From positions 7,256 through 71,255 of the forward strand of contig JAFXVM010000001.1 of the NCBI GenBank assembly GCA_017524525.1: a stretch of 64,000 nucleotides of DNA. The letters are read 5' to 3'. Under the pieces are notes generated by a model that searched no databases, was not told where the DNA came from, and saw only the letters and a list, made by a program, of their open reading frames with translations. This DNA comes from Alphaproteobacteria bacterium (GTDB lineage: Bacteria > Pseudomonadota > Alphaproteobacteria > Rs-D84). A program made the position numbers and the translations under genes. Positions 1 to 64,000 of this stretch are shown here, in pieces; within the stretch, counting starts at the first letter, position 1; each line of letters starts with the position of its first letter.

Positions 1-28
1 TTTAACTCTTATCGCATAGGACTTTATA

Positions 29-715
29 ATGAATAAATTGTTTTCGTTCTTTGGCGGTTTGATATTACTCGCAGCAGTTTTTGCGATGTTGGTTTTGTCT
101 GCTTTGATTTATCGCGCAAATGAAAATTCTTCTGTTAAATCTTATATATTTCAAATGAATGATTGGTCAAACGAACGATTGGGAATATTGCAAAATATAA
201 ACGATATTTCCGCAAACGATTTACGCAACAGGTTGATAAAAAAATATGTGTCCGAATATTTTAAAGTTATCCCAGGAGAAATCGATGTTACAAAAAGACC
301 TGTATTGCGGATGCTGTCCACACCAGAGGCTTTCTCGCAATGGGAACAAGGCGAAGCACAGACAATATTAAAAATGTCAGAACAAAAAATGTTTCGTATG
401 GTGACTGTTGATGATACAGGGATTGCTGTGAATTCAAATGAAAATGTTCAATATGACCCAAGCGGCAATGCAGAAAAAATATATTATGTTATTCGTTATT
501 ATATGTCAACATGGGCAGAATCTAATGTAATGGCTACAGAACCAGTATTAGAACAAGGAACCTTGTTCATGGAAGCACGCTTTTCGCCCGGTCTGCGTGA
601 ACATGATGGTTTTGGAAACAAAATTAATATAAGAAAATATCTAGAAGAAGGTAATAATCCTGTGGGGTTGTTTAAATTCACAGTGACTAATATTGGGGAT
701 AAAATGATAAAATGA
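29..715 (+). CDS. Membrane-anchored protein, possibly VirB8-like type IV secretion component
   Basis: 228 aa. One N-terminal TM helix (FFGGLILLAAVFAMLVLSALIY) followed by a ~200 aa soluble domain. C-terminal NNPVGLFKFTV resembles the NPxG-type motif near the C-terminus of VirB8 proteins, and the size fits VirB8. Confidence 0.4.
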   Translation: MNKLFSFFGGLILLAAVFAMLVLSALIYRANENSSVKSYIFQMNDWSNERLGILQNINDISANDLRNRLIKKYVSEYFKVIPGEIDVTKRPVLRMLSTPEAFSQWEQGEAQTILKMSEQKMFRMVTVDDTGIAVNSNENVQYDPSGNAEKIYYVIRYYMSTWAESNVMATEPVLEQGTLFMEARFSPGLREHDGFGNKINIRKYLEEGNNPVGLFKFTVTNIGDKMIK

Positions 716-1500
716 TAAAGAAATTCGCATTTTTTATATTTTCGTATTTAGTGATGTTTTTGCCTTGCTCTTCGTTTGCAGACGAAATGGATTTCGATGA
801 ATTTGCTATTGTAGACCAAGAAGACACAACCATAAACACAGAAGATGTTTCTTTGAATTCGGGTTCTGGCGGACTGGATGTTAAACATTTTGATATCGCA
901 GGTGTAATGTTGGGAATGAATTATGATGAAATAAAAAATTTGTTTTTTGATAATGGTGGACTTTATGCTCCTCGAAAGAAAGATAGTGTTATTTACACTA
1001 TAAACAAAGAATGGAAATATAATCTAGATTACGAATGTCGACAAAATAATATATTTATTCCAGAGAAATTAGAAAAATGCATATATTCTTTGGCACAAAA
1101 TCGTGGATTGCTTTATATTGCAGAAATACATTTAGAACGCGCTTTCACAGGCGAAATGTTGGACATATATTTTACGAGTAATGCCACAGACAATTTAGTT
1201 TGGAAGGTTGTTTATACTAATGATGCTAATGTTCTTGAAGGTGTTGACGGCAACGATGACAGATTCAGCAATCAACGAGAAAAAAAATTACTCGCTTTTT
1301 GGCAAGGCGTACTTGATAAATACGGACAGCCGAATTCAGACGAAGACAAATGGATTTCTTCTGAAAACGCGTATGATCCAATGATGCAGGCGTTCTATGG
1401 TCAATTGGTATTATCCGACAATGGTCTGGAAGCGTCTGATGCAGCGACAAATGTTCAACAAGCACGTAAAAATTTCCAAGCGAAACCTTATGCTTTCTAA
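712..1500 (+). CDS. Secreted hypothetical protein
   Basis: 262 aa. Signal-peptide-like N-terminus (FFIFSYLVMFLPCSSFA/DE). Start overlaps the upstream stop (ATGA). No family recognised. Confidence 0.45.
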   Translation: MIKKFAFFIFSYLVMFLPCSSFADEMDFDEFAIVDQEDTTINTEDVSLNSGSGGLDVKHFDIAGVMLGMNYDEIKNLFFDNGGLYAPRKKDSVIYTINKEWKYNLDYECRQNNIFIPEKLEKCIYSLAQNRGLLYIAEIHLERAFTGEMLDIYFTSNATDNLVWKVVYTNDANVLEGVDGNDDRFSNQREKKLLAFWQGVLDKYGQPNSDEDKWISSENAYDPMMQAFYGQLVLSDNGLEASDAATNVQQARKNFQAKPYAF

Positions 1501-1843
1501 GAAGACATCTTATCAAATTGGATTGTATTCTGAATTTATCGCCAGAATGTATCTGCGTTTTCATGGGTACAAAATATTAAAAAGTCGCTATGTGACAGGT
1601 AAAAATACTAATCGCGCAGAAATAGACATCATCGCAAAACATAAAAACACAATCGTTTTTGTTGAAGTCAAATATCGAAAAGATGTTTCTGCGGCATGGG
1701 ATGCGATAACACCAACACAAGCCGCACGATTGCGTCGCGCCGCAGAAACTTATTTAATCAAAACCAGATGGACAGGTGATGCGCGCTTTGATGTAATCGT
1801 AGTATGTGGGTCCAAAATACATTGGGCTAAAAATGCAATTTAA
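1490..1843 (+). CDS. yraN: YraN family (UPF0102) endonuclease-like protein
   Basis: 117 aa from ATG 1490. Typical YraN core: EIDIIAK...IVFVEVKYR...ARFDVIVV. The longer ORF from 1397 overlaps the upstream gene and is unlikely to be the true start. Confidence 0.75.
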   Translation: MLSKKTSYQIGLYSEFIARMYLRFHGYKILKSRYVTGKNTNRAEIDIIAKHKNTIVFVEVKYRKDVSAAWDAITPTQAARLRRAAETYLIKTRWTGDARFDVIVVCGSKIHWAKNAI

Positions 1844-2100
1844 TTTTTTATAACTGCACTTTTAATCAAAGTCACATCTTCTTTGATTCCATCTATTTTT
1901 AATTGCAATTGTCCAATACCAGATTCCAGCATAGTCGTTCTGTTTTCAAGTGCTGTGATGCGCTGTTCTTGGCGTTCAATTTCAGCAACATATGAATCTT
2001 GGCGAGCAACCCAATAAATCATACCTGCAATAAATACTATTAAAAACCAACTATCACGCAAAGCATCTAAAAAAGATAAAAAATTTTGTTGTTTTGCCAT
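1840..2100 (-). CDS. Small membrane/coiled-coil protein, last gene of the phage-like locus
   Basis: 86 aa from ATG 2100 (the ORF track begins at a GTG at 2106). One TM helix (WFLIVFIAGMIYWV) then heptad-like ERQEQRITALENRTTMLES. Confidence 0.4.
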   Translation of the reverse strand: MAKQQNFLSFLDALRDSWFLIVFIAGMIYWVARQDSYVAEIERQEQRITALENRTTMLESGIGQLQLKIDGIKEDVTLIKSAVIKN

Positions 2101-2148
2101 CAGCACATCAATAATTTACCATAAAATATACGATGACACATTTGTATA

Positions 2149-2349
2149 TTATGTTGGATTATTGCCTCTTTTTATAAAATTTTCTATTTGATGAATCAAC
2201 GCATTCTGTGCAGCCCACCAACGCAAATCATCATTTGTTATATTTGGTCCAACAATGCGCTCTACGGTTATAGAACGCAAATGAGCCAACACTTGTTTTC
2301 CGCTCGCACTTAAAAAAGTACGAGCGTATTGTTTTTCAATATCTTTCAT
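2149..2349 (-). CDS. Small phage-associated protein
   Basis: 66 aa, 4 nt downstream of the portal gene. Small conserved proteins occupy this position in BPP-1/T7-supergroup podoviruses. The family cannot be verified here. Confidence 0.4.
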   Translation of the reverse strand: MKDIEKQYARTFLSASGKQVLAHLRSITVERIVGPNITNDDLRWWAAQNALIHQIENFIKRGNNPT

Positions 2350-2353
2350 AAAG

Positions 2354-3583
2354 TTATCCTTGGATTAACATTTCTTCTTGAGCCATTTGAGCAATAGGTG
2401 CAATGTATTTTAATTCTGCATCACTGTGCAAAGATATTTTTTCTATCAAACCGCGACGAGATAATATCTGCAATCCACGTTCACACAAAGGCTTTATGAA
2501 TTCGTGCAACAGTCTGCCGTATGTTGCCCCCAAGATTCGCACCATATCAGAATTACGCGCCAAAATTTCAGTAGCAGTCATTTCTTTGTCAGACAACAGT
2601 CCAAGTCTGTCTGCCAGCAAAGAATGCCTTATTCTGTCGCGCAAATCGCGCAGTATAATTTGAGAAACATCAAAATCGGCTCCGCTGGATAATGGCGTTA
2701 ATCCTGAACTGCCAACTGCTTTTGGTATAATTGCCCCAGGTGTTAAATTAATGTTAGATAAATTGATAACACCATCATCATCTGCCTGCCAGATACCGCT
2801 GACCGCGATGGTCGCATTTTTTAGAACTAATTCTACAACTTTGTTCGCTGTTTTTATATCTGGCAAAGCACGCAAAACAGGTCCACGACCATAAAGTTCC
2901 CCGCTTACCAAAGACCAACGAAAGATTATATACGGATTAGTTTCAAATGTACCACGCGCCACTATGTTATTCTCTATATCGTCACCAACATCTATCCACG
3001 CCGTAAAATCTTTGCCAATTAAAGACTGAACTAATCTTATCGGTGTTTCCGGATTTGTTTTTATTGTGTCTTTCATGTGAGCCGGCATAGTTATATTTGG
3101 ATACTTTTCCATTAAATCACATGCAGGTAATGATGTGGTATGGAATATCGCATTTGGCAATATCGCTATGTCTTTCATCGGTATAGATGTAAAAGAAAAA
3201 GCAGAAGATGCTCCTATGGGGTTTTCTGCCATGAACAAACACGCCGTACCTAAAACGACCAAATCTATATAACACTGATGAATTGTTGTATAAAAATTTG
3301 AATCATTTAAATGCGCACGCAATACTGATGTTGCAATTTCTGCATTTGGTGATTCGTCGCTTTCGCGAACCAGATTTATCCAAAGCGATTCTGGCGGCGT
3401 TAACAAGGAATACATAGATGCAGCCAAATTATCTACGGCATCCGCTGCAGTTGCATCAAATAATGTGGCAGATTCTGTATCATCTGTGGGAATTGTATAA
3501 CGCATGGCAGATTTCCATCTGGACAGCCATACTTCACGTTCGTCCAACGCACGTTTATATAATTGCATAAGATTTTTTTGCAT
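2354..3583 (-). CDS. Phage portal (head-to-tail connector) protein
   Basis: 409 aa. Lies directly downstream of the terminase nuclease fragment (14-nt gap). Size and position fit a podovirus connector. Called from synteny plus general resemblance. Confidence 0.55.
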   Translation of the reverse strand: MQKNLMQLYKRALDEREVWLSRWKSAMRYTIPTDDTESATLFDATAADAVDNLAASMYSLLTPPESLWINLVRESDESPNAEIATSVLRAHLNDSNFYTTIHQCYIDLVVLGTACLFMAENPIGASSAFSFTSIPMKDIAILPNAIFHTTSLPACDLMEKYPNITMPAHMKDTIKTNPETPIRLVQSLIGKDFTAWIDVGDDIENNIVARGTFETNPYIIFRWSLVSGELYGRGPVLRALPDIKTANKVVELVLKNATIAVSGIWQADDDGVINLSNINLTPGAIIPKAVGSSGLTPLSSGADFDVSQIILRDLRDRIRHSLLADRLGLLSDKEMTATEILARNSDMVRILGATYGRLLHEFIKPLCERGLQILSRRGLIEKISLHSDAELKYIAPIAQMAQEEMLIQG

Positions 3584-3597
3584 ATATTTTCCTTTTT

Positions 3598-4449
3598 TTA
3601 TAACAGACTAAAATCTGTTTTTGCTTTGATAAGACTGGTACGTTGACCCAGTGGCCTTGTCGGCCAAGGCTCCATTGTCAAAGCCCCAGCCAACGCATCC
3701 AGCCCGTCATCGTGTTCCACAGAACCAATCGGCGTCCAAGCCAACATTTCTGATAACAACATTGTTTTTTTGATTTTTTCATGCATATAAAAATGCCCTG
3801 TTGTTAACATCGGTTCTATGGCGTTTAAAATTCTTGTTTCTTTCTTTATATGATTTGATATTTGAATTATGTTTATTAACATCTGCTCTTGTTGAGCTTC
3901 GGTCCTGATTATTTCAGGCAACGCATTACCCAGCCCATTTATTTCTATGCCGATTCTAATTAAAAAGTGTTTTTTCATAAAATCTAATACTGTTTTACAC
4001 TGATTCGCTAGTGGATACAAATCGTCATCTGGCACAGATATATAAAGAATATCGTGTACAAAGATATCTCGATTTTTGTCATCTCGATAAACCAAAACAC
4101 AAACGCTGCCATCAGAATTATTTCTGCCAACCGAAGGATCCCAATAAAAACTGACACCTGATATACGATGATCGCCTATTTTACAGAAACGTTTATCAAA
4201 TTCTTCGTCATAAAAATTAATGGCACCAGGATCAAGATGGACACGCTCTTCTGCGATGTATTCCAGCAGCATTTGAGCAGAAAAATGTCGATGACCAACC
4301 ATTGTTTCCAATTCATGAATTTTTTCAAGCGGAAACATCTCTGGCCACGCCGGATTTCCGCTACTATCTATGATTGGGATTTTTAATTGTTTATATCCAC
4401 TTAAAAAAGGTGTTGAATTATCAAAATTTTCGTTTAATCTAAAAGACAT
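3598..4449 (-). CDS. Terminase large subunit, C-terminal nuclease-domain polypeptide (separate gene)
   Basis: 283 aa with its own ATG. RNase-H-like terminase nuclease motifs are present: FYWDPSVGRNNSDGSVCVLV, IGIEINGLGN and EHDDGLDALAGAL. It has no ATPase motifs. Confidence 0.7.
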   Translation of the reverse strand: MSFRLNENFDNSTPFLSGYKQLKIPIIDSSGNPAWPEMFPLEKIHELETMVGHRHFSAQMLLEYIAEERVHLDPGAINFYDEEFDKRFCKIGDHRISGVSFYWDPSVGRNNSDGSVCVLVYRDDKNRDIFVHDILYISVPDDDLYPLANQCKTVLDFMKKHFLIRIGIEINGLGNALPEIIRTEAQQEQMLINIIQISNHIKKETRILNAIEPMLTTGHFYMHEKIKKTMLLSEMLAWTPIGSVEHDDGLDALAGALTMEPWPTRPLGQRTSLIKAKTDFSLL

Positions 4450-5992
4450 GGACTTTACCCCTAAATCTTTACCTGTTAATTTAGAAGCAGAACAAGCGGT
4501 TCTTGCTGCGGTGTTGATGAATAATCGCGCACTAGAATCTGTGTCGGACTTTTTGTTGCCTGAACACTTTTCACATGCTGCGCACCAAGAAATTTATAAG
4601 TTGGCTTTACGTCAGTTTGCTATTGGGATTCCTTTTGACATCATTACAGCAAAAACATATCTTGAACAACAAGGTATACTGGAAAGCGTGGGCGGTGTTG
4701 AATACCTGTCTAAATTGACCGCTGCGGGCGCAACAGTTGTTAATGTTGAACATTATGGTCGTATCGTTTTTGATAATGCTCGCCGTCGTGATTTGATAAG
4801 TCTGGGCCAAAACATTATTGATGATGCATACACCGAAGATTTGGATAAACCTGTTAATACACAAATAGAATCTGCTGAACAGAAACTGTTTAATTTGGCT
4901 TCAACTGGGCAAAGCGAACGCAATATCGTCACACTGGCTGACGCATTAAAAAGCGCAATGCAAGAAGCAGAAATTGCATACAAAGCAGACGGCAAATTGT
5001 CTGGTTTAACGACCGGTTTAGACGATTTAGATAAATCTATCAGTGGTTTACACCATTCCGATTTGATAATTATTGCTGGGCGTCCTGCTATGGGAAAAAC
5101 CACACTGGCGCTTAACATCGCGTTTAATGCTGCCAATGCTATATTAAATGGTCGCGCAAATCAGCAATACAAAGGTGCTGTCGCGTTTTTCAGTTTGGAA
5201 ATGTCTTATCCACAATTGGCTGCACGTATATTGTCTTCTCAATCAAAAATACCATCTTCTCGCATGCGCGAAGGGAGCAATTTGACAGACGAAGATTTTA
5301 TGAAAATGTCTCAATATACGGACGCTTTGTCAAAAGTGCCTATTGTTATTGACGACACTTCTGAAATGTCTGTTCCTGGGGTAAAAACACGTGCGCGTCG
5401 CATAGCCCGCAAATTCGGTGGAATTGCGCTTATTGTCATTGACTATTTGCAATTGATGACTGTCCCTGGTGGGAAACGCAACGACAACCGCGTTCAAGAA
5501 TTGTCTGAAATTACTCGTGGATTAAAAATCTTGGCCAAAGAATTAGATGTTCCTGTGATTGTGTTGTCCCAGTTGTCTCGTAAGGTCGAAGATCGTGACG
5601 ACAAACGACCAATTTTATCAGATTTGCGTGAATCTGGTTCTATTGAACAAGACGCGGATATTGTCATGTTTACTTACCGCGAAGAATATTATCTAGAAGG
5701 ACATTCCCCAGACAAACGCTTATCCGGTCTTACGTCCGATAATGCTATGCAGGCGTGGCAAAAACGTATGGATTTGTCCAGAAACAAAGCCGATGTTATC
5801 ATCGCTAAAAACCGCCACGGAAAACCTGAAACTGTACATTTAAGTTTCTTTGGCGAATATTCGTTGTTTGATAATTTACAGCATTATCAACAAATACCAG
5901 ACCAAGATTTTGACAATCAAATTCCACAATCGACAGATACAAACTCACAAACAGTGGTCGATATTAATGATATTCCTGACGACATTATTTAA
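4448..5992 (+). CDS. dnaB: Replicative DNA helicase DnaB
   Basis: 514 aa from ATG 4448. N-terminal NLEAEQAVLAAVLMNN, Walker A GRPAMGKTT, Walker B LIVIDYLQLM, LSQLSR, and RESGSIEQDADIV. Carries an acidic ~45 aa C-terminal tail. Confidence 0.9.
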   Translation: MDFTPKSLPVNLEAEQAVLAAVLMNNRALESVSDFLLPEHFSHAAHQEIYKLALRQFAIGIPFDIITAKTYLEQQGILESVGGVEYLSKLTAAGATVVNVEHYGRIVFDNARRRDLISLGQNIIDDAYTEDLDKPVNTQIESAEQKLFNLASTGQSERNIVTLADALKSAMQEAEIAYKADGKLSGLTTGLDDLDKSISGLHHSDLIIIAGRPAMGKTTLALNIAFNAANAILNGRANQQYKGAVAFFSLEMSYPQLAARILSSQSKIPSSRMREGSNLTDEDFMKMSQYTDALSKVPIVIDDTSEMSVPGVKTRARRIARKFGGIALIVIDYLQLMTVPGGKRNDNRVQELSEITRGLKILAKELDVPVIVLSQLSRKVEDRDDKRPILSDLRESGSIEQDADIVMFTYREEYYLEGHSPDKRLSGLTSDNAMQAWQKRMDLSRNKADVIIAKNRHGKPETVHLSFFGEYSLFDNLQHYQQIPDQDFDNQIPQSTDTNSQTVVDINDIPDDII

Positions 5993-6060
5993 ATTTTTCT
6001 TGCCAAGTCTCTAAAAATTGACTATGATTTTGTCAACAACAGATTCCAAGGAGTTTGATT

Positions 6061-7068
6061 ATGGCACAAGAAGAAATAATATTTCCTAATAATATCCGCA
6101 ATATTCGTGCATCGAAAGGGATGAAAATGACGGAATTAGCAAGACGTGCTAATTTATCTTTGTCCGCGGTTTCCAAGATTGAAAAAGGTGTTCGTCGTCT
6201 TAATCAAAAACAATTATTAAATGTATGTACCATTTTGGGTTGCAAACTTTCTGATATATTTATTCACGAATCAGATGCAGTTGCACAAAACTGGCAAAAC
6301 GAAATTAAACGCCGTTTAACAGATAATGAAGACAGCGGTTTGAAAGTGTTCGGTTCTGGTTTACGCAAGATTCGTCAACGTTCCGAAAAAACTATTGCTG
6401 ATGCCGCTAAGGCTGCAAAAATGACTTTGTCTGTATACCATAAAATCGAAGTGGGTCAGCGCGAAGTTTACCAAGACGAAATTGAAGTTTTGGCAAAAGC
6501 ATTCGGTTATACTGTGCAACAATTGTTCAGTGAAATTGCCCAATTATATAATTCTGGCGAATTAACAAAGCAGATAAACAAGGTTACTGAACGTGTAAAA
6601 TCTGTATTAGAACCAGGTAATCCTGTATCTGGATTAGATGTTCACGGTGGTTTGTATGGTGCACAATTATACGATAATGCGCGCAAAAAATTAGTTCCTG
6701 TATTTGGAACACCAGACGGCAAAAGTATCAAATTCAAAAAATCTGATGAAACTATGATTGTTGCTCCTACGATGGTAGAAGGCCGCAGTGGTATTTATGC
6801 TGTTTTACCAAATTCAAAGCGTGTATCTGGCTTTATTCCTGAAACAGCATATGTTTTTGCAGATTCTGCTTTGGAACCAAAGGTCGGTGATTTGGCAGTT
6901 TGTATTGATGATGATTTTTCAAAAATGAAATCTGATACTGTAAGCACTGCACAAATCGTTCTGGTTCGCAAAGACAGTCATGGCAAAATCTATGGACACG
7001 TTGCGAACCCAGAAGAAAAAGTTATTGGCAAAACTATGCACAAAGTCATTATGATTGTTATGCAATAA
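6061..7068 (+). CDS. Tandem XRE-type HTH regulator with CI/LexA-like C-terminal domain
   Basis: 335 aa from ATG 6061, with AAGGAG 8 nt upstream. Two HTH_XRE modules (IRNIRASKGMKMTELARRANLSLSAVSKIEKG and LRKIRQRSEKTIADAAKAAKMTLSVYHKIEVG). The ~150 aa C-terminal beta-rich domain starts LVPVFG, like S24-type repressors. Catalytic Ser/Lys residues are not confirmed. Confidence 0.6.
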   Translation: MAQEEIIFPNNIRNIRASKGMKMTELARRANLSLSAVSKIEKGVRRLNQKQLLNVCTILGCKLSDIFIHESDAVAQNWQNEIKRRLTDNEDSGLKVFGSGLRKIRQRSEKTIADAAKAAKMTLSVYHKIEVGQREVYQDEIEVLAKAFGYTVQQLFSEIAQLYNSGELTKQINKVTERVKSVLEPGNPVSGLDVHGGLYGAQLYDNARKKLVPVFGTPDGKSIKFKKSDETMIVAPTMVEGRSGIYAVLPNSKRVSGFIPETAYVFADSALEPKVGDLAVCIDDDFSKMKSDTVSTAQIVLVRKDSHGKIYGHVANPEEKVIGKTMHKVIMIVMQ

Positions 7069-7092
7069 TTAATTACCAAACGGAGAGAGACC

Positions 7093-7734
7093 ATGCCACA
7101 ACAAGCCCATATAATCGCACAAAGATTATTGAATCTTTATCGCCAAGAACATGTTATTGAAGGGGGGTGGAGTGCTGTTAATAAAATCTTTCTTGAAGAA
7201 GCAACAAACGACCAAATTATCAACGAACTTCAAAATTTGCCCACAGGAAAAAAACTTGTCGCTCACATTGATAATTTGCGCAGTGGTAAAACCCCGATGG
7301 ATACCATAGACAAAGACTTGTTGCCATATGGCGGTTTAATGTCAGATCAAGAAATCACCTTTTCTTTGAATCCGGAAGAGATTGCAGAACTGAAAAACGC
7401 GCTTGATAAATTTGAACCTTCCCCGGAAAATTTAGCAGAAATTAAAAAGTTATCTTTCGTTCAAAAGTTTGGTACCGATTGGTCAAAAGACATCAAAGCA
7501 GCGCTTGTTTCTCATCCAGATATGCTTGAACAATGGAAAACAGTTATTCAAACAGACAAGGCTTATCAAACGTGGTATTCTGCCAAAGAATTGTTGTCTG
7601 ATACATTGACAGAACGTCATCGCGCTCAAATCCAAGCAGATATGCCCGAATATGAAACATTTTTACCTATGTTTGGTGAACAAGGCAAAGCGATGTTAAC
7701 CAAATTGCGAACATTTATGTCTTCTGTGGCTTAG
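7093..7734 (+). CDS. Hypothetical protein (third gene of the dnaB insert)
   Basis: 213 aa. GGAGAG RBS upstream. Its stop overlaps the stop of the convergent terminase ATPase gene. No family recognised. Confidence 0.45.
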   Translation: MPQQAHIIAQRLLNLYRQEHVIEGGWSAVNKIFLEEATNDQIINELQNLPTGKKLVAHIDNLRSGKTPMDTIDKDLLPYGGLMSDQEITFSLNPEEIAELKNALDKFEPSPENLAEIKKLSFVQKFGTDWSKDIKAALVSHPDMLEQWKTVIQTDKAYQTWYSAKELLSDTLTERHRAQIQADMPEYETFLPMFGEQGKAMLTKLRTFMSSVA

Positions 7735-8339
7735 TTTGTTTTATATATTGTGTCTTTTGTGTGTGGCGTCCCGATATAAATCATCGATCCGTGTGGCGAT
7801 AAAATAAAATCTAGTTCGCGCAACCTTTCGCGCAGATTTATTCTTTTTTGTTGTGTATTACATGTATTCGGTACTTCGACATCGTCGCATATTATCAAAT
7901 CAGATCTCATACCAGTAATATTTCCGGTGATACCTTGACATATAACTGACGGTTCTCGAATTCCAATGGGACGTTTAATTGTGATTTTATGAGTACCCCA
8001 TTCTTTTTTTACATCTGGTAAAATTTCACTGCAAAACGGATGATTTTCCAAAATGTTTTTGATATGCGACACCATTCGTGAAGCCAAACTTGATTCAGCA
8101 GATAATATTAATATTCGTGTTTCTGGTTTATGATATAAAACACATGCTGCAAAAACCCCAACTACCGTTGATTTCCCAGAATGTCGAAAAGCAGTCAACA
8201 ATCCACGACGCGGTTCATTGATAAAAACATCTACTAAAAATTCCATTATTTGTTTGTGATGTGCTGGGGTCGAAAAACCAAGGATATTGTTCCAACTGTC
8301 TAAAAAATCAAAGGCTTCCGTAATCGTCATTGTTTTCAT
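7731..8339 (-). CDS. Terminase large subunit, N-terminal ATPase-domain polypeptide (separate gene)
   Basis: 202 aa. Walker A FRHSGKST, Walker B DLIICDDVE, and coupling motif IYIGTPHTKDTIY. It ends 5 residues after that motif and has no nuclease domain. Confidence 0.75.
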   Translation of the reverse strand: MKTMTITEAFDFLDSWNNILGFSTPAHHKQIMEFLVDVFINEPRRGLLTAFRHSGKSTVVGVFAACVLYHKPETRILILSAESSLASRMVSHIKNILENHPFCSEILPDVKKEWGTHKITIKRPIGIREPSVICQGITGNITGMRSDLIICDDVEVPNTCNTQQKRINLRERLRELDFILSPHGSMIYIGTPHTKDTIYKTN

Positions 8340-8856
8340 TATTGGCTGCTTCTGTGACGTATCCGTAATCGTTTATCAAACTGGGCAAAGCGCTGTCTAA
8401 CACATTAAGCAAATTATTATAAAGCCCCAACACTGATCCGCCAGAAAGTTTATCTTCTATGGTTTGTAATGCATAATTTATTTGAGCCAACAAATTATCA
8501 TGAACATTAGCCCAAGAAGACAAATCTATATCTATATTATGCAAATCTTGAAATGCAGCCAACAAAAAATTAAAATCAGAATTTAAATCTTCTGGATCTA
8601 TTTTTTGGGTTGGTTGATAATCAATAGTTCGATTCAAAGACACCTGACGAAAAATATCTATGTGTTTACCAGATAACGGCGCAGAAGGAAACACAACCAG
8701 ACCACCATTAAAATCTTGATTAGGGTTCACATCATATTGCGTATTATCCAATAACACATTATCTATTGCTACTTTGATATCTGCGTTTTGAAAAAAAGGA
8801 AAGGAAAAAACGAATTCTGTGTTAATTCCATCTCCTGTGTATGAAATCTTATACAT
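8308..8856 (-). CDS. Short tail fibre/spike protein with T7-type N-terminal adaptor domain
   Basis: 182 aa. The N-terminus YKISYTGDGINTEFVFSFPFFQNADIKVAIDNVLL matches the usual pattern of podovirus tail-fibre N-domains. Confidence 0.5.
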   Translation of the reverse strand: MYKISYTGDGINTEFVFSFPFFQNADIKVAIDNVLLDNTQYDVNPNQDFNGGLVVFPSAPLSGKHIDIFRQVSLNRTIDYQPTQKIDPEDLNSDFNFLLAAFQDLHNIDIDLSSWANVHDNLLAQINYALQTIEDKLSGGSVLGLYNNLLNVLDSALPSLINDYGYVTEAANNENNDDYGSL

Positions 8857-8865
8857 AACATCCCC

Positions 8866-9213
8866 CTAGCCCGCTATTTTATCTATATTTGACAACCAAG
8901 TTTTTATTATGTTTGGTTTTTTCACTTTCGTTTTTTTAATTTTTTCTAAATTATCCTGTTTTTTTTCATCGTATGGTTGTGCAGTTTCTTCACGCAACCG
9001 CTGTAAAACTGCATTTTCAGAAAAGCTGTTTCCAGCATTACCATTTGCACCGAATTTTGCGCGTTGCGATGCTAACGCTTTTTTTATCAAATTTGTTTTA
9101 ATATTTTCATCTGCTGCAATTTGAGCCAAAATTTTTTGACGTTGATTTTCAGCGGTCTTTTTTGAATTATTGTAATCCAAGACTTTTGTCACATCTGATA
9201 CTAGTTGTCCCAT
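8866..9213 (-). CDS. Small basic virion-associated hypothetical protein
   Basis: 115 aa, K/Q-rich and probably helical. Lies between the nozzle and fibre genes. Confidence 0.35.
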   Translation of the reverse strand: MGQLVSDVTKVLDYNNSKKTAENQRQKILAQIAADENIKTNLIKKALASQRAKFGANGNAGNSFSENAVLQRLREETAQPYDEKKQDNLEKIKKTKVKKPNIIKTWLSNIDKIAG

Positions 9214-9230
9214 AAAAAACTCCTATTTTT

Positions 9231-10943
9231 TTATATTAAATACCAACCTTCTATTGACACAGATAATATTGTCGCTGGTAATTGTTCACTGCTTGAAATA
9301 GTCCACAAAGGTTCTATGGTGTTGCATTGTGTTCCTAATAAATTCATTGACAAATCACCAGTAAAACCAGAGTTGTTTTCGGCATATGCCCAATTAGGTA
9401 TTTCCATACGATAATTATTTACAAACATTGTTTTTGTTTTTATAACTCGGACAGAAATTTTTCTGGTTCTAATTTTTTTTGGGCAATGACCATTTACTAT
9501 AATTGGAAACGACGATACCTTGTAAGAAAATCCGTATGTATCTGCATCTTGTAATTTCGCATTATCAAATTTTTCAAGATATTGTGTATTATTCCTTTTG
9601 ACGATAACATAAGTTTCATTGCCAACAACAGCCACATATTTGAACAAACCATCTGTTTTATAGGTTCCCCATGCTGCAATATCTGTATTAGCATAATTAT
9701 GAAATACAGCCATAGAGCCATCTTCCATAATTAAAAATAATTTGTGTTTCACTGGATTATACGCGATGCTGGTCGGCTGGTTTAATAAATGTTTTGAAAA
9801 CACACATAAATCCGTCGCATTATATTTATTGTTCAAAGTATCTAAATCTAATTCTCGAATATCTTTACCAGATTGAGCAACAAATACAGTACTGCCTTCA
9901 ATTTGTTGTGGTGGCAAATATCTGCTTACAGTGCTACCTATGGCAGTATGTTTTTTTATATTAACATTTGATGGTGTTAGCGGTGTATTTGATATAGCCC
10001 ATTCGCCAGTAGAAGTTAATATTTGTAGCGCATCGCAACTAACCAAATTGCATATTTGATTGTGTTGTGCTGATAATAAAACAGTATATATTGCTTCGTC
10101 GTCTAAGCCTGTTCCTGTATCAAAGTTATTGTATTCGCCAACTTTAGACATCCAAATATTATTTGGTGCAGACGGAGTTCCCCCAAAAACTAACCTGTTT
10201 TGGTGAAAAGCGATAGTCATAGGCCAACCACGTCTTGTGTTAAAGGCGGCTTCAAACCAATCTGTTATAGGAGTAATTGGTATCGTAAAATCACCATTTG
10301 TATAAACTGTTGCTATGCGAGCGCTTTGAACAGATTCTACTATCCACTGTTTATTGTTGACTAATAATCTTACGTTTAACCACGTATTGTCCCACAAATC
10401 CGCGCTTGCAGTAAATGTTGCATGGTTATTATCTATGTTACTGGTCCCGATAGTGATAGAAATATCTTGTGTATCATCATAACGCATAAATGGTATATTC
10501 AAAGTAGTGTTTGAATTCATATAAAAACGAAATACACTCAAAGAAAAACCATTTGCGTTTTTTGTTAATATTTGTGGCGCATAGTTAGGATGCACAAAAA
10601 ACATTGTGTTAAATCTTTGAACGTATTGTAATTTATTCAAATCAGCACTATACCAAGGCGTGACAACTGTCGCTATTTTGTTGTCGTTATAATAGACATC
10701 TAACAATCTGTCGTAAAAAACTAGTAAATATTTTTCTGCATCATTAATTACAAACGGTACTAATATGGAATTATTTGCGATATTCTTTATCTTTTTTAAT
10801 CCTGGTCTGCGTTTCAAAGCCCCGGATTCTAATACATCCATATTTTCAAGTTTTGCTACACCATGAACAGTATTTATTGCATAAAATTCTGGGGCTACTT
10901 CGCCACTAGAAAAAACATTTTGTGTTTTAAGAAAATTTCCCAT
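9231..10943 (-). CDS. Tail tubular protein B / nozzle-like protein
   Basis: 570 aa and beta-rich. Located directly after the adaptor-like gene. N-terminal FSSGEVAPEFYA...LESGALKRRPGL is typical of podovirus nozzle/stabilisation proteins. Confidence 0.5.
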   Translation of the reverse strand: MGNFLKTQNVFSSGEVAPEFYAINTVHGVAKLENMDVLESGALKRRPGLKKIKNIANNSILVPFVINDAEKYLLVFYDRLLDVYYNDNKIATVVTPWYSADLNKLQYVQRFNTMFFVHPNYAPQILTKNANGFSLSVFRFYMNSNTTLNIPFMRYDDTQDISITIGTSNIDNNHATFTASADLWDNTWLNVRLLVNNKQWIVESVQSARIATVYTNGDFTIPITPITDWFEAAFNTRRGWPMTIAFHQNRLVFGGTPSAPNNIWMSKVGEYNNFDTGTGLDDEAIYTVLLSAQHNQICNLVSCDALQILTSTGEWAISNTPLTPSNVNIKKHTAIGSTVSRYLPPQQIEGSTVFVAQSGKDIRELDLDTLNNKYNATDLCVFSKHLLNQPTSIAYNPVKHKLFLIMEDGSMAVFHNYANTDIAAWGTYKTDGLFKYVAVVGNETYVIVKRNNTQYLEKFDNAKLQDADTYGFSYKVSSFPIIVNGHCPKKIRTRKISVRVIKTKTMFVNNYRMEIPNWAYAENNSGFTGDLSMNLLGTQCNTIEPLWTISSSEQLPATILSVSIEGWYLI

Positions 10944-10959
10944 TATGCAATCCTTTTTA

Positions 10960-11478
10960 TTAAAATCTTGAATTTATCAAGGAAAAACTATTTATATTTG
11001 ATTGATTCGAAGATGTACTGTCTATGAATTTAGCAGATTGATATTCTGATTCATACAAAGCCGTCATCATTTTAAAAACATTTGTGTCACCAATCAAAGG
11101 GATACAGAATTCTACTGCCAATTTGGTTGCAACTAATGTCGCAAAATACCCAGGAAAATCTTCTGGTGCAGTCTTTACAATCGCAGATACTTCCAAACTT
11201 TCCCCTGATGTGATTATTTTATTACCAATTATTTGTCCTTCACATTTTAATATACGCAATACATTTGCAGGTATAATAAAATCACCATTTGAATCTTTGG
11301 TTAAAATCAAAGTTTGTGTTGCAAATCGCCATGGGAACATTGCCAACAGAGTATCTGTTACGGAATCAAACAAAGTTCTTGATAATTGGGCAGATGCGGA
11401 ATCTTCTCGCCAAGATTGGATAGGTTTTTCACCCAATTTCAACAAAGCCATTGAACATAAATCTATTTTTGTAAACAT
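10960..11478 (-). CDS. Tail tubular protein A / head-tail adaptor-like protein
   Basis: 172 aa. N-terminal IDLCSMALLKLGEKPIQSW...AMFPWRFA is typical of podovirus gp11-like adaptors. Confidence 0.5.
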   Translation of the reverse strand: MFTKIDLCSMALLKLGEKPIQSWREDSASAQLSRTLFDSVTDTLLAMFPWRFATQTLILTKDSNGDFIIPANVLRILKCEGQIIGNKIITSGESLEVSAIVKTAPEDFPGYFATLVATKLAVEFCIPLIGDTNVFKMMTALYESEYQSAKFIDSTSSNQSNINSFSLINSRF

Positions 11479-11541
11479 ATCTTATACCTATTCATTAAAA
11501 ATGGGTCGCATTTGCGACCCATTGTGTAAGAAAAAACGCGT

Positions 11542-11772
11542 TTATGATAACGCACCTACTGTGACTACACCTTCTGCAACAGTAATCGCTTTGATTGTTG
11601 CTCCATCAGAGCCATTAATCAAAATAATATCACCTGTATTCATTAAGGTTTTTACGCTTGAAAAATAGCCAGATGCAATTATTGTCGCCAATGTAGCACT
11701 TTCTTTGTAGTGCCACAAAGTAAAACCATTAGCATATGCAATCACAGACAAGTTTTTATTTTGAAAAGCCAT
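11542..11772 (-). CDS. Small structural-module hypothetical protein
   Basis: 76 aa ORF directly downstream of the capsid gene. Confidence 0.35.
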   Translation of the reverse strand: MAFQNKNLSVIAYANGFTLWHYKESATLATIIASGYFSSVKTLMNTGDIILINGSDGATIKAITVAEGVVTVGALS

Positions 11773-11794
11773 TTTATTCCCTTTTGGTTATATG

Positions 11795-12622
11795 TTAAGC
11801 AGCATCGTCATCGCATTTGATACGAACAATACCTTCGTTATCAATCAAAACTGCACCCTGAGACATACTGTTGCTGATAAAGTGCGCAGCGCGTTCACCG
11901 TGCCATGTGATATCTGTTTTCACTTCTTGACCACATGCATGACCAATACTGGATGCATGGTACATAAAGCAATCACGGTCATCTCCGCTTGCCAAAGGAA
12001 GCGCGTTGCACAAAATCCAATTAACACCTAACCATTTTCTTGATTCACAACCGTCTACCAAAGGCAAAGAATTGCCAACATAATCAGCAGAAACAAATTC
12101 TGATATTTTTAACAATTCATTCCATTGATGAACACCAACAACTGCGAATCTACGGCCGTCATCTGGCACATCGTTTTCATTTAACTTTTCCAACGCAGCC
12201 ATAATAAGAGCTTTGGTTAAACCTGTGCTGTAATCACCAACATATTGAGTTGCGTTATTCATAGCGCCGATAATTAATTCATCTGTTTTGCGTCCCAAAG
12301 CATAAGCCCCAGCAGATGCAACAACACGACGTTCGTCTACATTGGTTTTCAATTCATCCAATGCATCAACCCAATCGCCAGCATAGTAATCTTGTAATGT
12401 ACATTCTACTGGCGTATGATTCAAATTCATCACAGGAACAATTCCATGACGAGATTTTGTACTGGCGATACCTTTGCCAACTTTTTGGAATGTTGTAGAA
12501 GCGCCAACCACTCCAGATTTGCTGCGAATTGTAGAGCGTAATTTTGTGCCCATTTGTTGATATGCTAAATGCACATCTGCTTCAAATTGTTTTATAAATA
12601 CTTGGTCTACAGACATAGACAT
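11795..12622 (-). CDS. Major capsid protein (HK97-fold type, small)
   Basis: 275 aa. Positioned after the scaffold gene. N-terminal FIKQFEADVHLAYQQMGTKLR pattern is seen in phage capsid families. AAAGGA RBS upstream. Confidence 0.55.
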   Translation of the reverse strand: MSMSVDQVFIKQFEADVHLAYQQMGTKLRSTIRSKSGVVGASTTFQKVGKGIASTKSRHGIVPVMNLNHTPVECTLQDYYAGDWVDALDELKTNVDERRVVASAGAYALGRKTDELIIGAMNNATQYVGDYSTGLTKALIMAALEKLNENDVPDDGRRFAVVGVHQWNELLKISEFVSADYVGNSLPLVDGCESRKWLGVNWILCNALPLASGDDRDCFMYHASSIGHACGQEVKTDITWHGERAAHFISNSMSQGAVLIDNEGIVRIKCDDDAA

Positions 12623-12794
12623 AAGAAATCCTTTTTGTTTAAGTTAACTGTGCCTTGTGGCATGAAAAAATTTTGATTGATGGTTATGCAAATAATGCGC
12701 CATTAAACAAAACATTACACACGGGTCCACAAAAATGGATTATCCAATAAAAAATTCAGTTAGACTTCTATCATCTAACTGAAAAATTTATCAT

Positions 12795-12825
12795 AAAAAA
12801 ATCCCCAAAATCTGCGATTCTGGGG
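12795..12825 (-). terminator. Intrinsic terminator after the K/A-rich gene
   Basis: On the minus strand: CCCCAGAATCGCAGATTTTGGGG hairpin followed by a T-run. Confidence 0.6.
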
Positions 12826-12848
12826 ACAAATAATTGATTAACTATTTA

Positions 12849-13142
12849 TTATTTTTTCTTTACTACTTTTTTAGCAGCTGGTTTTTTTGCAGCAACTTTT
12901 TTTGCAGGTGCTTTTTTAGCAACTGGTTTTTTTGCAACTACTTTTTTAGCAGCTGGTTTTTTTGCAGCAACTTTTTTTGCAGGTGCTTTTTTAGCAACTG
13001 GTTTTTTTGCAACTACTTTTTTAGCAGCTGGTTTTTTTGCAGGTGCTTTTTTAGCAACTGGTTTTTTTGCAGCAGGTTTTTTTGCAGCAGCTGGTTTAGC
13101 AGCTGTTTTTGTGCATCCACATTTTTTCTTTAAGCCGAACAT
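12849..13142 (-). CDS. Lysine/alanine-rich histone-H1-like basic protein
   Basis: 97 aa from ATG 13142, with AAGGAGAG 7 nt upstream. MFGLKKKCGCTKT followed by AKKPAAKK / VAKKPVAKKAPAKK repeats through to the C-terminus. Confidence 0.7.
   Translation of the reverse strand: MFGLKKKCGCTKTAAKPAAAKKPAAKKPVAKKAPAKKPAAKKVVAKKPVAKKAPAKKVAAKKPAAKKVVAKKPVAKKAPAKKVAAKKPAAKKVVKKK
12862..13090. repeat. 75-nt tandem repeat (about 3 copies) inside the K/A-rich gene
   Basis: The string actacttttttagcagctggttttttt recurs at 12862, 12937 and 13012. The period of 75 nt equals 25 codons. Confidence 0.85.
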
Positions 13143-13239
13143 AATTCTCTCCTTTCTATGTTTTCGGATAGAACAAAATTTTTTTGTTCTTGTTTTATAT
13201 TTTATATGAAAGAAAACAAATAGTAAAGAATAAAATGAA

Positions 13240-13896
13240 TTATGAATATAATTTTTTAAAACCATTTTCAATTTTTCTAACATACTCTTCATCATGATCG
13301 CGCCAATATTTTGGATCGCGCATCATATCACGCAGAACATCATCTGTTAAATTTTCTGTCGAACTTTTATTTGTTAAAACATCAGGTTCCATTGATTGCA
13401 TCATCTTGTATATACCTTGTATTCCCTGGGGTGTAGCGCACAATTCATCAAATGCATCTTTTGGTAAATATCTTTCACCAAACGCATTTATTTCACGTAA
13501 AGCATCTTTCATTTTTTCATCATCACCAAAAAAATTTTTCAATTCATTTATAGCATTCGTTTGATTTTGTAATTGAAATAAATTTTTTAATGTTGGTTGT
13601 AAAAATTCTTCTGCGATTGCATAAATTTGTTCAACTTGTTTTGAAGTTAAACCAATTTCATGAAATTTTTCGCGAACCGATTCGTCTTCAAACAAAGGAT
13701 TGATTGGATAATCAGCAGCACTATCTGGGACACCAATTGCATGATTAAACTTTTGTTTTGTTGCATCATCACTATCATCTTTTGGCAAAGATATCATGTT
13801 GCTCATTTTCTTTTCGAGTTCACAATATGATTTTACTAACGCAGATGTATTTAATTCACCTTTGTCATCTAGAAATTTTTCTGGAATTTGTTCCAT
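13240..13896 (-). CDS. Capsid scaffolding/assembly protein
   Basis: 218 aa from ATG 13896 (AAGGAAA RBS). Acidic and helical. MEQIPEKFLDDKGELNTSALVKSYCELEKK resembles podovirus scaffold N-termini. Lies upstream of the capsid gene. Confidence 0.5.
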   Translation of the reverse strand: MEQIPEKFLDDKGELNTSALVKSYCELEKKMSNMISLPKDDSDDATKQKFNHAIGVPDSAADYPINPLFEDESVREKFHEIGLTSKQVEQIYAIAEEFLQPTLKNLFQLQNQTNAINELKNFFGDDEKMKDALREINAFGERYLPKDAFDELCATPQGIQGIYKMMQSMEPDVLTNKSSTENLTDDVLRDMMRDPKYWRDHDEEYVRKIENGFKKLYS

Positions 13897-14086
13897 TAGA
13901 TTTTCCTTTGGTTGAAGATTCTTGTTTAAGAAAATAAATGCCCCCCAATGTGAATATTGTTTGCAGCATTGAAAACACATCTGCATCACCAACAAGATAT
14001 GCGCCCACAGCAGATACAATACCGACACTGGAAATAACATAAGTTTTACGATTTTGTAAATAACCGCCTTTGATTATTTTGTTCAT
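13865..14086 (-). CDS. Small membrane protein, holin candidate
   Basis: 73 aa with two hydrophobic segments (VISSVGIVSAVGAYLV and LQTIFTLGGIYFL). Lies immediately after the hydrolase gene. Confidence 0.4.
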   Translation of the reverse strand: MNKIIKGGYLQNRKTYVISSVGIVSAVGAYLVGDADVFSMLQTIFTLGGIYFLKQESSTKGKSNGTNSRKISR

Positions 14087-14103
14087 GAAAATCCTTTTGT
14101 TAT

Positions 14104-14514
14104 TTATAAATAATAAAGTATGTCTTCACATTCAAATATATAACCACGCGCAACTGCCCATTGTGGCATAACATCTGTGTGATGAAATTTAGTTGCGCCA
14201 AAAACACTGTCGCGTAAATTACCATGCAACATAGTTTTAACAACCCGCAAACACATTTGAAGCCTTCTGTCTTTTGTATCCACAGACAAAAATTTTTTTC
14301 GCGGAGAAAAATGATTTAAAGAGTCGAAAATATTTTTATCCGTTGCAATATCTTCAAAAGACTTTTTATATTTAACATGAATGTTATATATCATAGATGC
14401 CATTGCTTCAACAGCCTGCAAAGATACACCTTTTGTCTCAGCAAATATGATTCGTGCTAATTTATACGGTACAATTTGTGTATCGTCTGGATTGTTTATT
14501 AAAAATAGTTGCAT
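14104..14514 (-). CDS. SleB-type cell wall hydrolase (endolysin candidate)
   Basis: 136 aa. LARIIFAETKG...AVEAMASMIYN...FHHTDVMPQWA matches the Hydrolase_2/SleB pattern. Confidence 0.6.
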   Translation of the reverse strand: MQLFLINNPDDTQIVPYKLARIIFAETKGVSLQAVEAMASMIYNIHVKYKKSFEDIATDKNIFDSLNHFSPRKKFLSVDTKDRRLQMCLRVVKTMLHGNLRDSVFGATKFHHTDVMPQWAVARGYIFECEDILYYL

Positions 14515-14537
14515 GGTTTTACCTGTGTTGTGTTAAT

Positions 14538-14565
14538 AAAAAAACCGCACAGCAAATGCGTGCGG
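14538..14565 (-). terminator. Intrinsic terminator 2 in the leader of the phage-like operon
   Basis: On the minus strand: CCGCACGCATTTGCTGTGCGG followed by TTTTTTT. Confidence 0.65.
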
Positions 14566-14581
14566 AAAAAAACACAAGAAT

Positions 14582-14604
14582 AAAAAAACCGCCCATCATG
14601 GCGG
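14582..14604 (-). terminator. Intrinsic terminator 1 (after birA, in the leader of the phage-like operon)
   Basis: On the minus strand: CCGCCATGATGGGCGG followed by TTTTTTT. Confidence 0.65.
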
Positions 14605-14631
14605 ACAGAATTTCTATTCTTGATGTTGTGT

Positions 14632-14660
14632 ATGATATCACAAATTGACATGAAAGTCAA
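14632..14660 (-). promoter_or_regulatory. Sigma70-like promoter facing the phage-like operon
   Basis: On the minus strand: TTGACT (14660-14655), a 17-nt spacer, then TATCAT (14637-14632). The -35 lies inside a TTGAC-N6-GTCAA palindrome (14645-14660). Confidence 0.45.
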
Positions 14661-14666
14661 GTGCTT

Positions 14667-15350
14667 TTAAATACTGATTTCGTCCCCGTATGTTAAAATA
14701 TATCTGGTTCCTTCACGTAAAACCAATGCACCGTCTTCGTTAAGTCCCATTAATTCTGCGGGTTTGCCGTGGTATTGAATCGTTTTATTAAGACCTGCTG
14801 CCAAATCCATCCAACGTTCACGTACAACAGAAAAATTTGCACCACGCCATTTATCTATTTTTTTCATTAAAACATTCAAAACTTCTTTGATATCAACATC
14901 TGGCTTGTATTTATGTATTTTAGTTGTTCTATATTCTTTGACAGTTGGACAAGTTTTTACATTTATTCCAATTCCAACAATTACAAAATTTTGAGAATAT
15001 TCTATCAAAACACCACTGATTTTTTTACCATCTATTAAAACATCATTGGGCCATTTTATTTGCGGATTCATTCCAAAAGAAATTAATGTTTCTGCAATTG
15101 CAACCGCAACTGCATAAGACAATCTAGGATCGCGTTCATCTAGTTTATAAATAAACGAAACATACAAATTACCATGATGCGAAACCCATGTCCGTCTGTA
15201 TCTTCCACGACCTGCACTTTGTGCCAAAGCCATAATTACCGTTTTATTAGTCGCAGTTCCACGTGCAATTAAATCATGCGCAAAATCTTGCGTGCTGGTT
15301 ATTTTATCAAAAGACAATAATTTATAAGTGTCCAATTTTGTATTTTCCAT
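14667..15350 (-). CDS. birA: Biotin-[acetyl-CoA-carboxylase] ligase
   Basis: 227 aa. GRGRYRRTW motif and KWPNDVLIDGKKISGVL. No N-terminal HTH (group I type). Confidence 0.85.
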   Translation of the reverse strand: MENTKLDTYKLLSFDKITSTQDFAHDLIARGTATNKTVIMALAQSAGRGRYRRTWVSHHGNLYVSFIYKLDERDPRLSYAVAVAIAETLISFGMNPQIKWPNDVLIDGKKISGVLIEYSQNFVIVGIGINVKTCPTVKEYRTTKIHKYKPDVDIKEVLNVLMKKIDKWRGANFSVVRERWMDLAAGLNKTIQYHGKPAELMGLNEDGALVLREGTRYILTYGDEISI

Positions 15351-15741
15351 TCTCGTTTAATATAAAATCGTGTCCATATTTTTTACGCAATTGATAAACA
15401 GCATTTTCAACTGTGTGAGTTGTTATATCTGGCAAGAAACCGATATTTTCTTTTAATTCACGCATAGATATATTTGGATTTTTATATAATGAAACAACAA
15501 TTTTGCGTTGTAAAATCGGCAAAATAATATAATGCCCAAAAACAGCGATGATAACATCATGATAATCAAGACACTCAAAAATAATTTTTTTTAAGTCATC
15601 AACATAAACAGGCGCATTTGTAGCAACATCATCAAAAACCACATCCGCAGTATTTTGATTATCAACCACAATTGCACCCAAATCAGCAAAAATATGCTGC
15701 CAATACCTATCAGACGAATAAATCTTGATATTATCTAACAT
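15322..15741 (-). CDS. Winged-helix (OmpR/PhoB C-terminal type) DNA-binding protein without recognisable receiver domain
   Basis: 139 aa. C-terminal ISMRELKENIGFLPDITTHTVENAVYQLRKKYGHDFILNENGKYKIG resembles the trans_reg_C domain. Confidence 0.45.
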   Translation of the reverse strand: MLDNIKIYSSDRYWQHIFADLGAIVVDNQNTADVVFDDVATNAPVYVDDLKKIIFECLDYHDVIIAVFGHYIILPILQRKIVVSLYKNPNISMRELKENIGFLPDITTHTVENAVYQLRKKYGHDFILNENGKYKIGHL

Positions 15742-15791
15742 ACTTGCACAATACCCGAAAAACAGACATTGTGCAAGATTTTATTAATGTT

Positions 15792-16034
15792 CTATAAACT
15801 GTTATCGTGAGACGGGATAAATTTCGTAAAATCTTCAAGCGATGCCCCTGTTGAAGCCAATATTTTAGAAATACTATTGGTCGAAGGCCATCTTGGTTGC
15901 CCTTCTTTGGACCAGCGTTTGCTTTTGTTAAAAGTTGTTGGATCTAAACCGCTACATTTTGCAAGTCCAGAACAAGACATGTGATGTTCTGTTGCAAATT
16001 TTTCGATTGCATGCCATACATCTTCGTGTGTCAT
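15792..16034 (-). CDS. Small HTH (phage-repressor-like) transcriptional regulator
   Basis: 80 aa from ATG 16034 (GGGAGA RBS). WHAIEKFATEHHMSCSGLAKCSGLDPTTFNKSKR is HTH-like. Confidence 0.55.
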   Translation of the reverse strand: MTHEDVWHAIEKFATEHHMSCSGLAKCSGLDPTTFNKSKRWSKEGQPRWPSTNSISKILASTGASLEDFTKFIPSHDNSL

Positions 16035-16170
16035 TTTCTTTTTCTCCCTAGGCTTAGTTTTCCAATTCAACACTTTGATAATACGCTATTTTTCACATTT
16101 TGTTGAATAGTTTGTTTTCCTAGGCAAAAAAGCAAAAAAATATACAAAAAAATTTTTTTTGACAAAATAC

Positions 16171-16199
16171 TTGACAAATGGTTTTTTGTGTATTATATT
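16171..16199 (+). promoter_or_regulatory. Sigma70-like promoter of the candidate sRNA
   Basis: TTGACA (16171-16176), a 17-nt spacer, then TATATT (16194-16199). The 16-nt string aaaatacttgacaaat is repeated at 46589-46604. Confidence 0.5.
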
Positions 16200-16204
16200 T
16201 CGAT

Positions 16205-16382
16205 TCGTCAAAGGATGAAAATCATTTGACTATATCGAGCCCAGAGTTTTCAGACTCCCTCCTACATTCTCTCTCCTCTGGACTTTGGGCTCAAACGACA
16301 GTTTAGGATGCCCATTTCTTTTTCTCCTTTCCTTCCTTTCAGGGCATCCGGAAAATACCGCCGGCAACGGCGGTGTTTTTTT
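16205..16382 (+). ncRNA. Candidate trans-acting sRNA with CU-rich (anti-SD-like) loops
   Basis: Lies in a 364-nt non-coding gap. Stem 16237-16246 pairs with 16283-16292 and encloses CUCCCUCC and CUCUCUCCUCU. Stem 16306-16313 pairs with 16342-16349 and encloses UUCUCCUUUCCUUCCUUUC. Terminator CCGCCGGCAACGGCGG plus a U-run at 16358-16382. Confidence 0.5.
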
Positions 16383-16397
16383 ATTTATAAATAAAAA

Positions 16398-17333
16398 TTA
16401 TTTATCGAATACAGCGAATATTTCCCAATGGGCAGAACCAACAAATTGATCCATAGGAATTGCAACAGTCATTTTATATCCGCCATGTTCTAGTGTTTGT
16501 TTGTCTCGCACAAAAGAATTTGGATTGCAAGATACATAAATTACGCGTTTGACATTTGATTTCGCGATTTCTTTGGATTGTTTCTCTGCCCCGGCACGTG
16601 GCGGATCCATTATAACAACATCATATTGATTAAGATTCTGCACCGTCAAAGGCTTTTTAAACAAATCTCGCCCTATGCCATTACCAAATATATCAAAACC
16701 TGTTGCATTCGTAGCATAAGTGAAATTGCCCAATCCGCAAAACAAATCAGCCACTTTTTTTGCGCCATTTGTATATTTTACAACCAAATCACGCAAGATT
16801 TGTTCTGTTTCGATTGTGGGTTGTAAAAACGCAAAAGGCGGATATTTTATGATTTTATCATTAAACTTGATTTCCGGTTCATTATATTTTCGCACAATTT
16901 TATCGTTCCAAACAAATCGAATTATTTGTGGTGGCAATTTTTCAACTTTTTCTTTGAAAGCCGCGTTAAAATACGGAATATCTGCTTTGACAGAAACATC
17001 TATACCGTTTTCGCATTTTGTGATTAAAACACTGCCAGCACCAATCCAAGGAAGCGCGGCAATCTTTGGTAAAACTGTATTTATTTCTTCGCATAAATTT
17101 GGGCAATTTTTAATATCAATTATGTCTTTGCTTTGTTTTTTATAAAACCCAAAATGCCCCCCAACAAAAGCCAAATCAGCACGACGGCGTGTTCCATACT
17201 GCCCCCAAATGGGTTCATTTGTGAAATCTATGTTCGGCAAATCAGCCAATTTAGATTCGCGATATTGTGCATCGCTCCAATCATATTTGCAGCCGCCACA
17301 CAGATTCAAAAAAGGACATTTTTTCGTTATCAT
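16398..17333 (-). CDS. RNA (uracil-C5)-methyltransferase, RlmD/TrmA family, no TRAM domain
   Basis: 311 aa. N-terminal Cys cluster CPFLNLCGGCKY, SAM motif DLFCGLGNF, and VIMDPPRAG...VIYVSCNP. Confidence 0.7.
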   Translation of the reverse strand: MITKKCPFLNLCGGCKYDWSDAQYRESKLADLPNIDFTNEPIWGQYGTRRRADLAFVGGHFGFYKKQSKDIIDIKNCPNLCEEINTVLPKIAALPWIGAGSVLITKCENGIDVSVKADIPYFNAAFKEKVEKLPPQIIRFVWNDKIVRKYNEPEIKFNDKIIKYPPFAFLQPTIETEQILRDLVVKYTNGAKKVADLFCGLGNFTYATNATGFDIFGNGIGRDLFKKPLTVQNLNQYDVVIMDPPRAGAEKQSKEIAKSNVKRVIYVSCNPNSFVRDKQTLEHGGYKMTVAIPMDQFVGSAHWEIFAVFDK

Positions 17334-17394
17334 ATTTTTATATTAACATAAATTCTGTCTTGATTCCAATTTGTTTTAAAACTATTATATAATC

Positions 17395-18213
17395 ATGAGA
17401 AAAAATACAAATAAAAAAGTTGCTTTGTTTGCAGGCGCATTATCGTTGCCTTTCTTGACACGCGATGCGTTACGCAAACATGGATGGGACGTTTTTGTTA
17501 TCGGGCTTAAAAACTTTTATGACCCAAAATTAAATCCAGATTTAGTTATTCGGCTGGGCGCAGGTGGAACTGCGGCACGCGAATGCAAGAAACGCGGTAT
17601 ATCTAAACTTGTATTCGTCGGGGCTTTGGGACATATAAATTTAAGTGATATTCGACCTGATTTATGGTCTATATCTGTATTGTTAAGCGTTTTAAAACAT
17701 CAAAAAGGGTATGATTCTATGGCTGTTGCATTTAACAAAGCGTTGGAAAAACGCGGATACGAAATCGTTGCTGCCCAAGATTTGGCACCAGAATTAACTT
17801 TCGAAAAAAGCGGCATTCAAACCAAGGTTAAACCGTCTAAATCTGATTTAAAAGATATAGAACGCGCAATAAAAGTATCTCATACAATTGGTGTTGAAGA
17901 TATTGGTGCGTCTGTGGTTGTGGATAAACAAGTCATCGCAGTAGAAGCCGCCGAAGGCACCGCCCGCATGCTGGAACGCGTTGTTGAAATGCGCAAAAAC
18001 AAACGCAAATGCGGTGGTGTATTTGCAAAAATGACCAAGCCAGGTCAAGATTTACGCATAGACATTCCTGCGATTGGGGTTGATACTATTCGCGCGGTTG
18101 CTGCCGCAAAATTACACGGGATTATCGTTAATTCTAAAACTTGCTTTGTAATTGATAAAAAGGCTGTGTTGGATGCCGCAAACAAAGCAAAAATATTTAT
18201 CAAAGCGATATAA
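17395..18213 (+). CDS. lpxI: UDP-2,3-diacylglucosamine pyrophosphatase LpxI (DUF1009)
   Basis: 272 aa. Two-domain LpxI-like pattern: ALFAGALSLP..., DIGASVVVDKQVIAVEAAEGT, and FAKMTKPGQDLRIDIPAIG. Confidence 0.7.
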   Translation: MRKNTNKKVALFAGALSLPFLTRDALRKHGWDVFVIGLKNFYDPKLNPDLVIRLGAGGTAARECKKRGISKLVFVGALGHINLSDIRPDLWSISVLLSVLKHQKGYDSMAVAFNKALEKRGYEIVAAQDLAPELTFEKSGIQTKVKPSKSDLKDIERAIKVSHTIGVEDIGASVVVDKQVIAVEAAEGTARMLERVVEMRKNKRKCGGVFAKMTKPGQDLRIDIPAIGVDTIRAVAAAKLHGIIVNSKTCFVIDKKAVLDAANKAKIFIKAI

Positions 18214-18240
18214 AAAAACCGCCAAAACGGCGGTTTTTTT
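18212..18240. terminator. Bidirectional intrinsic terminator
   Basis: A-run, CCGCCAAAACGGCGG, T-run. Lies between convergent genes. Confidence 0.7.
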
Positions 18241-18254
18241 ATACAAAGTATTCT

Positions 18255-18578
18255 TTATTTTTTGATTTCTTTGACTGTCACTTTGAATACTGCTTCTTTG
18301 CCAGCCAAGTTTGCTGCTTGGTAATCTTCTGGGAAAGTAATTTTTACTTCGCGAGTTTCACCAACTTTAGCACCAACCAATTGGTCTTCGAAACCTGGGA
18401 TAAATGTGCCACTGCCTAATTTTAATGGGTAATTAGAAGCAGTACCGCCCGCAAATTGTTCTTCGCCCATAAAGCCAGCAAAATCAATAACGACTGTGTT
18501 GCCATTTTTTGCACCACTGTCACAACCTGCCACCATAACTGCACCGCAAATTGCCATTAAACCCATAAGTTTTTTCAT
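18255..18578 (-). CDS. Lipoprotein consisting of a trigger-factor-type FKBP PPIase domain
   Basis: 107 aa. Lipobox [13 protein letters not shown]. The rest ([17 protein letters not shown]...[20 protein letters not shown]...[26 protein letters not shown]) matches the Tig PPIase domain pattern. Confidence 0.65.
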
Positions 18579-18601
18579 TTTGTACTCCTTTGTTAGTTTG
18601 G

Positions 18602-19147
18602 TTATTTTTTATTATAAACGCATCTAAACCCGTATTCGCGCATTGTAACACCTTCGGATTCAACACGATAATCAAAGAAAGATGTTGGACGCATTACATC
18701 AAACGAAGGTTGATCATAAACAATCACAACGCTTTCCGCATTTCGACCACACACACGTTTCATTTCGTAATCCGCAACACGCGCCAACACAGTTTTTATA
18801 TCTGCATCAACGTCAGTTCCGTCTGCGTTTTGCATCAAGCGTAAACGCATTTCACGAACGTCTGTATCGCCCAATAAGATTTCCACACGAATCATTGTAC
18901 CTTTGTATTCTTGCCATCTGGTTTCTTTGCGTGCGGTATTCCATTTCTTTGCAGCCGCTTCGCGTTCAGCCATTGTTCGTGGCTGATACGAATCGATTTC
19001 AGCATATTCGTTTTCATCCGTTATGTATTCCGCGGTTCTTTCGGTGTAAACTTCGCCACCGTTTTCCCCATAAAATCCGCCATTATCCGAAGCACACCCG
19101 GTCATCAGCAACCCAGCGCACAAAAAGTAAAATATAGATTTTTTCAT
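18602..19147 (-). CDS. Hypothetical lipoprotein
   Basis: 181 aa from ATG 19147. Lipobox [11 protein letters not shown]. No family recognised. Confidence 0.45.
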
Positions 19148-19229
19148 TTCTTTTTCTCTTTGGTTCGAAATCATTCTAGCAAATAAAATTTTTTGATTCA
19201 AGACTCGATTTATGATAAAATCATAAATA

Positions 19230-20189
19230 ATGACAAATGTAGTTCTGGAATCTTTATTAAAACCTTTGGAAGAATTTTATTCGCCTTCGTTCGTGGAAGA
19301 AATCGCAATAAACCACGCTGGCGAAGTTTGGATGCGCCTTAATGGTGGCAAAGTTCCATGGGTTTCTTATAACAGCGAAATTTTATCTAAGCAGTATTTG
19401 GTTGATTTGATTCATACTGTTGCGAATATTTATGAAAGACCGTTTGACCCAGTGCATGGAATACCTGTGGTGTATGCTACACTGCCTGGGAATCATCGTT
19501 TTTCTGCCATAGCAGGACCAAATGTTCAATATGATGAACGTGATATAACTGGCGGGGTCGCGCTTAATATACGTGGTGGCGGGGTCAAGGAAACTAATTT
19601 TGAAAACTATCATTTGGAACGTGGCAAGAAACTGTTAAAGGTTAAACCACGCGAATCGGTTCGACCAGACGACCCATACGAAAGATTAATGTCTGCAATT
19701 AATGACGGCAGTCCTATTTTAATATCAGGCGCCACATCTACAGGTAAAACAACTTTTCTTAATCACATGTTGACTTTGATTGACCAAAACAGTCGCGTAA
19801 TTACTGTCGAAGATGCACGTGAAATCCGCGTACCACAAAAAAATCGTGTTCATTTTGTGCTGTCAAGAACAGAACAATCTAATGATTTTAATTATGCTAG
19901 ATTGCTTGACTTGGTTGTTCGTATGACACCTGATGTAATTATTGGTGGTGAAATTTCTACTGATAATGCGGGCGTGTTGTGGGAAATGTTGGGAACGGGT
20001 CACGACCATTTCTATACCACTATTCATGCTGAAAATGCAGAGGCTGCATACGCCGCATTCGCAGATCGTATATTACATACGCAACCTGCATATGACAGGG
20101 CTGATTTAATGGCAGAAATGAAAAAGAAAATCCGTGTTGTGCAATTATCCCGCGAAGGCACTTTGCGCGCCGTTACAGAAGTCGTGTAA
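19230..20189 (+). CDS. virB11: VirB11/TrbB-family type IV secretion ATPase
   Basis: 319 aa. Walker A ISGATSTGKTTFLN, then RVITVEDAREI, IIGGEI, and the His-box-like HDHFYTTIHA. Confidence 0.8.
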   Translation: MTNVVLESLLKPLEEFYSPSFVEEIAINHAGEVWMRLNGGKVPWVSYNSEILSKQYLVDLIHTVANIYERPFDPVHGIPVVYATLPGNHRFSAIAGPNVQYDERDITGGVALNIRGGGVKETNFENYHLERGKKLLKVKPRESVRPDDPYERLMSAINDGSPILISGATSTGKTTFLNHMLTLIDQNSRVITVEDAREIRVPQKNRVHFVLSRTEQSNDFNYARLLDLVVRMTPDVIIGGEISTDNAGVLWEMLGTGHDHFYTTIHAENAEAAYAAFADRILHTQPAYDRADLMAEMKKKIRVVQLSREGTLRAVTEVV

Positions 20190-20214
20190 AAGATTCAATT
20201 GAAAAGGAAATAAA

Positions 20215-20655
20215 ATGCATGATGAATTAGAAAAGAAAATTTATGAAATAATAAACAATCTGGATGACGAACTATTGCAGGCTCACGCAATTGATAAAAA
20301 CAATAACGCACTTGACGTAAATGCCTTTAATCGTATCTTGGATAAAAAAATAAAAGAATTACATGCTCTTGAACCTTTGGTCGCTGACGAAATGGGGATT
20401 GTGACGGATAGATACGGCGCAAAAATTTTGTTCCATCACATTTCCGTGTTGCAAGACAAGAAAGATAGAAACACAGCAAACACGGCTGATTATCTATACG
20501 ACCATAAAAAAATAACAGCAGTCAAAAAAACTACAGACACAGCAAAAGAGCTCCCATTAACACAAACAGAACACGTATCAAAACTATCAAAAATTTCTCT
20601 TTTTATAAAGAAAGCTTTTCAAAAAATTGTATCTAACGAGGGACATTCTATATAA
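20215..20655 (+). CDS. Hypothetical protein, tandem paralog A
   Basis: 146 aa. The N-terminal ~80 aa are clearly similar to the next ORF (LxQAHAIDxNNN...ELxALExLVAxEMGIVTDxYG). Confidence 0.5.
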   Translation: MHDELEKKIYEIINNLDDELLQAHAIDKNNNALDVNAFNRILDKKIKELHALEPLVADEMGIVTDRYGAKILFHHISVLQDKKDRNTANTADYLYDHKKITAVKKTTDTAKELPLTQTEHVSKLSKISLFIKKAFQKIVSNEGHSI

Positions 20656-20707
20656 TTATACAATTTTCAATAAAAAATAACAAAACCAAAACAAAAAGGA
20701 GAACCAA

Positions 20708-21124
20708 ATGTCAGATGTTTTATTAACAAAAATTCATGAGATTGTAGATAATTTGAAAACCGAATTGCGGCAAGCACATGCAATCGATACGAACAATAAT
20801 GTAATCAATTCAGAAATTTTTAATCGTATTTTGAAGCAAAAAATGACAGAGTTAAACGCACTCGAATCTCTGGTCGCTAACGAAATGGGAATAGTTACAG
20901 ATAAATACGGTTCACAAATTTTATTTAACACAATAACATTGCTGAACGATATGATAGAATATCAAAGTTTGACACCGGACGATGTACGTGCAGAATACCA
21001 TGCAGACATGCAAAAAAAACATGATGTCCCTTCAAGCACACCTAATCCTTTGCCTTTTAAAAAAGGGATTCTTAAGCTTTTTAAAAATTTTCAGCGTAAA
21101 ACCCCAGACACTTCTCGTGGGTAG
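20708..21124 (+). CDS. Hypothetical protein, tandem paralog B
   Basis: 138 aa. AAGGAGAA RBS. Paralog of 20215-20655 with a divergent C-terminus. Confidence 0.5.
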   Translation: MSDVLLTKIHEIVDNLKTELRQAHAIDTNNNVINSEIFNRILKQKMTELNALESLVANEMGIVTDKYGSQILFNTITLLNDMIEYQSLTPDDVRAEYHADMQKKHDVPSSTPNPLPFKKGILKLFKNFQRKTPDTSRG

Positions 21125-21182
21125 AGAGTTTTTCAAACTTATCAATTTATCAATCTAGAGGCCCCTCAGGAGTCTCTTTTTT

Positions 21183-22424
21183 TTATAAACGACCAAGGTT
21201 TCCAATAAATATATCGCTTTCTGTGCCTGTGATTGTCACATCACAGATTGTTTTTTCTTTGATTGGGGTGCCGACTATTTTTATATCTATGTCATCTGGG
21301 GTACGACCAATATTATTTTGTTCCACCAAGACAGAAACCGTTTTCCCGATTTGTTTTTGCATAAACTTTTCACGATTTTGATTTGCGATTTCTATAATCT
21401 GTTGAACGCGTTGTTTTGAAATATTACGCGGAACCTGATTTGGCATAGTCGCAGCGACTGTGTTTGGTCGCGGCGAATACGGAAACGCATGAACGTGTAC
21501 CAAATTCATATCGCGTACCATTTGCAATGTTTCTTGGAATAAATCTTCGGTTTCACCTGGGAAACCACAGATTATATCCGCACTAAACGAAACTGTGCCA
21601 TTTGCAAATTTTACCAAATCCATCAATTTTTTTGAATCATGACGGCGACGCATAGCGCGCAAAATTGTGTCTGAACCAGACTGCATAGAAAGATGCAAAT
21701 GTGGCATAAATCTTGAATTTTGATTCATCAAAGCGATTATCTTTGGAACTTCGGGTGATGCTGGGTCAACAGACGACAGACGCAAATGTTTTATTTCTGG
21801 GACATCCATCAACAAACTTTGGCACAAATCTGCCAATAAAAAAGGCTTTCCATCACGTTGAATCAGGTAAGACGCCGTATCTACCCCTGTTAAAACTATT
21901 TCATAAAACCCATTTTGAATCGCCGCACGCGCATCTGCCAAAATTTCTTCGTACGGGAAAGATACATTTTTTCCACGCAAAAGACGTGTCACACAATAAG
22001 TACAATCATGATTACAACCATTTTGGACCTGAATAAATTTCTTAGATAGTTTATCTTCGTTGTCTTTGAATTTTTCTATTTTCGAACAAGACAAATCAAA
22101 ATCCGCGCTTTTTAACGCATTTACATACGCTGACAAATTCATTTTTTCAGCATTATCAATAACCAACGCGTGTGGCACAGATTCAAACAAAGCCCTGTTT
22201 CGTGTTGCGCCACAACCTGTCACAAAAATAATCGCATCTGGGTTTTCGCGCGACAGCCGACGCAATGTTTGCGCACATTGACGTTCTGCCTCTGCTGTGA
22301 CAGAACAAGTGTTAATCAATATTGCTGAATCAACCACGCCCGCCAACATGCGAGATATTTTTTCGCATTCCAATGCATTAAGCCGGCAACCGAAAGATAA
22401 TGTTCTTATGTTCTTTTTTTGCAT
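21183..22424 (-). CDS. mtaB: MiaB-like radical-SAM tRNA methylthiotransferase (MtaB type)
   Basis: 413 aa. N-terminal UPF0004 Cys residues, radical SAM motif CNHDCTYC, and a C-terminal TRAM-like region. Confidence 0.75.
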   Translation of the reverse strand: MQKKNIRTLSFGCRLNALECEKISRMLAGVVDSAILINTCSVTAEAERQCAQTLRRLSRENPDAIIFVTGCGATRNRALFESVPHALVIDNAEKMNLSAYVNALKSADFDLSCSKIEKFKDNEDKLSKKFIQVQNGCNHDCTYCVTRLLRGKNVSFPYEEILADARAAIQNGFYEIVLTGVDTASYLIQRDGKPFLLADLCQSLLMDVPEIKHLRLSSVDPASPEVPKIIALMNQNSRFMPHLHLSMQSGSDTILRAMRRRHDSKKLMDLVKFANGTVSFSADIICGFPGETEDLFQETLQMVRDMNLVHVHAFPYSPRPNTVAATMPNQVPRNISKQRVQQIIEIANQNREKFMQKQIGKTVSVLVEQNNIGRTPDDIDIKIVGTPIKEKTICDVTITGTESDIFIGNLGRL

Positions 22425-22497
22425 TTTCTGCTTGATTTTTTAGACTTCTTAATGCATTATATCGTAGTTAAAAACGATTTCAACAAAGGATTTTATT

Positions 22498-22881
22498 ATG
22501 GCACGTGTAACAAATTCTGACACTTTACCTTTTGTAGAAAGCAGATATGAACTGGGAATGCTGGCTTCACAACGCGTTCGCGATTTGAACGGTGGCGCCG
22601 AAGCGGTGGTTGACAAAGAAAACGATAAATTGACTGTCGTTGCTTTGCGCGAAATTGCTAGTGGCAAATTGGATGTGGACCAAGTACGTCATGAATTTGT
22701 AGAATCTTACAAAGATACACCTGCGGTTGTTGATGAAGACGCTGCTTTGGAAATCACCAGCGAAGATCCTATGTTGCGCGAAATTGATGCAGAATTGGAA
22801 AATTCTTTGGTTGACGATACCACAGATGGCGTTGCTGATGCTGGGGACGACACACCAGACGAAGGCGAAACCGAAGAATAA
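22498..22881 (+). CDS. rpoZ: DNA-directed RNA polymerase subunit omega
   Basis: 127 aa. MARVTNSD...[16 protein letters not shown]...[12 protein letters not shown], followed by an acidic tail. Confidence 0.85.
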
Positions 22882-22894
22882 TCTAACCAGATTT

Positions 22895-22985
22895 GGAGAC
22901 GTCGCATAGTTGGTCTAGTGCGCCACATTGGAAATGTGGTATACTCGCAAGGGTATCAAGGGTTCGAATCCCTTCGTCTCCGCCA
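22895..22985 (+). tRNA. tRNA-Ser (anticodon GGA)
   Basis: Folded by hand. Acceptor GGAGACG pairs with CGTCTCC. Anticodon stem CCACA/TGTGG with loop TTGGAAA. Long variable arm, T-arm AAGGG-TTCGAAT-CCCTT, and an encoded CCA. Confidence 0.9.
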
Positions 22986-22998
22986 CAAACAACAAAAT

Positions 22999-23019
22999 GT
23001 CCCATCGGGACGTTTTTTT
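22999..23019 (+). terminator. Intrinsic terminator after tRNA-Ser
   Basis: GTCCCATCGGGAC followed by a T-run. Confidence 0.6.
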
Positions 23020-23141
23020 GTTTGTTTCGTCGACTTCAGGATTCGAACACGAAGAAAGGGTTCGACCCGCAGGCGAAAGGCAGACGGAAGTATGCCGGTT
23101 CGCACAGCGAATGAGCCAAGGGGAATGTAGCGTAGCGAAAT

Positions 23142-23188
23142 CAATCCCTTCGTCTCCGCCAGGGATTAAAATCTTAAAAAACCACCAA
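23142..23188 (+). repeat. Copy of the tRNA-Ser 3' end plus 28-nt flank (att-like site)
   Basis: aatcccttcgtctccgcca repeats tRNA positions 22967-22985. The following agggattaaaatcttaaaaaaccaccaa recurs at 26167-26194. Confidence 0.85.
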
Positions 23189-23346
23189 CGGTGGTTTTTT
23201 TGATTTTAACTGGCGGGACGAGGGGATGCGCCAGAGTGCCAAAGGCGCGCATGGCGAATACGCAGATAAACAATTAGAAAAATTTTCAAAAATTGAAGTT
23301 TACAAGATTTTTATAATTTTTATTATTGTTTATCAAGACAGGAATT

Positions 23347-23369
23347 CGTCTCCGCCAGATTAAAATCTT
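23347..23369 (+). repeat. Third, shorter copy of the tRNA-Ser 3' end (att-like)
   Basis: cgtctccgccagattaaaatctt. Confidence 0.75.
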
Positions 23370-23373
23370 GTTT

Positions 23374-23715
23374 TCATTTTTGTTCTTTTAAATAATCACT
23401 ATGCAATTTAGACCATATCATTAAATCATAAAATTTATCGTTCATATACACAGCACATCTGGAAATGCCATCTAATATAAAGCCGGTTCTTTCGGCCAAC
23501 TTTGCTGAATCCTTGTTTTGAGCAACATTCACACGCATTATTTTGTTAACTTTTAATTTGTTAAATGCGATATCTTCTATTGTGCGATAAGATTCTGTTG
23601 CAAAACCACGACCACGAGCATTTGATACCAACCACACAGTATTTAATTTTAATGTAAATGCTTCTTTATAAAAATATATTTTTCGCATACCAATAAACTG
23701 ATTATTATAAAACAT
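23374..23715 (-). pseudogene. GNAT (RimJ/RimL-like) acetyltransferase, probably N-terminally truncated
   Basis: 113 aa containing only the C-terminal part of a GNAT fold (NARGRGFATESY...AERTGFILDG). The ORF abuts the att-like repeat. Confidence 0.5.
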
Positions 23716-23822
23716 ATAATAATGGATTCAAAAGTGGGTTTTGAAAAACATTAAGATATTGTTGTTTTTGGGTTTTTGTGGTATAATTAACTTACTAAAC
23801 AAACTAAACAAAAGGAGAAATA

Positions 23823-24938
23823 ATGTATACTTCTGGTGACTATACTGTGTTTGAATTTAATAATAGAATGGTAAAGAACAGTAAAAAATATGACGCTATA
23901 ACAAGAATACTTGCCGAACATCGATATTATCGCTTTAAACAAGATAAACTTACATTGAACGATTACGAAAAACATCTTAATAACCGTTTTATGCTTCTTG
24001 AGAGTTTGTTGCGTTACTATGAATCGTTAAGTTATTATCGAAAATCGGGGTATTGCCCACAGCCACACACACAATTAATAAAAACAGCCAAAGAAAATAA
24101 AGAATCTTTTACTGAAAATATTGGAGTTAAATTTTATGGTAATGTGCGTAATGATGAAGTCTTTTTTAGGTTGTCAAAATGCTTTTCAGTAGACGACTAT
24201 CTTGAAAAGTCTTATGGTCTTACCGCAGACGATTGTTTCTTGAGTATAAATAATGGTTTTATTCGAGATATTGGCAGGTATGTCACAGAATCTTTTATTT
24301 ATAATATTAGAAGCAAAGAACAATTAAATAATTATATGAATGTGGTCGATTTCTTTAAGGAATATTTTAACATAAATATCTTAGAATCTTTTGATCATAC
24401 AAAATTTCCCAAAGATAATTATCCTCTCTCATTAAGCACAAAGAAAATGTTAGATGACTATATGGAAGTGGTTAATTTCTTTCAAGAAAAATTTGGGACA
24501 AACCTGCCAGAACACAATCTTGGAAGAGATGTACCGTATAATAAATGGATAGAAACACAATTAAATATATTAAATATAACCACAAAAGATATTGATTTAG
24601 CAAACTTTGATTTGAAGAATGCTGAAGATATAAAACACTGCAAAAAGCTTTATCCTTTGGCGGTAAAATACCCAGATTTGTTCTGGAAATGGTATAATCG
24701 TGCAACGGGTAAAATAAAATTTGAACCAACATATGAAAATGGTTTGGAAAAGAAACGTAAAGAAGTTCACGCAAAAATAGAAGACAAAAAAGCAAAAACT
24801 AAAAGCACATTAAAGCGTGTAATTCTTAAATTTGCTGCAAAAGTTGTTGTTCCCGAAAAATTAGGCAAAACGGCCACAAAAATGGAACAAAAAATTGCAG
24901 ATATCGCATATCGTAAAAAGCAAAAAGGTAGAAAATAA
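23823..24938 (+). CDS. Hypothetical island protein with internal duplication
   Basis: 371 aa. AAGGAGAAA RBS. Internal repeat LNNYMNVVDFFKEYFNINI / LDDYMEVVNFFQEKFGTNL. Basic C-terminus. Confidence 0.5.
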   Translation: MYTSGDYTVFEFNNRMVKNSKKYDAITRILAEHRYYRFKQDKLTLNDYEKHLNNRFMLLESLLRYYESLSYYRKSGYCPQPHTQLIKTAKENKESFTENIGVKFYGNVRNDEVFFRLSKCFSVDDYLEKSYGLTADDCFLSINNGFIRDIGRYVTESFIYNIRSKEQLNNYMNVVDFFKEYFNINILESFDHTKFPKDNYPLSLSTKKMLDDYMEVVNFFQEKFGTNLPEHNLGRDVPYNKWIETQLNILNITTKDIDLANFDLKNAEDIKHCKKLYPLAVKYPDLFWKWYNRATGKIKFEPTYENGLEKKRKEVHAKIEDKKAKTKSTLKRVILKFAAKVVVPEKLGKTATKMEQKIADIAYRKKQKGRK

Positions 24939-25026
24939 TATAAAACTCCAAATGGTTGGCAACCAGAACCTGATGATATATCCGATATACTAAAAATATA
25001 CAACTCTGGCAGAAGTGTGCAATAAA

Positions 25027-25058
25027 AACAAAACACCGCCACAATCGTGGCGGTTTTT
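25027..25058. terminator. Bidirectional intrinsic terminator
   Basis: CCGCCACAATCGTGGCGG flanked by A- and T-runs. Lies between convergent genes. Confidence 0.65.
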
Positions 25059-25066
25059 GTCATTGA

Positions 25067-25888
25067 TTAACGTACCATGTGTGCCATATATTTATTGAAA
25101 TATACTTGTTTCACAGCAGTATTTTTTGCAATTTCTTTTTTCTTGTTTTCTTCTGCTGCTTCTTTTTCTATTCTGTTTTTTGCTCTATTTTCAGATTCTT
25201 CCTTACGTGTAAAATACAGCAAATTTAACAATGGTTTTGGAAACAGCCTCTTTTTGTTTTTTATTATCGCTTCGTAAGGAAGTGCTTCTTTGAACCAATC
25301 TCTTTCATACCATCTATACTCCAAATCTCTTAACAAATTATTTGCTGCTTGCAAGCGATAATCTTTATTTCTATCATCAAATATTAACACTTCTCCTGTG
25401 TGTAGATTTTCTATCTTGTAGCGATGGTAATACACAACTCCACAATATTCATCTTCAAATTTTTGACATTCTTTTGATATAACAAAAAAATCTGCTACAT
25501 AATATAAGTTTTTTTCGCTGTTACGGGGTCTCTTGTAGTCCATGTCATAAGACCAGTGGTTTTTTACTAAATACATCAATGCCTTACTTAATGGCATTTT
25601 TTGTAGTTCTTCTTTGCTTTTTATTGATTCTTTTAGTTCCAATAATTCGTCTAATGACATTTCTTCCACTTTGTCTCTAGAGTAGATATAGGTTATTCCC
25701 AGTCTGCATCTTGCTTTTAACTCATAAAACAAGTGAGCAGTAGCCAATCTCTCTTTTTCTCCGGTTACAGTGTTTTCTATAAAGTCATCAGATACTAAAT
25801 AAACCCCCACACGGTAGTGATATGAGTCAACATATTTTATCTGATAAGATCCTCTTATTATATTTTTTTCCACTATTTTTAGTAACAT
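25067..25888 (-). CDS. Hypothetical island protein
   Basis: 273 aa from ATG 25888 (AAGGAT RBS). No family recognised. Lysine/glutamate-rich C-terminus. Confidence 0.45.
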   Translation of the reverse strand: MLLKIVEKNIIRGSYQIKYVDSYHYRVGVYLVSDDFIENTVTGEKERLATAHLFYELKARCRLGITYIYSRDKVEEMSLDELLELKESIKSKEELQKMPLSKALMYLVKNHWSYDMDYKRPRNSEKNLYYVADFFVISKECQKFEDEYCGVVYYHRYKIENLHTGEVLIFDDRNKDYRLQAANNLLRDLEYRWYERDWFKEALPYEAIIKNKKRLFPKPLLNLLYFTRKEESENRAKNRIEKEAAEENKKKEIAKNTAVKQVYFNKYMAHMVR

Positions 25889-26109
25889 TTTTATCCTTTT
25901 TTGTTTTTCTATACCATAAATATAACACAAAATATAATATTGTCAAGTGTAAAGCGACACGATTATGTCGCTTTTTTATGCTTTTATTTCCCTGATATTT
26001 ATAAATAATTCTCTGTTTTTTATTGCAGGGAATTTATGGCTTTTTCCGTAGAAAACCGGGGTATAGTTTTGCTTATTTGTGTTAAAATCTGTTAAAAATG
26101 GCAAAATTT

Positions 26110-26130
26110 CCCTGTAAATACCCTGTAAAT
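26110..26130 (+). repeat. Direct repeat ccctgtaaat x2 (plus related ttccctg/cagggaa copies at about 25991-26035), possible arm-type recombinase sites
   Basis: ccctgtaaat occurs at 26110 and 26121. tttccctg is at about 25989 and cagggaatt at about 26027, all within 170 nt of the att-like repeat. Confidence 0.4.
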
Positions 26131-26160
26131 GCAATATCTGAGACAGTCATTTCTTATAAC

Positions 26161-26194
26161 TCCGCCAGGGATTAAAATCTTAAAAAACCACCAA
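26161..26194 (+). repeat. Distal att-like repeat closing the tRNA-Ser island
   Basis: tccgccagggattaaaatcttaaaaaaccaccaa is identical to 23155-23188. Confidence 0.85.
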
Positions 26195-26275
26195 TGATAC
26201 GTCCCCCTCTTACAAAAATATTGACGACCCGTCTTTTTGTGTTATCTATTATCATACACACAAAAAGGTTGAACA

Positions 26276-27106
26276 ATGGCACCAGATGTTAATGCTGCGA
26301 AAGAGTATCTTTCAAAAAACATCGCTTCTAACGGAAAATTTGCCGAATATTCTGCTGCGTATGTTGTGACTAATGAAGATATACGCAGCGCCATGAATTT
26401 TATGCCCAAAGACACAGAAAATGCTTTGACTGTTGCTGGGTCTGGCGATCATCCTATGTTTATGAAAATATATGGCGCAAAGAATGTCGATACTTTTGAT
26501 TTATCTTATAACGCAAAATTAATTATGGATATCAAGACGGCTGCTTTGCCAATATTAAAACATGCCGAATATTATAACTTTTTGAAAAACATCTATTTTG
26601 CCGACGATTTATTATCCGTCGAAAATATGCCAAAGATAATTGAAAAATTGCCATACGAAGAAAAAGCATATATTGTCGGGATGCGCAATTGCAGATTGTT
26701 CAATCACGGGCTGAACCCAGATTCTTATTTAGGTACAAATAAACCTGTCCCTTATTTAACAGAATTCCAAAAAATGCGAGAAGTTATTACCGAACCTTTT
26801 AATTTTATTTGGTCTGATATAGAATCTCTGCACACAAAATTGGATAAAACTTACGATTTTATACATCTTTCTAATATTCTCGATTATATCAAAGAACCGA
26901 ATGATTTAAAAATTTTGGCTTCATTGATGCAACACACACATATTGGCAGTGTTGTTTATTTTGAAACATTTCATTTTTGTTCCTTGCCAGAACGTTTGTT
27001 TATGGACCCAAATCATTATCGTTTTATGATTAATAAAAATCAAATTTGGGCATATAAACGACCAACAATGGACGAAACTCTTCACGTAATGCAACGAATA
27101 AGATAA
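26276..27106 (+). CDS. DUF3419/BtaA-like SAM-dependent protein (tentative)
   Basis: 276 aa. ALTVAGSGDHPMFM...VDTFDLSYNAKLIMDIKTAAL resembles the N-terminal SAM-binding pattern of DUF3419 proteins. Confidence 0.35.
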   Translation: MAPDVNAAKEYLSKNIASNGKFAEYSAAYVVTNEDIRSAMNFMPKDTENALTVAGSGDHPMFMKIYGAKNVDTFDLSYNAKLIMDIKTAALPILKHAEYYNFLKNIYFADDLLSVENMPKIIEKLPYEEKAYIVGMRNCRLFNHGLNPDSYLGTNKPVPYLTEFQKMREVITEPFNFIWSDIESLHTKLDKTYDFIHLSNILDYIKEPNDLKILASLMQHTHIGSVVYFETFHFCSLPERLFMDPNHYRFMINKNQIWAYKRPTMDETLHVMQRIR

Positions 27107-27175
27107 AAAATTTGACAAAATATTTTTTGGACTTATAATATGCTCGCAAAAAAATAACATAAAAAGGTAAAAACA

Positions 27176-27877
27176 ATGGAAAAACATACTATAAATGATT
27201 TGGCTAAGAAATTAAAAATAAACAAAGCGACTGCGCTTTACAAAGCACATGTATTATCGTTGCTGTTACTGGGCAGCACTATTTTGGGCATCGGTGTAGC
27301 TGGAGTTGTAGAATTTTCCAACAAAGGTGCCAGCCAAGAAGCACAATACAGAGGACATTTTTTTGAAACGACAATCGCAGTTTTGCTTGTTGCTTTTATC
27401 GCTGTAGTTATGTTTGAAACAGGTAAAAAAATAGACAGAACTGCCGCTCGCACAGCATTAAAATATCTTAAACAATTGTTCAGCAAAAAGCCTGAATTAA
27501 AGCAATTTGAAAATGTTTTATCTGATCAAAAGTCTTTGGAAGAAATTGCCGCTTATATTTTCAACAATTTACGTCCAAGCGAACAGCAAGATATTCATAA
27601 AATGATTGAAGATAGTCACATATTGACTTCTTTAATCAATATCGACCAGAAAAAAGAAGAAGAAAGAATCAAAGACCTTATGGTTATCGAAGAAACAAAA
27701 GACAAAATTATTAACAAAATCAACGAGCATGCAAATCCAGATAATGATTTTAAACCCCACCCAGAATTCATATCAGGACTGGAAAGTTTGTTGTTGGGAT
27801 TGAGTTATAACCTGGACAGACAGAAAGTCATAAATATGAATAGAAATGCCAGCAAACAAGCCCAACAAGGCGCATAA
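27176..27877 (+). CDS. Membrane protein, paralog pair member 1
   Basis: 233 aa. Two TM helices, then PELKQFENVLSDQKSLEEIAAYIFNNL...IEDSHIL, which is shared with the next gene. Confidence 0.5.
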   Translation: MEKHTINDLAKKLKINKATALYKAHVLSLLLLGSTILGIGVAGVVEFSNKGASQEAQYRGHFFETTIAVLLVAFIAVVMFETGKKIDRTAARTALKYLKQLFSKKPELKQFENVLSDQKSLEEIAAYIFNNLRPSEQQDIHKMIEDSHILTSLINIDQKKEEERIKDLMVIEETKDKIINKINEHANPDNDFKPHPEFISGLESLLLGLSYNLDRQKVINMNRNASKQAQQGA

Positions 27878-27899
27878 ATAACACAAAAATCTAGGTTAG

Positions 27900-27920
27900 C
27901 CCCGCTTTTGCGGGGTTTTT
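27900..27920 (+). terminator. Intrinsic terminator
   Basis: CCCCGCTTTTGCGGGG followed by TTTTT. Confidence 0.65.
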
Positions 27921-27981
27921 CTTAATAAAAATGTTGAAGATACGATTTTTTAATTTAAAATAGCCGTTGCTAATAAAGAAT

Positions 27982-28617
27982 ATGATGAAGAACAGAAAAC
28001 CTATTATAAACAGAATCAGCGCCAGATATATGTCGATTATACTATTAATAATGCTCGTGTACGCTACTGCATTTTGTGCGATTATATGTAATTTGAATCA
28101 TCATCCTGCCAACAAGCCTGAAACAAAAAAAGAAATGGTTAAAACCAGCGTTATTGATGTATCTGCTGTTTTAATTTCGGCATTTTTGATAACTTTGCAT
28201 TTGGTAAATTTACATAAAAAAGCAAATGCTTTTGCTTCACATATTGTCCGTAATTATATTCGGCAGATGATGAGGGGACACCCTGCTCTTAAACAATACC
28301 AATCAGTATTAACAAACCCAAAAACTTTACAAATTGTTGCAAACGGGGTTTCTAATGCCCTGCCTGATGACACAAAAAAGACAATTTTACAGATTATTCG
28401 TGATTCAGACATATTAAATATAGACGGTTCTTCGTTCCGTATGCCGCGTCCACATACTGTTAAAAACATTAGAAAAGCAATTTCTCAAATTACTAGCGTG
28501 ATTGAAAGATATGCCAAAAACAACCCAGAATTTATATTTAAAATCTATTCTGTGATGGAAATCGCTCAAAAATCTATGATGAATAGCCCAAACAAAACAA
28601 ACACAAAAACAAGATAA
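27982..28617 (+). CDS. Membrane protein, paralog pair member 2
   Basis: 211 aa from ATG 27982 (the ORF track starts at a TTG). Two TM helices, then PALKQYQSVLTNPKTLQIVANGVSNAL...IRDSDIL. Confidence 0.5.
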   Translation: MMKNRKPIINRISARYMSIILLIMLVYATAFCAIICNLNHHPANKPETKKEMVKTSVIDVSAVLISAFLITLHLVNLHKKANAFASHIVRNYIRQMMRGHPALKQYQSVLTNPKTLQIVANGVSNALPDDTKKTILQIIRDSDILNIDGSSFRMPRPHTVKNIRKAISQITSVIERYAKNNPEFIFKIYSVMEIAQKSMMNSPNKTNTKTR

Positions 28618-28685
28618 ATTCGTCGTATTATTTTTTATAAAAAAATATTGGCATTGAAGATTATTGTTGCTATTATCAAAAGGAA

Positions 28686-29864
28686 ATGTTGAAGAAGTTC
28701 CTGATTTTATGTATGTGTTTGAATATTGGCTTTGCCAATGCTGACGATTTTCAAACCAAGGCCAAATCTGCTTATTTAATCGATTACGACAGTGGACACG
28801 AAATTGTTTCCAAAAATGCAGATGTTCTAATGCCGCCTTCTTCCATGTTAAAATTGATGACTTTGACAGTGCTTTTTGATGCAATTAAATCTGGCAATTT
28901 GAAAATGGATGATTTATTGACTGTATCTGAAAATGCAGACTATAAAAATCCACTATGGTATCCAGCCAGCAAAATGTGTTTAACCACTGGGCAACAAATA
29001 TCTGTCAAAGACGCAATATTGGGCATTATTGTACTTTCTGCGGGGGATGCTTCTGTGACGGTTGCAGAAAAATTGGCTGGGGATGAATCTAAATTCACAG
29101 AATTAATGCAGAAAAAAGCACATGAAATTGGAATGAATTTATCGACTTTTGGTAATGCGAGTGGTTTGCCACACGATAACAATTTAATGACTTCCAAAGA
29201 ATTAGCGATATTGGCAAAATATATAATTGATGAATATCCTGATATTTACCCAATGTTTGCAACAAAACGTTTTGAATTTACAGACACGAAAACTGATTGG
29301 TGTCGTGATTGGAATAAATCTCATACTATGAATTATAACAGATTATTATTTCAAATGCCGGGGGCAGACGGTCTTAAAACTGGACATACTGACGAAGGTG
29401 GCTATGGTGTTGTTGCCAGTGCCAAAGTTGGCGGTCGTCGTTTGATTGGTGTTATAAACGGATTCCGCGGCAAAGGGCACGATGGTTTGGCTGAAGAAAT
29501 AAAAAAATTGTTAAATTACGGATACAAAACCACCTATACAAAAGTATTTTATCGCTCAGGTGATACGCTTTTGAAAATACCTGTGTGGTATGGTCGCAAA
29601 GCAGAAATAGAAGCAACCGTAGATGAAAACGTAGCAATAACTTTGCCAAAAGATTATCCGCTGAAAAATATTCGCGTACTTGCGCGATACGAAGAACCTG
29701 TTGCTGCACCAATCAAAGCAGGACAAAACATCGGCGAAGTTGTTATCGAAAAAAACGGAGATATTGTCAAAAGAATCCCTTTGGTTGCCAAAGAAAGAAT
29801 TAGAAAAATTCAATTCTTTGGACGCGTGTTCAAAAATATATCTGTGATGTTGGGGGGCAAATAG
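28686..29864 (+). CDS. D-alanyl-D-alanine carboxypeptidase (PBP5/6 type)
   Basis: 392 aa. Signal peptide, SxxK (PPSSMLKLMT), SAGDAS in the SxN position, KTGHT, and a C-terminal PBP5_C-like domain. Confidence 0.8.
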   Translation: MLKKFLILCMCLNIGFANADDFQTKAKSAYLIDYDSGHEIVSKNADVLMPPSSMLKLMTLTVLFDAIKSGNLKMDDLLTVSENADYKNPLWYPASKMCLTTGQQISVKDAILGIIVLSAGDASVTVAEKLAGDESKFTELMQKKAHEIGMNLSTFGNASGLPHDNNLMTSKELAILAKYIIDEYPDIYPMFATKRFEFTDTKTDWCRDWNKSHTMNYNRLLFQMPGADGLKTGHTDEGGYGVVASAKVGGRRLIGVINGFRGKGHDGLAEEIKKLLNYGYKTTYTKVFYRSGDTLLKIPVWYGRKAEIEATVDENVAITLPKDYPLKNIRVLARYEEPVAAPIKAGQNIGEVVIEKNGDIVKRIPLVAKERIRKIQFFGRVFKNISVMLGGK

Positions 29865-29866
29865 TT

Positions 29867-30769
29867 ATGGCAACCAAGAAAAAGGAAGTTTTATTTGATT
29901 TTCCAAAACCAATTGATAACGATTGTTTAATTGGACACGAAGAAACTCTTCAAACTTTTATAAACGCATGGAACGGACGCAACGAACATTCCATTCATCC
30001 TGTGTGGATGTTGTGTGGTCCGCACGGAATTGGCAAGGCTACTTTGGCTTATAAAATCGCAAAAATGGTTTATGGCGATGTCGGTGATTTCTTTATAATT
30101 GATATGGAAAACAACATAGACAAAGACGGCAAACCAAAAACAGAAGGTAAAGAAATTACAGTATATACTGTGCGCGCTATGATAAAAAAAATGCAGATGT
30201 CTTCTATGTCTGGTAAATGGCGCGTTGTATTGATTGATTCTGTTGATGAATTAAATCTGGCTGCTGAAAACGCAATTTTAAAGTTATTAGAAGAACCACC
30301 ACAACAAACTTTGTTTTTGCTGGTGACACATCAGTTGTCTAATGTATTACCAACAGTACGGTCGCGCGCACGCGTTGAAAAGATGCGTCCACTTACAATT
30401 TCTCAACTTCGCGAATTGTGCATCAAATTTATGGGCGAAGAAGAAATAAGTTCCGCGATGTTAAAATTGGCTAATGGCAGTTTTGGGAAAATTGCTAATT
30501 TGAAAGCATGTGGTGGCGATGTTATTTATGAAGAATTACTTAATGTGTTAACAGACAAAAAATCAACTGCAAGCGATATGATGAGTATCGCTGTAAAAAT
30601 AGCATCTGCGCCTGCTCTTTACGGTATTGTATTAGATGCTATTGCTTATTTTGGTTTAGCTGATTTATACCCGATGGCCAGCAATACTATTGCTGATATC
30701 AACAGACTAAATTTGCGACCTGATATAACATTATTTAAAATTATAACCGAGATTAAAAAATGTTTATAG
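29867..30769 (+). CDS. holB: DNA polymerase III subunit delta'
   Basis: 300 aa. GPHGIGKATLA, AENAILKLLEEPP, and PTVRSRA. Confidence 0.75.
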   Translation: MATKKKEVLFDFPKPIDNDCLIGHEETLQTFINAWNGRNEHSIHPVWMLCGPHGIGKATLAYKIAKMVYGDVGDFFIIDMENNIDKDGKPKTEGKEITVYTVRAMIKKMQMSSMSGKWRVVLIDSVDELNLAAENAILKLLEEPPQQTLFLLVTHQLSNVLPTVRSRARVEKMRPLTISQLRELCIKFMGEEEISSAMLKLANGSFGKIANLKACGGDVIYEELLNVLTDKKSTASDMMSIAVKIASAPALYGIVLDAIAYFGLADLYPMASNTIADINRLNLRPDITLFKIITEIKKCL

Positions 30770-31521
30770 ATACGCATTGCCATTTAACCCATGAATATGA
30801 AAGTGGCGTGGACGCTGTTGTGGCGCGCGCTGATGATGCAGGTGTAAAAACTTTGATTTGCGCGACAGCCGAAGGAACAGACATAAAACCAGCCCTTAAA
30901 ATTGCCGAAAAATATACTAACATTTTTATAACCGCTGGCATTCATCCAGATCACATAGATTTAAATCCACACGATTTTTTAACCGATGAAATTTTAAATC
31001 ATCCACGGGTTTTGGGAGTTGGTGAAATTGGGCTTGATTATCATTACGAACCACAAACACGCGACGCACAAATAAAACTGTTCGAAACACAACTGGAAAT
31101 TGCACGCGTTCATAATATGCCTGTGGCGATTCATACGCGCGATGCAGACGAAGATACTGTTGCGATTTTAACTGACAAATACCACGGCGTTATGCATTGC
31201 TTTACTTCGTCTTGGGAATTAGCAAAGGTTATGTTAGATCGTGGCTTTTATTTTTCTGCAAGTGGTATTTTAACTTTTAAAAACGCAGAATCTATACGCG
31301 AAACATTTGTAAAAATACCGATGGACAGAATTGTGATTGAAACAGATTCACCCTATTGCGCGCCTGTACCGTATCGTGGCAAAGTTTGCGAACCTGCATT
31401 TGTGATTGAAACAGCAAAAGTGTTAGCACAAATCAAAAAGTTGCAAATCGAAGAATTAGAAACTATACTGTTTGAAAACACAAAAAGGTTGTACCCAAAG
31501 ATATCGGTCGCAAACGGTTAA
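30760..31521 (+). CDS. tatD: TatD family metal-dependent hydrolase
   Basis: 253 aa. FIDTHCHL, GEIGLDYHY, AIHTRDA, and ETDSPY. Confidence 0.85.
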   Translation: MFIDTHCHLTHEYESGVDAVVARADDAGVKTLICATAEGTDIKPALKIAEKYTNIFITAGIHPDHIDLNPHDFLTDEILNHPRVLGVGEIGLDYHYEPQTRDAQIKLFETQLEIARVHNMPVAIHTRDADEDTVAILTDKYHGVMHCFTSSWELAKVMLDRGFYFSASGILTFKNAESIRETFVKIPMDRIVIETDSPYCAPVPYRGKVCEPAFVIETAKVLAQIKKLQIEELETILFENTKRLYPKISVANG

Positions 31522-31522
31522 T

Positions 31523-32662
31523 TTATTCGTTATAAAATAAATTTATGTAATCTTTGTAATACCATTTTTGCGCATATGCATTATCACCAAGTTTTACTAA
31601 AATTCCCATTTTTACCAATCGGTTTATCATTTTATACCCAGACGGTTTTGATGTTCCTGTCCATTTCATAATATCTGATATACCAACAATAGGCATTTTA
31701 TATAAATTTTCCAATACAGTCATTGTTGATTGTGATACCGCTTTACCTAAAACTTTTACTTTATCTGTATCTCGTTCACGTATTTTTGTAATCAAAGCAC
31801 ATGTTTTGATGGCGGAATTTGCAGTGTCAATAATTCCATCCAAAAAGAAATCCAACCAACCAACAATGTCGCCATTATGATAATCATTTAACTTTTGATA
31901 ATATATACTTCTGTGTTGTTTGAAATATGCCGATAAATACAATATAGGCATTTCCAACAACTTTTTATACCATAAAAACATTGTTATCAATATACGACCT
32001 GTTCGACCATTGCCATCATTAAATGGGTGAATTGTTTCAAATTGTGCATGCAATAAACCTGCCTTAACAAGTGGTAAATAATCATCATTTGCATGTATAA
32101 ATTTTTCTAAATCATTCAAAGCACGTGTCATTTCCTCAACTGGTGGTGGGACATAGGTCGCATTATCTGGTCTGGTGCCACCAATCCAATTTTGACTGGT
32201 TCTAAATTCCCCAGGATAAGAATTATGTGTGCTTCGTGCTTTCAACATCAATTTTGAGTGTAATTCCCTGATAAATCTTAAAGACAAAGGAAAATCTTTG
32301 GCTCGAACAAGGCCATAATTCAATGCATTTATATAATGCATAATATCATCTACATCTTCAGGCAAAGAATTGCTTGGTTCTACGTTTTCTTTTTCAATAA
32401 CATCCATCATAGTTGCATTTGTGCCTTCAATTTGACTAGAAGATGATGCGTCCTTTTTTACAAACATAACCAAAAACCAATCTTTATCAGGTAATAATTC
32501 TGTAATACCGTCCAATTTACCTAATAATCTTATTGCTTCCGTATGCTTTGAAATTATTGTATTTGGTAAAGATAATTGTTTAACAGGCGGAAAAGAATTT
32601 GGAATAAATGCCTTAAAACCCGCAGATTGTTTTACAAAATTACCTATTTTTATATTATTCAT
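31523..32662 (-). CDS. Fic family protein with C-terminal winged-helix domain
   Basis: 379 aa. Canonical Fic motif HPFNDGNGRTGR. N-terminal Fic_N-like region. C-terminal GYKMINRLVKMGILV is wHTH-like. Confidence 0.85.
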   Translation of the reverse strand: MNNIKIGNFVKQSAGFKAFIPNSFPPVKQLSLPNTIISKHTEAIRLLGKLDGITELLPDKDWFLVMFVKKDASSSSQIEGTNATMMDVIEKENVEPSNSLPEDVDDIMHYINALNYGLVRAKDFPLSLRFIRELHSKLMLKARSTHNSYPGEFRTSQNWIGGTRPDNATYVPPPVEEMTRALNDLEKFIHANDDYLPLVKAGLLHAQFETIHPFNDGNGRTGRILITMFLWYKKLLEMPILYLSAYFKQHRSIYYQKLNDYHNGDIVGWLDFFLDGIIDTANSAIKTCALITKIRERDTDKVKVLGKAVSQSTMTVLENLYKMPIVGISDIMKWTGTSKPSGYKMINRLVKMGILVKLGDNAYAQKWYYKDYINLFYNE

Positions 32663-32695
32663 AATGCCACCTTTGGTAAATACTGTAACATAAAA

Positions 32696-32766
32696 ACTTT
32701 ACTTTGTAAACACAAAAGTAAACTTTTTTATATAAAACCTTTACTTTGGCAAAATAAAAGTAAACT
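32696..32766. promoter_or_regulatory. Two copies of palindrome TTTACTTT-N9-AAAGTAAA, 42 bp apart, upstream of fic
   Basis: Arms at 32698-32705/32715-32722 and 32740-32747/32757-32764, located 36-102 nt upstream of the fic ATG. Confidence 0.55.
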
Positions 32767-33053
32767 TTTTGATGGTATATTTTTATATGATAATGGTGTC
32801 TGAAAATTTACACATCATCCCACTATGCCTAGTATTATAATACCAAAATACCACGGTGCAAACGGGTAAAATAAGTCATTAAAAATTGGTAAATGATAAA
32901 ATTTTTGATTTTTATCTTTTATATTGTATAATTTAAATCATTGAAAAGGTTTATTATGAAAAAATACCCAAGTTTTCAAGATAAATATAAAACAGTATTT
33001 TAAAAAAACACCTGATTTACCCCAGGTGTTTTATTTTTTATGTTATTAATATT

Positions 33054-33554
33054 TTATTTTACTTTTTGTGTTGAATTTTGATTGGCTGCATTTATTGTTT
33101 TTTGTTGTTCTTGTTTGAACTTTTCCAGTGCCTCTTTTATAATCTCTTGCTTAAATTGTTCTTTTTCACGTTTATCCTGTTCAATTGCTTTCACACACGC
33201 AAACGATAACCCAGCAAGAATAGCAATTATTACTGTCCAAACAATCGCTTCTTCATGTCTGTATTCCCACCATTCTTTTGCTTTTGTTTTAAAAGGTTTC
33301 AACTTATATCTCAGTTTGTCATACAAATCATCAGCCTTTTGAAACAATACTCCACAAGTAAAATATTTATTATTTATCATATATGCTTCAAATTCATCTT
33401 TTCTACTGCGTTTTATGCTAGCAACGTCGCCAATATGTATAACCTTTTCTTCATCCTTGGTTATTTTATATTTGTAAACATGTTTGATTAAATAATTGAT
33501 GTATTTTAATGCCTCTGTGTCTGATAAATTTGACCAATCTTGTGGTATTTTCAT
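33054..33554 (-). CDS. Hypothetical single-pass membrane protein
   Basis: 166 aa. One TM helix (VWTVIIAILAGLSFACV) and a charged helical C-terminus. Confidence 0.4.
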   Translation of the reverse strand: MKIPQDWSNLSDTEALKYINYLIKHVYKYKITKDEEKVIHIGDVASIKRSRKDEFEAYMINNKYFTCGVLFQKADDLYDKLRYKLKPFKTKAKEWWEYRHEEAIVWTVIIAILAGLSFACVKAIEQDKREKEQFKQEIIKEALEKFKQEQQKTINAANQNSTQKVK

Positions 33555-33679
33555 TTTTAATCCTTTTTTTATTATATCTTTCTGGTTTCATCATAGACAA
33601 AAGCATTTGCTTTGTCAAATTTTTCGTATTTCTCATAAAAACATTGGATTTTTACAAAAAATCATATAAAATTTATGCT

Positions 33680-34147
33680 ATGTCACGTCAAATTATAAAA
33701 TTTGGTCAAGTCAGTGAAAATCGCAAAGCGCGATTTGCTTATTCAATAGATGATACTATTGAAGCCGGCATTTCATTGACTGGGGCAGAAATCAAATCAA
33801 TTCGTTATGGATTGGTGACTATTGTTGATGGTTTTGTTCAAAAACGTGGCGACAATTTATTTTTGGCTGGGGTCGAAATTCAAAAATTACCAACTGCCGC
33901 ACGCATCGTTAATTTCGATGAAAGACGCCAACGCCAATTGTTATTACATCGTAATCAAATAAATCGTTTGATTGGTAAATTACAAGAAAAAGGTGCAACC
34001 ATAGTTCCGCTTAAATTATATTTCAACAATCGCGGCAGATTAAAAGTTTTGCTTGGTATCGGTTATGGTAAAAACAAAGTCGACAAACGCGAAACAATCA
34101 AACAACGCGAATGGGAAAGAAATAAATCTAGGATTTTAAAGAAATAA
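33680..34147 (+). CDS. smpB: SsrA-binding protein SmpB
   Basis: 155 aa from ATG 33680. NRKARFAYSI..., GISLTGAEIKSIR, and LLLHRNQINRL. Confidence 0.85.
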   Translation: MSRQIIKFGQVSENRKARFAYSIDDTIEAGISLTGAEIKSIRYGLVTIVDGFVQKRGDNLFLAGVEIQKLPTAARIVNFDERRQRQLLLHRNQINRLIGKLQEKGATIVPLKLYFNNRGRLKVLLGIGYGKNKVDKRETIKQREWERNKSRILKK

Positions 34148-34177
34148 AAAAAAACCGTCCAGTAAGACGGTTTTTTT
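34146..34177. terminator. Bidirectional intrinsic terminator
   Basis: A-run, CCGTCCAGTAAGACGG, T-run. Confidence 0.65.
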
Positions 34178-34189
34178 AAATTGTATTAT

Positions 34190-34663
34190 TTATTGTTCAT
34201 TTGCTTCTGGTGCATTTGGTTCTTGGGTTTCTGCTGGCATTTCTGGTTTTTGAAAATCTTTCTTGCCAAAGAACCCTTTGTGATGGCGCATTTCTTTTTT
34301 TACTGCTTTGTATTCTTCGATAGAAATGCAATTATCACCATTCATATCAGCAGTTGCCAATTTTTCCTGCATTTTTGGGCAGTTAATAGAAGACATATCC
34401 AAACACCCGTTTACAAATACAGGATTCATCTTTGGCATGTGTTTTGGACCATGACCGCAATACATCATTTTGCCAGCCACCATACCCAAAGCAAATATAA
34501 TAGCCCAAACGATTAAATGTTTGATAAAATGAGCACCACCATGGCAATGGCAACGACAATTTTCGCCACATTCACATCTGTGTTCCATTACCGGTGCAGG
34601 TTTAACAACCGTTCTTTTAACAGTTGTTTTTTTCATTGTTTTTGTTGTCTTTTTTGTTGGCAT
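34190..34663 (-). CDS. Membrane protein with Cys/His-rich N-terminus and one EF-hand loop
   Basis: 157 aa. AAGGAAGGA RBS. HRCECGENCRCHCHGGAH, one TM helix (LIVWAIIFALGMVAG), and DMNGDNCISIEE, which fits the 12-residue EF-hand loop DxNxDxxIxxxE. Confidence 0.55.
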   Translation of the reverse strand: MPTKKTTKTMKKTTVKRTVVKPAPVMEHRCECGENCRCHCHGGAHFIKHLIVWAIIFALGMVAGKMMYCGHGPKHMPKMNPVFVNGCLDMSSINCPKMQEKLATADMNGDNCISIEEYKAVKKEMRHHKGFFGKKDFQKPEMPAETQEPNAPEANEQ

Positions 34664-34831
34664 TGTATTCCTTCCTTTGGTTGTTTGTTATACACATGCA
34701 TATTGTAAGCGATTTATAAAATTAAGTCCAGCGGAAAAATTACATAAAAAAACTATCATCGTATTAACTTGAAATTGTATTCTTGTTGTTTTTGTGATAC
34801 TATGTGAAAGTAGTTAAAAAGGGAGATGATA

Positions 34832-35611
34832 ATGACCGCTTATAAACAAACAAAGAAAGATATACGACTTATTATTGACAACGAAATTTGTATACCTGTT
34901 GCAAAATTACCAATTCGCGAAATGGTGACCAAGGTAATTCCTGGCAAAAAATATTTATGTACAGACACAGGTATGTATTCCGAAGGCAAAGAAGGCGAAG
35001 CACTTATTACGCGCATATATCCTGATGGTACAAAAGATACATATAAGAACAAAAAAGGACCAAAATACGAATTTGAAAATGGAAAAACCTGGGATGATTT
35101 GAAACCTGGTGAATCTGCTTTTGGAAAATTAAAAGATGGTCCAGAATACGACAGAGTCGCGTTATTGGCATCCCCAAAGGATACAGTTGATGCCGTATGG
35201 GATGAAACACAAAAAGTTTTGCGTAAAAATGCTTATATTACCGTTATTTACATGAACAATAAATTCGATATGAGTGAAAAGGGAAAATGGGGCAGTCAAC
35301 AAATCGTATTGAATAATAATGCTGGCGATTTGCATCCAATCGATATAAAAAGAAAAGATTCCAAAGGCAACCCTGTGGTTATCGGCGAATTACCATTGAC
35401 TGCAAAAGTACAAGCACGTAAAAAAGAATTGAAAGAATATGTAAATAAATATTACGGTGGTATAACGCCAACACATTTAAAACCACTTGAAAAGACTTTA
35501 AATGCCACTATCACGCATTCTTTGAACAAGGCTAAAAAGAAAACAAGTACAATGCCGAAGGCACGTGGTATCGGTATAAAAAGAATACTGTCTCAAATGC
35601 GTCAAAAATAA
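34832..35611 (+). CDS. Hypothetical protein
   Basis: 259 aa from ATG 34832 (GGGAG 6 nt upstream). No family recognised. Basic C-terminus. Confidence 0.45.
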   Translation: MTAYKQTKKDIRLIIDNEICIPVAKLPIREMVTKVIPGKKYLCTDTGMYSEGKEGEALITRIYPDGTKDTYKNKKGPKYEFENGKTWDDLKPGESAFGKLKDGPEYDRVALLASPKDTVDAVWDETQKVLRKNAYITVIYMNNKFDMSEKGKWGSQQIVLNNNAGDLHPIDIKRKDSKGNPVVIGELPLTAKVQARKKELKEYVNKYYGGITPTHLKPLEKTLNATITHSLNKAKKKTSTMPKARGIGIKRILSQMRQK

Positions 35612-35629
35612 TAAAGTATTTTTGTTACA

Positions 35630-35661
35630 AAAAAACACCCACGATTTTGTGGGTGTTTTTT
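35630..35661. terminator. Bidirectional intrinsic terminator
   Basis: A-run, CACCCACGATTTTGTGGGTG, T-run. Confidence 0.65.
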
Positions 35662-35684
35662 AACCTTTCTAAACAAACCAGGGT

Positions 35685-35957
35685 TTAGTTCAAAGCATCC
35701 TTCAAGGATTTTCCTGGACGGAACTTTGGTTGTGTAGAAGCAGCAATTTTAATTGGTGCACCTGTTTGTGGGTTGCGACCTGTTGTTGCTTTACGTTTTG
35801 CTGTTGCGAAAGTACCAAAGCCTACCAAGCGAACTTCGCCTTTTTTCTTTAATACTTTTGTTACTGTGTTGATGAATGCATCCAAACAACCAGCTGCAGT
35901 TGCTTTTGTAACTTCAACTTCATTTGCAATTGCTTCAATCAATTCTTGTTTGTTCAT
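35685..35957 (-). CDS. hup: DNA-binding protein HU
   Basis: 90 aa. MNKQELIEAIA...VRLVGFGTF...RNPQTGAPIKIAAS..PKFRPGKSLKDALN. Confidence 0.9.
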   Translation of the reverse strand: MNKQELIEAIANEVEVTKATAAGCLDAFINTVTKVLKKKGEVRLVGFGTFATAKRKATTGRNPQTGAPIKIAASTQPKFRPGKSLKDALN

Positions 35958-36138
35958 ATGTTTCTCCTTTCATATAGAGTTTAAGGTTGTCCGGCAGTTT
36001 TCAAAGGCATTGCCCTTGGAACAATATCTCGGTTTCCAAAGACATTGCCTCCACTGCTTACCCGAATCGTAGAGAAAACTGCGGTTTAAGTCAAGTCAAT
36101 AATTTCAAAACCGCAAAATTCTTTATTTTTGACAAAAA

Positions 36139-36627
36139 TTATCTAGAAGAAACAGCACGATAATCCACCGCACGAGCCCCCGCAGAATCACTGTCACAAA
36201 GCACCCATGGCGTATCTTGTCCACGTACTTGGACACTTCTGTAATGATTTGGTGTCACAACAAGAATAGTAAAAGCGATTAAAACCCAGAAAAATCCCTT
36301 GGTCAATGCCCATGGCATTTTATACGCATCTTCGACAAACTTATCTTTCAAAAGGTTTTGATAAAGCGCCCATCCCCAACTGAAAAACAAAACAATCCCA
36401 AAAAACAGAAAAGCAATCGAAGCATATCTACTGAGTGTATGCAAAGAACTAGATATACCAGTCCATGTAGTATTATCTATGGGACATATGTATAACACAT
36501 TGGCAGAATCTATGCCTGCACGCAATTTTACAGATGTTCTGCCATCAAGATTCATATTAAAAGCCGCGCCTAATATGACAAAAGTAAAAAGCAATACAGA
36601 AAAAACTAACCCTGGTTTTTTATTCAT
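36139..36627 (-). CDS. Hypothetical multi-pass membrane protein
   Basis: 162 aa with about 4 hydrophobic segments. Confidence 0.4.
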   Translation of the reverse strand: MNKKPGLVFSVLLFTFVILGAAFNMNLDGRTSVKLRAGIDSANVLYICPIDNTTWTGISSSLHTLSRYASIAFLFFGIVLFFSWGWALYQNLLKDKFVEDAYKMPWALTKGFFWVLIAFTILVVTPNHYRSVQVRGQDTPWVLCDSDSAGARAVDYRAVSSR

Positions 36628-36739
36628 ATCTCTGCCTCTTGAAATACATTATATCATAAAATATACACCTTTTGCAATTTTATGATTGAATATCACAACT
36701 TTTAATTTTATCATAAAGCGACAACCAAGGAAACAACTA

Positions 36740-38818
36740 ATGACATATAATGATATAAGAAAGATTTTTTTAACCTATTTTGAACAACATGGACATAAAA
36801 TTGTGCCATCTGCATCGCTGATTCCTAATGATCCAACACTGTTATTTTCTGTTGCTGGCATGGTTCAATGGAAAGGCGTATTCCAAGGTACAGAGCAACC
36901 AATCGCACCACGCGTTGCAAATGTTCAAAAGTGTATTCGCGCAGGTGGAAAACACAACGATTTAGAAGATGTTGGTTTTGATGGTCGTCATCACACTTTC
37001 TTTGAAATGCTGGGGAATTGGTCTTTTGGCGATTATTTCAAAGAAGGCGCTATTGAAATGTCTTGGGAATTATTGACCAAAGTTATTGGTTTAGACCCAA
37101 ACAGAATCGTGGTGACAACTCATATAAGCGATGACGAAGCAACAGCGATTTGGAAAAAAATTACTGGCAAAGATGCTATACGTCTTGACAAAGACAATTG
37201 GTGGTCAGCAGGTGAAACGGGTCCATGTGGTCCATGCACGGAAATGCATTATGATTTTGGTCCAGATGTTCCGGGTGGTCTGCCGGGCAGCCCAGACGAA
37301 GACGGTGGACGTTTTGTAGAAATTTGGAACGATGTATTTATGCAATACGACAGAGATGCTAATGGAAATTTAACACCTCTTCCTAAACAAAATGTTGATA
37401 CTGGTGCAGGACTGGAAAGATGGGCTGCGGTTTTACAAAACAAACTGGATAATTATGATACTGATTTGTTTGCAAATTTGAAAAGCGCAGTTTCTGATTT
37501 GACTGGTGTTAAAGAAACAGAAGAAAACAAACCAAGTTTTAAAATCATTACTGACCATTTACGCGCTGTAGGTTTTGCTATTGCTGATGGTGTTATCCCA
37601 AGTAATGCTGACCGTGGTTATGTAATTCGTAGAATTTTACGTCGTGCGATGCGTCACGGACAAATATTGGGACACAAAGGCGAATTGTTGTCTGCATTGT
37701 ATCCTGCGTTAGTCAAAGAAATGGGCGATGCTTATCCTGAATTAAAAACCCAAGAAAAGCATGTTGTAGAAATTATCAAAAACGAAGAAAATTCTTTTGC
37801 TGATATGTTGCAAAATGGTATGAAGTTATTGGAAAGCGAATTACCAAAAGTGAACAATAACATATTACCTGGGGAAATCGCTTTCAAGTTGTTTGATACT
37901 TATGGATTTCCACTTGATTTGACTCAAATGATTTTGCGCGATAAAAAAATGGATGTCGATGTTGATTCGTTCGAAAAATGTATGAAAGAACAAAAAGAAC
38001 GTTCACGCGCAGACACACGCGGAACACGCGTATTATGGGAATCTCAAACTGATTTGCCAGCAACAGATGATTCTGAAAAATACGAAGCAGAAACAAATAG
38101 AACTGCGAAAGTTTTATCCATATTACGTGGCGAAGAATTTGTAAAATCTGCAAACCCAGGTGATGCTGTGGAAATTGCTTTGGACCACACACCTTTCTAT
38201 GGCACCCAAGGCGGTCAAGTTGGCGATATGGGCGTATTCAAAATCGGTGATAAAATTGTAATGAATGTTGCTGAAACAAATCGTGTTGGCAATGTCGTTA
38301 TTCACAAAGGAACACTGACAGAGCCTGTGTCAATTGGTGATGAAGTAATTCCAGAAATTAACTTAACAGTTCGTCAACAAACTGCACGCGCACATACTGC
38401 GACTCATTTATTACAGGCGGCTTTGCGTCAGGTATTAAACGAAGATGTAGAACAACGCGGTTCTAAGGTTGCACCTGATTCTGTGCGTTTTGATTTCTCT
38501 TTTGGTCGTGCGATGAGCGCAGAAGAAAAGCAATCAGTTGAAGATTTGGTTAACAAATGGATTGCACAAAATTTAACTGTTTCTCATGAAGAAATGGATA
38601 TTGAATCTGCAAAAAAACGTGGTGCGATGGCTTTGTTTGGTGAAAAATATGGTGACCGTGTTCGCGTTATAACCGCGGGCGATGTATCTTGCGAATTATG
38701 TGGTGGAACACATGTTTATCACACTGGCGAAATTATCAAAGCACGCATAAACAAAGAAAAATCTATCAGTTCTGGAATACGTCGTATTACTATGTCTGTT
38801 GGAACATTGGCGGAATAG
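36740..38818 (+). CDS. alaS: Alanine-tRNA ligase lacking the C-terminal C-Ala domain
   Basis: 692 aa from ATG 36740. N-terminal IRKIFLTYFEQHGHKIVPSASLIP, editing-domain HxxxH (HTATHLLQAAL) and CGGTHV. The ORF ends about 25 aa after CGGTHV. Confidence 0.85.
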   Translation: MTYNDIRKIFLTYFEQHGHKIVPSASLIPNDPTLLFSVAGMVQWKGVFQGTEQPIAPRVANVQKCIRAGGKHNDLEDVGFDGRHHTFFEMLGNWSFGDYFKEGAIEMSWELLTKVIGLDPNRIVVTTHISDDEATAIWKKITGKDAIRLDKDNWWSAGETGPCGPCTEMHYDFGPDVPGGLPGSPDEDGGRFVEIWNDVFMQYDRDANGNLTPLPKQNVDTGAGLERWAAVLQNKLDNYDTDLFANLKSAVSDLTGVKETEENKPSFKIITDHLRAVGFAIADGVIPSNADRGYVIRRILRRAMRHGQILGHKGELLSALYPALVKEMGDAYPELKTQEKHVVEIIKNEENSFADMLQNGMKLLESELPKVNNNILPGEIAFKLFDTYGFPLDLTQMILRDKKMDVDVDSFEKCMKEQKERSRADTRGTRVLWESQTDLPATDDSEKYEAETNRTAKVLSILRGEEFVKSANPGDAVEIALDHTPFYGTQGGQVGDMGVFKIGDKIVMNVAETNRVGNVVIHKGTLTEPVSIGDEVIPEINLTVRQQTARAHTATHLLQAALRQVLNEDVEQRGSKVAPDSVRFDFSFGRAMSAEEKQSVEDLVNKWIAQNLTVSHEEMDIESAKKRGAMALFGEKYGDRVRVITAGDVSCELCGGTHVYHTGEIIKARINKEKSISSGIRRITMSVGTLAE

Positions 38819-38822
38819 TTTA

Positions 38823-39197
38823 ATGAAACAATTAAGTGACAAAGATATTGCAGATATGATTGGCGAAGATTTCACAGCAGATGATGATTCTGTAAAAAAA
38901 TCAGTTCGTCAATCTTTGCACTTGTCAACGCGCGTTCCAAAACCGATTGAAAAAACACCTGAACATATAACCATCGATTTTCATCAGCACACAGAAGAAG
39001 AAGCATGGAATATGTTAATTGAAACTGTCACATCTGGCGCACGCAGCGCAACTGTGATAACTGGCGCCAGTGGAATATTAAAACAAAAATTTCCACAATG
39101 GATGACCCAGAGTATAATCAGCCCACACATAATTTCATTCAAACCATTAAATAACGGCAGTTTCGAAATCAAAATTCATAAACCAAAGGAAGGATAA
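38823..39197 (+). CDS. Smr domain protein
   Basis: 124 aa. ITIDFHQHTEEEAWNML...VITGASG... is the Smr pattern. Confidence 0.65.
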   Translation: MKQLSDKDIADMIGEDFTADDDSVKKSVRQSLHLSTRVPKPIEKTPEHITIDFHQHTEEEAWNMLIETVTSGARSATVITGASGILKQKFPQWMTQSIISPHIISFKPLNNGSFEIKIHKPKEG

Positions 39198-39201
39198 TAA
39201 T

Positions 39202-39819
39202 ATGGCTAAATTACATTTTTATTACGGTGTTATGGCATCTTCTAAATCTGCCCTGCTTTGCATCAATGCGTATAATTTAAGACGCACTGACAATAAATTT
39301 GAAGTTATTAAACCATCCATAGACAACCGCGATTCAACCAGCAAAATCGTTTCCAGAATCGGTCTGTCAACTGATGCACGCGCATTACCAAATCTTGATA
39401 ATTACAAACCAAAACGCGGAACACAGTTTATACTGATTGACGAAGTTCAATTTTTTTCGCCATCCGACATTGATAAATTGGTTCAAATTGCAGACCATTC
39501 AAAAATAACTATAATTTGTTATGGTTTGGTCGTGGACAGCAATGGGAATATGTTTCCTGCGTCCAAAAGATTATTTGAAGCAAATGCAGAAAAACACGAA
39601 ATTGAAACAGTTTGCGAAATGCCAGGTTGCGTAAATTCAGCCAATAATCATTTGCGCTTTGACGCCAAAGGCAATGTTATTCGTGGTGGCAGCCAAGTTG
39701 AAGTTGGCGCATCACAATATAAATCTGTGTGCCGTCAGCACTTTAATTCGATATACTATGGCAATCCAAACTTTAACCTGTTGGCATACATACGCGACAC
39801 AAAAAGAAGACAAAAATAA
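39202..39819 (+). CDS. tdk: Thymidine kinase
   Basis: 205 aa. Collinear with E. coli Tdk as I recall it (LHFYYGVMASSKS, ILIDEVQFF, ICYGL, VCRQH). The P-loop reads SSKS rather than AGKS. Confidence 0.8.
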   Translation: MAKLHFYYGVMASSKSALLCINAYNLRRTDNKFEVIKPSIDNRDSTSKIVSRIGLSTDARALPNLDNYKPKRGTQFILIDEVQFFSPSDIDKLVQIADHSKITIICYGLVVDSNGNMFPASKRLFEANAEKHEIETVCEMPGCVNSANNHLRFDAKGNVIRGGSQVEVGASQYKSVCRQHFNSIYYGNPNFNLLAYIRDTKRRQK

Positions 39820-39852
39820 AACACGACCTAAAGCCGTGTTTTATTTTTATTC

Positions 39853-39865
39853 TGGCGCGCCCAGA
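39853..39865 (-). repeat. 13-nt copy of the tRNA-Arg 3' end
   Basis: tggcgcgcccaga is identical to 40054-40066. Confidence 0.6.
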
Positions 39866-40053
39866 TTCCTCCTTGATAAACAATAATCAACCCTATGCAA
39901 AAACTCTATTAAACATATCCGTTTTTGCACGGTTGCTAATTGTTCATCTACGTATTCGCCATGCGCTTTGCTCTGGCGTATCCTTCTGGGCGACACACAT
40001 CAACAATGTTTAATAAAAAAATGCCACACGAGGTGGCATTTTTTATTAAATCG

Positions 40054-40130
40054 TGGCGCGCCCAGAAGGATTCGAACCCTCAACCTTCTGATCCGTAGTC
40101 AGATGCTCTATCCAATTGAGCCATGGGCGC
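40054..40130 (-). tRNA. tRNA-Arg (anticodon ACG)
   Basis: The reverse complement folds by hand. Acceptor GCGCCCA pairs with TGGGCGC. Anticodon stem TCTGA/TCAGA with loop CTACGGA. T-loop TTCGAAT and an encoded CCA. Confidence 0.9.
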
Positions 40131-40366
40131 AATGTTTTATATTTTATACCCTTTTATTTGAATTGCAAGAAAAAATAATAAATTTACGAAGCACGTGTTT
40201 TCAACACTTTTGGTATTCTTGACCGTCGCCTTTGGCGATACACCGCATATAGCGGGAAAATTTTGCGTTTATGACGGAAGCATAAATTTCCCCTTGCGGG
40301 GGTTGGGGAAAAATAGTATAATACCAATATGATAAATTAATTAGAGAATTGGGGGATTTTCATACC

Positions 40367-41605
40367 ATGAAATTCACAAAATTTACATTTTTAATGCTGG
40401 GCGCAACAGTGTTATCGTTGGGACAAATGGGCGACACCTATGCTACATCTTGTACAACTGCTGGGGCTGGAAGTGTGTGTCTCGGGACAACACTTAGAGA
40501 TTGTGCTCCAGGTTGTTATTGCACAGGCGGAGGAAACTGGTCAATCTCAAAAGGTGATTTTCACGATGCCTGTTCTAAGAGATGGTCCAATGTTGACGGA
40601 ACACATGGAGCATATTTGTGTCCTAAAGACTTCCCAAACTCTGCCAATAAAGCATCAAAAGACACTGAATGTTATACTACTTGGGGCAACTCAGTGGTTT
40701 TCTATCATACGGTTATAAATTGTGAACCAGGTTATTATCTACCAAAAAAAACAACGGAATGTGCCGAATGTCCAACAGACGAAGGAAACGCAGATAAATA
40801 CTGTCCTGGTTCTGCTAGTGAAAATGGTTTTTGGGTAAGTCCTGATTATGATAAAGGTTTAAAAAACTGCGCATCTGGATACACACCAAACAGATATCGT
40901 ACAGGCTGTGATAAAATTCCTGACCCGGTGCAATGTATACAAGGGTCCTTTTTGCCCGCTAATTCAAAAGATTGCGCTGAATGCCTGGATGGGTTCGTGT
41001 GTCCTGGCGCTTTGGACGAAAACAATAAACTATTGAACAAACCAGGGGAGTATGCACCTGATTTACCAATTAAACAAGGGATATATTATCCAGACGAAAT
41101 ATGCACCGGGGCGGATGAAATAGTTAATCGTAACAAAAGCGGATGCACTTCGTGTGGGGCGGGCAAGAAAGCAAATGAACAACACACGGAATGTGTGGAT
41201 GCGGAAATAACGGTTCCAGCGGGGGAATATTTGCCTGCTAATCGCGTTGAACCCGTTGATTGTACAGGGGCAAAAAAATTCTGTCCTGGTGGAAAATTCA
41301 TGAAAAAAGAAATTGAACAGGGTCGCTATGATTGTCCTTTTAATTCAACCCCTAAGAAAATAAATCCCACCAGTGCTGGTTTTGATGGTTGCGATTTGAA
41401 TTTGACCAAAGACCAAATGAAGAATGGTATTTCTGGTAATGGGGAATGTTGGAAAAAAACAGACCCTGACGATTACAGATATTGCATTTATGGCGTTCGT
41501 TTCGAATTGCCTAACAACTATATGGGTGGTGGCAAAGGTCCTGCTGTTTATAATCTACCCAGCATGCCATACGTGCAAGCAACAATTATCAAGAGGGGAC
41601 AATGA
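40367..41605 (+). CDS. Secreted cysteine-rich repeat protein (furin/TNFR/ephrin-receptor-like Cys modules)
   Basis: 412 aa from ATG 40367. Signal peptide FTFLMLGATVLSLGQMGDTYA. Roughly 35 or more Cys in recurring modules: CAPGCYCTGG, CEPGYYLPKKTTECAECP, CIQGSFLPANSKDCAECLDGFVCPG, and PAGEYLPANRVEPVDCTGAKKFCPGG. Confidence 0.6.
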   Translation: MKFTKFTFLMLGATVLSLGQMGDTYATSCTTAGAGSVCLGTTLRDCAPGCYCTGGGNWSISKGDFHDACSKRWSNVDGTHGAYLCPKDFPNSANKASKDTECYTTWGNSVVFYHTVINCEPGYYLPKKTTECAECPTDEGNADKYCPGSASENGFWVSPDYDKGLKNCASGYTPNRYRTGCDKIPDPVQCIQGSFLPANSKDCAECLDGFVCPGALDENNKLLNKPGEYAPDLPIKQGIYYPDEICTGADEIVNRNKSGCTSCGAGKKANEQHTECVDAEITVPAGEYLPANRVEPVDCTGAKKFCPGGKFMKKEIEQGRYDCPFNSTPKKINPTSAGFDGCDLNLTKDQMKNGISGNGECWKKTDPDDYRYCIYGVRFELPNNYMGGGKGPAVYNLPSMPYVQATIIKRGQ

Positions 41606-41680
41606 GTCCGGATCAAACAACAGCAAAGCCTTCAACTCAACCGGCAATCGGTAAAGGGAATAATATTTAAACACTATTGT

Positions 41681-41710
41681 CACCCATCGTTCCCGATGGG
41701 TGTTTTTTTT
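41681..41710 (+). terminator. Intrinsic terminator
   Basis: CACCCATCGTTCCCGATGGGTG followed by T8. Confidence 0.7.
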
Positions 41711-41762
41711 GATTTTTTGTTACAGAGTGTATGCTTGTCACACGAAGTTTTAACGAAGTGGG

Positions 41763-41915
41763 GTCATTGCGAAGAACAAAATTGGCAACCAAGCAACGCT
41801 GTTGTTAATTTTGTGACGTGGCAATCCAGGTGTATTATTGTGTCTGGCGTTCCGACAGACTGCTTTTCTATAAAAACCTGGATGCTCACGCTCGTTTACA
41901 CTCGCTCAGCATGAC
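41763..41915. repeat. Nested imperfect palindromic element (REP/MITE-like)
   Basis: The outer arm gtcattgcgaagaac (41763) matches the reverse complement of ctcgctcagcatgac (41901). The inner arm cgtggcaatccaggt (41817) matches the reverse complement of acctggatgctcacg (41876). Confidence 0.55.
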
Positions 41916-41935
41916 ATAGCCCGTTGAGCTGTTTA

Positions 41936-42018
41936 ACCCCCTCCCGCCTGCGGCGTACTCCCCCACATTGGGGGAGAACCCTCCCCCGCCCTGCGGGTCC
42001 CCGCCCCCCAAGGGGAGA
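41936..42018. repeat. GC-rich C/G-tract element with hairpins
   Basis: ccccctcccgcctgcgg...ctcccccacattgggggag...ccctcccccgccctgcgggtccccgccccccaaggggag. It stands out against the AT-rich background. A related ccccttgcgggggttgggg occurs at 40290-40308. Confidence 0.6.
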
Positions 42019-42022
42019 ATTT

Positions 42023-43240
42023 TTATTCGTATCTTAAACTGTCGATTGGGTTTAACTTAGCGGCCTTGATTGCAGGCATTACACCAGATGCCAATCCCAC
42101 AACCACAGCGACCGAAACAGACACTATGACCGGCCAAATTGAAAACGGTACATTATAATGCAATATGAATCTTCCCACGCCTTGGGACAAGCCTACACCA
42201 AGTATAAGACCAAACATAGAGCCGATAAATGATATTAGAATTGATTCTGATAAAAATTGAGTGACAATCGTGCTTTCTTGGGCGCCAATCGCCTTTCTTA
42301 TGCCAATTTCACGCGTACGTTCTGCAACAGATACCAACATCATGTTCATAATACCAATAGAACCAACCAATAATGAAACCGCTGCTATTGCTATCAACAA
42401 AAGCGTTAAATAGCCCGTCACTGTTTCCATTGTTTCCATAACCTGCTTCATGTCAGTGATTTGAAAATCGTCTGCATCACCGTCTTTTAATTTATGACGT
42501 TGGCGCAACAATGAAGTAATTTGTTCAGTTGCTATATCATTGTCTGCGTCTTGGTATAATTTCAATGCTATCATGGACACCGAATTAGGAAAACGTGAAC
42601 CTGTGATTCTTTTTTTCAAAGTCGTAATTGGCACAATTATCATATCGTCTTGGGACCCCATGCCAGAACTGCCCTTTGCTTTGGTGACACCGATAATTGT
42701 TAATGGCGTATTACGAACACGGATAATTTCACCCACTGGATTTTTAGGCAACCCCAACTCTTCGGCTGTTTCTGGTCCAATAACCGCGTATGTCGCAGCG
42801 TTTCGAACCGCAGACATATCCAAAAATGTTCCTGATTCCATTTCGATATTTTGAACCGTTGCGTATCCTGGATATACCCCAACCATCGAAGTTGACCAAT
42901 TCTTGTTTCCATAGACAACCTGGGCACCTGTACTGTCCATCGGGGTCACAGCCGCAACATCTGGCAACTGCGAAAGATATGTTATATCATCCATTGTCAA
43001 AGTCATACGATTACCACTGCGTACGCCCGCGCTTTGTGCTGCACCAGCACGTATCATTATCGTATTTGTCCCCAGAGATGAAAATTGGTCTGTGATAGAT
43101 TGTTGCACCGTTTCGCCAACTGCAACCATTATCACAACAGCCATAATACCAATCACTATACCCAGCACTGTCAAAAATGAACGCATTTTATTCCCAGATA
43201 TAGACAACCATGATTCATGCATAATATCGTAAAATGTCAT
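42023..43240 (-). CDS. ABC transporter permease, MacB/FtsX type
   Basis: 405 aa. N-terminal TM helix, a large periplasmic domain, and a C-terminal FtsX 3-TM bundle. Confidence 0.8.
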   Translation of the reverse strand: MTFYDIMHESWLSISGNKMRSFLTVLGIVIGIMAVVIMVAVGETVQQSITDQFSSLGTNTIMIRAGAAQSAGVRSGNRMTLTMDDITYLSQLPDVAAVTPMDSTGAQVVYGNKNWSTSMVGVYPGYATVQNIEMESGTFLDMSAVRNAATYAVIGPETAEELGLPKNPVGEIIRVRNTPLTIIGVTKAKGSSGMGSQDDMIIVPITTLKKRITGSRFPNSVSMIALKLYQDADNDIATEQITSLLRQRHKLKDGDADDFQITDMKQVMETMETVTGYLTLLLIAIAAVSLLVGSIGIMNMMLVSVAERTREIGIRKAIGAQESTIVTQFLSESILISFIGSMFGLILGVGLSQGVGRFILHYNVPFSIWPVIVSVSVAVVVGLASGVMPAIKAAKLNPIDSLRYE

Positions 43241-43983
43241 TTTACATGCGCCTTTTTTTCAGATTGTAATAATACAGTTTCATTTTTCGGGACCGGCCCA
43301 TCATAAGTTATATGGCCATCATAAATATGAATAACACGGCTAGCGTATTGCGCTATTTCAAATTCATGAGTAATCATTACGATTGTTATGCCGAGTTCTT
43401 TGTTTAGTTTTTTGAAAAACTTTAATATTTCATTTCCCATCTTAGAATCAAGCGCACCTGTGGGTTCGTCTGCCAGAATCAATTTCGGGTCGCCCGCCAA
43501 TGCACGCGCAATTGCAACGCGTTGTTTCATTCCACCTGATAACTGCGTAGGTAAATATGTTTCAAAATTTTCCAGATTTACCAATTGCAACATTTCACGC
43601 GCACGTTCAAGTCGCTCGTTCATTGGCAAACCACGATACATCAAAGGCAACATCACGTTGTCCAAGATATTTCTTTTGGGTAACAGATTAAAGTTTTGAA
43701 AAACAAAACCAATGTATTCGTTTCGCACCTTTGCTAATTCGTCTGGCAACAATGTCATTATATCTTTGCCATACAATTCATATGTTCCACTGGTTGCACT
43801 GTCCAACGCACCAATAATGTTCATACAAGTTGATTTGCCAGAACCACTGGGACCCATAATCGCAACAAATTCACCTGGGTTTATTGTGAAGGATATATCG
43901 AACAAAACCTGTTGTTCACCCCCCACTTCCAATGGGAAGATTTTACAGATTTTCTTCATAGATATAATTGGCGTTTGTTTCAT
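43237..43983 (-). CDS. ABC transporter ATP-binding protein, MacB/LolD type
   Basis: 248 aa. GPSGSGKST, LSGGMKQRVAIARAL, and LILADEPTGALD. Confidence 0.85.
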   Translation of the reverse strand: MKQTPIISMKKICKIFPLEVGGEQQVLFDISFTINPGEFVAIMGPSGSGKSTCMNIIGALDSATSGTYELYGKDIMTLLPDELAKVRNEYIGFVFQNFNLLPKRNILDNVMLPLMYRGLPMNERLERAREMLQLVNLENFETYLPTQLSGGMKQRVAIARALAGDPKLILADEPTGALDSKMGNEILKFFKKLNKELGITIVMITHEFEIAQYASRVIHIYDGHITYDGPVPKNETVLLQSEKKAHVK

Positions 43984-43995
43984 ATATTTATACCT

Positions 43996-45174
43996 TTAAC
44001 GCGGACCCGGACCACCCATCATGCCACCACGATTATTATTTCTTTGTGTTGTTTTTTGAGTTTTTTGCCCCATATAACCGATTACTATTTTGTCGCCATC
44101 CATAATTTCGTTAGATATAATTTGGGTTTCCGTAGCCGTCGCCAAACCTTTGGTATAAGGAATTAATTTTATTTCATCACCACGTTTAATCGCAAGATGT
44201 GTTTTTGGCGTAATATTTTCATCGCTGACCGCCACTATGCCATCAAAACTGCGAATAAGAAACGCAGAATTTTGCGCTTTCCATGCGTCTTTGGCCTCTG
44301 CTACTATGATTGTCACAAAAGCGGTCATCCCCGGCATAAGTTTCAAATCTGCATTATCTACATCGATTACAACCGTGTAAACAACAACATTTGATGTAGT
44401 TGTAGGAGACAAACGAATTTGACGAACTTCGCCTTTGAAAACACGTGAAGAATACGCATCAACAGTAAATGTCACAGGTTGACCTTGTTTAATCGAACCG
44501 ATGTCTGCTTCGGATACAGAAGTTTCAATTTGCATTTTTGTTAAATCTTCTGCGATATAGAAAAGGTCTGGCGTTTGGAAAGACGCCGCAACTGTTTGAC
44601 CTTTGTCCACCTTTCTTGAAATAACAGTGCCATCCACAGGCGATACAATCGTTGCGTATCCCAAATTAGTCACCGCTTTGTCGTACTGAGATTGTGCGCG
44701 CACAACAGCAGATTCTGCCTGTTCGTAAGTCGTTTGTGCTTTTTCCATTTCACTGCGAGCAATCAATTCGTCTTTGTAAAGCATTTTACTTCTGTCGTAT
44801 TCGTTTTTGGCATAATTGCGCTGAGAAACAGCACTGTCCAACGCAGCCTTAGCCTCGTCAACAGATGCTTGCAAAACGGATGGTTCTATGGTTAATAATT
44901 TATCACCTTTTTTAACCGTGGAATTATAATCTACAAAAATCTCTTCGATTGTTCCAGATACTTGGGAACCAACGCTTACCGTGTTAACCGGCATAATTTC
45001 ACCAGTTGCCGTCACAGTTTGTGATATATCGCCACGCATTATATCCATTGTGACATAGTTCTTCTTTTCCATTTTCTTGGCGCCAAAAACACTTATGCCA
45101 ATAGTCACTATCAAAACCACACCAAACACAGTCCACCATTTATGGCGTTTAAACCAATTCCTTTTATTAGTCAT
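43996..45174 (-). CDS. HlyD/MacA-family periplasmic adaptor
   Basis: 392 aa. N-terminal TM helix, a coiled-coil hairpin, and lipoyl/beta-barrel segments. Confidence 0.75.
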   Translation of the reverse strand: MTNKRNWFKRHKWWTVFGVVLIVTIGISVFGAKKMEKKNYVTMDIMRGDISQTVTATGEIMPVNTVSVGSQVSGTIEEIFVDYNSTVKKGDKLLTIEPSVLQASVDEAKAALDSAVSQRNYAKNEYDRSKMLYKDELIARSEMEKAQTTYEQAESAVVRAQSQYDKAVTNLGYATIVSPVDGTVISRKVDKGQTVAASFQTPDLFYIAEDLTKMQIETSVSEADIGSIKQGQPVTFTVDAYSSRVFKGEVRQIRLSPTTTSNVVVYTVVIDVDNADLKLMPGMTAFVTIIVAEAKDAWKAQNSAFLIRSFDGIVAVSDENITPKTHLAIKRGDEIKLIPYTKGLATATETQIISNEIMDGDKIVIGYMGQKTQKTTQRNNNRGGMMGGPGPR

Positions 45175-46495
45175 TTTTCATCCCTTCGATTCCTGATTTT
45201 ATATCGCCGATAGCCAGCGCAACCGCCGCACGTTTTACAAACAAATCATATTTAGCAGCATTATTTTGTTTTTGTGCGTTAATCAATTCAGATTGAGCAG
45301 TTTGCCAATCCAACATAGTTGCACGACCTACTTTGTACATACCAGATGTGACGCGTTCATTTTCAGTTGCCGATTTAAGCAGGCTTTCTGCGTGTTTCAA
45401 AACTGTTTGTGCTGTTTTATAATTTTGATACGCAGTAAACACATCCATCATCGCAGTATTATTCGTTTGCTGTTCATTATATTTTGCCCTGTCGTAATCT
45501 GATTCTGCAGCGCGAAGCCCGTAAAGATTTGCAAATCCCGCAAACAACGGCATAGACGCACGAATCCCAATAGAGCCATTTATTTGATTTGAATCTGGTT
45601 CAAAGACACCAGGCAATTTTTCATCGTTCCATCCCACAGAACCACTTGCAGTAATGGACGGCAAGTTTTTCAAAAATGCAGCGTTTCTTTTGTGCCATGC
45701 CGCATCTTTGTTCGCAGTTGCTTTTAATAAATCTGGTCTTTTTTCACGCGCAATCTTTATCAATTCGTCTATGTTTTCGTTTTCTGCCTCTGTTCCAAAA
45801 GTCGAAGACATATCAGCAATCACTATCTCTTGATCTGCGGGAAAAGAAAGTTTTGTTAAAAGTGTTCCTTTGGCTATCTCTCGATTATTCTTTGCGCGTT
45901 CCAAAGATAATTGAGACGAAGCCAATGTTGTATCAGCCTTATACACATCTGCCTTGGCTACTGAACCTGCTTTGTATTTTTTATCCGCCATGTCTTTTGC
46001 GGTTTGCGCAACCTTTAACGCAGATTCTGCAGATTCAACGTCTGCGTCCGCATTCAGCAATTCATAGTATGCCCCAACCAAACCATAAACAAAATTTTGT
46101 ACTGTTGCGTCATAATCAAAGCCCGCAGCACGATAAGTTGCAATCATTTGATTCATATCAGCAGTACGTTTACCAAAATCAAAAATCAAATAAGACGCAG
46201 AAATAGACGCGCCATAATTCCAATCGTCCCATTCTTTGTTTCTGTAATTCTTGTTTGCAGAGACAGACGCAGAAACATTCGGCAAATAATTGGAATATGC
46301 GGCATTTTTATTAAAATGACTGCTGCGCAACGAAGCGTATGCCGCCGCAGTTTGCGGATTACGACAAAGCCCCAGTTTAATAACATCTTGCAAAGTTTGT
46401 ACGCCGTCTGGTGTATGTCGCATAGTAGCACAATCTTGTGCACCAAAAGCCAAAGCCGGCGTCAGTACAGCAAGTATCGTAATATACAATTTCAT
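45167..46495 (-). CDS. TolC-family outer membrane channel
   Basis: 442 aa. Signal peptide and two OEP-type repeats. First gene of the efflux operon. Confidence 0.75.
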   Translation of the reverse strand: MKLYITILAVLTPALAFGAQDCATMRHTPDGVQTLQDVIKLGLCRNPQTAAAYASLRSSHFNKNAAYSNYLPNVSASVSANKNYRNKEWDDWNYGASISASYLIFDFGKRTADMNQMIATYRAAGFDYDATVQNFVYGLVGAYYELLNADADVESAESALKVAQTAKDMADKKYKAGSVAKADVYKADTTLASSQLSLERAKNNREIAKGTLLTKLSFPADQEIVIADMSSTFGTEAENENIDELIKIAREKRPDLLKATANKDAAWHKRNAAFLKNLPSITASGSVGWNDEKLPGVFEPDSNQINGSIGIRASMPLFAGFANLYGLRAAESDYDRAKYNEQQTNNTAMMDVFTAYQNYKTAQTVLKHAESLLKSATENERVTSGMYKVGRATMLDWQTAQSELINAQKQNNAAKYDLFVKRAAVALAIGDIKSGIEGMKND

Positions 46496-46596
46496 AAGGG
46501 GTCCCTTTACATTCTAACTGAATATTATCCTATCATATTTGATATTTTTTTTGAAGTGTTTTTTTTAGTTATCCCGTAATTGAACTTAAAAAATAC

Positions 46597-46624
46597 TTGA
46601 CAAATTGTTTTTGTGTGCTATAAA
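46597..46624 (+). promoter_or_regulatory. Sigma70-like promoter sharing a 16-nt block with the sRNA promoter
   Basis: TTGACA (46597-46602), a 16-nt spacer, then TATAAA (46619-46624). aaaatacttgacaaat is identical to 16163-16178. Confidence 0.45.
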
Positions 46625-46655
46625 CACATAAAACAAACAACAAAAAGGTTAAATT

Positions 46656-47963
46656 ATGCTACTGGGAACTAAATTGATAGCAAAAGAAGAAAAAAGTTTA
46701 GAACGCTCAAGACAAGCGCGAGCTTCTGCTTTTCAAAAAGATACTGCTATTATCAAAGAAATCTTTGATGCATCATCCAATTGCAAAGCTGCAAAAGCCT
46801 GCAAAATTCTCGCAGAACCAGAAAATTTAAGAAGACTTTTGGTTTGCGACAAAGGAAACAACGTTGCCTGCTTTTATTCATTGCATGCGCTTTTCATTGT
46901 TTTGGCTTTGAGAGACATTAATCGCAAGGCGTTTTTAAATACTATGACAGATGAAAACATCAACGTTTTGCGCGAATTAATCTTGGTCGCAAAACAGCGC
47001 CCTTTGCCTAACAAAGAATCATTAAACACAATATTAAAGACTCGTACGGCAAGAAAATTGGTGCCAGCAACCCAAGAATATATCTCTAACCAAAATATGA
47101 TATTGTCTGCGCGCTTGACAACGGATGTTGCTGATTGGTGGGAAGACGCAACCAAACAATTAGAAATTTGGCTGAACGACATAGACAATTTTAAACGCGA
47201 AAAAACATCTGTTTCCACAGAAAACTGGTGGTCATTAGCAGATTTAGCACAAAAATTAGGCTGTAAAAACCTAAATGCTTTTTACATGAAAAAGTGCGAA
47301 CTTTTGAAACAAAAACCTCTGTTAGCGGCTGAAATAAACAGCTGGTTTGCAGCAAAAGGGCAAAAAAAATTGTTTAACCCTGACTGTTTCGCCGAATTTA
47401 AGGCTTTGTGGAATTCTGTAACCCTTCCTACTAGAGAGAAAAAATCATTGACAAAACCAAGAAAACCGGTCAAAGCCGTCGCATCAAAGGCAGAACGCAA
47501 ACCACGTAAAGCAATTAAAGCGACTGTTGTCCCTGTTGTTGAACAACCAAAAGAAACAGCAAACGCCCAAAAGCCTGTTGTTAAATGCGGTCGCAAACCA
47601 AGACAAGTTCAAGAACCTGCAAAAACCAAAAACAAAGAATTAAAAACTTTGACAGATTTCAAAGCGTTTAAAGAATTTATAGACTGGTTGGCAGAACAAA
47701 ACGCAGAAGCACAAAATGATTTTAATACTAAAACTGTCGATTACGAATCCGAATTGGATGCTATTCGCGAAATCAAAGATTCTGAACAACGTGTTGAATT
47801 ATTACAACAAATCACAGAAGCAAATGCTGCTGTCATAGAATCTGAAAAAACTTTTAATCAAATTGCTGCTCAATTTGCCAAAGCCACTAAATTGTTTGAT
47901 GATTTGAAAAAAGCACAAGCAGGCTTGAAAGAAATGATGGAAGATGCTCAAAAACAAAAATAA
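46656..47963 (+). CDS. Hypothetical protein with basic KPRK-rich centre and coiled-coil C-terminus
   Basis: 435 aa. KPRKPVKAVASKAERKPRKAIKA...CGRKPRQ. No family recognised. Confidence 0.45.
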   Translation: MLLGTKLIAKEEKSLERSRQARASAFQKDTAIIKEIFDASSNCKAAKACKILAEPENLRRLLVCDKGNNVACFYSLHALFIVLALRDINRKAFLNTMTDENINVLRELILVAKQRPLPNKESLNTILKTRTARKLVPATQEYISNQNMILSARLTTDVADWWEDATKQLEIWLNDIDNFKREKTSVSTENWWSLADLAQKLGCKNLNAFYMKKCELLKQKPLLAAEINSWFAAKGQKKLFNPDCFAEFKALWNSVTLPTREKKSLTKPRKPVKAVASKAERKPRKAIKATVVPVVEQPKETANAQKPVVKCGRKPRQVQEPAKTKNKELKTLTDFKAFKEFIDWLAEQNAEAQNDFNTKTVDYESELDAIREIKDSEQRVELLQQITEANAAVIESEKTFNQIAAQFAKATKLFDDLKKAQAGLKEMMEDAQKQK

Positions 47964-47983
47964 TTTTGTTGCTTGTAAAAAAA

Positions 47984-48005
47984 CCGCCACGATGGCGGTT
48001 TTTTT
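47984..48005 (+). terminator. Intrinsic terminator
   Basis: CCGCCACGATGGCGG followed by T7. Confidence 0.7.
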
Positions 48006-48069
48006 CCTTGTAAATACATAGCTGTTTGGTATATCATCCATAATGAACTTAGAACAAAAAGGATTTATT

Positions 48070-48624
48070 ATGATAGCAGCAATTATTATATTAGCGTGTC
48101 TGGTTTTATTTTTCATTGTGACTTACAATTCTTTGGTTGCGGGACGCCAAAATGTCAAAGAAGCATGGGCAACCGTGAACACTCAATTGAAACGCAGATA
48201 TGATTTGATTCCTAATTTAGTAGAGGTTGTAAAAGGTTATGCAAAACACGAACGCGAAACTTTGGCTGCTGTAATAGAAGCACGTTCTGCGGCTATGTCC
48301 GCCAAAGGCGTTGCTGGCAAAAACGCAGAAGAAGGTGCATTATCCGGGGCATTAAAATCTTTGTTTGCTTTGTCTGAAAGTTATCCTGATTTGAAAGCAA
48401 ATACTAATTTCTTGGAATTACAGCAAGAATTGTCCGACACTGAAACCAAGATTCAGGCAGCAAGACAATTTTACAATACAGTCGTGCAAAGCATGAATAT
48501 CAAAGTTAAATCTTTCCCATCTAACATTGTTGCAGGTATGTTCCATTTTGGCGAAGAAAAATATTTCGAATTAGACGAAGCTGAACGCGAAGCAGTAAAG
48601 CATGCACCAAGCGTAAAATTTTAA
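48070..48624 (+). CDS. lemA: LemA family protein
   Basis: 184 aa from ATG 48070 (AAAGGA RBS). TM helix, then YNSLV...VKEAWATVNTQLKRRYDLIPNLVE. Confidence 0.8.
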   Translation: MIAAIIILACLVLFFIVTYNSLVAGRQNVKEAWATVNTQLKRRYDLIPNLVEVVKGYAKHERETLAAVIEARSAAMSAKGVAGKNAEEGALSGALKSLFALSESYPDLKANTNFLELQQELSDTETKIQAARQFYNTVVQSMNIKVKSFPSNIVAGMFHFGEEKYFELDEAEREAVKHAPSVKF

Positions 48625-48634
48625 GGTTTAATTT

Positions 48635-49573
48635 ATGACACAGGATGTTTATCAACACATAAAACACAACAATATGAAAACTATATTGTTGGTGTTATTG
48701 TTCCCTGTTGTTTTATGTGTTTTGATATTTGCTATATCTTGTGCGGTTATGTCTGCAGACGAAGCATTGAATTTAATGTCTACCGCTTTTCCTGTGATTG
48801 CGTGCGTATGTTTGATATGGGCGATTGTTTCTTATTCTTGTGGCAGTGATATGATGTTGGGATTTGCTGGGGCGCACGAATTAAATAACAAAAGCGAAGA
48901 AAACAAAAAAGTTTATAAGAGTGTCGAAAACGTTGCACTGGCCGCAGGATTGCCTTGCCCACGGGTATATGTGATAGATGACGACAGTTTAAATGCCTTT
49001 GCAACTGGCACTTCGCCGAATAACGCTTCAATTGCTTTGACGCGTGGTATTATAAAAAAATTAACCCCTTTGGAATTAGAAGCGGTTATTGCGCACGAAA
49101 TGGGACATATAAAAAATCGCGATGTTAGATTAGATGTTATAATCATTACTTGTTTGGGGGCTTTGACTTTGTTAGCAGATGTTATTGCCCGTTCTTTCAT
49201 TTATTCTGACAGTGGGCGACACAACAGCAAAGAACAAGATAATGCACGCGCAATATTGCTGATAGTGTGGCTTTCGTTATTAGTGTTCAATTTATTTTTT
49301 GCACCGATTATATATTTTGCTTTGTCACGAACACGCGAATATGCAGCAGACGCTGCATCAGCACATATTACCAGAAATCCGTCTGCACTGATTTCTGCAT
49401 TACAAAAAATCAGTATTGATCCGCGCGTTGAATCTTTGGATAAATGCAAATTAATGGGGAACATTTGTATTGCAAATCCTTTGGATAAAAAGCGTATGTT
49501 TGCCGGTATTGGCGAAACTCATCCTTCTGTTGAAAATCGCATAAAAAGATTAAAATCTATGCGCGGGTTTTAA
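48635..49573 (+). CDS. htpX: M48-family (HtpX-like) zinc metalloprotease
   Basis: 312 aa. HEMGHIKNRD motif, 4 TM segments, and EYAADA. Confidence 0.8.
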   Translation: MTQDVYQHIKHNNMKTILLVLLFPVVLCVLIFAISCAVMSADEALNLMSTAFPVIACVCLIWAIVSYSCGSDMMLGFAGAHELNNKSEENKKVYKSVENVALAAGLPCPRVYVIDDDSLNAFATGTSPNNASIALTRGIIKKLTPLELEAVIAHEMGHIKNRDVRLDVIIITCLGALTLLADVIARSFIYSDSGRHNSKEQDNARAILLIVWLSLLVFNLFFAPIIYFALSRTREYAADAASAHITRNPSALISALQKISIDPRVESLDKCKLMGNICIANPLDKKRMFAGIGETHPSVENRIKRLKSMRGF

Positions 49574-50498
49574 TGTGTTGCGCGTTTAAAAATTTATTCT
49601 TTTGAATTTCAAATTCTGCCAAAGCGTTACTTAATTTTTCTTGGTCTTGTTTGGTCATTGTCCCAAGTGTCCGCAATACCGGCGAAGAAATTAAATTCAT
49701 ATTGTACAAAGCCTGTTTAATAGGAATCGGGTTTGTAGTCATAAATAATGATTTAAATAGCGGATAAAGCATTTGATGATATTGTTGTGAAAGCATCGGG
49801 TTTGAATTAAAATTCGTTATCATTTGGTTAATCATTTTACCTGCCAAGTGCGACGCAACACTTACCACACCTTTGGCACCCAAAGACAACATAGGCAAAG
49901 TCAAACTGTCATCGCCAGAATAAATTTGAAATGTTGCAGGGCATTTTATTCTAATCTCGCTAACTTTGTCCAAATCAGGCATACTTTGTTTTACACCGAT
50001 GATATTTGGATTATCGTGTGCCAAATGCGCGATTGTATCTGGTAAAATTTCTGTACCTGTGCGCGATGGAATATTATAAATAAAGATTGGTTTATTAGAC
50101 ACAGATTTTGCCACATTTGAAAAATGAGCATACAAATCTTTTTGTGGCGGTTTTATATATTCTGGAACGCTTATCAATACAGCGTCTGCCCCTAAATCAA
50201 AAGCACAATTAGATTTTTCGATAACGCGATTGGTGTTTGTATCACCCGTAGAAACAATAATTTTTGTATCTTTTGGCGTATTTTGACGAACATTTTTAAT
50301 AATATATTGTTTTTCTCGTGAAGATAATTGAGCGGCTTCGCCTGTTGAACCAACCAACAACAAAGAATCAGTACCGTTCTTTAATAAATAATTAGCCAAA
50401 TTAATTGCGCCAGCCAAATCGACCGTATTATTGTCGTCATCTAAAAACGGCGTGACCATAGCCGTAATAACCTTTCCAAAATCAGTATCATTTACCAT
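49557..50498 (-). CDS. dapA: 4-hydroxy-tetrahydrodipicolinate synthase
   Basis: 313 aa. ITAMVTPF, GSTGEAAQLS, IYNIPSRTG, and GVKQS (catalytic Lys region). Confidence 0.8.
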   Translation of the reverse strand: MVNDTDFGKVITAMVTPFLDDDNNTVDLAGAINLANYLLKNGTDSLLLVGSTGEAAQLSSREKQYIIKNVRQNTPKDTKIIVSTGDTNTNRVIEKSNCAFDLGADAVLISVPEYIKPPQKDLYAHFSNVAKSVSNKPIFIYNIPSRTGTEILPDTIAHLAHDNPNIIGVKQSMPDLDKVSEIRIKCPATFQIYSGDDSLTLPMLSLGAKGVVSVASHLAGKMINQMITNFNSNPMLSQQYHQMLYPLFKSLFMTTNPIPIKQALYNMNLISSPVLRTLGTMTKQDQEKLSNALAEFEIQKNKFLNAQHIKTRA

Positions 50499-50602
50499 TT
50501 CTTATATAAATACTTCGTTGTGATATTTATACACCCTTTTGTAAAAAAGTCAATTTATACTTGCGGTGCACATGTTATATGATAAACTTAAAAGAAACTG
50601 CC

Positions 50603-51379
50603 ATGAAAAATATTGATTTAACTTCTAATTTAATTGATTTTACCAAAGACGCTGATTTAGAACAAATTGGTATTGGGTGTTCTGGGGACAGCGTTATTAA
50701 AATCACCAAAAACGACAATGTATACTTTTTAAAGTATTCTGCAAATCCAACCATACAGATTGAATACGAAAAATTAAAATGGCTGCAGGGTAAATTACCT
50801 GTGCCAAAAATCGTGTCATATGAAGAAAAAGACGGAAAATATTACTTATTGACGCACAAATTAGATGGTGAAATGGTTTGTACCCCTTTCTATATGAAAA
50901 ATTGGCAGATTGGTTTGAATGTGATTCAACAGGCATTTTCTGTTTTATGGGACATCGATATAAGCGATTGCCCTTTTGATGCGGGAATCGATTACAAACT
51001 TAATCAAATCAAAAACAAATTAGACAATAATTTAATAAATCCAGAAGATATACGACCAGAATTTTTAGAAAAACACAATGGCATTCATGGTATGTATAAA
51101 TATCTAGTCGATAATCGTCCAAGCGAAAAGTTAGTTTTTTCTCATGGCGACACCAGTTTGCCTAACATCTTTGGAACTGGGGATAAATTAACTGGGTTTA
51201 TTGATGTTGCAGATTGTGGGGCTGCAGATATTTGGTTTGATATTGCAGTGACTGCTAAATCTGTACAAAGGAACTATGGCAAAGAAGCGTTGGATGTATT
51301 TTACAACCAAATAAAAAATCAAATTGGCGAAATAGATTTTGATGCTATTGAATACTATGTGACTCTGGTTGAATTTTAG
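50603..51379 (+). CDS. Aminoglycoside 3'-phosphotransferase-like kinase (APH family)
   Basis: 258 aa from ATG 50603. FSHGDTSLPNIF (Brenner motif HGDxxxxN) and GFIDVADCGAADIWFDIA. Confidence 0.7.
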   Translation: MKNIDLTSNLIDFTKDADLEQIGIGCSGDSVIKITKNDNVYFLKYSANPTIQIEYEKLKWLQGKLPVPKIVSYEEKDGKYYLLTHKLDGEMVCTPFYMKNWQIGLNVIQQAFSVLWDIDISDCPFDAGIDYKLNQIKNKLDNNLINPEDIRPEFLEKHNGIHGMYKYLVDNRPSEKLVFSHGDTSLPNIFGTGDKLTGFIDVADCGAADIWFDIAVTAKSVQRNYGKEALDVFYNQIKNQIGEIDFDAIEYYVTLVEF

Positions 51380-51417
51380 TTGATTTTTTTATTCAAAAGT
51401 ATTAATATAATCAGTGA

Positions 51418-51570
51418 ATCAAGGTGGATTTAACCAGACTTGTCCTGCCTTTAAATGGACTAAAAATGGAGTTGTTATCATGCATATTTCCAATTTTTTA
51501 CAAGTTGCAATGTATGGTGTATTTTTTGAATCCACCTTTGGTGTTTTTTACAAAACCAAAGGAGTAAATA
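51418..51570 (+). promoter_or_regulatory. Structured 5' leader (riboswitch-like) of the metK-like gene
   Basis: A perfect TATAAT at 51406-51411. 51421-51430 (aaggtggatt) pairs perfectly with 51529-51538 (aatccacctt). The overlapping hairpin 51535-51542/51555-51562 sequesters the SD AAGGAG (51559-51564). Confidence 0.5.
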
Positions 51571-52587
51571 ATGCAAAAAACAGCAGAAGCAGTGTCTTTG
51601 GGACACCCAGATAAAACAGCCGATTATATTTCCTGTTTTATTCTTGATAGAATAATCGAACAAGACAAACATGCCAAATACGCAGTCGAAGTTATGATTA
51701 AAGACAACACTGTTGTGATGGGTGGCGAAATTAAAAGCAATGCAAAAATCGAAAATTTAGACAATCTTGTAAAACAGGCTTTGGCTGAAATCGGCTATGA
51801 CGAAAGGTATTGTTCAATTTGGGGCAAATTCGTTATTAACCCATCAAAAATAAATGTTATCAATTTGATTGGCACTCAATCTGTTGATATTAATCGTGGC
51901 GTAGAAGCAGATGGTTGGGGCGACCAAGGCGTCTTTGTTGGATACGCTTGTCAAGGTGAAGGCAAAATAAATCGCGAATTGTTTTTAGCAAGCAAATTAA
52001 ATGATGAACTTTATAGCAAAGCACGCAACAGTGATAATTTAGGAATTGATATAAAAACACAAATCACATTAAACGATGGAAAAATCGAAACTGCGATTGT
52101 CGCAATTCCTATGTTAAAAGATGAAGATTTAACAGATTTCATTGTTTCTGTGTTGGAAGAAAAGCCAAAAAACATTATTGTAAACGGAACGGGACGATAC
52201 ACATATCACGGTTCTGTGGCAGATTGTGGTATTACAGGACGTAAATTGGCTTGTGATTTTTATTCTACTGCATGTCCTATTGGTGGTGGTTCACCGTGGA
52301 CCAAGGACGCCAGCAAAGCTGATTTGACTCTTAATATTTACGCGCGTATTTTGGCATGTGAAAATTTAGGCAACAATGATGAATGCTTTGTGTATTTATC
52401 TTCTTGCATTGGGCGCAGTGAATTACCAAGCGGATTAATAAAAACAATCAAAGACGAAAAAATATCGTATCATGATTTGTGGTCAAATCAAAAACCAAGC
52501 GCACTTATAAATTTCTTTGGTCTGGACGAACCTGTTTTTACTAAATTATGCAAAAAAGGTATTTCTGGAATATTGCCACAGAAATAA
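51571..52587 (+). CDS. Divergent, short S-adenosylmethionine synthetase homolog
   Basis: 338 aa. GHPDKTADYIS, GDQGVFVGYA, and DCGITGRKLACDFY...GGGSPWTKDASKAD parallel the MetK motifs GHPDK, GAGDQG, and D.GLTGRK...GGGAFSGKD..KVDRS. It is about 45 aa shorter than typical MetK. Confidence 0.6.
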   Translation: MQKTAEAVSLGHPDKTADYISCFILDRIIEQDKHAKYAVEVMIKDNTVVMGGEIKSNAKIENLDNLVKQALAEIGYDERYCSIWGKFVINPSKINVINLIGTQSVDINRGVEADGWGDQGVFVGYACQGEGKINRELFLASKLNDELYSKARNSDNLGIDIKTQITLNDGKIETAIVAIPMLKDEDLTDFIVSVLEEKPKNIIVNGTGRYTYHGSVADCGITGRKLACDFYSTACPIGGGSPWTKDASKADLTLNIYARILACENLGNNDECFVYLSSCIGRSELPSGLIKTIKDEKISYHDLWSNQKPSALINFFGLDEPVFTKLCKKGISGILPQK

Positions 52588-52599
52588 GCGACAAAAAAA

Positions 52600-52622
52600 C
52601 CGCCCCATTGGGACGGTTTTTA
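52600..52622. terminator. Bidirectional intrinsic terminator (imperfect stem)
   Basis: A-run, CCGCCCCATTGGGACGG, T-run. Confidence 0.5.
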
Positions 52623-52640
52623 TTTTATTTGCGGCGTTTA

Positions 52641-54134
52641 TTATTTGCCACGACCAAAATTCTTTTGTCGCATCAAGTAATATTTTCTGCCGCCATATAT
52701 TGCGCCAACGCCCAGCAAACCTAAGCCCAAACCAAGAGCGACGTTGCCTGCTTTTTTGCGTTTTTCGCTCAATTTTTCTTGAGCGATATTAAGTTGGTCT
52801 TGTGCAGCTTTGGTTTTATTTTCAGCCAAAGATTTTTCGAAACAATCTTTTGCGCGACCATATTTGCACTTTCCCATATATGCCATACCCATATTGAAAT
52901 GTGCTGCGCCACGTTGTTTGTTGGTTTGTGCGTATTTTAAAGCCGACATAGCATCTTGTAATGCTTTGTCATAATTTTCTGCTTGGTATGCATACAAAGA
53001 CTTATCGTTCAAAGAATCAACATTTACTGTTTTATCTTCGTTTGCTGGCAATATAACATACGTGGAAGATTTACCACCAGATACATCTTGCCATACATAG
53101 TCACCATTTTCTATTTTCGATACAATAGTAGGATCTATGCTATTTATCAACTGACGTACAGTTTCACAAGTAATCTTATTACCGTTTTTATCAACAGGAT
53201 TTTTTGCCCACTCTTTAAACTTTTTTAAAGCCTCAGGCTTGACTGTGATAGTACCATTGTTGTTAGTATTGAATAAAGCGGATTTATTTTTACCAACCAC
53301 ACACCAAAATTCATACATGCTTTTCATTGGTAAATCCAGCAAATCTTTGTATGTGATGTTGCCCATGGCAAGTTGCCCTTGCAACCAACGGCGCCAGTAA
53401 ATACCACCTCCTTCTGCACAAAAACCACCAAGGGAATTTGCCCAATCTTCAGTAGTTCCACCATTTAACGCTTTGTAAAAACTATAATTACCTCTAATAG
53501 GGTATTTTGCAAATACCTCTTTGACTTGTTCTGCATTGACATTATCCCCATATTTTTCATACAAATCGCGTAACTTTTCATTGCGTTCACAATGAGTTGT
53601 ACAGTTTTTGTTTTCAATGCAAGAAGTATTGGCATTATACATAACGTCTGCAAATCCTAATGCTTTTTCTTGTGTATCTATGTACAAACCATCTATCCCA
53701 ATTTCATAGCACCACATGAAATAGTAAGTTTCTACATTTTCATAAAAGTCCACAGATTTTTCCCATGCCTCTTGAACTGTGATATGGCGAGTATTCTTTG
53801 TGACGGCTTTTCCATCCATTTGTGTTATGCCAAAACCATGTGTCCATCTGTCTTTTTCGCCGTTATTTAGTCTTTTACTATATGGTTTACATAAACCGTT
53901 GTCATCAAATTCGGCGCCTTCTATCAAAATTGTTTGCACCATTACCAGAGGTGTTATTTGTTGCATGCGTTTTTTAAAATCACCGTATGTAGCATCTTGC
54001 TGTTCTTTTGCTTTTACTTCTGTTTTTGCTTCTTCTTTGTCATCAGATTTGTTCGAAGAACAACTAGATGCACCAAGTGCCAAGCCGCCAAGCACACTAG
54101 CGCCAAACAATAATTTATTTAATTTTTCGTTCAT
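52641..54134 (-). CDS. Lipoprotein with possible lysozyme-like core, TPR-like region and C-terminal TM anchor
   Basis: 497 aa from ATG 54134 (AAGGAA RBS). Lipobox LGGLALGASSC. HGFGITQMDGKAV...ITVQEAW is reminiscent of GH24-type lysozymes. TPR-like YDKALQDAM...AHFNMGMAYM. C-terminal GNVALGLGLGLLGVGAIYGG. Confidence 0.4.
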   Translation of the reverse strand: MNEKLNKLLFGASVLGGLALGASSCSSNKSDDKEEAKTEVKAKEQQDATYGDFKKRMQQITPLVMVQTILIEGAEFDDNGLCKPYSKRLNNGEKDRWTHGFGITQMDGKAVTKNTRHITVQEAWEKSVDFYENVETYYFMWCYEIGIDGLYIDTQEKALGFADVMYNANTSCIENKNCTTHCERNEKLRDLYEKYGDNVNAEQVKEVFAKYPIRGNYSFYKALNGGTTEDWANSLGGFCAEGGGIYWRRWLQGQLAMGNITYKDLLDLPMKSMYEFWCVVGKNKSALFNTNNNGTITVKPEALKKFKEWAKNPVDKNGNKITCETVRQLINSIDPTIVSKIENGDYVWQDVSGGKSSTYVILPANEDKTVNVDSLNDKSLYAYQAENYDKALQDAMSALKYAQTNKQRGAAHFNMGMAYMGKCKYGRAKDCFEKSLAENKTKAAQDQLNIAQEKLSEKRKKAGNVALGLGLGLLGVGAIYGGRKYYLMRQKNFGRGK

Positions 54135-54286
54135 TTTTCGTTCCTTTTGTTGTTTTATATGGGCATAATATAACACAAAACAAAATATCGTCAAGTATTT
54201 TTTTGCAAAAAAAAGCACAAAAACAACCCCAAAAACTGGTTTCGGCGGGTTTTATATCATTTTTTATCACGAAAACACGGCAGATG

Positions 54287-55510
54287 TTATATTTTTTTGA
54301 ATATTAACGATGTGTTTATGCCACCGAATGCGAAATTATTATTCATAACATAATCTGTTTTTATTTCGCGCCCTGCCCCCATTATGTAATCCAATTTACC
54401 ACATTCCGGATCTGGGGTTTGTAAATTTAATGTTGGCGCAAACCAATTATCATTCATCATTTGAATTGCCCAAATAGATTCCAGCGCACCACACGCACCC
54501 AAAGTATGTCCAACGTAACCCTTTTGTGTACTGCAAGGTGTGTTATTTCCAAAAACAACTTCCGTAGCCAAAGATTCAGCCATATCCCCATGTTTTGTTC
54601 CTGTGCCGTGCATATCGACATATCCAATAGATTCTGGTTTTAAATTCGCAGATTCCAGTGAAAGTTGCATACACTTTGCCATCATATCTTTGTTAGGTTG
54701 GGTTATATGTGTACCATCTGTATTTGTTCCAAAACCAACAATTTCCGCATATATTTTTGCACCACGTGCGATTGCGTGTTCGTATTCTTCCAGTATCAAT
54801 GTTGCTGCACCTTCACCGATAACAAGACCATCGCGTTTTACATCAAATGGTGATGGTGTTTTATCTGGCGTTTCATTTTTAACACTGGTCGCATAAAGCG
54901 TATCGAACACTGCCACCTGGGTTGAATCAAGTTCTTCGGCACCACCAGCAATCATGACATCTTGCGCGCCTGATTTAATTGCTTCATACGCATAACCAAC
55001 AGCCAAACTGCCCGAAGTGCACGCAGTTCCACTCGGTATCAAACGACCCGTGGTTTTAAAATACAAAGATATATTCACAGCAGTTGTTTGTGGCATAATT
55101 TTTATGTACGAAGATGAATTTATTTGACCTACTTCGTGTGTTTTTACCATAGAATAAAAATCAAGTACTGGTCCCGCTGAACCAAACGAAGAACCATACG
55201 CAACCCCAGTACGCCCTGAGGTTATAATTTCATCATCTAATAAACCCGCGTCATTTAAGGCTTGTTCTGTGGCATTAACTGCCATTACAGACACAGGTCC
55301 CATAGTACGCAAAACTTTGCGCGTATAATGTTCAGGAACAACGAAGTTTTTAACTGGCGCAACAATATGCGCATTAAGCCCGCGAATTTGTTCCAAATCT
55401 TCGCTTTTTTCAACAGCATTTTTATAAACATGCAAACGCTTGTACGCACTTTGAACATCGTTTCCCAATGCGCTTATTAAACCTATTCCTGTGACAACTA
55501 CGCGTTTCAT
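54287..55510 (-). CDS. Beta-ketoacyl-ACP synthase (KAS I/II type) of APE-like cluster
   Basis: 407 aa. Active-site GTACTSG (Cys), then THITQP and MHGTGT (His, His). Confidence 0.85.
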   Translation of the reverse strand: MKRVVVTGIGLISALGNDVQSAYKRLHVYKNAVEKSEDLEQIRGLNAHIVAPVKNFVVPEHYTRKVLRTMGPVSVMAVNATEQALNDAGLLDDEIITSGRTGVAYGSSFGSAGPVLDFYSMVKTHEVGQINSSSYIKIMPQTTAVNISLYFKTTGRLIPSGTACTSGSLAVGYAYEAIKSGAQDVMIAGGAEELDSTQVAVFDTLYATSVKNETPDKTPSPFDVKRDGLVIGEGAATLILEEYEHAIARGAKIYAEIVGFGTNTDGTHITQPNKDMMAKCMQLSLESANLKPESIGYVDMHGTGTKHGDMAESLATEVVFGNNTPCSTQKGYVGHTLGACGALESIWAIQMMNDNWFAPTLNLQTPDPECGKLDYIMGAGREIKTDYVMNNNFAFGGINTSLIFKKI

Positions 55511-56235
55511 TAAATCATTCCCCCATTTACTGATATAACCTGACGTGTGATATAAGACGCATCATCGCTTAACAAATATGCAACCAACGATGCAATCTCA
55601 CTTGGCTTTCCCATACGACGCATCGGTATCATTTTTTCAATTTCTTCTGTTGGCAATTCGGCAGTCATATCTGTTTCGATTACACCTGGTGCAATTGCGT
55701 TTACAGTGATATTACGTTTAGCCAATTCAACCGCCAAAGATTTTACAGCACCAATTATGCCCGCTTTGGAAGCCGCATAATTAACCTGACCACGATTTCC
55801 CATAACGCCGGAAATCGAAGATAACGCGATAATACGACCGCCCTTGCGTGCAGATATCATCGGCATCACACAAGGATGCAATACATTATAAAGTCCATCC
55901 AAATTTGTATGTAAAACTTTGTCCCATGCGTCACCACTTAAGGCCGGAAAAGGTGCGTCCGCCGCAATCCCTGCATTACAAATCACCCCGTAATATGCAC
56001 CATGTTCGTTTATATCATCTGTTAACTTTTTTTCGACATCTTGACGATTAGAAATATCAAAAGCCAACAAGCGCGCATGTCCACCCAAAGATTCTATTTC
56101 CTTTAATGTCTGTTCAGCCGCATTTTTGTTTGAATTGTAATGCAAAACCAAATCGTACCCCAGTGGCGCCAGATAAAGCGCAATCGCATGTCCTATGCCA
56201 CGAGAAGCACCAGTAATTAAAACAGTTTTATTCAT
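55510..56235 (-). CDS. 3-oxoacyl-ACP reductase (SDR, FabG-like)
   Basis: 241 aa. TGASRGIG and YAASKAG (YxxxK). Confidence 0.85.
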   Translation of the reverse strand: MNKTVLITGASRGIGHAIALYLAPLGYDLVLHYNSNKNAAEQTLKEIESLGGHARLLAFDISNRQDVEKKLTDDINEHGAYYGVICNAGIAADAPFPALSGDAWDKVLHTNLDGLYNVLHPCVMPMISARKGGRIIALSSISGVMGNRGQVNYAASKAGIIGAVKSLAVELAKRNITVNAIAPGVIETDMTAELPTEEIEKMIPMRRMGKPSEIASLVAYLLSDDASYITRQVISVNGGMI

Positions 56236-56695
56236 TTCCTTTCTCCATAAAGTTATTCAAATCGTCTGGGCGAAAAGCGTTAAGGTTGCCTTCCGCAACA
56301 AGTGTATTATTGGCATCGTATATTTTACATTCAAACGAAGCGATATTATTATCACAAAACAAAGATTGAACATGAACATAATAACTTTCGTTAACATTAA
56401 ATTTTGGAATCATAAAATGTAAATCTCGCGATCCCATAATAAATCCTGCCACCGCTTTTGTTTCGCCTGTGATATGTATATCTTGGGCACCAATATAGCA
56501 CGCTATGGATTGAGCCATATATTCCAACGCAGCCACAGATGAAATACCATTTATATTTTTTTGGTAAAGCAAATCTGTGTCGCGAATATCAATGCGCGTA
56601 ATCATTTTTTGATTATCAAAATCAACGGATTCTATGTCCGTAATAAATGCCATTGGGGCTTTCTGTGGTAATAAATCAATTGGTTTAAAATTCAT
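56228..56695 (-). CDS. Hotdog-fold 3-hydroxyacyl-ACP dehydratase-like protein
   Basis: 155 aa. Lies between the KS and KR genes. Size and pattern fit ApeP-like dehydratases. Confidence 0.55.
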   Translation of the reverse strand: MNFKPIDLLPQKAPMAFITDIESVDFDNQKMITRIDIRDTDLLYQKNINGISSVAALEYMAQSIACYIGAQDIHITGETKAVAGFIMGSRDLHFMIPKFNVNESYYVHVQSLFCDNNIASFECKIYDANNTLVAEGNLNAFRPDDLNNFMEKGNE

Positions 56696-56697
56696 TT

Positions 56698-57834
56698 TTA
56701 TTTCCCCATTATTAAACTGGCATTACTGCCCCCGAAAGCGAAAGCATTACACAACACGCGGTTTATTTCTTTGTTGTCCCCAATTTGTGCCAGACGAATG
56801 TCAGCACAATCTGGCGCAAAATTTCCATCATACACATGCGGAATAACAAAATTGTATTTAAGCATTAACCAAGACAGCCCCATGCTCACAGCCCCAGCAG
56901 CACCCAAAGTATGTCCTGTCAAAGGTTTAGTTGATGCACACAAAACTTCATCACCAAATACTGTATTTATTGCCAAAGATTCCATAGCATCATTTGCGAC
57001 AGTGCCTGTTCCGTGCATATTTATAAAATCTATGTCTTTTGGGGTTAATCCTGCGCCTGACAATGCTTTTTGCATAGAATCTATGGCACCAGAACCCGTT
57101 GGGTCTGGGCTGGTTAAATGGTATGCGTCCGAACTTTCACCAATGCCCAACAATTTAATTCCACTGTTCCCTTTTTCCATAATAAATAATGCTGCGCCTT
57201 CGCCCAGATTTATCCCGTCCCGATTTTGCGACATTGGATTAGTGTGATTTTTACTTAATGCCCCCAATGCATCAAAACCATTAAGAGCGAAATCACAATG
57301 ACCATCTACGCCACCAACCAACACAGCATCACAAATATCATTGTCCATAAATTCTTTCGCAGATTGAAAAACTTTTAAACTGGATGAACATGCTGTGGAC
57401 ACGGTAAACACAGGTCCGCAAAAACCTGTCTTTTCACTTATGTATTGTGCGGGTCTGCCCAATTCCAAATCTTCAATCACAGTTCTGTCTATTTGAGTAT
57501 TTGTTTTAAACGCTTTTTCTATCAATTTTTGTGCTTCGTGAACGCCAGTATTAGAAGAACCGATAATAACGCCAACACGATTTGGTGAATATTTTTGTTT
57601 TAATGATTCTAAATCCATAACAATTTGATTTAGCGCACAATCTATTAAATCATACATACGCGCTTCGTGTGTTTGTTCAACAGGCGCACTGCCAAAAGGT
57701 ACTTTTTCACCACCAACCATCACATTGCCAGAAAACATAGCACGTGCATTGCCAACACGCGCATTTTTTACAATATCTTCGTGATTTGCACCCAGTGCAC
57801 ACACGAAACCAAGATTTTTCAATATATATTCCAT
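56698..57834 (-). CDS. Beta-ketoacyl-ACP synthase, second copy
   Basis: 378 aa from ATG 57834 (an alternative ATG is at 57852). STACSSS (Cys), AYHLTSP and MHGTGT. Confidence 0.8.
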   Translation of the reverse strand: MEYILKNLGFVCALGANHEDIVKNARVGNARAMFSGNVMVGGEKVPFGSAPVEQTHEARMYDLIDCALNQIVMDLESLKQKYSPNRVGVIIGSSNTGVHEAQKLIEKAFKTNTQIDRTVIEDLELGRPAQYISEKTGFCGPVFTVSTACSSSLKVFQSAKEFMDNDICDAVLVGGVDGHCDFALNGFDALGALSKNHTNPMSQNRDGINLGEGAALFIMEKGNSGIKLLGIGESSDAYHLTSPDPTGSGAIDSMQKALSGAGLTPKDIDFINMHGTGTVANDAMESLAINTVFGDEVLCASTKPLTGHTLGAAGAVSMGLSWLMLKYNFVIPHVYDGNFAPDCADIRLAQIGDNKEINRVLCNAFAFGGSNASLIMGK

Positions 57835-57910
57835 TTCAAATCCAACTTGCAAAATAGGATTTTTTTTCTATAATGGCACAGTATTATATAAAAAAATCGA
57901 TTTTTCAAGT

Positions 57911-58540
57911 ATGAACAAAACCTTATATATAGATAATTTTGCTTTCTGGACAGAAAACGATATGGAAAAACTTCCTGATGTGTCGTTTATTCCCCCAATG
58001 TTGCGCAGACGTATGAGCGCGCTGGAAAAAATTGCTATTTCATTGGCTGCGCGCGTTGCCCCAGAATCTTTAGATTACCAAGTGATTTTTGCTTCACGAT
58101 TTGGCGAATGGGAACAAACAATCAAACTTATCCGTCAATTCTATGAAGACAAAGAAATGTCTCCTGCGGGGTTCAGTAATTCTGTTCATAATGCTTCAAT
58201 GGGGCATCTGTCTTTGTTGACCCATAATAAAAATTCTTATACATCTATTGCAGGTGGGGAAAAAACTATTGAAAACGCGTTGTTAACAGCCCTGATTTCT
58301 ACAAAACCGGTACTTTTTGTTTATGCCGAAGAACACAACCCAGCAGAATATGAACATTTGTTTGAAAAGCCCATGGTTTCGCACGGCTGTGCTTTGTTTA
58401 TCACTCAAACAGGCAAAAACAAATTTGAATTATCTGCAAACAACCAAACATCACCTGTTTTGACATTTGAAAAATTACAAAATCTTTTTGAACACGAAAT
58501 TGAAATTCAAACCTCTAATTGGTTTTTGACAAGGAAATAA
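57911..58540 (+). CDS. Beta-ketoacyl synthase N-terminal-like protein lacking active-site Cys (chain-length-factor-like)
   Basis: 209 aa. RRMSALEKIAISLA...IFASRFGEW...NSVHNAS is a pattern typical of the small KS-like gene of APE clusters. Confidence 0.5.
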   Translation: MNKTLYIDNFAFWTENDMEKLPDVSFIPPMLRRRMSALEKIAISLAARVAPESLDYQVIFASRFGEWEQTIKLIRQFYEDKEMSPAGFSNSVHNASMGHLSLLTHNKNSYTSIAGGEKTIENALLTALISTKPVLFVYAEEHNPAEYEHLFEKPMVSHGCALFITQTGKNKFELSANNQTSPVLTFEKLQNLFEHEIEIQTSNWFLTRK

Positions 58541-59280
58541 TGAAAAAATTTTTTCGTTCTTTTTTAAGTGGTCTTTGCTTTTCCATTTTTGGAATTGGTG
58601 GCATTATAACAGGCGCAACTTTGGTTCCTGTGCTTTTGATATTTTGTTCCAAACGCACCCAAAAACGCGTATTATCTGGGACTGTTCATCATTTGTGGCG
58701 AGCATTTGTTTGGCTGATGTGTTTTTTAAAACTAATTGATATAAAAATAAAAAACGAACAAATTTTACACGATTTACACGGAAATATAGTAATAGCAAAT
58801 CATCCTTCGTTAATAGATGTCGTTATATTGGTATCAAAAATTCCACGTTCTATTTGTGTTGTAAAGGATAGTTTGTTCAAAAACATGTTTATAAAATCTT
58901 TGATTCGTAGAGTTTATTTGTCTAATTCTGCGTCCCCTGATGATTTTATAAAAGAAGCCACCGAAGATTTAGATAACGGCTATAACATCATAATTTTTCC
59001 CGAAGGAACCAGAACTCAAAAACACAAACCAATCCATATGCATCGCGGTTTTGCTTATCTGCAAATGCATTCAGGGCACGACATTTTACCAATTTACATA
59101 GAAAACAAGCCCCATATTTTAGGCAAAAATACACCTTGGTATGACGTTGGTGATAAAACATCTGTGTATACACTGAAAATACTGCCGAAAATCTTTTTTG
59201 ATACACGAAACAAAAAAACAGATAGAAAAAATGCTGTTTTGATAACAGAAAAGGCAAAAAAATCTCTGTTTTCAGCATAG
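58540..59280 (+). CDS. Lysophospholipid/glycerolipid acyltransferase (PlsC family)
   Basis: 246 aa from ATG 58540 (TAATG overlap, AAGGA RBS). HX4D motif NHPSLIDV and FPEGTR. Confidence 0.75.
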   Translation: MKKFFRSFLSGLCFSIFGIGGIITGATLVPVLLIFCSKRTQKRVLSGTVHHLWRAFVWLMCFLKLIDIKIKNEQILHDLHGNIVIANHPSLIDVVILVSKIPRSICVVKDSLFKNMFIKSLIRRVYLSNSASPDDFIKEATEDLDNGYNIIIFPEGTRTQKHKPIHMHRGFAYLQMHSGHDILPIYIENKPHILGKNTPWYDVGDKTSVYTLKILPKIFFDTRNKKTDRKNAVLITEKAKKSLFSA

Positions 59281-59344
59281 ATTGCTTGACAATCAGGGTT
59301 TCTTTTCCTAGTATTTGCGGGACAGTTCACAAAGGTAAAAAATT

Positions 59345-59620
59345 ATGAAACAACAAACACTTGAACAAGAAATCAAAGAATTGATTATTTCCGCTTTAGA
59401 TTTGGAAGACATCACTGTTGCCGATATAGATTCTAGCGCTCCTTTGTTTACCGAAGGTTTGGGTCTGGATTCCATTGACGCACTGGAACTGGGTATGGCT
59501 TTAAAGAAAAAATATGGTGTCAATTTCAAATCTGACAAAGAAGAAAACAAAGAATATTTTAAATCTGTTGAAAACTTGGCAAAATATATTGCTGAATCTA
59601 AAAATATTACATTGGAGTAA
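59345..59620 (+). CDS. Acyl carrier protein 1
   Basis: 91 aa. Phosphopantetheine site LGLDSIDALEL. Confidence 0.85.
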   Translation: MKQQTLEQEIKELIISALDLEDITVADIDSSAPLFTEGLGLDSIDALELGMALKKKYGVNFKSDKEENKEYFKSVENLAKYIAESKNITLE

Positions 59621-59624
59621 ATAA

Positions 59625-59879
59625 ATGCACACAAAAGAAGAAATTTTTTCCACGATTAAAGATATATTAATTAATGATTTTGGTTGTGAAGAATCTAAAT
59701 TAAAACCAGAATCCAAATTGGTCGAAGATTTAGATTTAGACAGTATTGATGCTGTCGATTTGGTCGTTAAATTGCAAAGCAAAATCAACCAAAAAGTAGA
59801 CCCAGAAGATTTTAAACAAATCCGTACTTTACAGGATGTTGTCGATGCAGTTGAAAAAATCGTTAACAATAATCACTAA
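59625..59879 (+). CDS. Acyl carrier protein 2
   Basis: 84 aa. LDLDSIDAVDL. Confidence 0.85.
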   Translation: MHTKEEIFSTIKDILINDFGCEESKLKPESKLVEDLDLDSIDAVDLVVKLQSKINQKVDPEDFKQIRTLQDVVDAVEKIVNNNH

Positions 59880-59880
59880 G

Positions 59881-60402
59881 ATGTTTCTTGGCGCTTTTGT
59901 TATCGCATATCCTTTTGTAATTTTTTATATGCTGCAACAAAATATTGCTATCAGGTTTATTGGGTTAATTTTGGTGATGGTTGTTGCGCTTTCTTTTGTG
60001 CGCAACAAAAATAAATATTTGTTTATGCTGGGGTTGTTGCTTTGTTTTTTGGTGATTTTTTTTAATCAAGCAATTTTTCTTAAATTCTATCCGGTTTTGA
60101 TGAACGCCGGTGTTTTTTCTGTTTTTGCTTTGTCGTTAAAAAAAGTGCCACTTGTGACACAAATTGCCCAAAGAACAACCAAAGACAATCTTGATGAAGC
60201 CCAATTAACATACACCAAATTAGCAACAATTGCATGGGCGATTTTTATGTTCTGTAATACGATTGCTTCTTTGATTACTGTATTTTTGCCGTATGAAATT
60301 TGGGCGATATATAACGGCTTTATCGCATACATTTTAATCGGTATTATGATGGCAGCAGAATACACAATTCGTAAGGTCAAAAGAAAATGTCCACACCAAT
60401 AA
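59881..60402 (+). CDS. Integral membrane protein of APE-like cluster
   Basis: 173 aa from ATG 59881 with about 5 TM segments. Confidence 0.5.
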   Translation: MFLGAFVIAYPFVIFYMLQQNIAIRFIGLILVMVVALSFVRNKNKYLFMLGLLLCFLVIFFNQAIFLKFYPVLMNAGVFSVFALSLKKVPLVTQIAQRTTKDNLDEAQLTYTKLATIAWAIFMFCNTIASLITVFLPYEIWAIYNGFIAYILIGIMMAAEYTIRKVKRKCPHQ

Positions 60403-62084
60403 GCAAACTTTTTTTAGATAACATTGATGCAAACAGAATTATTTTTTATAAATCTGATGGGATTGTACATTTTGGTGAATATATAAAAGATGTCGCAAAA
60501 TATGCTAATCATTTTTCAAAAATACCATCAAATCAAATTGTGATTTATATACCCGACAATTTTTATTTGTTTTACGTATGTTTTATGGCGGCATTACAAG
60601 CAGGCAAAGACATAATTTTGCCCGCTTTGTTAACAGAACAAAATGCCAAACCTTTGTTGGAAACAACACATTTTTTAATAACTGATAAATTCACATCTTT
60701 CGACGATTTTGAAATAGTAAATTTAGAATGTGAAAATAATGTGAATTGGGATTTCTGTGATGTAAGTGAAAGATTTTTATATTTCTTTACATCTGGTTCC
60801 ACAGGAACGCCAAAACGTATAAAAAAACAATTTAAAATGCTTGCTGCCGAAGTGGCTTTTCACAGCACAAACCAAAAACATTTAATAAATCAAAATCCTG
60901 TTATGATTTCTTCGGTTGCGCCATACCACATGTATGGGTTGTTGTGGCGTTTCTTTTTTCCATTGGCAAATGGGATTGCTTCTGATTTAGACATTATTTT
61001 TACACCTGAAGAATTACAACATAAACAATCTGTGTACGACAAAGTTTTATTCGCAACAACCCCTTCGTTTTTAGACGGCATCACCAGATATCAAAATCAG
61101 TATTCTTTCAAAAACAACTGCATTGGGATTTATTCTTCGGGCAGTTTATTACAAACAAAAACATCTATGGATGCTTATGAAATGTTTGGCGTATCGCCTT
61201 TTGAAATATTTGGCAGCACTGAAACCGGCGGAGTTGCAGGTCGCCAACAAAAAGACGGTCCACAATGGACAATTTTTCCACCTGTAAAAGTGAATTTGAC
61301 AGAAAACAGTGAATTATTAATTGAATCTGATTTTTCTTGTCAAAACCCTTATTTAATGTCTGATATTGTTGAAAAAACCGGTGATAATACTTTTTTACTA
61401 AAAGGACGTGGAGACCGTATGGTAAAAATCGCAGAAGAACGCGTATCCCTGCCAGAAATGGAAGAAAGACTTTGCGAATATAAACATATAGACAAAAGTT
61501 ATGTTAGCGCTTTGAATTCCAAAGATAGAAATATTGTTTGCGCTGTTATTACATTAAATACAGAAGGCAAAAAATATATCATTGAAAATGGCCGACACTT
61601 GTTCGTAAAGGAATTAAAACAATATTTATTAGATTATTTCCCAAATGTCGTATTGCCACGAAAAATAAGAATTGTTAATACTATTCCTGTGAACACCCAA
61701 GGAAAATATATAAAATCTGATATAAACGCAATGTTTGAATCTAATGTTGCTGAACCAATTATGCAAAACATTACAAAGACAGATACTGAATTTGTTGCAG
61801 ATTTAACCTTTTTAAAAGATTCTTCATATTTTAACGGACATTTTCCGGAACACCCTATTTTGCCCGGCGTGATACAAATGCATTTCGTATTATCTTTTAT
61901 AAAACAATATTTTAACAAAGACGCAAATGATTATCATATTTTAAAACTAAAGTTTTCAAATCTAATTTTACCAGATTCTTGTGTGCATTTTGAATTAAAA
62001 CGAAACAGCGAAAACGAATTTATTTTCAGTTATGTCAATGGCGATAAAAAATATTCTTGTGGCAAAATAGCAATAAAGGCGTAA
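60387..62084 (+). CDS. AMP-dependent synthetase/ligase fused to C-terminal FabA/FabZ-like hotdog dehydratase
   Basis: 565 aa. Adenylation motifs YFFTSGSTGTPKRI and FGSTETGG. C-terminal YFNGHFPEHPILPGVIQMHF is the dehydratase motif. Confidence 0.75.
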   Translation: MSTPISKLFLDNIDANRIIFYKSDGIVHFGEYIKDVAKYANHFSKIPSNQIVIYIPDNFYLFYVCFMAALQAGKDIILPALLTEQNAKPLLETTHFLITDKFTSFDDFEIVNLECENNVNWDFCDVSERFLYFFTSGSTGTPKRIKKQFKMLAAEVAFHSTNQKHLINQNPVMISSVAPYHMYGLLWRFFFPLANGIASDLDIIFTPEELQHKQSVYDKVLFATTPSFLDGITRYQNQYSFKNNCIGIYSSGSLLQTKTSMDAYEMFGVSPFEIFGSTETGGVAGRQQKDGPQWTIFPPVKVNLTENSELLIESDFSCQNPYLMSDIVEKTGDNTFLLKGRGDRMVKIAEERVSLPEMEERLCEYKHIDKSYVSALNSKDRNIVCAVITLNTEGKKYIIENGRHLFVKELKQYLLDYFPNVVLPRKIRIVNTIPVNTQGKYIKSDINAMFESNVAEPIMQNITKTDTEFVADLTFLKDSSYFNGHFPEHPILPGVIQMHFVLSFIKQYFNKDANDYHILKLKFSNLILPDSCVHFELKRNSENEFIFSYVNGDKKYSCGKIAIKA

Positions 62085-62087
62085 AAG

Positions 62088-62807
62088 ATGAAGAAACCAG
62101 TTATTATTGTTCCTTGTTTTAATCACGCGGATGCTTTTGTTAACGTTGCTGATAAATTGTCTAAATTTAAACACGATGTTATTGTTGTTGATGATGGAAG
62201 CGAAAAAGCACAATCAAAAAAAATAAAAAAAATTTGTGAAACACATAAATTTTTCTATTTAAAAAATTTGAAAAATGGTGGCAAAGGTGCCGCTATGTTA
62301 ACTGGTTTCCAATTCGCGATAAAAAATGGTTTTACACATGCTTTGCAAATTGATGCAGATGGGCAACACGAAGTTCGTGATATTCCTTTGTTTTTCAAAA
62401 TTGCAAATTCTTATCCAAAAAATTTAATCCTGGGGAACCCGATATATGATGAGTCTGCACCACGGTCTAGATTGATTGGTCGCAAAATAACCGATTTTTG
62501 GGTTATGATTGAAACTTTGAATAAAAACATGCCTGATACAATGTGTGGTTTTCGTGTTTACCCGTTAAAATTAATAGAACCTGTATTGAAAACTATAAAA
62601 TTCAAGCGCATGGGATTTGACATTGAAATCGTGGTGAAAGCCTTTAGAAACGGTGTAAAAATTATTGCTGTGCCAACGAAAGTTGTTTATCCTGAAAGTG
62701 GCGTTTCACACTTTCATGCTTTTCGTGATAATTTTTATATCAGTTTGCTTCATACTTATTTATGTTGTTTAATACCAATATGGTTAATCAAAAGAGGGAG
62801 AAAATGA
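62088..62807 (+). CDS. Family 2 glycosyltransferase
   Basis: 239 aa. IIVPCFNH, VVDDGS, and QIDADGQH. Confidence 0.75.
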   Translation: MKKPVIIVPCFNHADAFVNVADKLSKFKHDVIVVDDGSEKAQSKKIKKICETHKFFYLKNLKNGGKGAAMLTGFQFAIKNGFTHALQIDADGQHEVRDIPLFFKIANSYPKNLILGNPIYDESAPRSRLIGRKITDFWVMIETLNKNMPDTMCGFRVYPLKLIEPVLKTIKFKRMGFDIEIVVKAFRNGVKIIAVPTKVVYPESGVSHFHAFRDNFYISLLHTYLCCLIPIWLIKRGRK

Positions 62808-63388
62808 AAAAAATAATATCAATTTTGGCTTGCGTTTTTTCACTGAACGCGTTTGCATATCCAATCACTGATGAAATGCCTGAAAAATTAAAAAACTTCA
62901 CAAACAATCTGGAATCAGTATCTGCAACATTTAAACAAACCAAGATGTTGCCTGAATCGACAAAACGATTTATATCAAACGGCTATGTAAAATTTGTTAA
63001 AAATGTCGGCTTTACATGGCATCAACAAAAACCAAGCGAAGATGTGTTTACTTCTACTTTGAAAGAATATTGTGTAAACGGCGAAACAAAAGAATTAACA
63101 GAACTGCCCTATTTTTATCGCGTTCAATCTATGATAGATAAAATGTTAAATGGCGATATGACAGATTTTCTGTTTGCTTTTAATGTCGATTACAGCGAAT
63201 ACAAAGACAGTTGGACTTTGGTTGCAACTCCTCGTTTAGTGGTATTAGCTGATATGGTTCAAAATTTAACTATGTATGGAACGACAAAAGATTTAACCAA
63301 GGTTATTATGACATATTATGATGGAACTATTGTTATTTTAGAATTTAATCGTTCAAAGAAAGAAATAGAAGATGAAATCGTTTGTTAA
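62804..63388 (+). CDS. LolA-like outer-membrane lipoprotein carrier protein
   Basis: 194 aa from ATG 62804 (GAGGGAG RBS, ATGA overlap). Signal peptide. F.Q.K pattern (ATFKQTKML). Confidence 0.55.
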   Translation: MKKIISILACVFSLNAFAYPITDEMPEKLKNFTNNLESVSATFKQTKMLPESTKRFISNGYVKFVKNVGFTWHQQKPSEDVFTSTLKEYCVNGETKELTELPYFYRVQSMIDKMLNGDMTDFLFAFNVDYSEYKDSWTLVATPRLVVLADMVQNLTMYGTTKDLTKVIMTYYDGTIVILEFNRSKKEIEDEIVC

Positions 63389-64000
63389 AAAAATCTTATT
63401 TTGTGTCGTCGTTGTTTTTGGTGTTATTGCAACATTAATATTCAAAACGCCTTTGCATAGTCAAACTGATTTGATGTCTTTGATAGACATAAACAGCACA
63501 GAACAACAATGGCCAATAGACAAGATTTCTAATAAATTTTCTTCTGTGATAAATATTATTGTTGAATCAAACGATGAAAAAACAGCACGTCAAAACGCTA
63601 ACAAAATCATTAATTTATTAAATACTGAACAATTCAATAGTTTAAAAGTTCAATTCAATAATTTTTCTTTGAAAAGTGTCACCAAAGATTTAGTTCCTTA
63701 TAAAAACGGTCTTTTAAGCAGCCAAGACAAGGAATTTTTACAACACAAGCAATCAAGAAAAATCGCAGACAATGCAATAAAACAAGTATCACAATCTATG
63801 ATGCCACTAATTGTTCCTTTGCGAGAAGATCCTTTTTTGCTGTTATCAAATTATCTTTTGAATATTAATACTGGAAACACAGGTTGGACTTTGCATAATG
63901 GTTTACTTTGGCAATATAATGATTCAAAACATTATTTTATGATACCTGTGGATGCAATTAATACGGACACAACAACCAAACAGATAAATTATTTACGCAA
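63372..64000 (+). CDS. Predicted exporter (MMPL/RND-like), 5' partial
   Basis: Open reading frame from ATG 63372 to the window end (not in the ORF track because it has no stop). MKSFVKKILFCVVVVFGVIATLIF... The position after the LolA-like gene is as in APE clusters. Confidence 0.55.
   Translation, partial: MKSFVKKILFCVVVVFGVIATLIFKTPLHSQTDLMSLIDINSTEQQWPIDKISNKFSSVINIIVESNDEKTARQNANKIINLLNTEQFNSLKVQFNNFSLKSVTKDLVPYKNGLLSSQDKEFLQHKQSRKIADNAIKQVSQSMMPLIVPLREDPFLLLSNYLLNINTGNTGWTLHNGLLWQYNDSKHYFMIPVDAINTDTTTKQINYLR

Follow-up and report, generated by a model that had tools for sequence, protein, structure and literature searches.

The only short-tailed precedent for the system described here is FpGTA of Faecalibacterium, a podovirus-like, GTA-like element reported in 2026 (PMC12946183). 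At the level of single proteins, the closest solved structure to the capsid is that of Legionella phage LME-1 (9EG4, E 8.5e-40; T=7, ~60 nm). A precedent for the control of such genes comes from BaGTA, in which a Q21-like antiterminator acts on promoter, leader and terminator (bioRxiv 10.1101/2024.11.20.624540). An initial reading of the DNA, made without database searches (the sequence-only reading), had supposed that a short-tailed, structural-only chromosomal locus would be undescribed. FpGTA narrows this claim, but no description of a T7-type alphaproteobacterial structural-only family was found in the literature searched.

The window analyzed here is a stretch of 64,000 nucleotides from Candidatus Enterousia, in the order Rs-D84 (gut and rumen Alphaproteobacteria). 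Its particle locus points to a hitherto undescribed family of virus-like particles that belong to the host and are most likely gene transfer agents. With moderate confidence, we read the locus as the domesticated and vertically inherited remnant of a temperate podophage of T7 morphology (LME-1-like), which Ca. Enterousia keeps as a particle system of its own, of the GTA kind.

Gene content and setting of the locus

The sequence-only reading listed a series of phage genes on the minus strand between birA and yraN, and profile searches (PHROG, Pfam) bore out this list gene by gene, with every element in its place and the presence of virion proteins confirmed (Table 1). The tight packing of the 12.7-kb locus also held up: there are gaps of 97 nt and 226 nt on either side of the K/A-rich gene, and the remaining junctions are at most 63 nt or overlap. 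The functions said to be missing (integration, replication, TerS, ejection) are indeed so, since no locus ORF matched an integrase, excisionase, polymerase, primase, RNAP, TerS or large internal virion protein in profile searches. Ten other ORFs of unknown function in the window gave no phage-structural match, and no att-like repeats were found flanking the locus. The locus is like the host in composition, with a GC content of 0.35-0.36 versus 0.363 in the remaining window. Host-type genes are interleaved with the locus, namely dnaB, birA (between g93 and the hydrolase gene) and the H1-like gene.

Table 1. Features of the particle locus and its flanks, in window coordinates, with dN/dS across related loci
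Feature	Position	Strand	Basis	dN/dS
yraN/UPF0102	1397-1843	+	flank beyond 88-aa ORF	
88-aa protein, last gene of locus	1840-2106	-	weak phrog_736	0.17
Bbp19-like small phage protein	2149-2349	-	PF25181, E 1e-4	0.26
Portal, T7 gp8 type, 409 aa	2354-3583	-	PF12236, E 3e-79	0.066
TerL-C, RNase H-like nuclease half	3598-4449	-	phrog_38 468-712, E 1.5e-37	0.20
TerL-splitting insert, three genes	4448-7734	+	in all 80 loci	
dnaB, cellular-type replicative helicase	4448-5992 (longest ORF start 4370)	+	NCBIfam NF006606 equivalog	0.074
Double-HTH XRE-family regulator	6055-7068	+	HTH_3 matched twice	0.10
g213, conserved all-helical 213-aa protein	7093-7734	+	AF2 pLDDT 79	0.14
TerL-N, ATPase half of T7 gp19-type large terminase	7731-8339	-	phrog_38 275-459, E 1e-45	0.11
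Short fibre	8308-8856	-	phrog_1640, E 1e-15; PF03906 weak	0.12 where present
115-aa protein	8866-9213	-	position of small internal virion protein	0.27
Nozzle (T7 gp12-like tail tubular protein B)	9231-10943	-	phrog_376, E 2e-90	0.11
Adaptor (T7 gp11-like tail tubular protein A)	10960-11478	-	phrog_394, E 3e-29	0.20
76-aa protein	11542-11772	-	phrog_18004, E 9e-13	0.15
Major capsid protein, HK97 fold	11795-12622	-	PF19821, E 3e-74	0.09
Structured leader upstream of capsid gene	12623-12800	-	alignment of 32 species	
K/A-rich histone H1/Hc2-like basic protein	12849-13142	-	Pfam HC2, E 2e-14	0.25
T7 gp9-type scaffolding protein	13240-13896	-	PF05396, E 2e-7	
73-aa membrane protein	13865-14086	-	hydropathy; adjoins endolysin gene on its 3' side	0.29
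SleB/Hydrolase_2-type cell-wall hydrolase (endolysin)	14104-14514	-	phrog_938 endolysin, E 6e-8	0.39
Two tandem intrinsic-terminator hairpins with U-runs	14545-14608	-	leader between promoter and hydrolase start	
Sigma-70-type promoter, directly 3' of birA stop codon	14632-14660	-	TTGACT, 17 nt, TGnTATCAT	
birA	14667-15350	-	flank upstream of hydrolase	0.17
g93, 93-aa Cro/CI-type HTH protein	15792-16073	-	Pfam HTH_26, E 5e-4	0.09

The head gene set is complete (scaffold, capsid, decoration-like protein and portal), and the locus also encodes a packaging enzyme of T7 type, a lysis pair and a short tail (adaptor and nozzle, with or without the short fibre). The capsid protein matches phrog_3437 as well (E 5e-74). 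The 76-aa protein has the position of the head-decoration gene in LME-1-type phages and weakly matches the LME-1 decoration protein orf16 (9eg4_H, E 0.07). The portal, which covers positions 2-440 of the 489 in the PF12236 profile, has structural matches in the PDB to LME-1 orf12 (9efk_A) and to T7 portals, but it is without the C-terminal 60-140 residues that its relatives have. The Bbp19-like gene adjoins the portal gene in Azospirillum and in related locus L087 as well. The scaffold protein scores 31.8 bits against PF05396 (gathering cut-off 27.1) and also matches phrog_3742. Its longest ORF begins at 14040; a conserved start (MEQIPEKF) at 13896 gives 218 aa, gene calls in relatives are 218-220 aa, and 13896 is the likely start.

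Among the tail proteins, the adaptor weakly matches a 'Connector protein' (PDB 8ck1_E), while the nozzle, shortened to 570 aa, matches a 'Tail Nozzle' (PDB 8ck1_A, E 9e-31) and LME-1 orf18 (9efk_M, E 5e-17). The 115-aa protein gave no family match in PHROG and Pfam profile searches; the 146-aa protein at this position in Pseudoroseomonas matches phrog_418 'internal virion protein' (E 4e-8). The fibre, reduced to 182 aa where it is kept, consists of the N-terminal, tail-attachment domain of T7-type fibres plus ~80 residues, and its gene is present in 35 of about 82 related loci. Its absence from over half of the Enterousia species is awkward, since it makes delivery through a receptor less convincing as a function.

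The hydrolase, intact in 74 loci, matches Pfam Hydrolase_2 weakly (E 1e-3), and its orthologues in related loci L168, L169 and L170 match that family clearly. The 73-aa membrane protein is a candidate holin, with a hydrophobic segment at residues 16-33, a second, weaker segment and a charged C-terminus. A candidate spanin-like or holin-associated protein is encoded by the 88-aa gene, the stop of which overlaps that of yraN; this protein has an N-terminal transmembrane segment (residues 18-35) and a coiled coil.

The K/A-rich gene, made of 14 copies of a repeat with a 15-nt period, is present in 76 loci and absent from the Acetobacteraceae loci. Its product matches NCBIfam H1-like families below cut-off. 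From the terminator downstream (12827-12801) and the promoter-like sites upstream (13350-13322, within the 3' end of the scaffold gene, and 13227-13199), the gene looks like a separate transcription unit. The protein probably represents a nucleoid protein of host type, its gene having been inserted at the scaffold-capsid junction, and could conceivably act inside the particle.

Conservation and domestication

Gene order is identical in 80 GTDB species representatives and in metagenome contigs, including a circular genome of 958,618 bp. birA adjoins the locus wherever flanking sequence is available (71 of 85 loci), and yraN adjoins it in the 18 loci whose sequence reaches the far flank. As the sequence-only reading had stated, the ORFs are intact, with no frameshifts among the related loci compared. 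The same structural-only locus occupies one chromosomal site in at least 80 species, and no close relative was found with a contiguous full prophage. Selection on the locus is purifying, not relaxed, and is as strong as on housekeeping genes: dN/dS ranges from 0.07 to 0.39 for locus genes versus 0.07 to 0.17 for host genes (DnaB, 0.074; BirA, 0.17; TrmA, 0.17; LpxI, 0.095). Capsid (82-97% identity over the 80 species) and portal (74-93%) are in fact more conserved than DnaB (65-88%), BirA (60-81%) or TrmA. Divergence of the locus roughly tracks that of host genes, with pairwise-distance correlations of 0.38-0.71 between particle and host genes versus 0.48-0.73 among host genes. Furthermore, genome reduction in Ca. 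Enterousia has gone as far as 0.75-1.0 Mb (PMC12306168), and a non-functional ~9.4 kb is therefore unlikely to be kept. The earlier proposal of a domesticated, GTA-like system thus stands in its first part, domestication being well supported by synteny, intact ORFs and dN/dS; the function of a gene transfer agent is one that we infer.

The split terminase

The T7-type TerL is cleanly split at the domain linker by dnaB and two further genes. Together, the halves match the unsplit 480-aa TerL found in Acetobacteraceae collinearly, with no part missing; TerL is likewise unsplit in the Azospirillum loci, in contrast to that of Enterousia. TerL-N matches T7 gp19 (PDB 4BIJ, E 6.5e-23), and its Walker A, Walker B and GTPH motifs are invariant in 79 species, as are the D/E/D motifs of TerL-C in 78. 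TerL-C begins at a separate ATG with an SD of its own, and this start faces that of dnaB head-to-head. The opposite-strand insert had been recognized from the start, and its three genes can now be identified as dnaB (600 bits against NF006606, cut-off 540), a double-HTH XRE regulator and the 213-aa protein g213, the AF2 model of which gave no Foldseek match. To our knowledge, a two-polypeptide TerL with halves 3.3 kb apart is without demonstrated working precedent.

Control regions and candidate regulators

The promoter proposed at the start of the locus has comparative support, being conserved in 72 of 72 related loci as TTGACTTT..ATTTGTGATATTAT. It has 10/12 matches plus a TG extension (extended -10), and its spacer contains an inverted repeat, TTGAC..GTCAA. 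Exactly two terminator hairpins, with differing stem sequences, occur at the hydrolase leader in 56 of the 72 loci.

The capsid leader contains hairpins A (TTCAGTYAGA..TCTRACTGAA plus a U-run), B (GGATAA[TCCN..NGGA]CCC) and C (TGGC[GCA..TGC]ATAACCA), followed in most species by a fourth, terminator-like hairpin ahead of the RBS. RNAalifold, applied to 32 species, gave 26 pairs with compensatory changes in 21; paired cells amounted to 96.2%, versus 85.5% for shuffled alignments (0/500) and 22-45% when slid. No Rfam family matched this leader.

A candidate repressor is g93, which aligns with an S24 repressor over 75 columns (hhalign probability 99.9, E 4e-32) and has a median identity of 87% across species. 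It is a homologue of the N-terminal, DNA-binding part of the S24 (LexA/CI-like) repressor encoded next to the Acetobacteraceae and Azospirillum loci, but with the autocleavage domain lost. No antiterminator was found among the proteins examined (g139 resembles a BirA-type wHTH, and g213 is without known fold), and no promoter was identified for TerL-C, the portal and the two downstream genes.

Proposed mode of action

We propose that expression is normally off, because the promoter after birA would read into a tandem pair of terminators, and the genes from capsid to TerL-N would be guarded by a second, structured and terminator-rich leader. In a few cells, processive antitermination or a de-repression signal would turn the locus on, and g93 (the truncated CI-type HTH protein), the XRE protein or both could be among the regulators of this switch. 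Expression of TerL-C, the portal and the two genes downstream, all beyond the insert, would have to start separately. The T7-type scaffold would support procapsid assembly, and the TerL-N and TerL-C polypeptides would associate non-covalently at the portal. Packaging without TerS would have no sequence specificity, so host DNA would presumably be cut and packaged by headful. If the T=7, ~60 nm geometry of LME-1 has been kept, a single headful could accommodate all 12.7 kb of the locus, and the system may thus fall short of the classical GTA criterion ('cannot package its own genes'). The producer cell would be lysed by the hydrolase and the holin. Because the particles would be without gp14-16-type ejection proteins, their DNA should reach the recipient periplasm at most and would then depend on machinery for uptake and recombination supplied by the recipient itself, as in RcGTA.

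The wider family

Pseudoroseomonas and Belnapia (Acetobacteraceae) and Azospirillum have homologous loci that are likewise compact and structural-only, accompanied by an S24 repressor. Members of this wider family can decay, since the portal gene is disrupted by IS elements in the A. brasilense contigs examined. In two genera lysS-mprF lies upstream of the related locus, and in two families DUF952 lies downstream of it. Close capsid homologues are also found in other Rhodospirillales, in Rhodospira/Roseospira and Thalassospiraceae.

Gene content of the locus

The minus strand between yraN and birA had been read, from sequence alone, as a compact series of short-tailed phage head, tail, packaging and lysis genes, and profile searches recovered that series exactly as it had been given (see the table, in which unnamed proteins are designated by their length in residues). 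The particle genes sum to about 9.4 kb and the whole locus spans 12.7 kb, with a GC content of 0.35-0.36 compared to 0.363 in the remaining window. Phage-like structural, packaging and lysis genes are encoded here in a cellular genome, as in GTAs and viriforms.

Features of the locus and its surroundings, with window positions and the evidence for each assignment
Feature	Position	Strand	Evidence or remark
yraN	1397-1843	+	host flank
88-aa protein (g88)		-	transmembrane segment and coiled coil
Bbp19-like protein		-	
T7 gp8-type portal		-	PF12236, E 3e-79
TerL nuclease half (TerL-C)		-	phrog_38 positions 468-712
TerL ATPase half (TerL-N)		-	phrog_38 positions 275-459
182-aa fibre	8308-8856	-	T7 fibre N-terminal domain only; PF03906/phrog_1640
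115-aa protein (g115)		-	
Nozzle		-	phrog_376, E 2e-90
Adaptor		-	phrog_394
76-aa protein (g76)		-	phrog_18004
Major capsid protein		-	PF19821, E 3e-74
Capsid leader (about 180 nt)	12623-12848	-	conserved hairpins
K/A-rich H1/Hc2-like protein	12849-13142	-	profile search
T7 gp9-type scaffold		-	PF05396, above gathering score
73-aa membrane protein (TM73)		-	hydropathy
Hydrolase_2/endolysin-type enzyme	14104-14514	-	profile search
Promoter and tandem leader terminators	14545-14660	-	-35/extended -10, then hairpin plus U-run
birA	14667-15350	-	host flank
139-aa protein (g139)	15322-15741	-	overlaps birA start by 29 nt
VirB11/T2SSE-type ATPase gene and two paralogous genes	19230-21124		
379-aa Fic-motif protein	31523-32662	-	phrog_5978, E 2e-85

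Homologues of T7 gp8, gp9, gp11, gp12, the N-terminal domain of gp17 and gp19 make up a T7-type structural and packaging module, and to this extent the locus resembles T7 and the Autographiviridae. It differs in its capsid protein, which is of the PF19821 type and not T7 gp10, in its split large terminase (TerL), and in what it lacks: no locus ORF matches a phage RNA polymerase, a DNA polymerase or primase-helicase, the gp13-16 internal core (gp14-16 included) or the small terminase (TerS) gp18. The absences listed in the sequence-only reading are thereby confirmed, since integrase, excisionase, polymerase, primase, RNAP, TerS and large internal virion proteins are all matched by no locus ORF. 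There is likewise no replication initiator among the locus ORFs, and no phage-structural match in ten other unassigned ORFs of the window. Searches for att-like direct repeats flanking the locus found none. Within this 64 kb of genome, the locus has, as is characteristic of GTAs, no gene families for replication, integration or mobility. The integrase, excisionase and replication genes that would be contiguous with the structural module in an LME-1-type prophage are absent, and the flanks in the window consist of yraN on one side and of birA, trmA and lpxI on the other.

The split terminase and its insert

The two halves of TerL are separated by three plus-strand genes: dnaB, an XRE-family gene and g213. 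The dnaB product scores 600 bits against the NF006606 cellular replicative helicase equivalog (cut-off 540) and falls below the phage_DnaB cut-off (NCBIfam); this cellular-type dnaB is the sole helicase gene found. The XRE-family protein has 337 aa and two HTH domains, while g213 is a conserved 213-aa protein, predicted to be all-helical (AF2 pLDDT 79), for which Foldseek returned no PDB match at E <= 0.001.

TerL-N and TerL-C together align over the full length of the unsplit 480-aa TerL from related loci: nothing has been lost, and the junction has just a few additional residues. TerL-C has its own Shine-Dalgarno sequence and ATG, positioned head-to-head with the dnaB start, and no terminators precede it. 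TerL-N is of the T7 gp19 type (PDB 4BIJ, E 6.5e-23). Across 78-79 species no variation is seen in its Walker A, Walker B and GTPH motifs or in the three acidic motifs of the TerL-C nuclease. No repeats were found flanking the insert that might allow its excision to restore an intact gene. The split is conserved in all Enterousia-type loci examined and is a natural experiment on whether a packaging motor can function with its ATPase and nuclease domains on separate chains. A distant relative (L106, positions 5385-9871; capsid 74% identical) has TerL split at the same place, with an insert that consists of dnaB and an 834-aa ORF in place of the XRE gene and g213.

Distribution, gene order and selection

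The capsid protein has thousands of homologues, the closest of which (82-98% identity) belong to "Alphaproteobacteria bacterium" and "Candidatus Enterousia" MAGs from rumen, horse, yak, pig and human gut. Enterousia is placed in the uncultured order Rs-D84, with genomes of 0.75-1.0 Mb that lack a TCA cycle and respiratory chain (PMC12306168). A capsid scan of one genome per GTDB species gave at least 572 relatives, the best 80 of which are all Enterousia-type; one of these is a circular chromosome of 958,618 bp.

Gene order is the same as in the window in every sufficiently long locus among the 80. Starting from the birA side it runs g93, g139, birA, hydrolase, membrane protein, scaffold, K/A gene and capsid, followed by g76, adaptor, nozzle, g115, the fibre (where present) and TerL-N, and then by the insert (g213, XRE gene, dnaB), TerL-C, portal, Bbp19-like protein, g88 and yraN. 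birA adjoins the locus in all relatives whose sequence covers that flank, and many of them also have trmA and lpxI on that side. The comparison of synteny that the sequence-only reading had named as a check thus gives a constant order and a constant birA flank across the 80 species loci.

In about 74-85 species, each of the 15 particle and lysis genes is an intact ORF of the expected length. The fibre is the exception: of about 82 loci, 35 have it and about 47 cleanly lack it. Both fibre states are seen in near and in far sub-clades (compare the fibre of the window with locus L001, 13430-14396), which indicates that the fibre has been lost or gained repeatedly.

Selection was measured as dN/dS (Nei-Gojobori, pairs with dS < 1). 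The lowest values are those of the portal (0.066) and capsid (0.09), followed by TerL-N and nozzle (0.11) and the fibre where present (0.12); the small proteins, scaffold, adaptor and TerL-C fall between 0.15 and 0.29, and the hydrolase reaches 0.39. The embedded and flanking host genes gave 0.074 for DnaB, 0.095 for LpxI and 0.17 for BirA and TrmA, and capsid and portal are more conserved than any of these four. In their non-synonymous distances, particle genes and host genes are correlated (Spearman 0.38-0.71) to about the same degree as host genes are among themselves (0.48-0.73). The 80 genomes are not near-identical strains, as synonymous differences are near saturation (pS about 0.6-0.7). 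Median pS is lower in the capsid, K/A and scaffold genes (0.53-0.62) than in other genes (about 0.66-0.74), which suggests extra synonymous-site constraint, for example from high-expression codon usage or RNA structure.

Like the known GTAs, then, the locus is vertically inherited and under purifying selection, as judged from dN/dS of 0.07-0.39, the distance correlations and host-like GC. The earlier case against a decaying prophage, made from gene packing, has held up on independent grounds: intact ORFs, low dN/dS, distance correlations and invariant catalytic motifs together exclude decay and make a mobile element very unlikely. A functionless cryptic remnant that has simply not yet decayed is hardly credible. 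Such a remnant would account for the interruption of TerL, the loss of the fibre in many species, the shortened portal and nozzle, the missing TerS and ejection genes and the IS elements that have struck a related locus in Azospirillum brasilense. However, it is contradicted by the selection data, including a capsid that is more conserved than DnaB, and by the intactness of every particle and lysis gene other than the fibre (lacking in more than half of the species). Non-coding control elements have moreover been kept with compensatory changes, in genomes streamlined to less than 1 Mb.

A selfish element that borrows replication from the host or a helper and spreads horizontally, either a minimal prophage or a PICI- or cf-PICI-like satellite, is somewhat less far-fetched but still improbable. 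Fragments of the locus and of its relatives are listed as viral contigs in IMG/VR, but these entries are gene-content predictions, not particle evidence. DnaB-family helicase genes, like CI/XRE-type regulators, are also carried by many phages, but the dnaB found here passes the cellular cut-off and fails the phage one. A 5-kb "Bacteriophage sp." sequence (MT838907) does carry related genes in phage order. Against horizontal spread are the absence of integrase, excisionase, primase, replication initiator and att repeats, the single gene order in 80 species with birA adjoining wherever that flank is covered, the host-like composition, and a divergence that tracks that of host genes.

Promoter, leaders and candidate regulators

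The promoter proposed in the sequence-only reading, a -35 and extended -10 directly after the birA stop codon, is kept in 72 of 72 loci. Between it and the ribosome-binding site of the hydrolase lie two tandem hairpin plus U-run terminators; exactly two are present in 56 of the 72 loci, with unrelated stem sequences. A TTGAC..GTCAA inverted repeat in the promoter spacer is a possible operator or Q-binding-type element. Promoter-like matches lie upstream of the K/A gene, and a terminator follows it.

The capsid leader contains 3-4 hairpins, of which two resemble terminators, as well as conserved single-stranded motifs (GGATAA, CCC, TGGC and ATAACCA). RNAalifold analysis of a 32-species alignment gave 26 pairs, 21 of which show compensatory changes; 96% of the alignment cells are paired, compared to 85.5% in shuffled controls (0/500) and 22-45% after sliding of the partners. 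No Rfam family matches this leader, and it is a candidate for a new cis-regulatory RNA acting by attenuation or antitermination. Its motifs are confined to it, with none upstream of other genes that would suggest shared operators. A possible sigma-54 promoter before the capsid gene (TGGCGC-N5-TTGC) was rejected because the GG-GC spacing varies from 12 to 15 nt across species and the inner bases covary, as in a hairpin.

Several proteins were considered as regulators. The g93 protein, encoded upstream of birA, is homologous to the DNA-binding domain of the S24 repressor found beside related loci (hhalign probability 99.9). An S24 peptidase fold for the C-terminal domain of the XRE protein was rejected (hhalign probability 1%), and the PDB matches span the HTH alone; the single-sequence AF2 model of this protein (pLDDT 36) was unusable. 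A Q-like antiterminator role for g139 was also rejected, since its C-terminus reads as a BirA/OmpR-type winged helix and its PDB matches are non-significant. Possibly it is the repressor domain of BirA, detached and extended at the N-terminus, and it is treated here as a birA-linked host gene. For g213 the model is all-helical, but for lack of structural matches a Q21/BrrG-like identity was rejected. No antiterminator that would open the leader terminators was identified among g139 and g213.

The layout of promoter, terminators, lysis genes and structural genes is common to lambdoid late operons and to the capsid operon of BaGTA, the GTA of Bartonella. In BaGTA, a promoter is followed by an attenuating leader and terminator that are read through by a Q21-like processive antiterminator (bioRxiv 10.1101/2024.11.20.624540), a control layout that is the same as the conserved promoter and tandem terminators of the locus. 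BaGTA is also alike in being a domesticated phage particle system of host-associated Alphaproteobacteria with reduced genomes. However, it has a different phage ancestry and is coupled to a run-off replication module and to the Q21-like BrrG, neither of which was found at the locus.

Related loci outside Enterousia

Many contigs catalogued as "viral" in IMG/VR, each about 12-13 kb long, carry these genes, with identities of 25-60%. These contigs belong to Acetobacteraceae (Roseomonas, Teichococcus/Pseudoroseomonas, Belnapia, Siccirubricoccus, Falsiroseomonas and others), whose capsids are 79-95% identical to each other and are encoded on chromosomal contigs of 3-6 Mb. Azospirillum, Rhodospira/Roseospira, Thalassospiraceae and other Rhodospirillales also have close capsid homologues. 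Both Pseudoroseomonas cervicalis and Belnapia have lysS-mprF followed by a divergent S24 CI/LexA-like repressor, after which come three small genes and then those for portal, scaffold, capsid, adaptor and nozzle. Beyond the nozzle lie genes for a small homologue of internal virion proteins and for a pectate-lyase tailspike of 760 aa, and the series closes with a small gene at the TerS position, an unsplit TerL, another small gene and Hydrolase_2. These loci contain no integration or replication genes. Azospirillum brasilense has the same gene series followed by DUF952, as in Pseudoroseomonas.

The gene set common to this compact podovirus-type family comprises portal, T7 scaffold, PF19821 capsid, adaptor, nozzle, small internal protein, fibre or tailspike, T7-type TerL, Hydrolase_2 and a CI-type HTH regulator. 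The Enterousia locus belongs to the family, with orthologues 23-63% identical in L115 (A. rugosum), L119-L162 and L168-L171 (the last two from A. brasilense), and differs from it in gene order, the split TerL, the lost S24 domain and the embedded host genes. In profile-profile comparisons of g76, g115, the Bbp19-like protein, g88 and TM73 with the small Acetobacteraceae proteins a147, a155, a77, a146, a114 and a119, probability never exceeded 50%. A portal tree places Enterousia as sister to the compact-locus group and apart from phage contigs of 25-40 kb; the picture from the capsid tree is not as clear. For the high-GC Acetobacteraceae-type loci dN/dS came out at 0.33-0.59, but with a strong GC3 bias and no host-gene control these values are uninformative.

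The junction between scaffold and capsid holds foreign genes in two lineages. In Enterousia it is occupied by the K/A gene, which is built of 15-nt repeats with a GC3 of 6% and is absent from the related Acetobacteraceae loci. In A. brasilense (L170, 6700-9580; L171, 3581-6461) it is occupied by host signalling genes, a PAS-GGDEF-EAL sensor and a PRC-barrel gene. In the A. brasilense contigs examined, IS-family transposase genes replace or truncate the portal (L170, 875-3419; L171, 513-2418), while A. rugosum retains an intact portal. Decay is under way in some loci of the wider family.

IMG/VR lists pieces of the chromosomal locus of Enterousia (L088-L105) as uncultivated viral genomes. The 5-kb "Bacteriophage sp." sequence (MT838907.1), from human faeces, has a capsid 63% identical and the order portal, Bbp19, scaffold, capsid, g76, adaptor, nozzle. 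Because IMG/VR and GenBank list fragments of host loci as viruses, virus counts in the gut virome are inflated. The best complete phage by capsid is Pelagibacter phage EXVC031P (44%), but close kinship was rejected, as its TerL is unrelated and it has large internal proteins; it is a structural cousin only.

Comparison with known systems

The RcGTA-type agents (Rhodogtaviriformidae; Rhodobacter capsulatus, Caulobacter, Dinoroseobacter) offer a close parallel, being likewise phage-derived head, tail and packaging clusters that have become fixed in the chromosomes of Alphaproteobacteria, are passed on vertically under purifying selection and have no integration or replication genes. Lysis-dependent release, recipient-dependent delivery and tight regulation, all putative for the locus, would extend the likeness. 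The origins are unrelated, however. RcGTA has a long tail, a prohead protease, an HK97 gp5-type capsid, a tape measure and TerS, while the locus has T7-type scaffold, adaptor, nozzle and fibre and a T7 gp19-type TerL, without TerS; Pfam and PHROG searches found no protease and no tape measure. The named carriers found for the locus are Rhodospirillales-type lineages and Rs-D84.

The closest solved capsid (E 8.5e-40), portal and nozzle are those of Legionella phage LME-1, a temperate phage of T7-like morphology (T=7; PDB 9EG4/9EFK). LME-1 and the locus share the order capsid, small decoration gene, adaptor, nozzle, with g76 occupying the decoration-gene position between capsid and adaptor. LME-1 differs in being a complete prophage that can be induced and packages its own genome; the locus is immobile and lacks integration, replication and ejection genes. 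The LME-1 capsid is about 60 nm across, to be set against the 12.7 kb of the locus.

Capsid-forming PICIs and other satellites are also compact elements of about 10-15 kb with their own capsid and packaging genes. They differ in being mobile, with integrase, replication genes, att sites and hijacking of helper tails. None of these is seen at the locus, which has no integrase, att sites, replication initiator or primase and in which gene order and the birA flank are constant across species.

The sequence-only reading had supposed that a short-tailed, structural-only chromosomal locus was undescribed. This stands for Rs-D84/Enterousia, Acetobacteraceae, Roseomonas, Azospirillum and Rhodospirillales, for which full-text searches turned up no such locus, but not in general, because FpGTA of Faecalibacterium prausnitzii has been reported. 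FpGTA is the sole reported podovirus-type GTA-like element and comes from an unrelated phylum (PMC12946183). Set beside the locus by description, not by sequence, it is similarly a gut-bacterium element with short-tailed-phage genes in a compact operon of about 10 kb. It differs in its Firmicutes host, a TerS-like gene and two separate operons that include baseplate and RBP genes, and its particles of about 40 nm have been shown experimentally to contain 8.5-9 kb of DNA (PMC12946183).

Origin and possible function

The gene content fits best with a GTA-like system in which DNA-filled short-tailed particles would be produced occasionally and freed by lysis. This reading is favored because the TerL active sites, portal and tail are maintained and the lysis cassette lies behind a tightly insulated promoter. 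A temperate LME-1-like podophage was probably captured in an alphaproteobacterial ancestor, in a single event or a small number of them, and pared down to the genes for particle, packaging and lysis. Streamlining in Rs-D84 would then have cut the portal to 409 aa, the nozzle to 570 aa and the repressor to its HTH domain, reduced the fibre to 182 aa or eliminated it, and removed the TerS-position gene. The locus would also have been rearranged and interleaved with the host genes dnaB, birA and the H1-like gene. The data show that the locus is selected; that it packages host DNA and transfers it is inferred. The lack of TerS is compatible with packaging of random host DNA but proves nothing. On the other side, the fibre is dispensable, the activity of the split terminase is presumed, and the head is possibly T=7, large enough for the whole locus.

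We tentatively propose, with considerable doubt, that the locus is the Enterousia version of an ancient second alphaproteobacterial GTA family, unrelated to RcGTA and derived from a temperate phage of T7 morphology. The Rs-D84 branch would have a split terminase working as separately expressed polypeptides, would be interlocked with the essential dnaB and birA genes, and would be gated by terminator read-through. The putative family is represented by loci in Azospirillum and Acetobacteraceae, by capsid homologues in Rhodospira/Roseospira and Thalassospiraceae, and by Rs-D84.

The main rival, rather unlikely in our judgment but a serious one, is that the locus is domesticated without DNA transfer, the particles or their parts being kept for some other host benefit. 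Examples include programmed lysis to supply kin or partner cells with DNA or nutrients, empty or decoy capsids, a capsid compartment for the K/A nucleoid protein or other cargo, and titration or poisoning of podophage assembly. Purifying selection shows function, not which function, and the position of the lysis genes first behind the conserved promoter is in keeping with this rival. The loss of the fibre in more than half of the species, together with the absence of ejection proteins, fits an abandonment of DNA injection, but the fibre is constrained where it is present. A basic H1-like gene sits within the head module in 76 loci, but has its own terminator and upstream promoter-like matches and is absent from Acetobacteraceae. 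Most difficult for the rival is the strong constraint on the TerL ATPase and nuclease sites, portal, adaptor and nozzle, which is hard to explain without DNA packaging and a tail.

If particles are made and carry host DNA, the locus would add a new, independently domesticated lineage to the handful of known GTAs, and the first T7-type GTA in Alphaproteobacteria. It would also provide a route of gene exchange for abundant uncultured gut and rumen bacteria with genomes below 1 Mb, in which recombination should help escape genome decay. The family is broad and includes the unusual split terminase. It can be tested in culture, as Pseudoroseomonas/Roseomonas, Belnapia and Azospirillum have homologous loci beside a repressor of the SOS-cleavable S24 type.

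Boyer et al. reportedly described GTA-like particles of about 10 kb from Azospirillum in 2008. A comparative-genomics paper on Azospirillum attributes the ~10-kb particles of A. lipoferum to RcGTA-like regions, and this attribution in secondary sources led us to reject the particles as a product of the present family. The sole phage-related core gene in that paper is a "phage-related lysozyme" without phage neighbours, which may be the hydrolase of this locus family.

Other features of the window

Two paralogous genes, for proteins of 138-146 aa, come after the VirB11/T2SSE-type ATPase gene, and this ATPase gene lies near the locus in related genomes too. The only other tested ORF of the window with a PHROG match encodes the 379-aa protein with the Fic motif HPFNDGNGRTGR, which is not a virion protein.

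Follow-up and report, generated by a model that had tools for sequence, protein, structure and literature searches.

A T7-type large terminase encoded in two genes around dnaB in a putatively domesticated head-tail gene cluster of gut and rumen Alphaproteobacteria

Large terminases (TerL) are regarded as single-chain motors in which ATP hydrolysis is thought to be relayed via the lid and the linker to the nuclease (PMC5727402, PMC3074133). Interrupted terL genes are known: in Twort-like and Bastillevirinae phages, among others, the gene is reported to be broken by group I introns, inteins or homing-endonuclease genes (PMC5618024, PMC11878797). Phage-like particle gene clusters of bacteria, the gene transfer agents (GTAs), include RcGTA, BaGTA and the podovirus-like FpGTA of Faecalibacterium (PMC12946183). 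Here we analysed a 64,000-nt stretch of an alphaproteobacterial assembly (GCA_017524525.1, JAFXVM010000001.1:7256-71255; hereafter the window, in whose coordinates all positions are given), in which a cellular dnaB, on the opposite strand, separates the two genes that encode a T7-type terminase. A split terminase of this kind is not described in the GTA and terminase literature that we searched.

In the window, the ATPase and the nuclease do not lie on one polypeptide, as about 3.3 kb separates two minus-strand ORFs which each have their own start and stop codon. TerL-N (7731..8339, minus strand, 202 aa) corresponds to the ASCE ATPase core of T7-type TerL, with Walker A (RHSGKST), Walker B (DLIICDDVE) and motif III (IYIGTPHT) all present in its translation. 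TerL-C (3598..4449, minus strand, 283 aa) starts with the remaining ATPase strand and the lid helices and continues through the linker into the RNase H-like nuclease; its translation contains FYWDPSVG, IEINGLG and EHDDGLDALAGAL. These coordinates, sizes and motifs are as given in the initial annotation, which had proposed one TerL of normal total length in two genes about 3.3 kb apart and had called for a check of complementarity; the profile matches bear the proposal out. In PHROG 38, TerL-N matches positions 275-459 (E 1e-45) and TerL-C positions 468-712 (E 1.5e-37); in the NCBIfam model termin_lrg_T7 the two cover positions 5-190 and 334-500, and in the unsplit relative P0123 they align with residues 9-196 and 205-464, respectively. 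They are consecutive parts of the same terminase models with no segment absent or repeated and with all essential segments present, and their combined length is 485 aa compared to 450-510 aa in unsplit relatives. Taken alone, TerL-N scores 226 bits and TerL-C 91 bits with NF033889 (curated cut-off 150), and the Pfam matches of TerL-C to Terminase-T7_RNaseH-like (E 1.6e-5) and Terminase_6C (E 5.7e-4) are both slightly under the curated cut-offs; the family profile matches the T7-type TerL structures 8dgc and 4bij with E ~1e-69. By these alignments, TerL-N and TerL-C are exactly complementary parts of a single T7-type TerL.

The position of the break had initially been given as the linker between ATPase and nuclease, which has to be corrected: when mapped by alignment on T7-type TerL, the break falls near residues 211-218, well ahead of the nuclease domain, and both the lid subdomain and the linker are still on TerL-C. 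The AlphaFold model of the fused halves (pLDDT 93.7, pTM 0.82), which as a single-chain model is silent on the affinity of separate chains, has its sole weak stretch at residues 200-220, around the junction 202/203. Past the junction the model predicts a beta-strand (222-226) and two helices (243-261), and the nuclease sheet starts only from about residue 296. As the lid subdomain sits between ASCE core and linker in published TerL structures (PMC5727402), these elements suggest that TerL-C has roughly 60-90 residues before the nuclease domain, of which about 60 are assigned to the lid subdomain and about 30 to the linker. In the model, ATPase motif III precedes the break and the lid subdomain follows it. 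The top Foldseek match of the fused model is the T7-like TerL 8dgc_E (E 2.5e-26) and the top matches are full-length TerLs throughout, indicating that the predicted TerL fold (ASCE core, lid, linker and nuclease) is retained across both halves. In T4, nuclease regulation needs communication between ATPase and nuclease via the linker (PMC3074133) and, by analogy, a backbone break near the lid could weaken this coupling.

Between the halves lie three plus-strand genes, whose content and exact junctions were confirmed as initially annotated: dnaB (4448..5992), a tandem-HTH regulator (6061..7068) and a 213-aa ORF (o213, 7093..7734). The dnaB product is a cellular, alphaproteobacterial-type replicative helicase, scoring 599.8 bits with NF006606 (cut-off 540) and 498.8 with TIGR00665 (cut-off 385), compared to 405 with the phage_DnaB model, under the cut-off of that model (499). 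No other in-frame start lies upstream of the dnaB start in 38 of 73 loci. The regulator, which combines two HTH_3 domains (Pfam) with an uncharacterised C-terminal domain, has a conserved ATG at 6061 (the mechanical ORF begins at 6055). o213 is always found downstream of the HTH gene; it has no match in PHROG or NCBIfam, no phage match, and two Pfam matches that are each under the curated cut-off. The HTH gene and o213 also adjoin in MT835708.1, there without dnaB or TerL. At one junction, TerL-C and dnaB diverge from start codons that share 2 nt within CATG (4447..4450); this overlap recurs in 56 of 68 loci, with a gap of 19-25 nt in 11 others and of 269 nt in one. At the other, the convergent stop codons of TerL-N and o213 overlap within TTAG (7731..7734); this 4-nt overlap occurs in 33 loci and the spacing is between -17 and +6 nt in 71 of 79, so that no space is left for a terminator.

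The two starts are moreover nested in each other's coding sequence. A promoter-like element (TTGAAT-16 nt-TAATCT; 4413..4440, plus strand) lies within TerL-C codons 4-13 and is near-invariant across 56 loci, and third-position entropy in the first 20 TerL-C codons is 0.6-0.7 compared to a gene mean of 1.37. We infer that this element would drive dnaB; as its end lies 7 nt ahead of the dnaB ATG, a leaderless mRNA is suggested. On the other strand, a Shine-Dalgarno-like GGGG (4458..4461, minus strand) lies 8 nt upstream of the TerL-C ATG, within dnaB codons 4-5; among the 56 loci with the CATG junction this putative motif reads GGAG in 42 and GGGG in 12, and the TerL-C ATG itself is conserved. 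The insert had been described as lacking signs of a mobile element, and all searches agreed: no transposase, homing-endonuclease or intein domain was found on the five ORFs of the region (Pfam, PHROG, NCBIfam), no HNH or LAGLIDADG domain in the intervening DNA (Pfam, NCBIfam), no intron in the region (Rfam E-value scan) and no direct or inverted repeats flanking the insert at the junctions. Intein halves would not fit in any case, since the two halves already sum to a normal TerL length.

We sampled about 150 related loci, consisting of 80 genome loci (one per species) and 71 IMG/VR loci from independent assemblies. Their hosts, Candidatus Enterousia and allied Alphaproteobacteria of gut and rumen, have reduced genomes, and a relative is encoded in 246 species-level genomes. 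The order TerL-N, opposite-strand insert, TerL-C, portal recurs in every one of these 80 fetched and 71 IMG/VR loci that reaches far enough, and the halves are 3276-3495 nt apart in 58 of the 59 IMG/VR loci with both halves (4616 nt in the divergent locus L156). This recurrence in independent assemblies means that the split is not an assembly artefact. Including the window, TerL-N is intact in 81 of 81 and TerL-C in 68 of 68 covering sequences; Walker A, Walker B and motif III of the former, as well as the acidic nuclease motifs of the latter (YWDPS, E169, HDDGLDA), are invariant or nearly so. Median dN/dS, approximate because median dS is about 1.3 and thus near saturation, is 0.092 for TerL-N and 0.170 for TerL-C, next to 0.097 for dnaB, 0.066 for portal, 0.087 for capsid, 0.115 for the HTH regulator and 0.214 for o213; it is higher in the scaffold (0.41) and hydrolase (0.29) genes than in the terminase halves, portal, capsid and tail genes (0.07-0.2). 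Neutral drift of one half, which had been named as evidence that would speak against the split terminase, is therefore not what these values indicate, 0.09 and 0.17 being like dnaB (0.10) and portal (0.07). The initial annotation had left two options, a terminase working as two polypeptides or one that was disarmed; the former fits, and the latter does not agree with the intact halves, invariant motifs and dN/dS of 0.09 and 0.17. No frameshifts, relaxed selection or patchy distribution, as would mark a pseudogene, were seen across the sampled loci, and divergence of the phage-like genes parallels that of dnaB.

The comparison with relatives, likewise suggested at the outset, showed the same split in all loci covering both halves and unsplit versions only in distant relatives. 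The closest of these unsplit TerLs are at most 51% identical and belong to ordinary T7-like clusters, and identity to cultured phages is only about 35%. Enterousia and L156 form a single clade (200/200 bootstraps). L156 has dnaB between its TerL halves, with other companion genes; the HTH regulator and o213 are absent from this insert and are thus not constant parts of it. Judged by this gene content, dnaB is the constant part of the insert. In two further loci, L158 and L159, the TerL is also broken in the same loop past motif III (N part 210 aa, C part 271-284 aa) but, unlike in the window, the two cistrons are adjacent and overlap as ATGGGTGA (with GGAGGAG before the overlap), there is no insert, and neither capsid nor portal was found within 8 kb. 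These TerLs are 35% identical overall and were grouped with the Enterousia clade in just 30 of 200 bootstraps, and fission at the same loop in a separate lineage indicates that this loop tolerates being cut. As read from these loci, the split is a lineage-wide, vertically inherited trait of a domesticated phage-derived cluster.

The split terminase belongs to a T7-like head-tail gene cluster of about 12.7 kb (1840-14514). Downstream of TerL-C, all on the minus strand, are the portal gene (2354-3583; Head-tail_con, E 3e-79), a gene for a Bbp19-like 66-aa protein (o66, 2149-2349; PF25181, E 1e-4, under the curated cut-off) and one for an 88-aa protein with a hydrophobic N-terminal stretch in translation (o88, 1840-2106). 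Upstream of TerL-N (8308..14514, minus strand; PHROGs 1640, 376, 394 and 3437, Phage_T7_Capsid, Hydrolase_2) are genes for a T7 fibre N-domain protein, o115, tubular tail proteins B and A and o76, followed by the major capsid, an HC2-like Lys/Ala repeat ORF, the scaffold and a cell-wall hydrolase. Synteny is retained across loci on both sides of the insert. One ORF, o136, has a weak match to cell-wall hydrolase or endolysin, and no holin family was matched in the cluster. Neither a small terminase (TerS) nor large internal core proteins were recognised in the cluster, and the searched ORFs of the cluster and near flanks include no integrase, DNA polymerase, primase or RNA polymerase. No promoter was identified for the TerL-C/portal operon, whose transcription would have to enter through dnaB on the antisense strand. 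The cluster holds structural, packaging and hydrolase genes plus the insert only, and its flanks are host genes (birA at 14667-15350, lpxI, a tRNA methyltransferase gene and yraN). Enterousia genomes are smaller than 1 Mb (PMC12306168), and that some 9 kb of phage genes persist at this genome size is an argument for their being in use. The survey covered individual loci, and a second, intact terL or a second dnaB may be present elsewhere in the genome.

We consider it likely that the two ORFs encode a heterodimeric, two-chain large terminase within a domesticated, possibly gene-transfer-agent-like cluster, since both halves are intact and under purifying selection in about 150 loci. TerL-N would provide the ASCE ATPase core with Walker A, Walker B with its catalytic Glu and motif III, and TerL-C everything from the next strand onwards (lid subdomain, interdomain linker and RNase H-like nuclease); with the chain broken in a flexible surface loop, non-covalent reassembly would restore the normal TerL fold, and packaging activity and particle production are presumed. 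As to the presumed order of evolutionary events, a T7/pelagiphage-like head-tail-packaging cluster may have shed its integration and phage-replication genes and been passed on vertically in Candidatus Enterousia (order Rs-D84) and relatives, which together would point to a domesticated particle system of phage origin, perhaps a gene transfer agent. Host dnaB would have been fixed between the two cistrons already in the clade ancestor, and later genome compaction would have erased all spacer, leaving the putative dnaB promoter within TerL-C codons and the putative TerL-C ribosome-binding site within dnaB codons.

Alternatively, the locus could be a dead prophage remnant, in which an insertion inactivated the terminase and the ORFs stayed open by chance or were reused separately for something unrelated to packaging. 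The lack of a recognised TerS, of core proteins and of a TerL-C promoter agrees with such a remnant, and L158 and L159, with a split TerL and no nearby capsid or portal, show that TerL fragments can persist outside a head cluster. We nevertheless find it unlikely, because about 150 loci keep the halves, portal, capsid, scaffold and tail tube genes intact and in the same order (dN/dS 0.07-0.2), the catalytic motifs of both activities are invariant or nearly so and reduced genomes below 1 Mb keep no junk; separate new uses would also leave the retention alongside portal and capsid unexplained. That the locus is an active temperate podovirus or satellite and not a domesticated element, with dnaB and a repressor in its terminase gene by chance, is decidedly unlikely as well. 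Phages typically carry genes such as those for a CI-like HTH regulator and a helicase, and IMG/VR classes 71 such segments as viral; these segments, however, represent the same chromosomal locus, which has host genes on both flanks and is found at the same place in many species. Moreover, dnaB scores as a cellular equivalog and under the phage-DnaB cut-off, the divergence of the phage-like genes follows that of dnaB, and integrase, DNA polymerase, primase and RNA polymerase are all missing among the searched ORFs of the cluster and near flanks.

The insert could also behave like the intervening elements skin (in sigK) and nifD, being excised in particle-committed cells so that a single terL is restored. 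Loss of dnaB would be tolerable if particle-producing cells are terminal, and o213, having no family or phage match above cut-off, leaves room for such a function. Yet no recombinase domain lies in or beside the insert (Pfam, PHROG, NCBIfam), the junctions have neither direct nor inverted repeats, and the halves have conserved start or stop codons of their own, TerL-C also its own Shine-Dalgarno motif. The insert content has changed in L156 with the split unchanged, and L158 and L159 are cut in the same loop without any insert, making excision highly improbable.

For the two-chain terminase, a more speculative extension, which we regard as conceivable though doubtful, is that the nested arrangement acts as a switch and is no mere scar, making particle production an all-or-none, terminal decision. 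Given that TerL-C, portal, o66 and o88 have no upstream intergenic space and that the stops of TerL-N and o213 overlap, these genes might be expressed only via transcription antisense through dnaB, perhaps spanning the whole regulator-dnaB operon and then crossing the dnaB promoter embedded in TerL-C. Induction of the particle genes would then silence dnaB and the HTH regulator by transcriptional interference, and ordinary dnaB expression would conversely stop the packaging motor from being completed. Such a switch would be superimposed on a naturally two-chain terminase and on a T7-like gene transfer agent of genome-reduced gut Alphaproteobacteria that had so far gone unrecognised. Convergent or divergent overlapping operons of the excludon type are described in Listeria, and the arrangement resembles them in that opposite-strand operons lack intergenic space and are each antisense to the other; we put this likeness forward as a hypothesis.

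A natural break that separates the ASCE core from the lid, and that strong purifying selection maintains in hundreds of species, would indicate where the chain can be cut and offers a ready-made split system to test force-transmission models. The split also marks a candidate domesticated cluster, podovirus-like and previously undescribed, in an uncultured lineage of gut and rumen bacteria with genomes below 1 Mb; should it make particles, animal gut microbiomes would contain a gene transfer agent of a new type. In addition, the putative promoter of an essential host gene inside phage-derived coding sequence is an unusually clear case of compaction-driven gene nesting, which may link replication with particle production.

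Among known systems, gene transfer agents likewise consist of head, tail and packaging genes that lie at a fixed place in the host chromosome, lack integration and phage-replication modules, are inherited vertically and evolve under purifying selection; the cluster differs from them in its T7/pelagiphage-type structural genes, its occurrence in Rs-D84 Alphaproteobacteria and its split terminase. Like the terL genes interrupted by introns or inteins, this terminase gene is broken by foreign DNA, but those regain a single polypeptide by RNA or protein splicing, whereas here there is no ribozyme, intein or endonuclease domain, the insert runs on the other strand, and TerL-N and TerL-C are complete ORFs from start to stop codon. 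With T7-type TerL (T7 gp19; PhiV-1 TerL, PDB 8DGC; NF033889), finally, it shares motifs, subdomain order and fold, as well as portal, capsid and tail tube A and B as neighbours, and it differs in that two genes encode it, separated by about 3.3 kb in which a cellular dnaB lies on the opposite strand.

The two minus-strand open reading frames, TerL-N (7731-8339, 202 aa) and TerL-C (3598-4449, 283 aa), carry exactly the ATPase and nuclease motifs quoted for them in the initial annotation, and they proved to be complementary parts of one large terminase (TerL). On the PHROG 38 model the N half covers positions 275-459 and the C half 468-712, consecutive stretches of the same model; the corresponding spans are 5-190 and 334-500 on the NCBIfam model termin_lrg_T7 and residues 9-196 and 205-464 on P0123, an unsplit relative of 498 aa. 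Compared to the intact models, no segment is duplicated and none is missing. The split is real, and more general than could be seen from the one sequence initially annotated.

The chain had been described as broken at the linker between ATPase and nuclease, which structure prediction and alignment to intact terminases contradict. The fused TerL sequence was aligned with homologues of either half and with relatives that are not split (alignment A1). For the fused protein, a single-sequence AlphaFold run (pLDDT 34) was superseded by a run on an 87-sequence alignment, which gave a pLDDT of 93.7 and a pTM of 0.82. The sole weak stretch of this model, residues 200-220 (below 50 at 207-210), is the junction 202/203, followed by a strand (222-226) that would complete the ATPase sheet and by two helices (243-261), the nuclease sheet beginning only at ~296. 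Aligned over its full length to the T7-type TerL structures 8dgc and 4bij (E ~1e-69), the family profile maps the break to about residues 211-218 of these, directly after motif III. In published structures an ASCE subdomain is followed by the lid subdomain, a short linker and the nuclease (PMC5727402), so these positions place the cut within the ATPase domain, where the ASCE core gives way to the lid. In a Foldseek search with the fused model, full-length terminases ranked first (8dgc_E, E 2.5e-26), and the ATPase domain of P74-26, crystallised in isolation (~255 residues), aligned over ~285 columns.

The same split recurs across related loci. Scanning one genome per species, we found TerL-N relatives in 246 genomes, the best 80 of which (74-92% TerL-N identity) are MAGs from the rumen and from horse, chicken, mouse and human gut, assigned to Candidatus Enterousia or to unnamed Alphaproteobacteria; Enterousia belongs to the order Rs-D84, whose genomes are mostly < 1 Mb (PMC12306168). 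By tblastn with all window proteins, gene order, insert included, was identical in every locus extending far enough. IMG/VR contributed 71 further segments of the same chromosomal locus, with identity down to 63%; where both halves are present (59 segments), they lie 3276-3495 nt apart in 58 and 4616 nt apart in one. Protein databases hold 830 relatives of the N half and 651 of the C half, and among the matches listed the former are all ~200 aa long and the latter 245-284 aa (mostly 282), except for a 402-aa variant at locus L083 (8228-9436). In this variant the nuclease region is partly repeated in tandem (query residues 7-249, then 96-282), and its locus has no fibre gene. Among unsplit TerLs even the closest reach just 46-51% identity; they are set in ordinary T7-like clusters (L081, L085), and the best identity to a cultured phage is ~35% for TerL-N and 44% for the capsid (Pelagibacter podovirus). 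In L081, which has the closest unsplit TerL, scaffold and capsid are separated by two genes on the opposite strand (555-2628; a 92-aa ORF and a Lactamase_B/ODP protein), so such insertions into T7-like clusters are not unique to Enterousia.

Two open halves might belong to a dead remnant, and both a disarmed terminase and neutral drift of one half had been considered from the outset. Both halves are intact wherever the contig covers them (81 N and 68 C sequences). With dS near saturation the dN/dS ratios are approximate, their distance from neutrality still being large: the median pairwise value (Nei-Gojobori, pairs with dS below 1.5) is 0.092 for TerL-N and 0.170 for TerL-C, compared to 0.097 for dnaB, 0.066 for portal and 0.087 for capsid, with 0.115 for the HTH regulator and 0.214 for o213, and the closest pair, the window and related locus L001, gives 0.035 for TerL-N and 0.114 for TerL-C. 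Little or no variation occurs in Walker A, Walker B, motif III or the three acidic nuclease motifs. Together, intact halves, low dN/dS and invariant motifs refute neutral drift and make a disarmed terminase unlikely; to a dead remnant we likewise assign a low probability. Nor do we give much weight to an active phage. The structural genes around the terminase form a T7-like cluster on the minus strand, which in transcription order comprises cell-wall hydrolase, scaffold, major capsid, o76 (such names give the length in aa), tubular tail proteins A and B, o115, a protein with the T7 fibre N-terminal domain only, TerL-N, the insert, TerL-C, portal, a Bbp19-like protein (o66) and a small protein whose N-terminal stretch is hydrophobic (o88). 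The ORFs searched in this cluster and close to it include no integrase, polymerase, primase or phage RNA polymerase, and the flanking genes are of ordinary bacterial kinds (birA, lpxI, a tRNA methyltransferase and yraN; farther out alaS and dacC).

The remaining alternatives concern the insert. Its three plus-strand genes are dnaB (4448-5992), a regulator with two HTH_3 domains (conserved start 6061, end 7068) and o213, a 213-aa ORF. DnaB passes the cut-off of the equivalog model for the cellular alphaproteobacterial protein (NF006606, 599.8 bits against 540) and stays under that of the phage-DnaB model. For o213 no significant family match was obtained (two Pfam matches, both below cut-offs) and no homologue among phage records. 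An intron, split intein, homing endonuclease or transposon as cause of the split was rejected, as the lengths leave no room and all searches were empty: no transposase, intein or homing-endonuclease domain in Pfam or NCBIfam, no intron in Rfam, also with permissive thresholds, and no repeats flanking the insert, in agreement with the first inspection. Developmental excision of the insert, which would rejoin the halves, is likewise improbable in our judgement.

Three side observations concern genes of the cluster or the insert. A Lys/Ala-rich ORF between the scaffold and capsid genes (12849-13295, minus strand) resembles the histone H1-like protein HC2 (PF07382, E 2e-14), is made of 15-nt periodic repeats and is weakly conserved in relatives; its product may be an internal protein that condenses DNA, or the ORF may have been generated by the repeats. 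The 182-aa fibre-N-domain protein (8308-8856, minus strand) is missing from several relatives (L010, L061, L068, L079, L083, L136, L149-L152), the remaining cluster being unchanged. An HTH-o213-like pair is found alone in a distant record, L086 (MT835708.1, GenBank 'Bacteriophage sp.'; 7782-9580, 35-37% identity), probably a bacterial fragment, which also has a homologue of a window lipoprotein and neither terminase nor dnaB.

The junctions are as exact as first described. The TerL-C and dnaB start codons share CATG (4447-4450), a 2-nt overlap kept in 56 of 68 loci, and the stops of TerL-N and o213 share TTAG (7731-7734). A nearly invariant plus-strand promoter-like element (4413-4440; TTGAAT, 16 nt, TAATCT) lies within TerL-C codons 4-13; as it ends just 7 nt upstream of the dnaB ATG, it suggests a leaderless dnaB mRNA whose putative promoter is encoded within the TerL-C reading frame. 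Third-position entropy is 0.6-0.7 in the first 20 TerL-C codons versus a gene mean of 1.37, consistent with a double constraint of coding and promoter-like element. Reciprocally, GGAG or GGGG, encoded by dnaB codons 4-5, lies 8 nt upstream of the TerL-C ATG. No promoter for TerL-C and portal was found and there is no intergenic space upstream; a promoter scan gave 61 sites against 57.8 expected, not above chance. A comparative scan antisense within the insert returned only one recurrent promoter-like site, ~600 nt upstream of TerL-C (53 of 68 loci), which was rejected because its complementary strand encodes the DnaB LIIIAGRP...MGKT (Walker A) motif, so that the protein explains its conservation. 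Judged from this layout, TerL-C, portal, o66 and o88 can be transcribed only by antisense passage through at least part of dnaB and across its promoter-like element, an arrangement that may have a regulatory role.

The most divergent split locus, L156 (63% identity, GC 0.51; 4731-13855), is broken at the same place, with dnaB again convergent with TerL-N. The HTH and o213 genes are absent there, dnaB and TerL-C are separated by an 834-aa ORF, and a pilin-like and a ParA-like gene stand between TerL-C and portal. Enterousia and L156 form one clade in 200/200 bootstraps of a neighbour-joining tree, and on these sequences the dnaB-containing split arose once, with dnaB as its constant part. At L158 and L159, loci of a different bacterial lineage (7549-10928), TerL is split in the same loop, its two cistrons lying side by side; they overlap as ATGGGTGA and have GGAGGAG ahead of them, and a nearby repeat differs between the two assemblies. 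Their split TerL stands inside an island of variable defence-like genes (an OLD/TOPRIM ATPase, or an M78 peptidase with Beta_protein), and no capsid or portal occurs within 8 kb. They do not join the Enterousia clade (30/200 bootstraps), so their fission is probably independent, an adjacent split ancestral to that of Enterousia being the other possibility considered. Such two-cistron terminases show that the loop after motif III tolerates fission, and they suggest an order in which fission into two cistrons would have come first and a later rearrangement would have put dnaB between them. Two short metagenomic contigs, L161 (~890-900) and L162 (~3910), have an in-frame stop codon in the same loop, which may represent pseudogenes, errors or further fission events.

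Overall, we consider it likely that the locus encodes a large terminase made of two chains, with host dnaB fixed between their cistrons, and that this enzyme belongs to a T7-like particle cluster which is inherited vertically and may be GTA-like. The literature on split terminases, as far as searchable, holds no case of this kind: a jumbo-phage review covers split RNA polymerase and DNA polymerase and not terminase, a 2026 packaging review does not mention splits, and an Arthrobacter phage paper was discarded as precedent, its 'two separate genes' being lysis genes. The first podovirus-like GTA-like element was itself reported only in 2026, from Faecalibacterium (PMC12946183).

Follow-up and report, generated by a model that had tools for sequence, protein, structure and literature searches.

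The window analyzed here is a 64,000-nucleotide stretch of DNA from an alphaproteobacterial assembly of 0.965 Mb in 18 contigs. Its lysine/alanine (K/A)-rich gene (12849..13142, minus strand) is a 97-aa ORF located between the scaffold and major capsid genes, as the original prediction, which left the strand unstated, had placed it. The upstream neighbor is the scaffold (capsid assembly) gene (13240-13896, minus strand; Pfam T7 capsid assembly, 2e-7), whose product has a net charge of -15. The downstream neighbor is the major capsid gene (11795-12622, minus strand; Pfam Phage_capsid_2, 3e-74; PHROG 3437), and adaptor, nozzle, tail-fiber, and terminase pieces are found farther along the cluster. 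Genes for a SleB-type hydrolase and a small membrane protein lie upstream, with the K/A gene two genes downstream.

The K/A protein begins with MFGLKKKCGCTKT, continues as AKKPAAKK-type repeats, and ends in KKVVKKK, giving an overall layout of MFGLKKKCGC, (KKxxx)n, and KKVVKKK. It contains 38 Lys, 28 Ala, 11 Pro, and 11 Val residues, lacks Asp, Glu, and Arg, and carries a net charge of +38. Tandem Repeats Finder reports a tandem DNA repeat within the gene (12862..13127, minus strand) with a period of 75 nt, 3.6 copies, 88% matches, and sub-periods of 30 and 45 nt, in agreement with the roughly three copies of a 75-nt unit proposed earlier. The basic repeat unit is 15 nt and encodes a near-perfect KKxxx pentapeptide in which the variable residues of K/A proteins are Ala, Pro, or Val. 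Lysine autocorrelation at lag 5 is 0.95 in the window protein, with a median of 0.90 over 74 orthologues. Several reading frames run open through the repeat on both strands, including a 99-aa plus-strand ORF at 12834-13133, and SCKK-type alternative frames are present in the K/A repeats of relatives.

The K/A gene is flanked by expression signals on the minus strand. A sigma-70-like promoter, TTTACT-17-TAAAAT (13199..13227), is strongly conserved. It is followed at the start of the predicted transcript by a perfect 9-bp hairpin or palindrome, AGAACAAAA-TTT-TTTTGTTCT (13170..13190). The Shine-Dalgarno sequence AAGGAGAG (13147..13154) lies 4 nt before the ATG and is nearly invariant over 74 loci, which bears out the strong ribosome-binding site first noted. 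Across 74 aligned upstream regions, the same order recurs: CTTTACT-17-TATAAAAT, the palindrome AAGAACAAA...TTTGTTCT, and then AAGGAGAGAA and the ATG.

Two intrinsic terminators follow the gene on the same strand, where a single one had been expected. Terminator 1 (12801..12827) consists of a 12-bp stem and a T-run, and terminator 2 (TTCAGTTAGAT...ATCTAACTGAA; 12755..12783) consists of a stem and a T-run. In the alignment, the stem sequence of terminator 1 changes between species and a GC stem plus T-run is always kept, while terminator 2 shows compensatory changes among relatives (GTTAG/CTAAC, GTCAG/CTGAC, and ACCAG/CTGGT). The region contains seven terminator-like sites versus 2.2 expected. 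No terminator was detected in the window between the scaffold and K/A genes, and read-through from the scaffold gene would co-express the K/A gene.

The 9-bp hairpin at 13170-13190 is present as the original prediction described it, but it is more than a separator of the K/A and scaffold genes. It lies just downstream of the conserved promoter and is therefore a 5′-UTR stem-loop or an operator. As RNA, it has a folding energy of -8.5 kcal/mol (z = -2.6), and it is not a terminator because no U-run follows it. Both arms are invariant throughout the genus, and because they never vary, an RNA role and an operator role are indistinguishable. A regulon was rejected: the genome has no second copy of the exact palindrome, and its other AGAAC-N-GTTCT sites are unrelated. 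The palindrome was also rejected as an alphaproteobacterial LexA box (GTTC-N7-GTTC), which it does not match, and an Rfam search returned sub-threshold chance matches only.

The interval from terminator 2 to the capsid Shine-Dalgarno sequence (12623-12750) contains a genus-conserved palindrome, TTGGATAATCCA, together with the blocks TGGACCC and GGCGCA-N-TTGCATAACCA. A consensus scan found no sigma-70 promoter in this interval. These blocks may therefore act as a regulated promoter or operator belonging to the capsid operon itself.

The K/A ORF is a real gene under protein-level selection, with a phylogenetically limited spread. Candidatus Enterousia is a gut and rumen alphaproteobacterium that has been placed in the reduced-genome order Rs-D84 in a report that leaves phage genes unmentioned (PMC12306168). 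Of 80 further Candidatus Enterousia loci, 77 carry a K/A orthologue at a distance of 202-256 nt upstream of the capsid gene; the other three are contig ends where less than 332 nt precedes the capsid gene. All 19 first-sampled loci of the same genus also carry the gene where the sequence reaches. In a second Rs-D84 family (f3, four genera), the K/A gene follows the scaffold gene in all nine loci and encodes a protein of the form MFKSI[IV]KK...KKKVAKK(K). The position beside the capsid gene has been retained in two families that span about 10 genera. Searching genomes with the K/A protein by HMMER-type methods misses true copies: two genomes that carry the gene (G089 and G104) returned no match. 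A search for the periodic DNA pattern (AARAAR-N9)x5, which recovers positive controls, was used in its place.

The composition of the K/A protein is stable across widely differing genomes. As third-position GC content (GC3) rises from 0.06 to 0.80 across orthologues, Lys stays at 37-43% and Arg at or below 1%, and the lysine codons move from AAA towards AAG. In three f3 genomes with 49-60% GC, the K/A gene has a GC3 of 0.58-0.80 and AAG makes up half or more of its lysine codons, and acidic residues are almost absent from the K/A protein of the high-GC f3 genomes. This constancy despite recoding indicates that selection acts on the protein, and the repeat is therefore not a DNA-level artefact.

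The 74 full-length orthologues range from 38 to 164 aa in length and from +16 to +59 in net charge, so that the comparison of repeat copy number proposed earlier was run and the expected variation between strains was found. Near-identical genes at two loci (L057 and L058) are set apart by a cleanly deleted internal stretch of 45 aa, which suggests that copy number changes quickly. The ends of the protein vary far less. The reading frame, start codon, Shine-Dalgarno sequence, and N-terminal tag are kept in the 74 full-length orthologues, among which no mid-gene frame switch was found despite many A6-7 runs. Phe and Leu are confined to residues 2-7 (MAFTFLK, MFFGSKK, MFGLKKK, and similar). One to three Cys residues occur in 69 of the 74, within 15 residues of the N-terminal end or 20 residues of the C-terminal end, and one orthologue has an extra internal Cys. 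Such conserved ends and an elastic middle fit a protein in which bulk charge would be important and the termini would have specific roles.

The cluster that houses the K/A gene is long-kept. Its capsid gene was found in 53 of the 61 relatives sampled from the whole of Rs-D84, so the cluster is an apparently vertically inherited, phage-derived element and not a recent prophage. In families f2, f4, and f5, the scaffold and capsid genes are kept with no K/A gene between them, and in two f6 loci, the capsid gene lacks an upstream scaffold gene and the K/A gene is absent there too. The periodic DNA pattern found no K/A gene anywhere in three f2 genomes, one f4 genome, or the genomes G044 and G048. 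In the capsid tree, Candidatus Enterousia (f1) and f3 are each well supported and the relations between families are unresolved, which leaves one gain versus several losses undecided. No published description of the K/A gene or of the Rs-D84 cluster was found in the literature searched.

The gap between the scaffold and capsid genes is filled differently in each family. In f2 and f4, a membrane gene alone lies between the two, and in f5, the scaffold gene adjoins the capsid gene. In f3, a sigma-70-like promoter lies upstream of the K/A gene, which has the same Shine-Dalgarno sequence and no terminator directly after it. A gene for a multi-pass membrane protein of about 186 aa follows, then a terminator, and then the capsid gene. 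Co-transcription of the f3 K/A gene with the capsid gene was rejected because of the terminator between the membrane and capsid genes. A multi-pass membrane protein of about 186-230 aa, with a basic N-terminus and no Pfam family, fills the scaffold-capsid gap throughout f2, f3, and f4 (L025, L031, L038, and others). Candidatus Enterousia is without this membrane gene, and its gap is reduced to about 220 nt containing terminators and conserved motifs.

Free phages and IMG/VR relatives with 33-67% capsid identity carry no K/A gene between the scaffold and capsid genes. The relatives compared include Pelagibacter phage Hodr (44% capsid identity), Vibrio phages, a fecal contig (63%), and IMG/VR contigs (59-67%). 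The scaffold gene adjoins the capsid gene in the phage and IMG/VR relatives examined, with the exception of Hodr, where a single unrelated 191-aa ORF intervenes. A search for K/A ORFs at the same position in related phages, as recommended at the outset, thus returned none among these relatives.

The periodic-pattern search of IMG/VR returned mostly unrelated A-rich DNA among the matches listed. After filtering, the matches listed are K/A tails on peptidoglycan-binding proteins and small N-domain proteins, and the only stand-alone K/A gene among them is one 84-aa ORF with a different repeat pattern (L325). Four of the listed IMG/VR loci (L242, L255, L239, and L269) encode either a small protein made of a globular N-domain and a (KKAPA)n tail or a peptidoglycan-binding protein with K/A tails, and the repeats are appendages only among the matches listed. 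A further set of IMG/VR loci (L168-L210) encodes capsids at 59-63% identity; some of these contigs are about 18 kb long and some come from isolate genomes. GC content is mostly 53-71% in a subset of these contigs, and in the set as a whole the scaffold gene lies just upstream where the sequence suffices. A related podovirus-type element may be widespread in other, probably alphaproteobacterial, hosts.

The K/A gene can be uncoupled from the capsid gene. In G033 (L226, G033:C24), everything from the terminase ATPase piece (TerL-N) through the capsid gene has been lost, and the K/A cassette is kept and adjoins a dnaB cassette; its repeats have gained five Glu residues. In G104 (L223, G104:C7), the capsid gene is cut at codon 69 by a deletion that spans capsid codon 70 through the fiber gene, the 153-aa K/A gene is intact, and the upstream hydrolase, membrane, and scaffold genes are intact as well. 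Both deletions may be recent, and they indicate that the cluster is not untouchable within the genus. In two other f1 genomes (G030 and G111), the capsid and K/A genes are both absent, which fits a particle-linked role and simple co-deletion alike.

A further uncoupled copy is a look-alike in G040, a member of f5. It encodes 99 aa (MFGKCLKK...KKVVKKAAKKW), has its own promoter and terminator, and lies between a DUF2147 gene and a tRNA-Lys(UUU) gene, beside rpmB and nrdR and 200 kb from the capsid gene. Its assignment as an orthologue is based on 7-8 N-terminal residues and composition. The look-alike (L219 6907-7393; G040:C7 ~235900-236400) is directly upstream of the tRNA-Lys(UUU) gene on the same strand. 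This placement of a protein with about 40% lysine (AAA codons) beside an AAA-reading tRNA may be coincidence or co-supply.

The K/A protein resembles histone H1-like proteins by repeat pattern only and, as far as profile scores indicate, not by homology. With the Pfam HC2 profile (PF07382), for which the gathering score is 40, the window protein reaches 56.5 bits and the reversed sequence 39.9 bits, and three shuffled sequences have no score at all. The score of the reversed sequence indicates that the match reports KKxxx periodicity and not directional homology. The Hc2 profile NF038052 of NCBIfam (cut-off 135 bits) gives 42.2 for the window protein and 30.6 and 49 for two orthologues. The Burkholderiales H1-like profile NF038053 (equivalog cut-off 80) gives 40.5 for the window protein, 49.8-53.2 for orthologues, and 32.9 for the reversed sequence. 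The winged-helix domain of linker histone H1/H5 is absent, and a Pfam scan gives HC2 and Extensin-type low-complexity matches only. The label of a histone-H1-like protein in the original prediction is thus apt for composition and for the pentapeptide pattern, but the NCBIfam scores and the missing globular domain do not support it.

AlphaFold gives the K/A protein a pLDDT of 65, a pTM of 0.12, and no secondary structure. No PHROGs family matches it at E <= 0.01, and a PDB sequence search returned only a low-complexity stretch of SigA (E = 0.003). In a comparison with 5.8 billion proteins, the top scores went to the K/A tails of SWIB/MDM2 and MetJ proteins, which are DNA-associated. A Pfam T7-scaffold match of one high-GC orthologue (27.5 bits versus a cut-off of 27.1) was rejected as low-complexity noise. 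K/A tails are common in the Rs-D84 proteome, including those on ribosomal proteins S9, L17, and L28 and on TatA-like proteins (L003 (C15), L005 (C14), L045, L216, L221, and L219 8100-8522), and some of these K/A-tailed proteins clearly contact RNA. K/A repeats may arise easily in Rs-D84, to judge from how often such tails recur.

By analogy with proteins of similar composition, the K/A protein is probably a nucleic-acid-coating polycation, whether it is cargo of the cluster or linked to the particle. The tentatively preferred reading, which stops short of being probable, is that the K/A gene is moron-type cargo for an intrinsically disordered, DNA-coating polycation that acts in the cell. The gene has its own promoter and terminators and interrupts a gene pair that stands side by side in related phages, as is typical of morons, and these signals and this placement together indicate that it belongs to an insulated cassette between phage-neighbor genes. 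The promoter-gene-terminator cassette would have entered a domesticated T7-like cluster, between its scaffold and capsid genes, in an ancestor shared by some Rs-D84 lineages. The protein would be expressed from its own signals and would act on the cell's DNA (or RNA), without being an obligatory component of a particle.

The polycation consists of a short hydrophobic N-terminal tag (MFxxΦKK), a variable KKxxx run, and, in most orthologues, terminal Cys residues. Its lysines would most likely bind nucleic acid non-specifically and neutralize or compact DNA, by analogy with the histone H1 tail, Hc1/Hc2, Bordetella BpH1, Pseudomonas AlgP, and the K/A tails of SWIB and MetJ. We infer DNA binding and a cellular target for the K/A protein. 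It would be an accessory nucleoid protein, given the four HU/IHF-type genes of the source genome, and because those genes are already there, an extra nucleoid protein is not obviously needed. Three further observations count against the cargo reading: the position beside the capsid gene is kept, no terminator separates the scaffold and K/A genes, and G030 and G111 lack both the capsid and K/A genes. Its support is also limited by the possibly recent date of the G033 and G104 deletions and by the short N-terminal basis for the orthology of the G040 copy.

The same three observations speak for a particle-linked DNA condenser, which is unlikely without being far-fetched and over which a role as cellular cargo is tentatively favored. 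The polycation would be made with the head proteins and either be packaged with DNA, as in a protamine- or adenovirus VII-like arrangement within a head resembling that of a gene transfer agent (GTA), or coat host DNA for headful packaging. The MFxxΦKK tag would dock to the scaffold or capsid protein, and the terminal Cys residues would form cross-links. Within the head module, the gene follows the scaffold gene immediately, and two families keep it there. Its strong Shine-Dalgarno sequence and dedicated promoter suggest high, structural-protein-like output, the hydrophobic N-terminal tag and end-located Cys residues suggest a specific partner, and gain of the gene was restricted to the domesticated lineage, in which host DNA is presumably packaged. 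A protamine-like version, in which the tag targets the K/A protein into a domesticated podovirus-like GTA head or its packaged DNA, where charge would be neutralized and Cys residues cross-linked, is slightly more doubtful again.

Several findings weigh against a link to the particle. The K/A gene is dispensable for the particle, since capsid genes persist without it in f2, f4, f5, two f6 loci, and free phages, all of which except f6 also keep the scaffold gene, and terminators insulate the K/A gene from the capsid gene in f1 and f3. The G040 copy is unlinked, and G033 and G104 retain the K/A gene after capsid loss. The scaffold protein shows no signal as a co-evolving partner, with a net charge per 100 aa of -2.8 to -6.1 in loci with the K/A gene versus -2.7 to -6.7 in loci without it. 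The K/A protein shows no homology to T7-like core or internal proteins among PHROGs (E <= 0.01) and is absent from the head modules of related phages. The suggestion that it is a packaged internal protein replacing missing core proteins finds no positive support, and phages and three sister families do without the gene.

A target other than DNA has a small chance of being correct. The K/A protein would then bind RNA or the ribosome, or it would be an envelope-active lysis helper that displaces divalent cations from the outer membrane once holin and endolysin have done their work, in the manner of cationic phage 'disruptin' peptides or the polycationic tails of endolysins. Similar K/A tails on S9, L17 (L28 in G040), and TatA-like proteins are consistent with such a target, as are the proximity to the SleB-type hydrolase and small membrane protein genes, the pairing of the f3 K/A gene with a multi-pass membrane protein, and the lack of a recognized spanin among the ORFs scanned. 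Against it, Pro occurs every 5-10 residues with no amphipathic pattern, which argues against a membrane-active helix; a signal peptide is absent; the closest compositional matches are tails of DNA-associated proteins; and the K/A gene lies outside the lysis gene pair.

That a slippage-prone, A-rich repeat simply happens to be open and encodes no functional protein has next to no chance of being correct: the repeat is open in several frames on both strands and several related lineages are without the gene, but the frame, start codon, Shine-Dalgarno sequence, and tag are kept in 74 orthologues with no frame switch, composition is constant under recoding, and the gene has a dedicated promoter and covarying terminators. 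The original prediction had taken relatives without the gene and with unchanged flanking genes as a sign of an incidental low-complexity ORF. Such relatives exist, but that conclusion fails because conservation of the protein extends over two families and over GC3 values from 0.06 to 0.80.

The K/A gene would be of wider interest under either leading reading. If its product acts on cell DNA, as the cargo reading holds, a genome of about 0.9 Mb that continues to shrink would be using its domesticated phage cluster as a lasting landing site for a nucleoid protein of benefit to the host. A product that acts inside or on the particle would mean that particles of phage origin can deal with DNA charge in a new manner, and in the protamine-like version, it would be the first histone- or protamine-like packaging aid in a tailed-phage-derived particle. 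In both cases, the orthologues form a compact natural set of (KKxxx)n proteins, 38-164 aa long and conserved at their ends, which suits length and charge tests of DNA compaction. Lys/Ala-repeat "bacterial H1" proteins are known, and to our knowledge none has been described as a fixed passenger in a domesticated phage head module.

Chlamydial Hc2 (HctB) and Hc1 are, like the K/A protein, small and Lys/Ala-rich, with pentapeptide repeats of strain-variable number, and by analogy, the K/A protein would be expected to share their DNA-coating and -condensing role. Unlike these proteins, it comes from an alphaproteobacterium, is encoded inside a phage-derived cluster, and has an N-terminal MFxxΦKK tag and terminal Cys residues. 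BpH1 of Bordetella/Burkholderia, Pseudomonas AlgP, and the tail of mycobacterial HupB/MDP1 share AKKP/KPAA repeats, disorder, and repeat-number polymorphism with the K/A protein, whereas the K/A protein is at most half their length and has no attached domain. BpH1, AlgP, and the C-terminal tail of HupB/MDP1 bind DNA non-specifically. The C-terminal tail of eukaryotic linker histone H1 matches the K/A protein in composition and charge density, but H1 also contains a winged-helix globular domain, which the K/A protein lacks.

Like adenovirus proteins VII and Mu, protamines, and T4 internal proteins, the K/A protein is small and very basic; its gene lies among head genes, and its terminal cysteines recall the cross-links of protamines. 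The likeness is a functional analogy only. These virion-internal proteins are mostly Arg-rich, whereas the K/A protein is essentially Arg-free even at 60% genomic GC and has no PHROGs resemblance to any tailed-phage family.

Phage morons are a parallel for the arrangement of the gene. Like them, the K/A gene has its own sigma-70-like promoter and its own terminators and is absent from related phages. It differs from them in its setting and in its content: the host element is a long-domesticated, apparently vertically inherited cluster in place of a prophage, and the cargo is a K/A-repeat polycation in place of a typical conversion gene.
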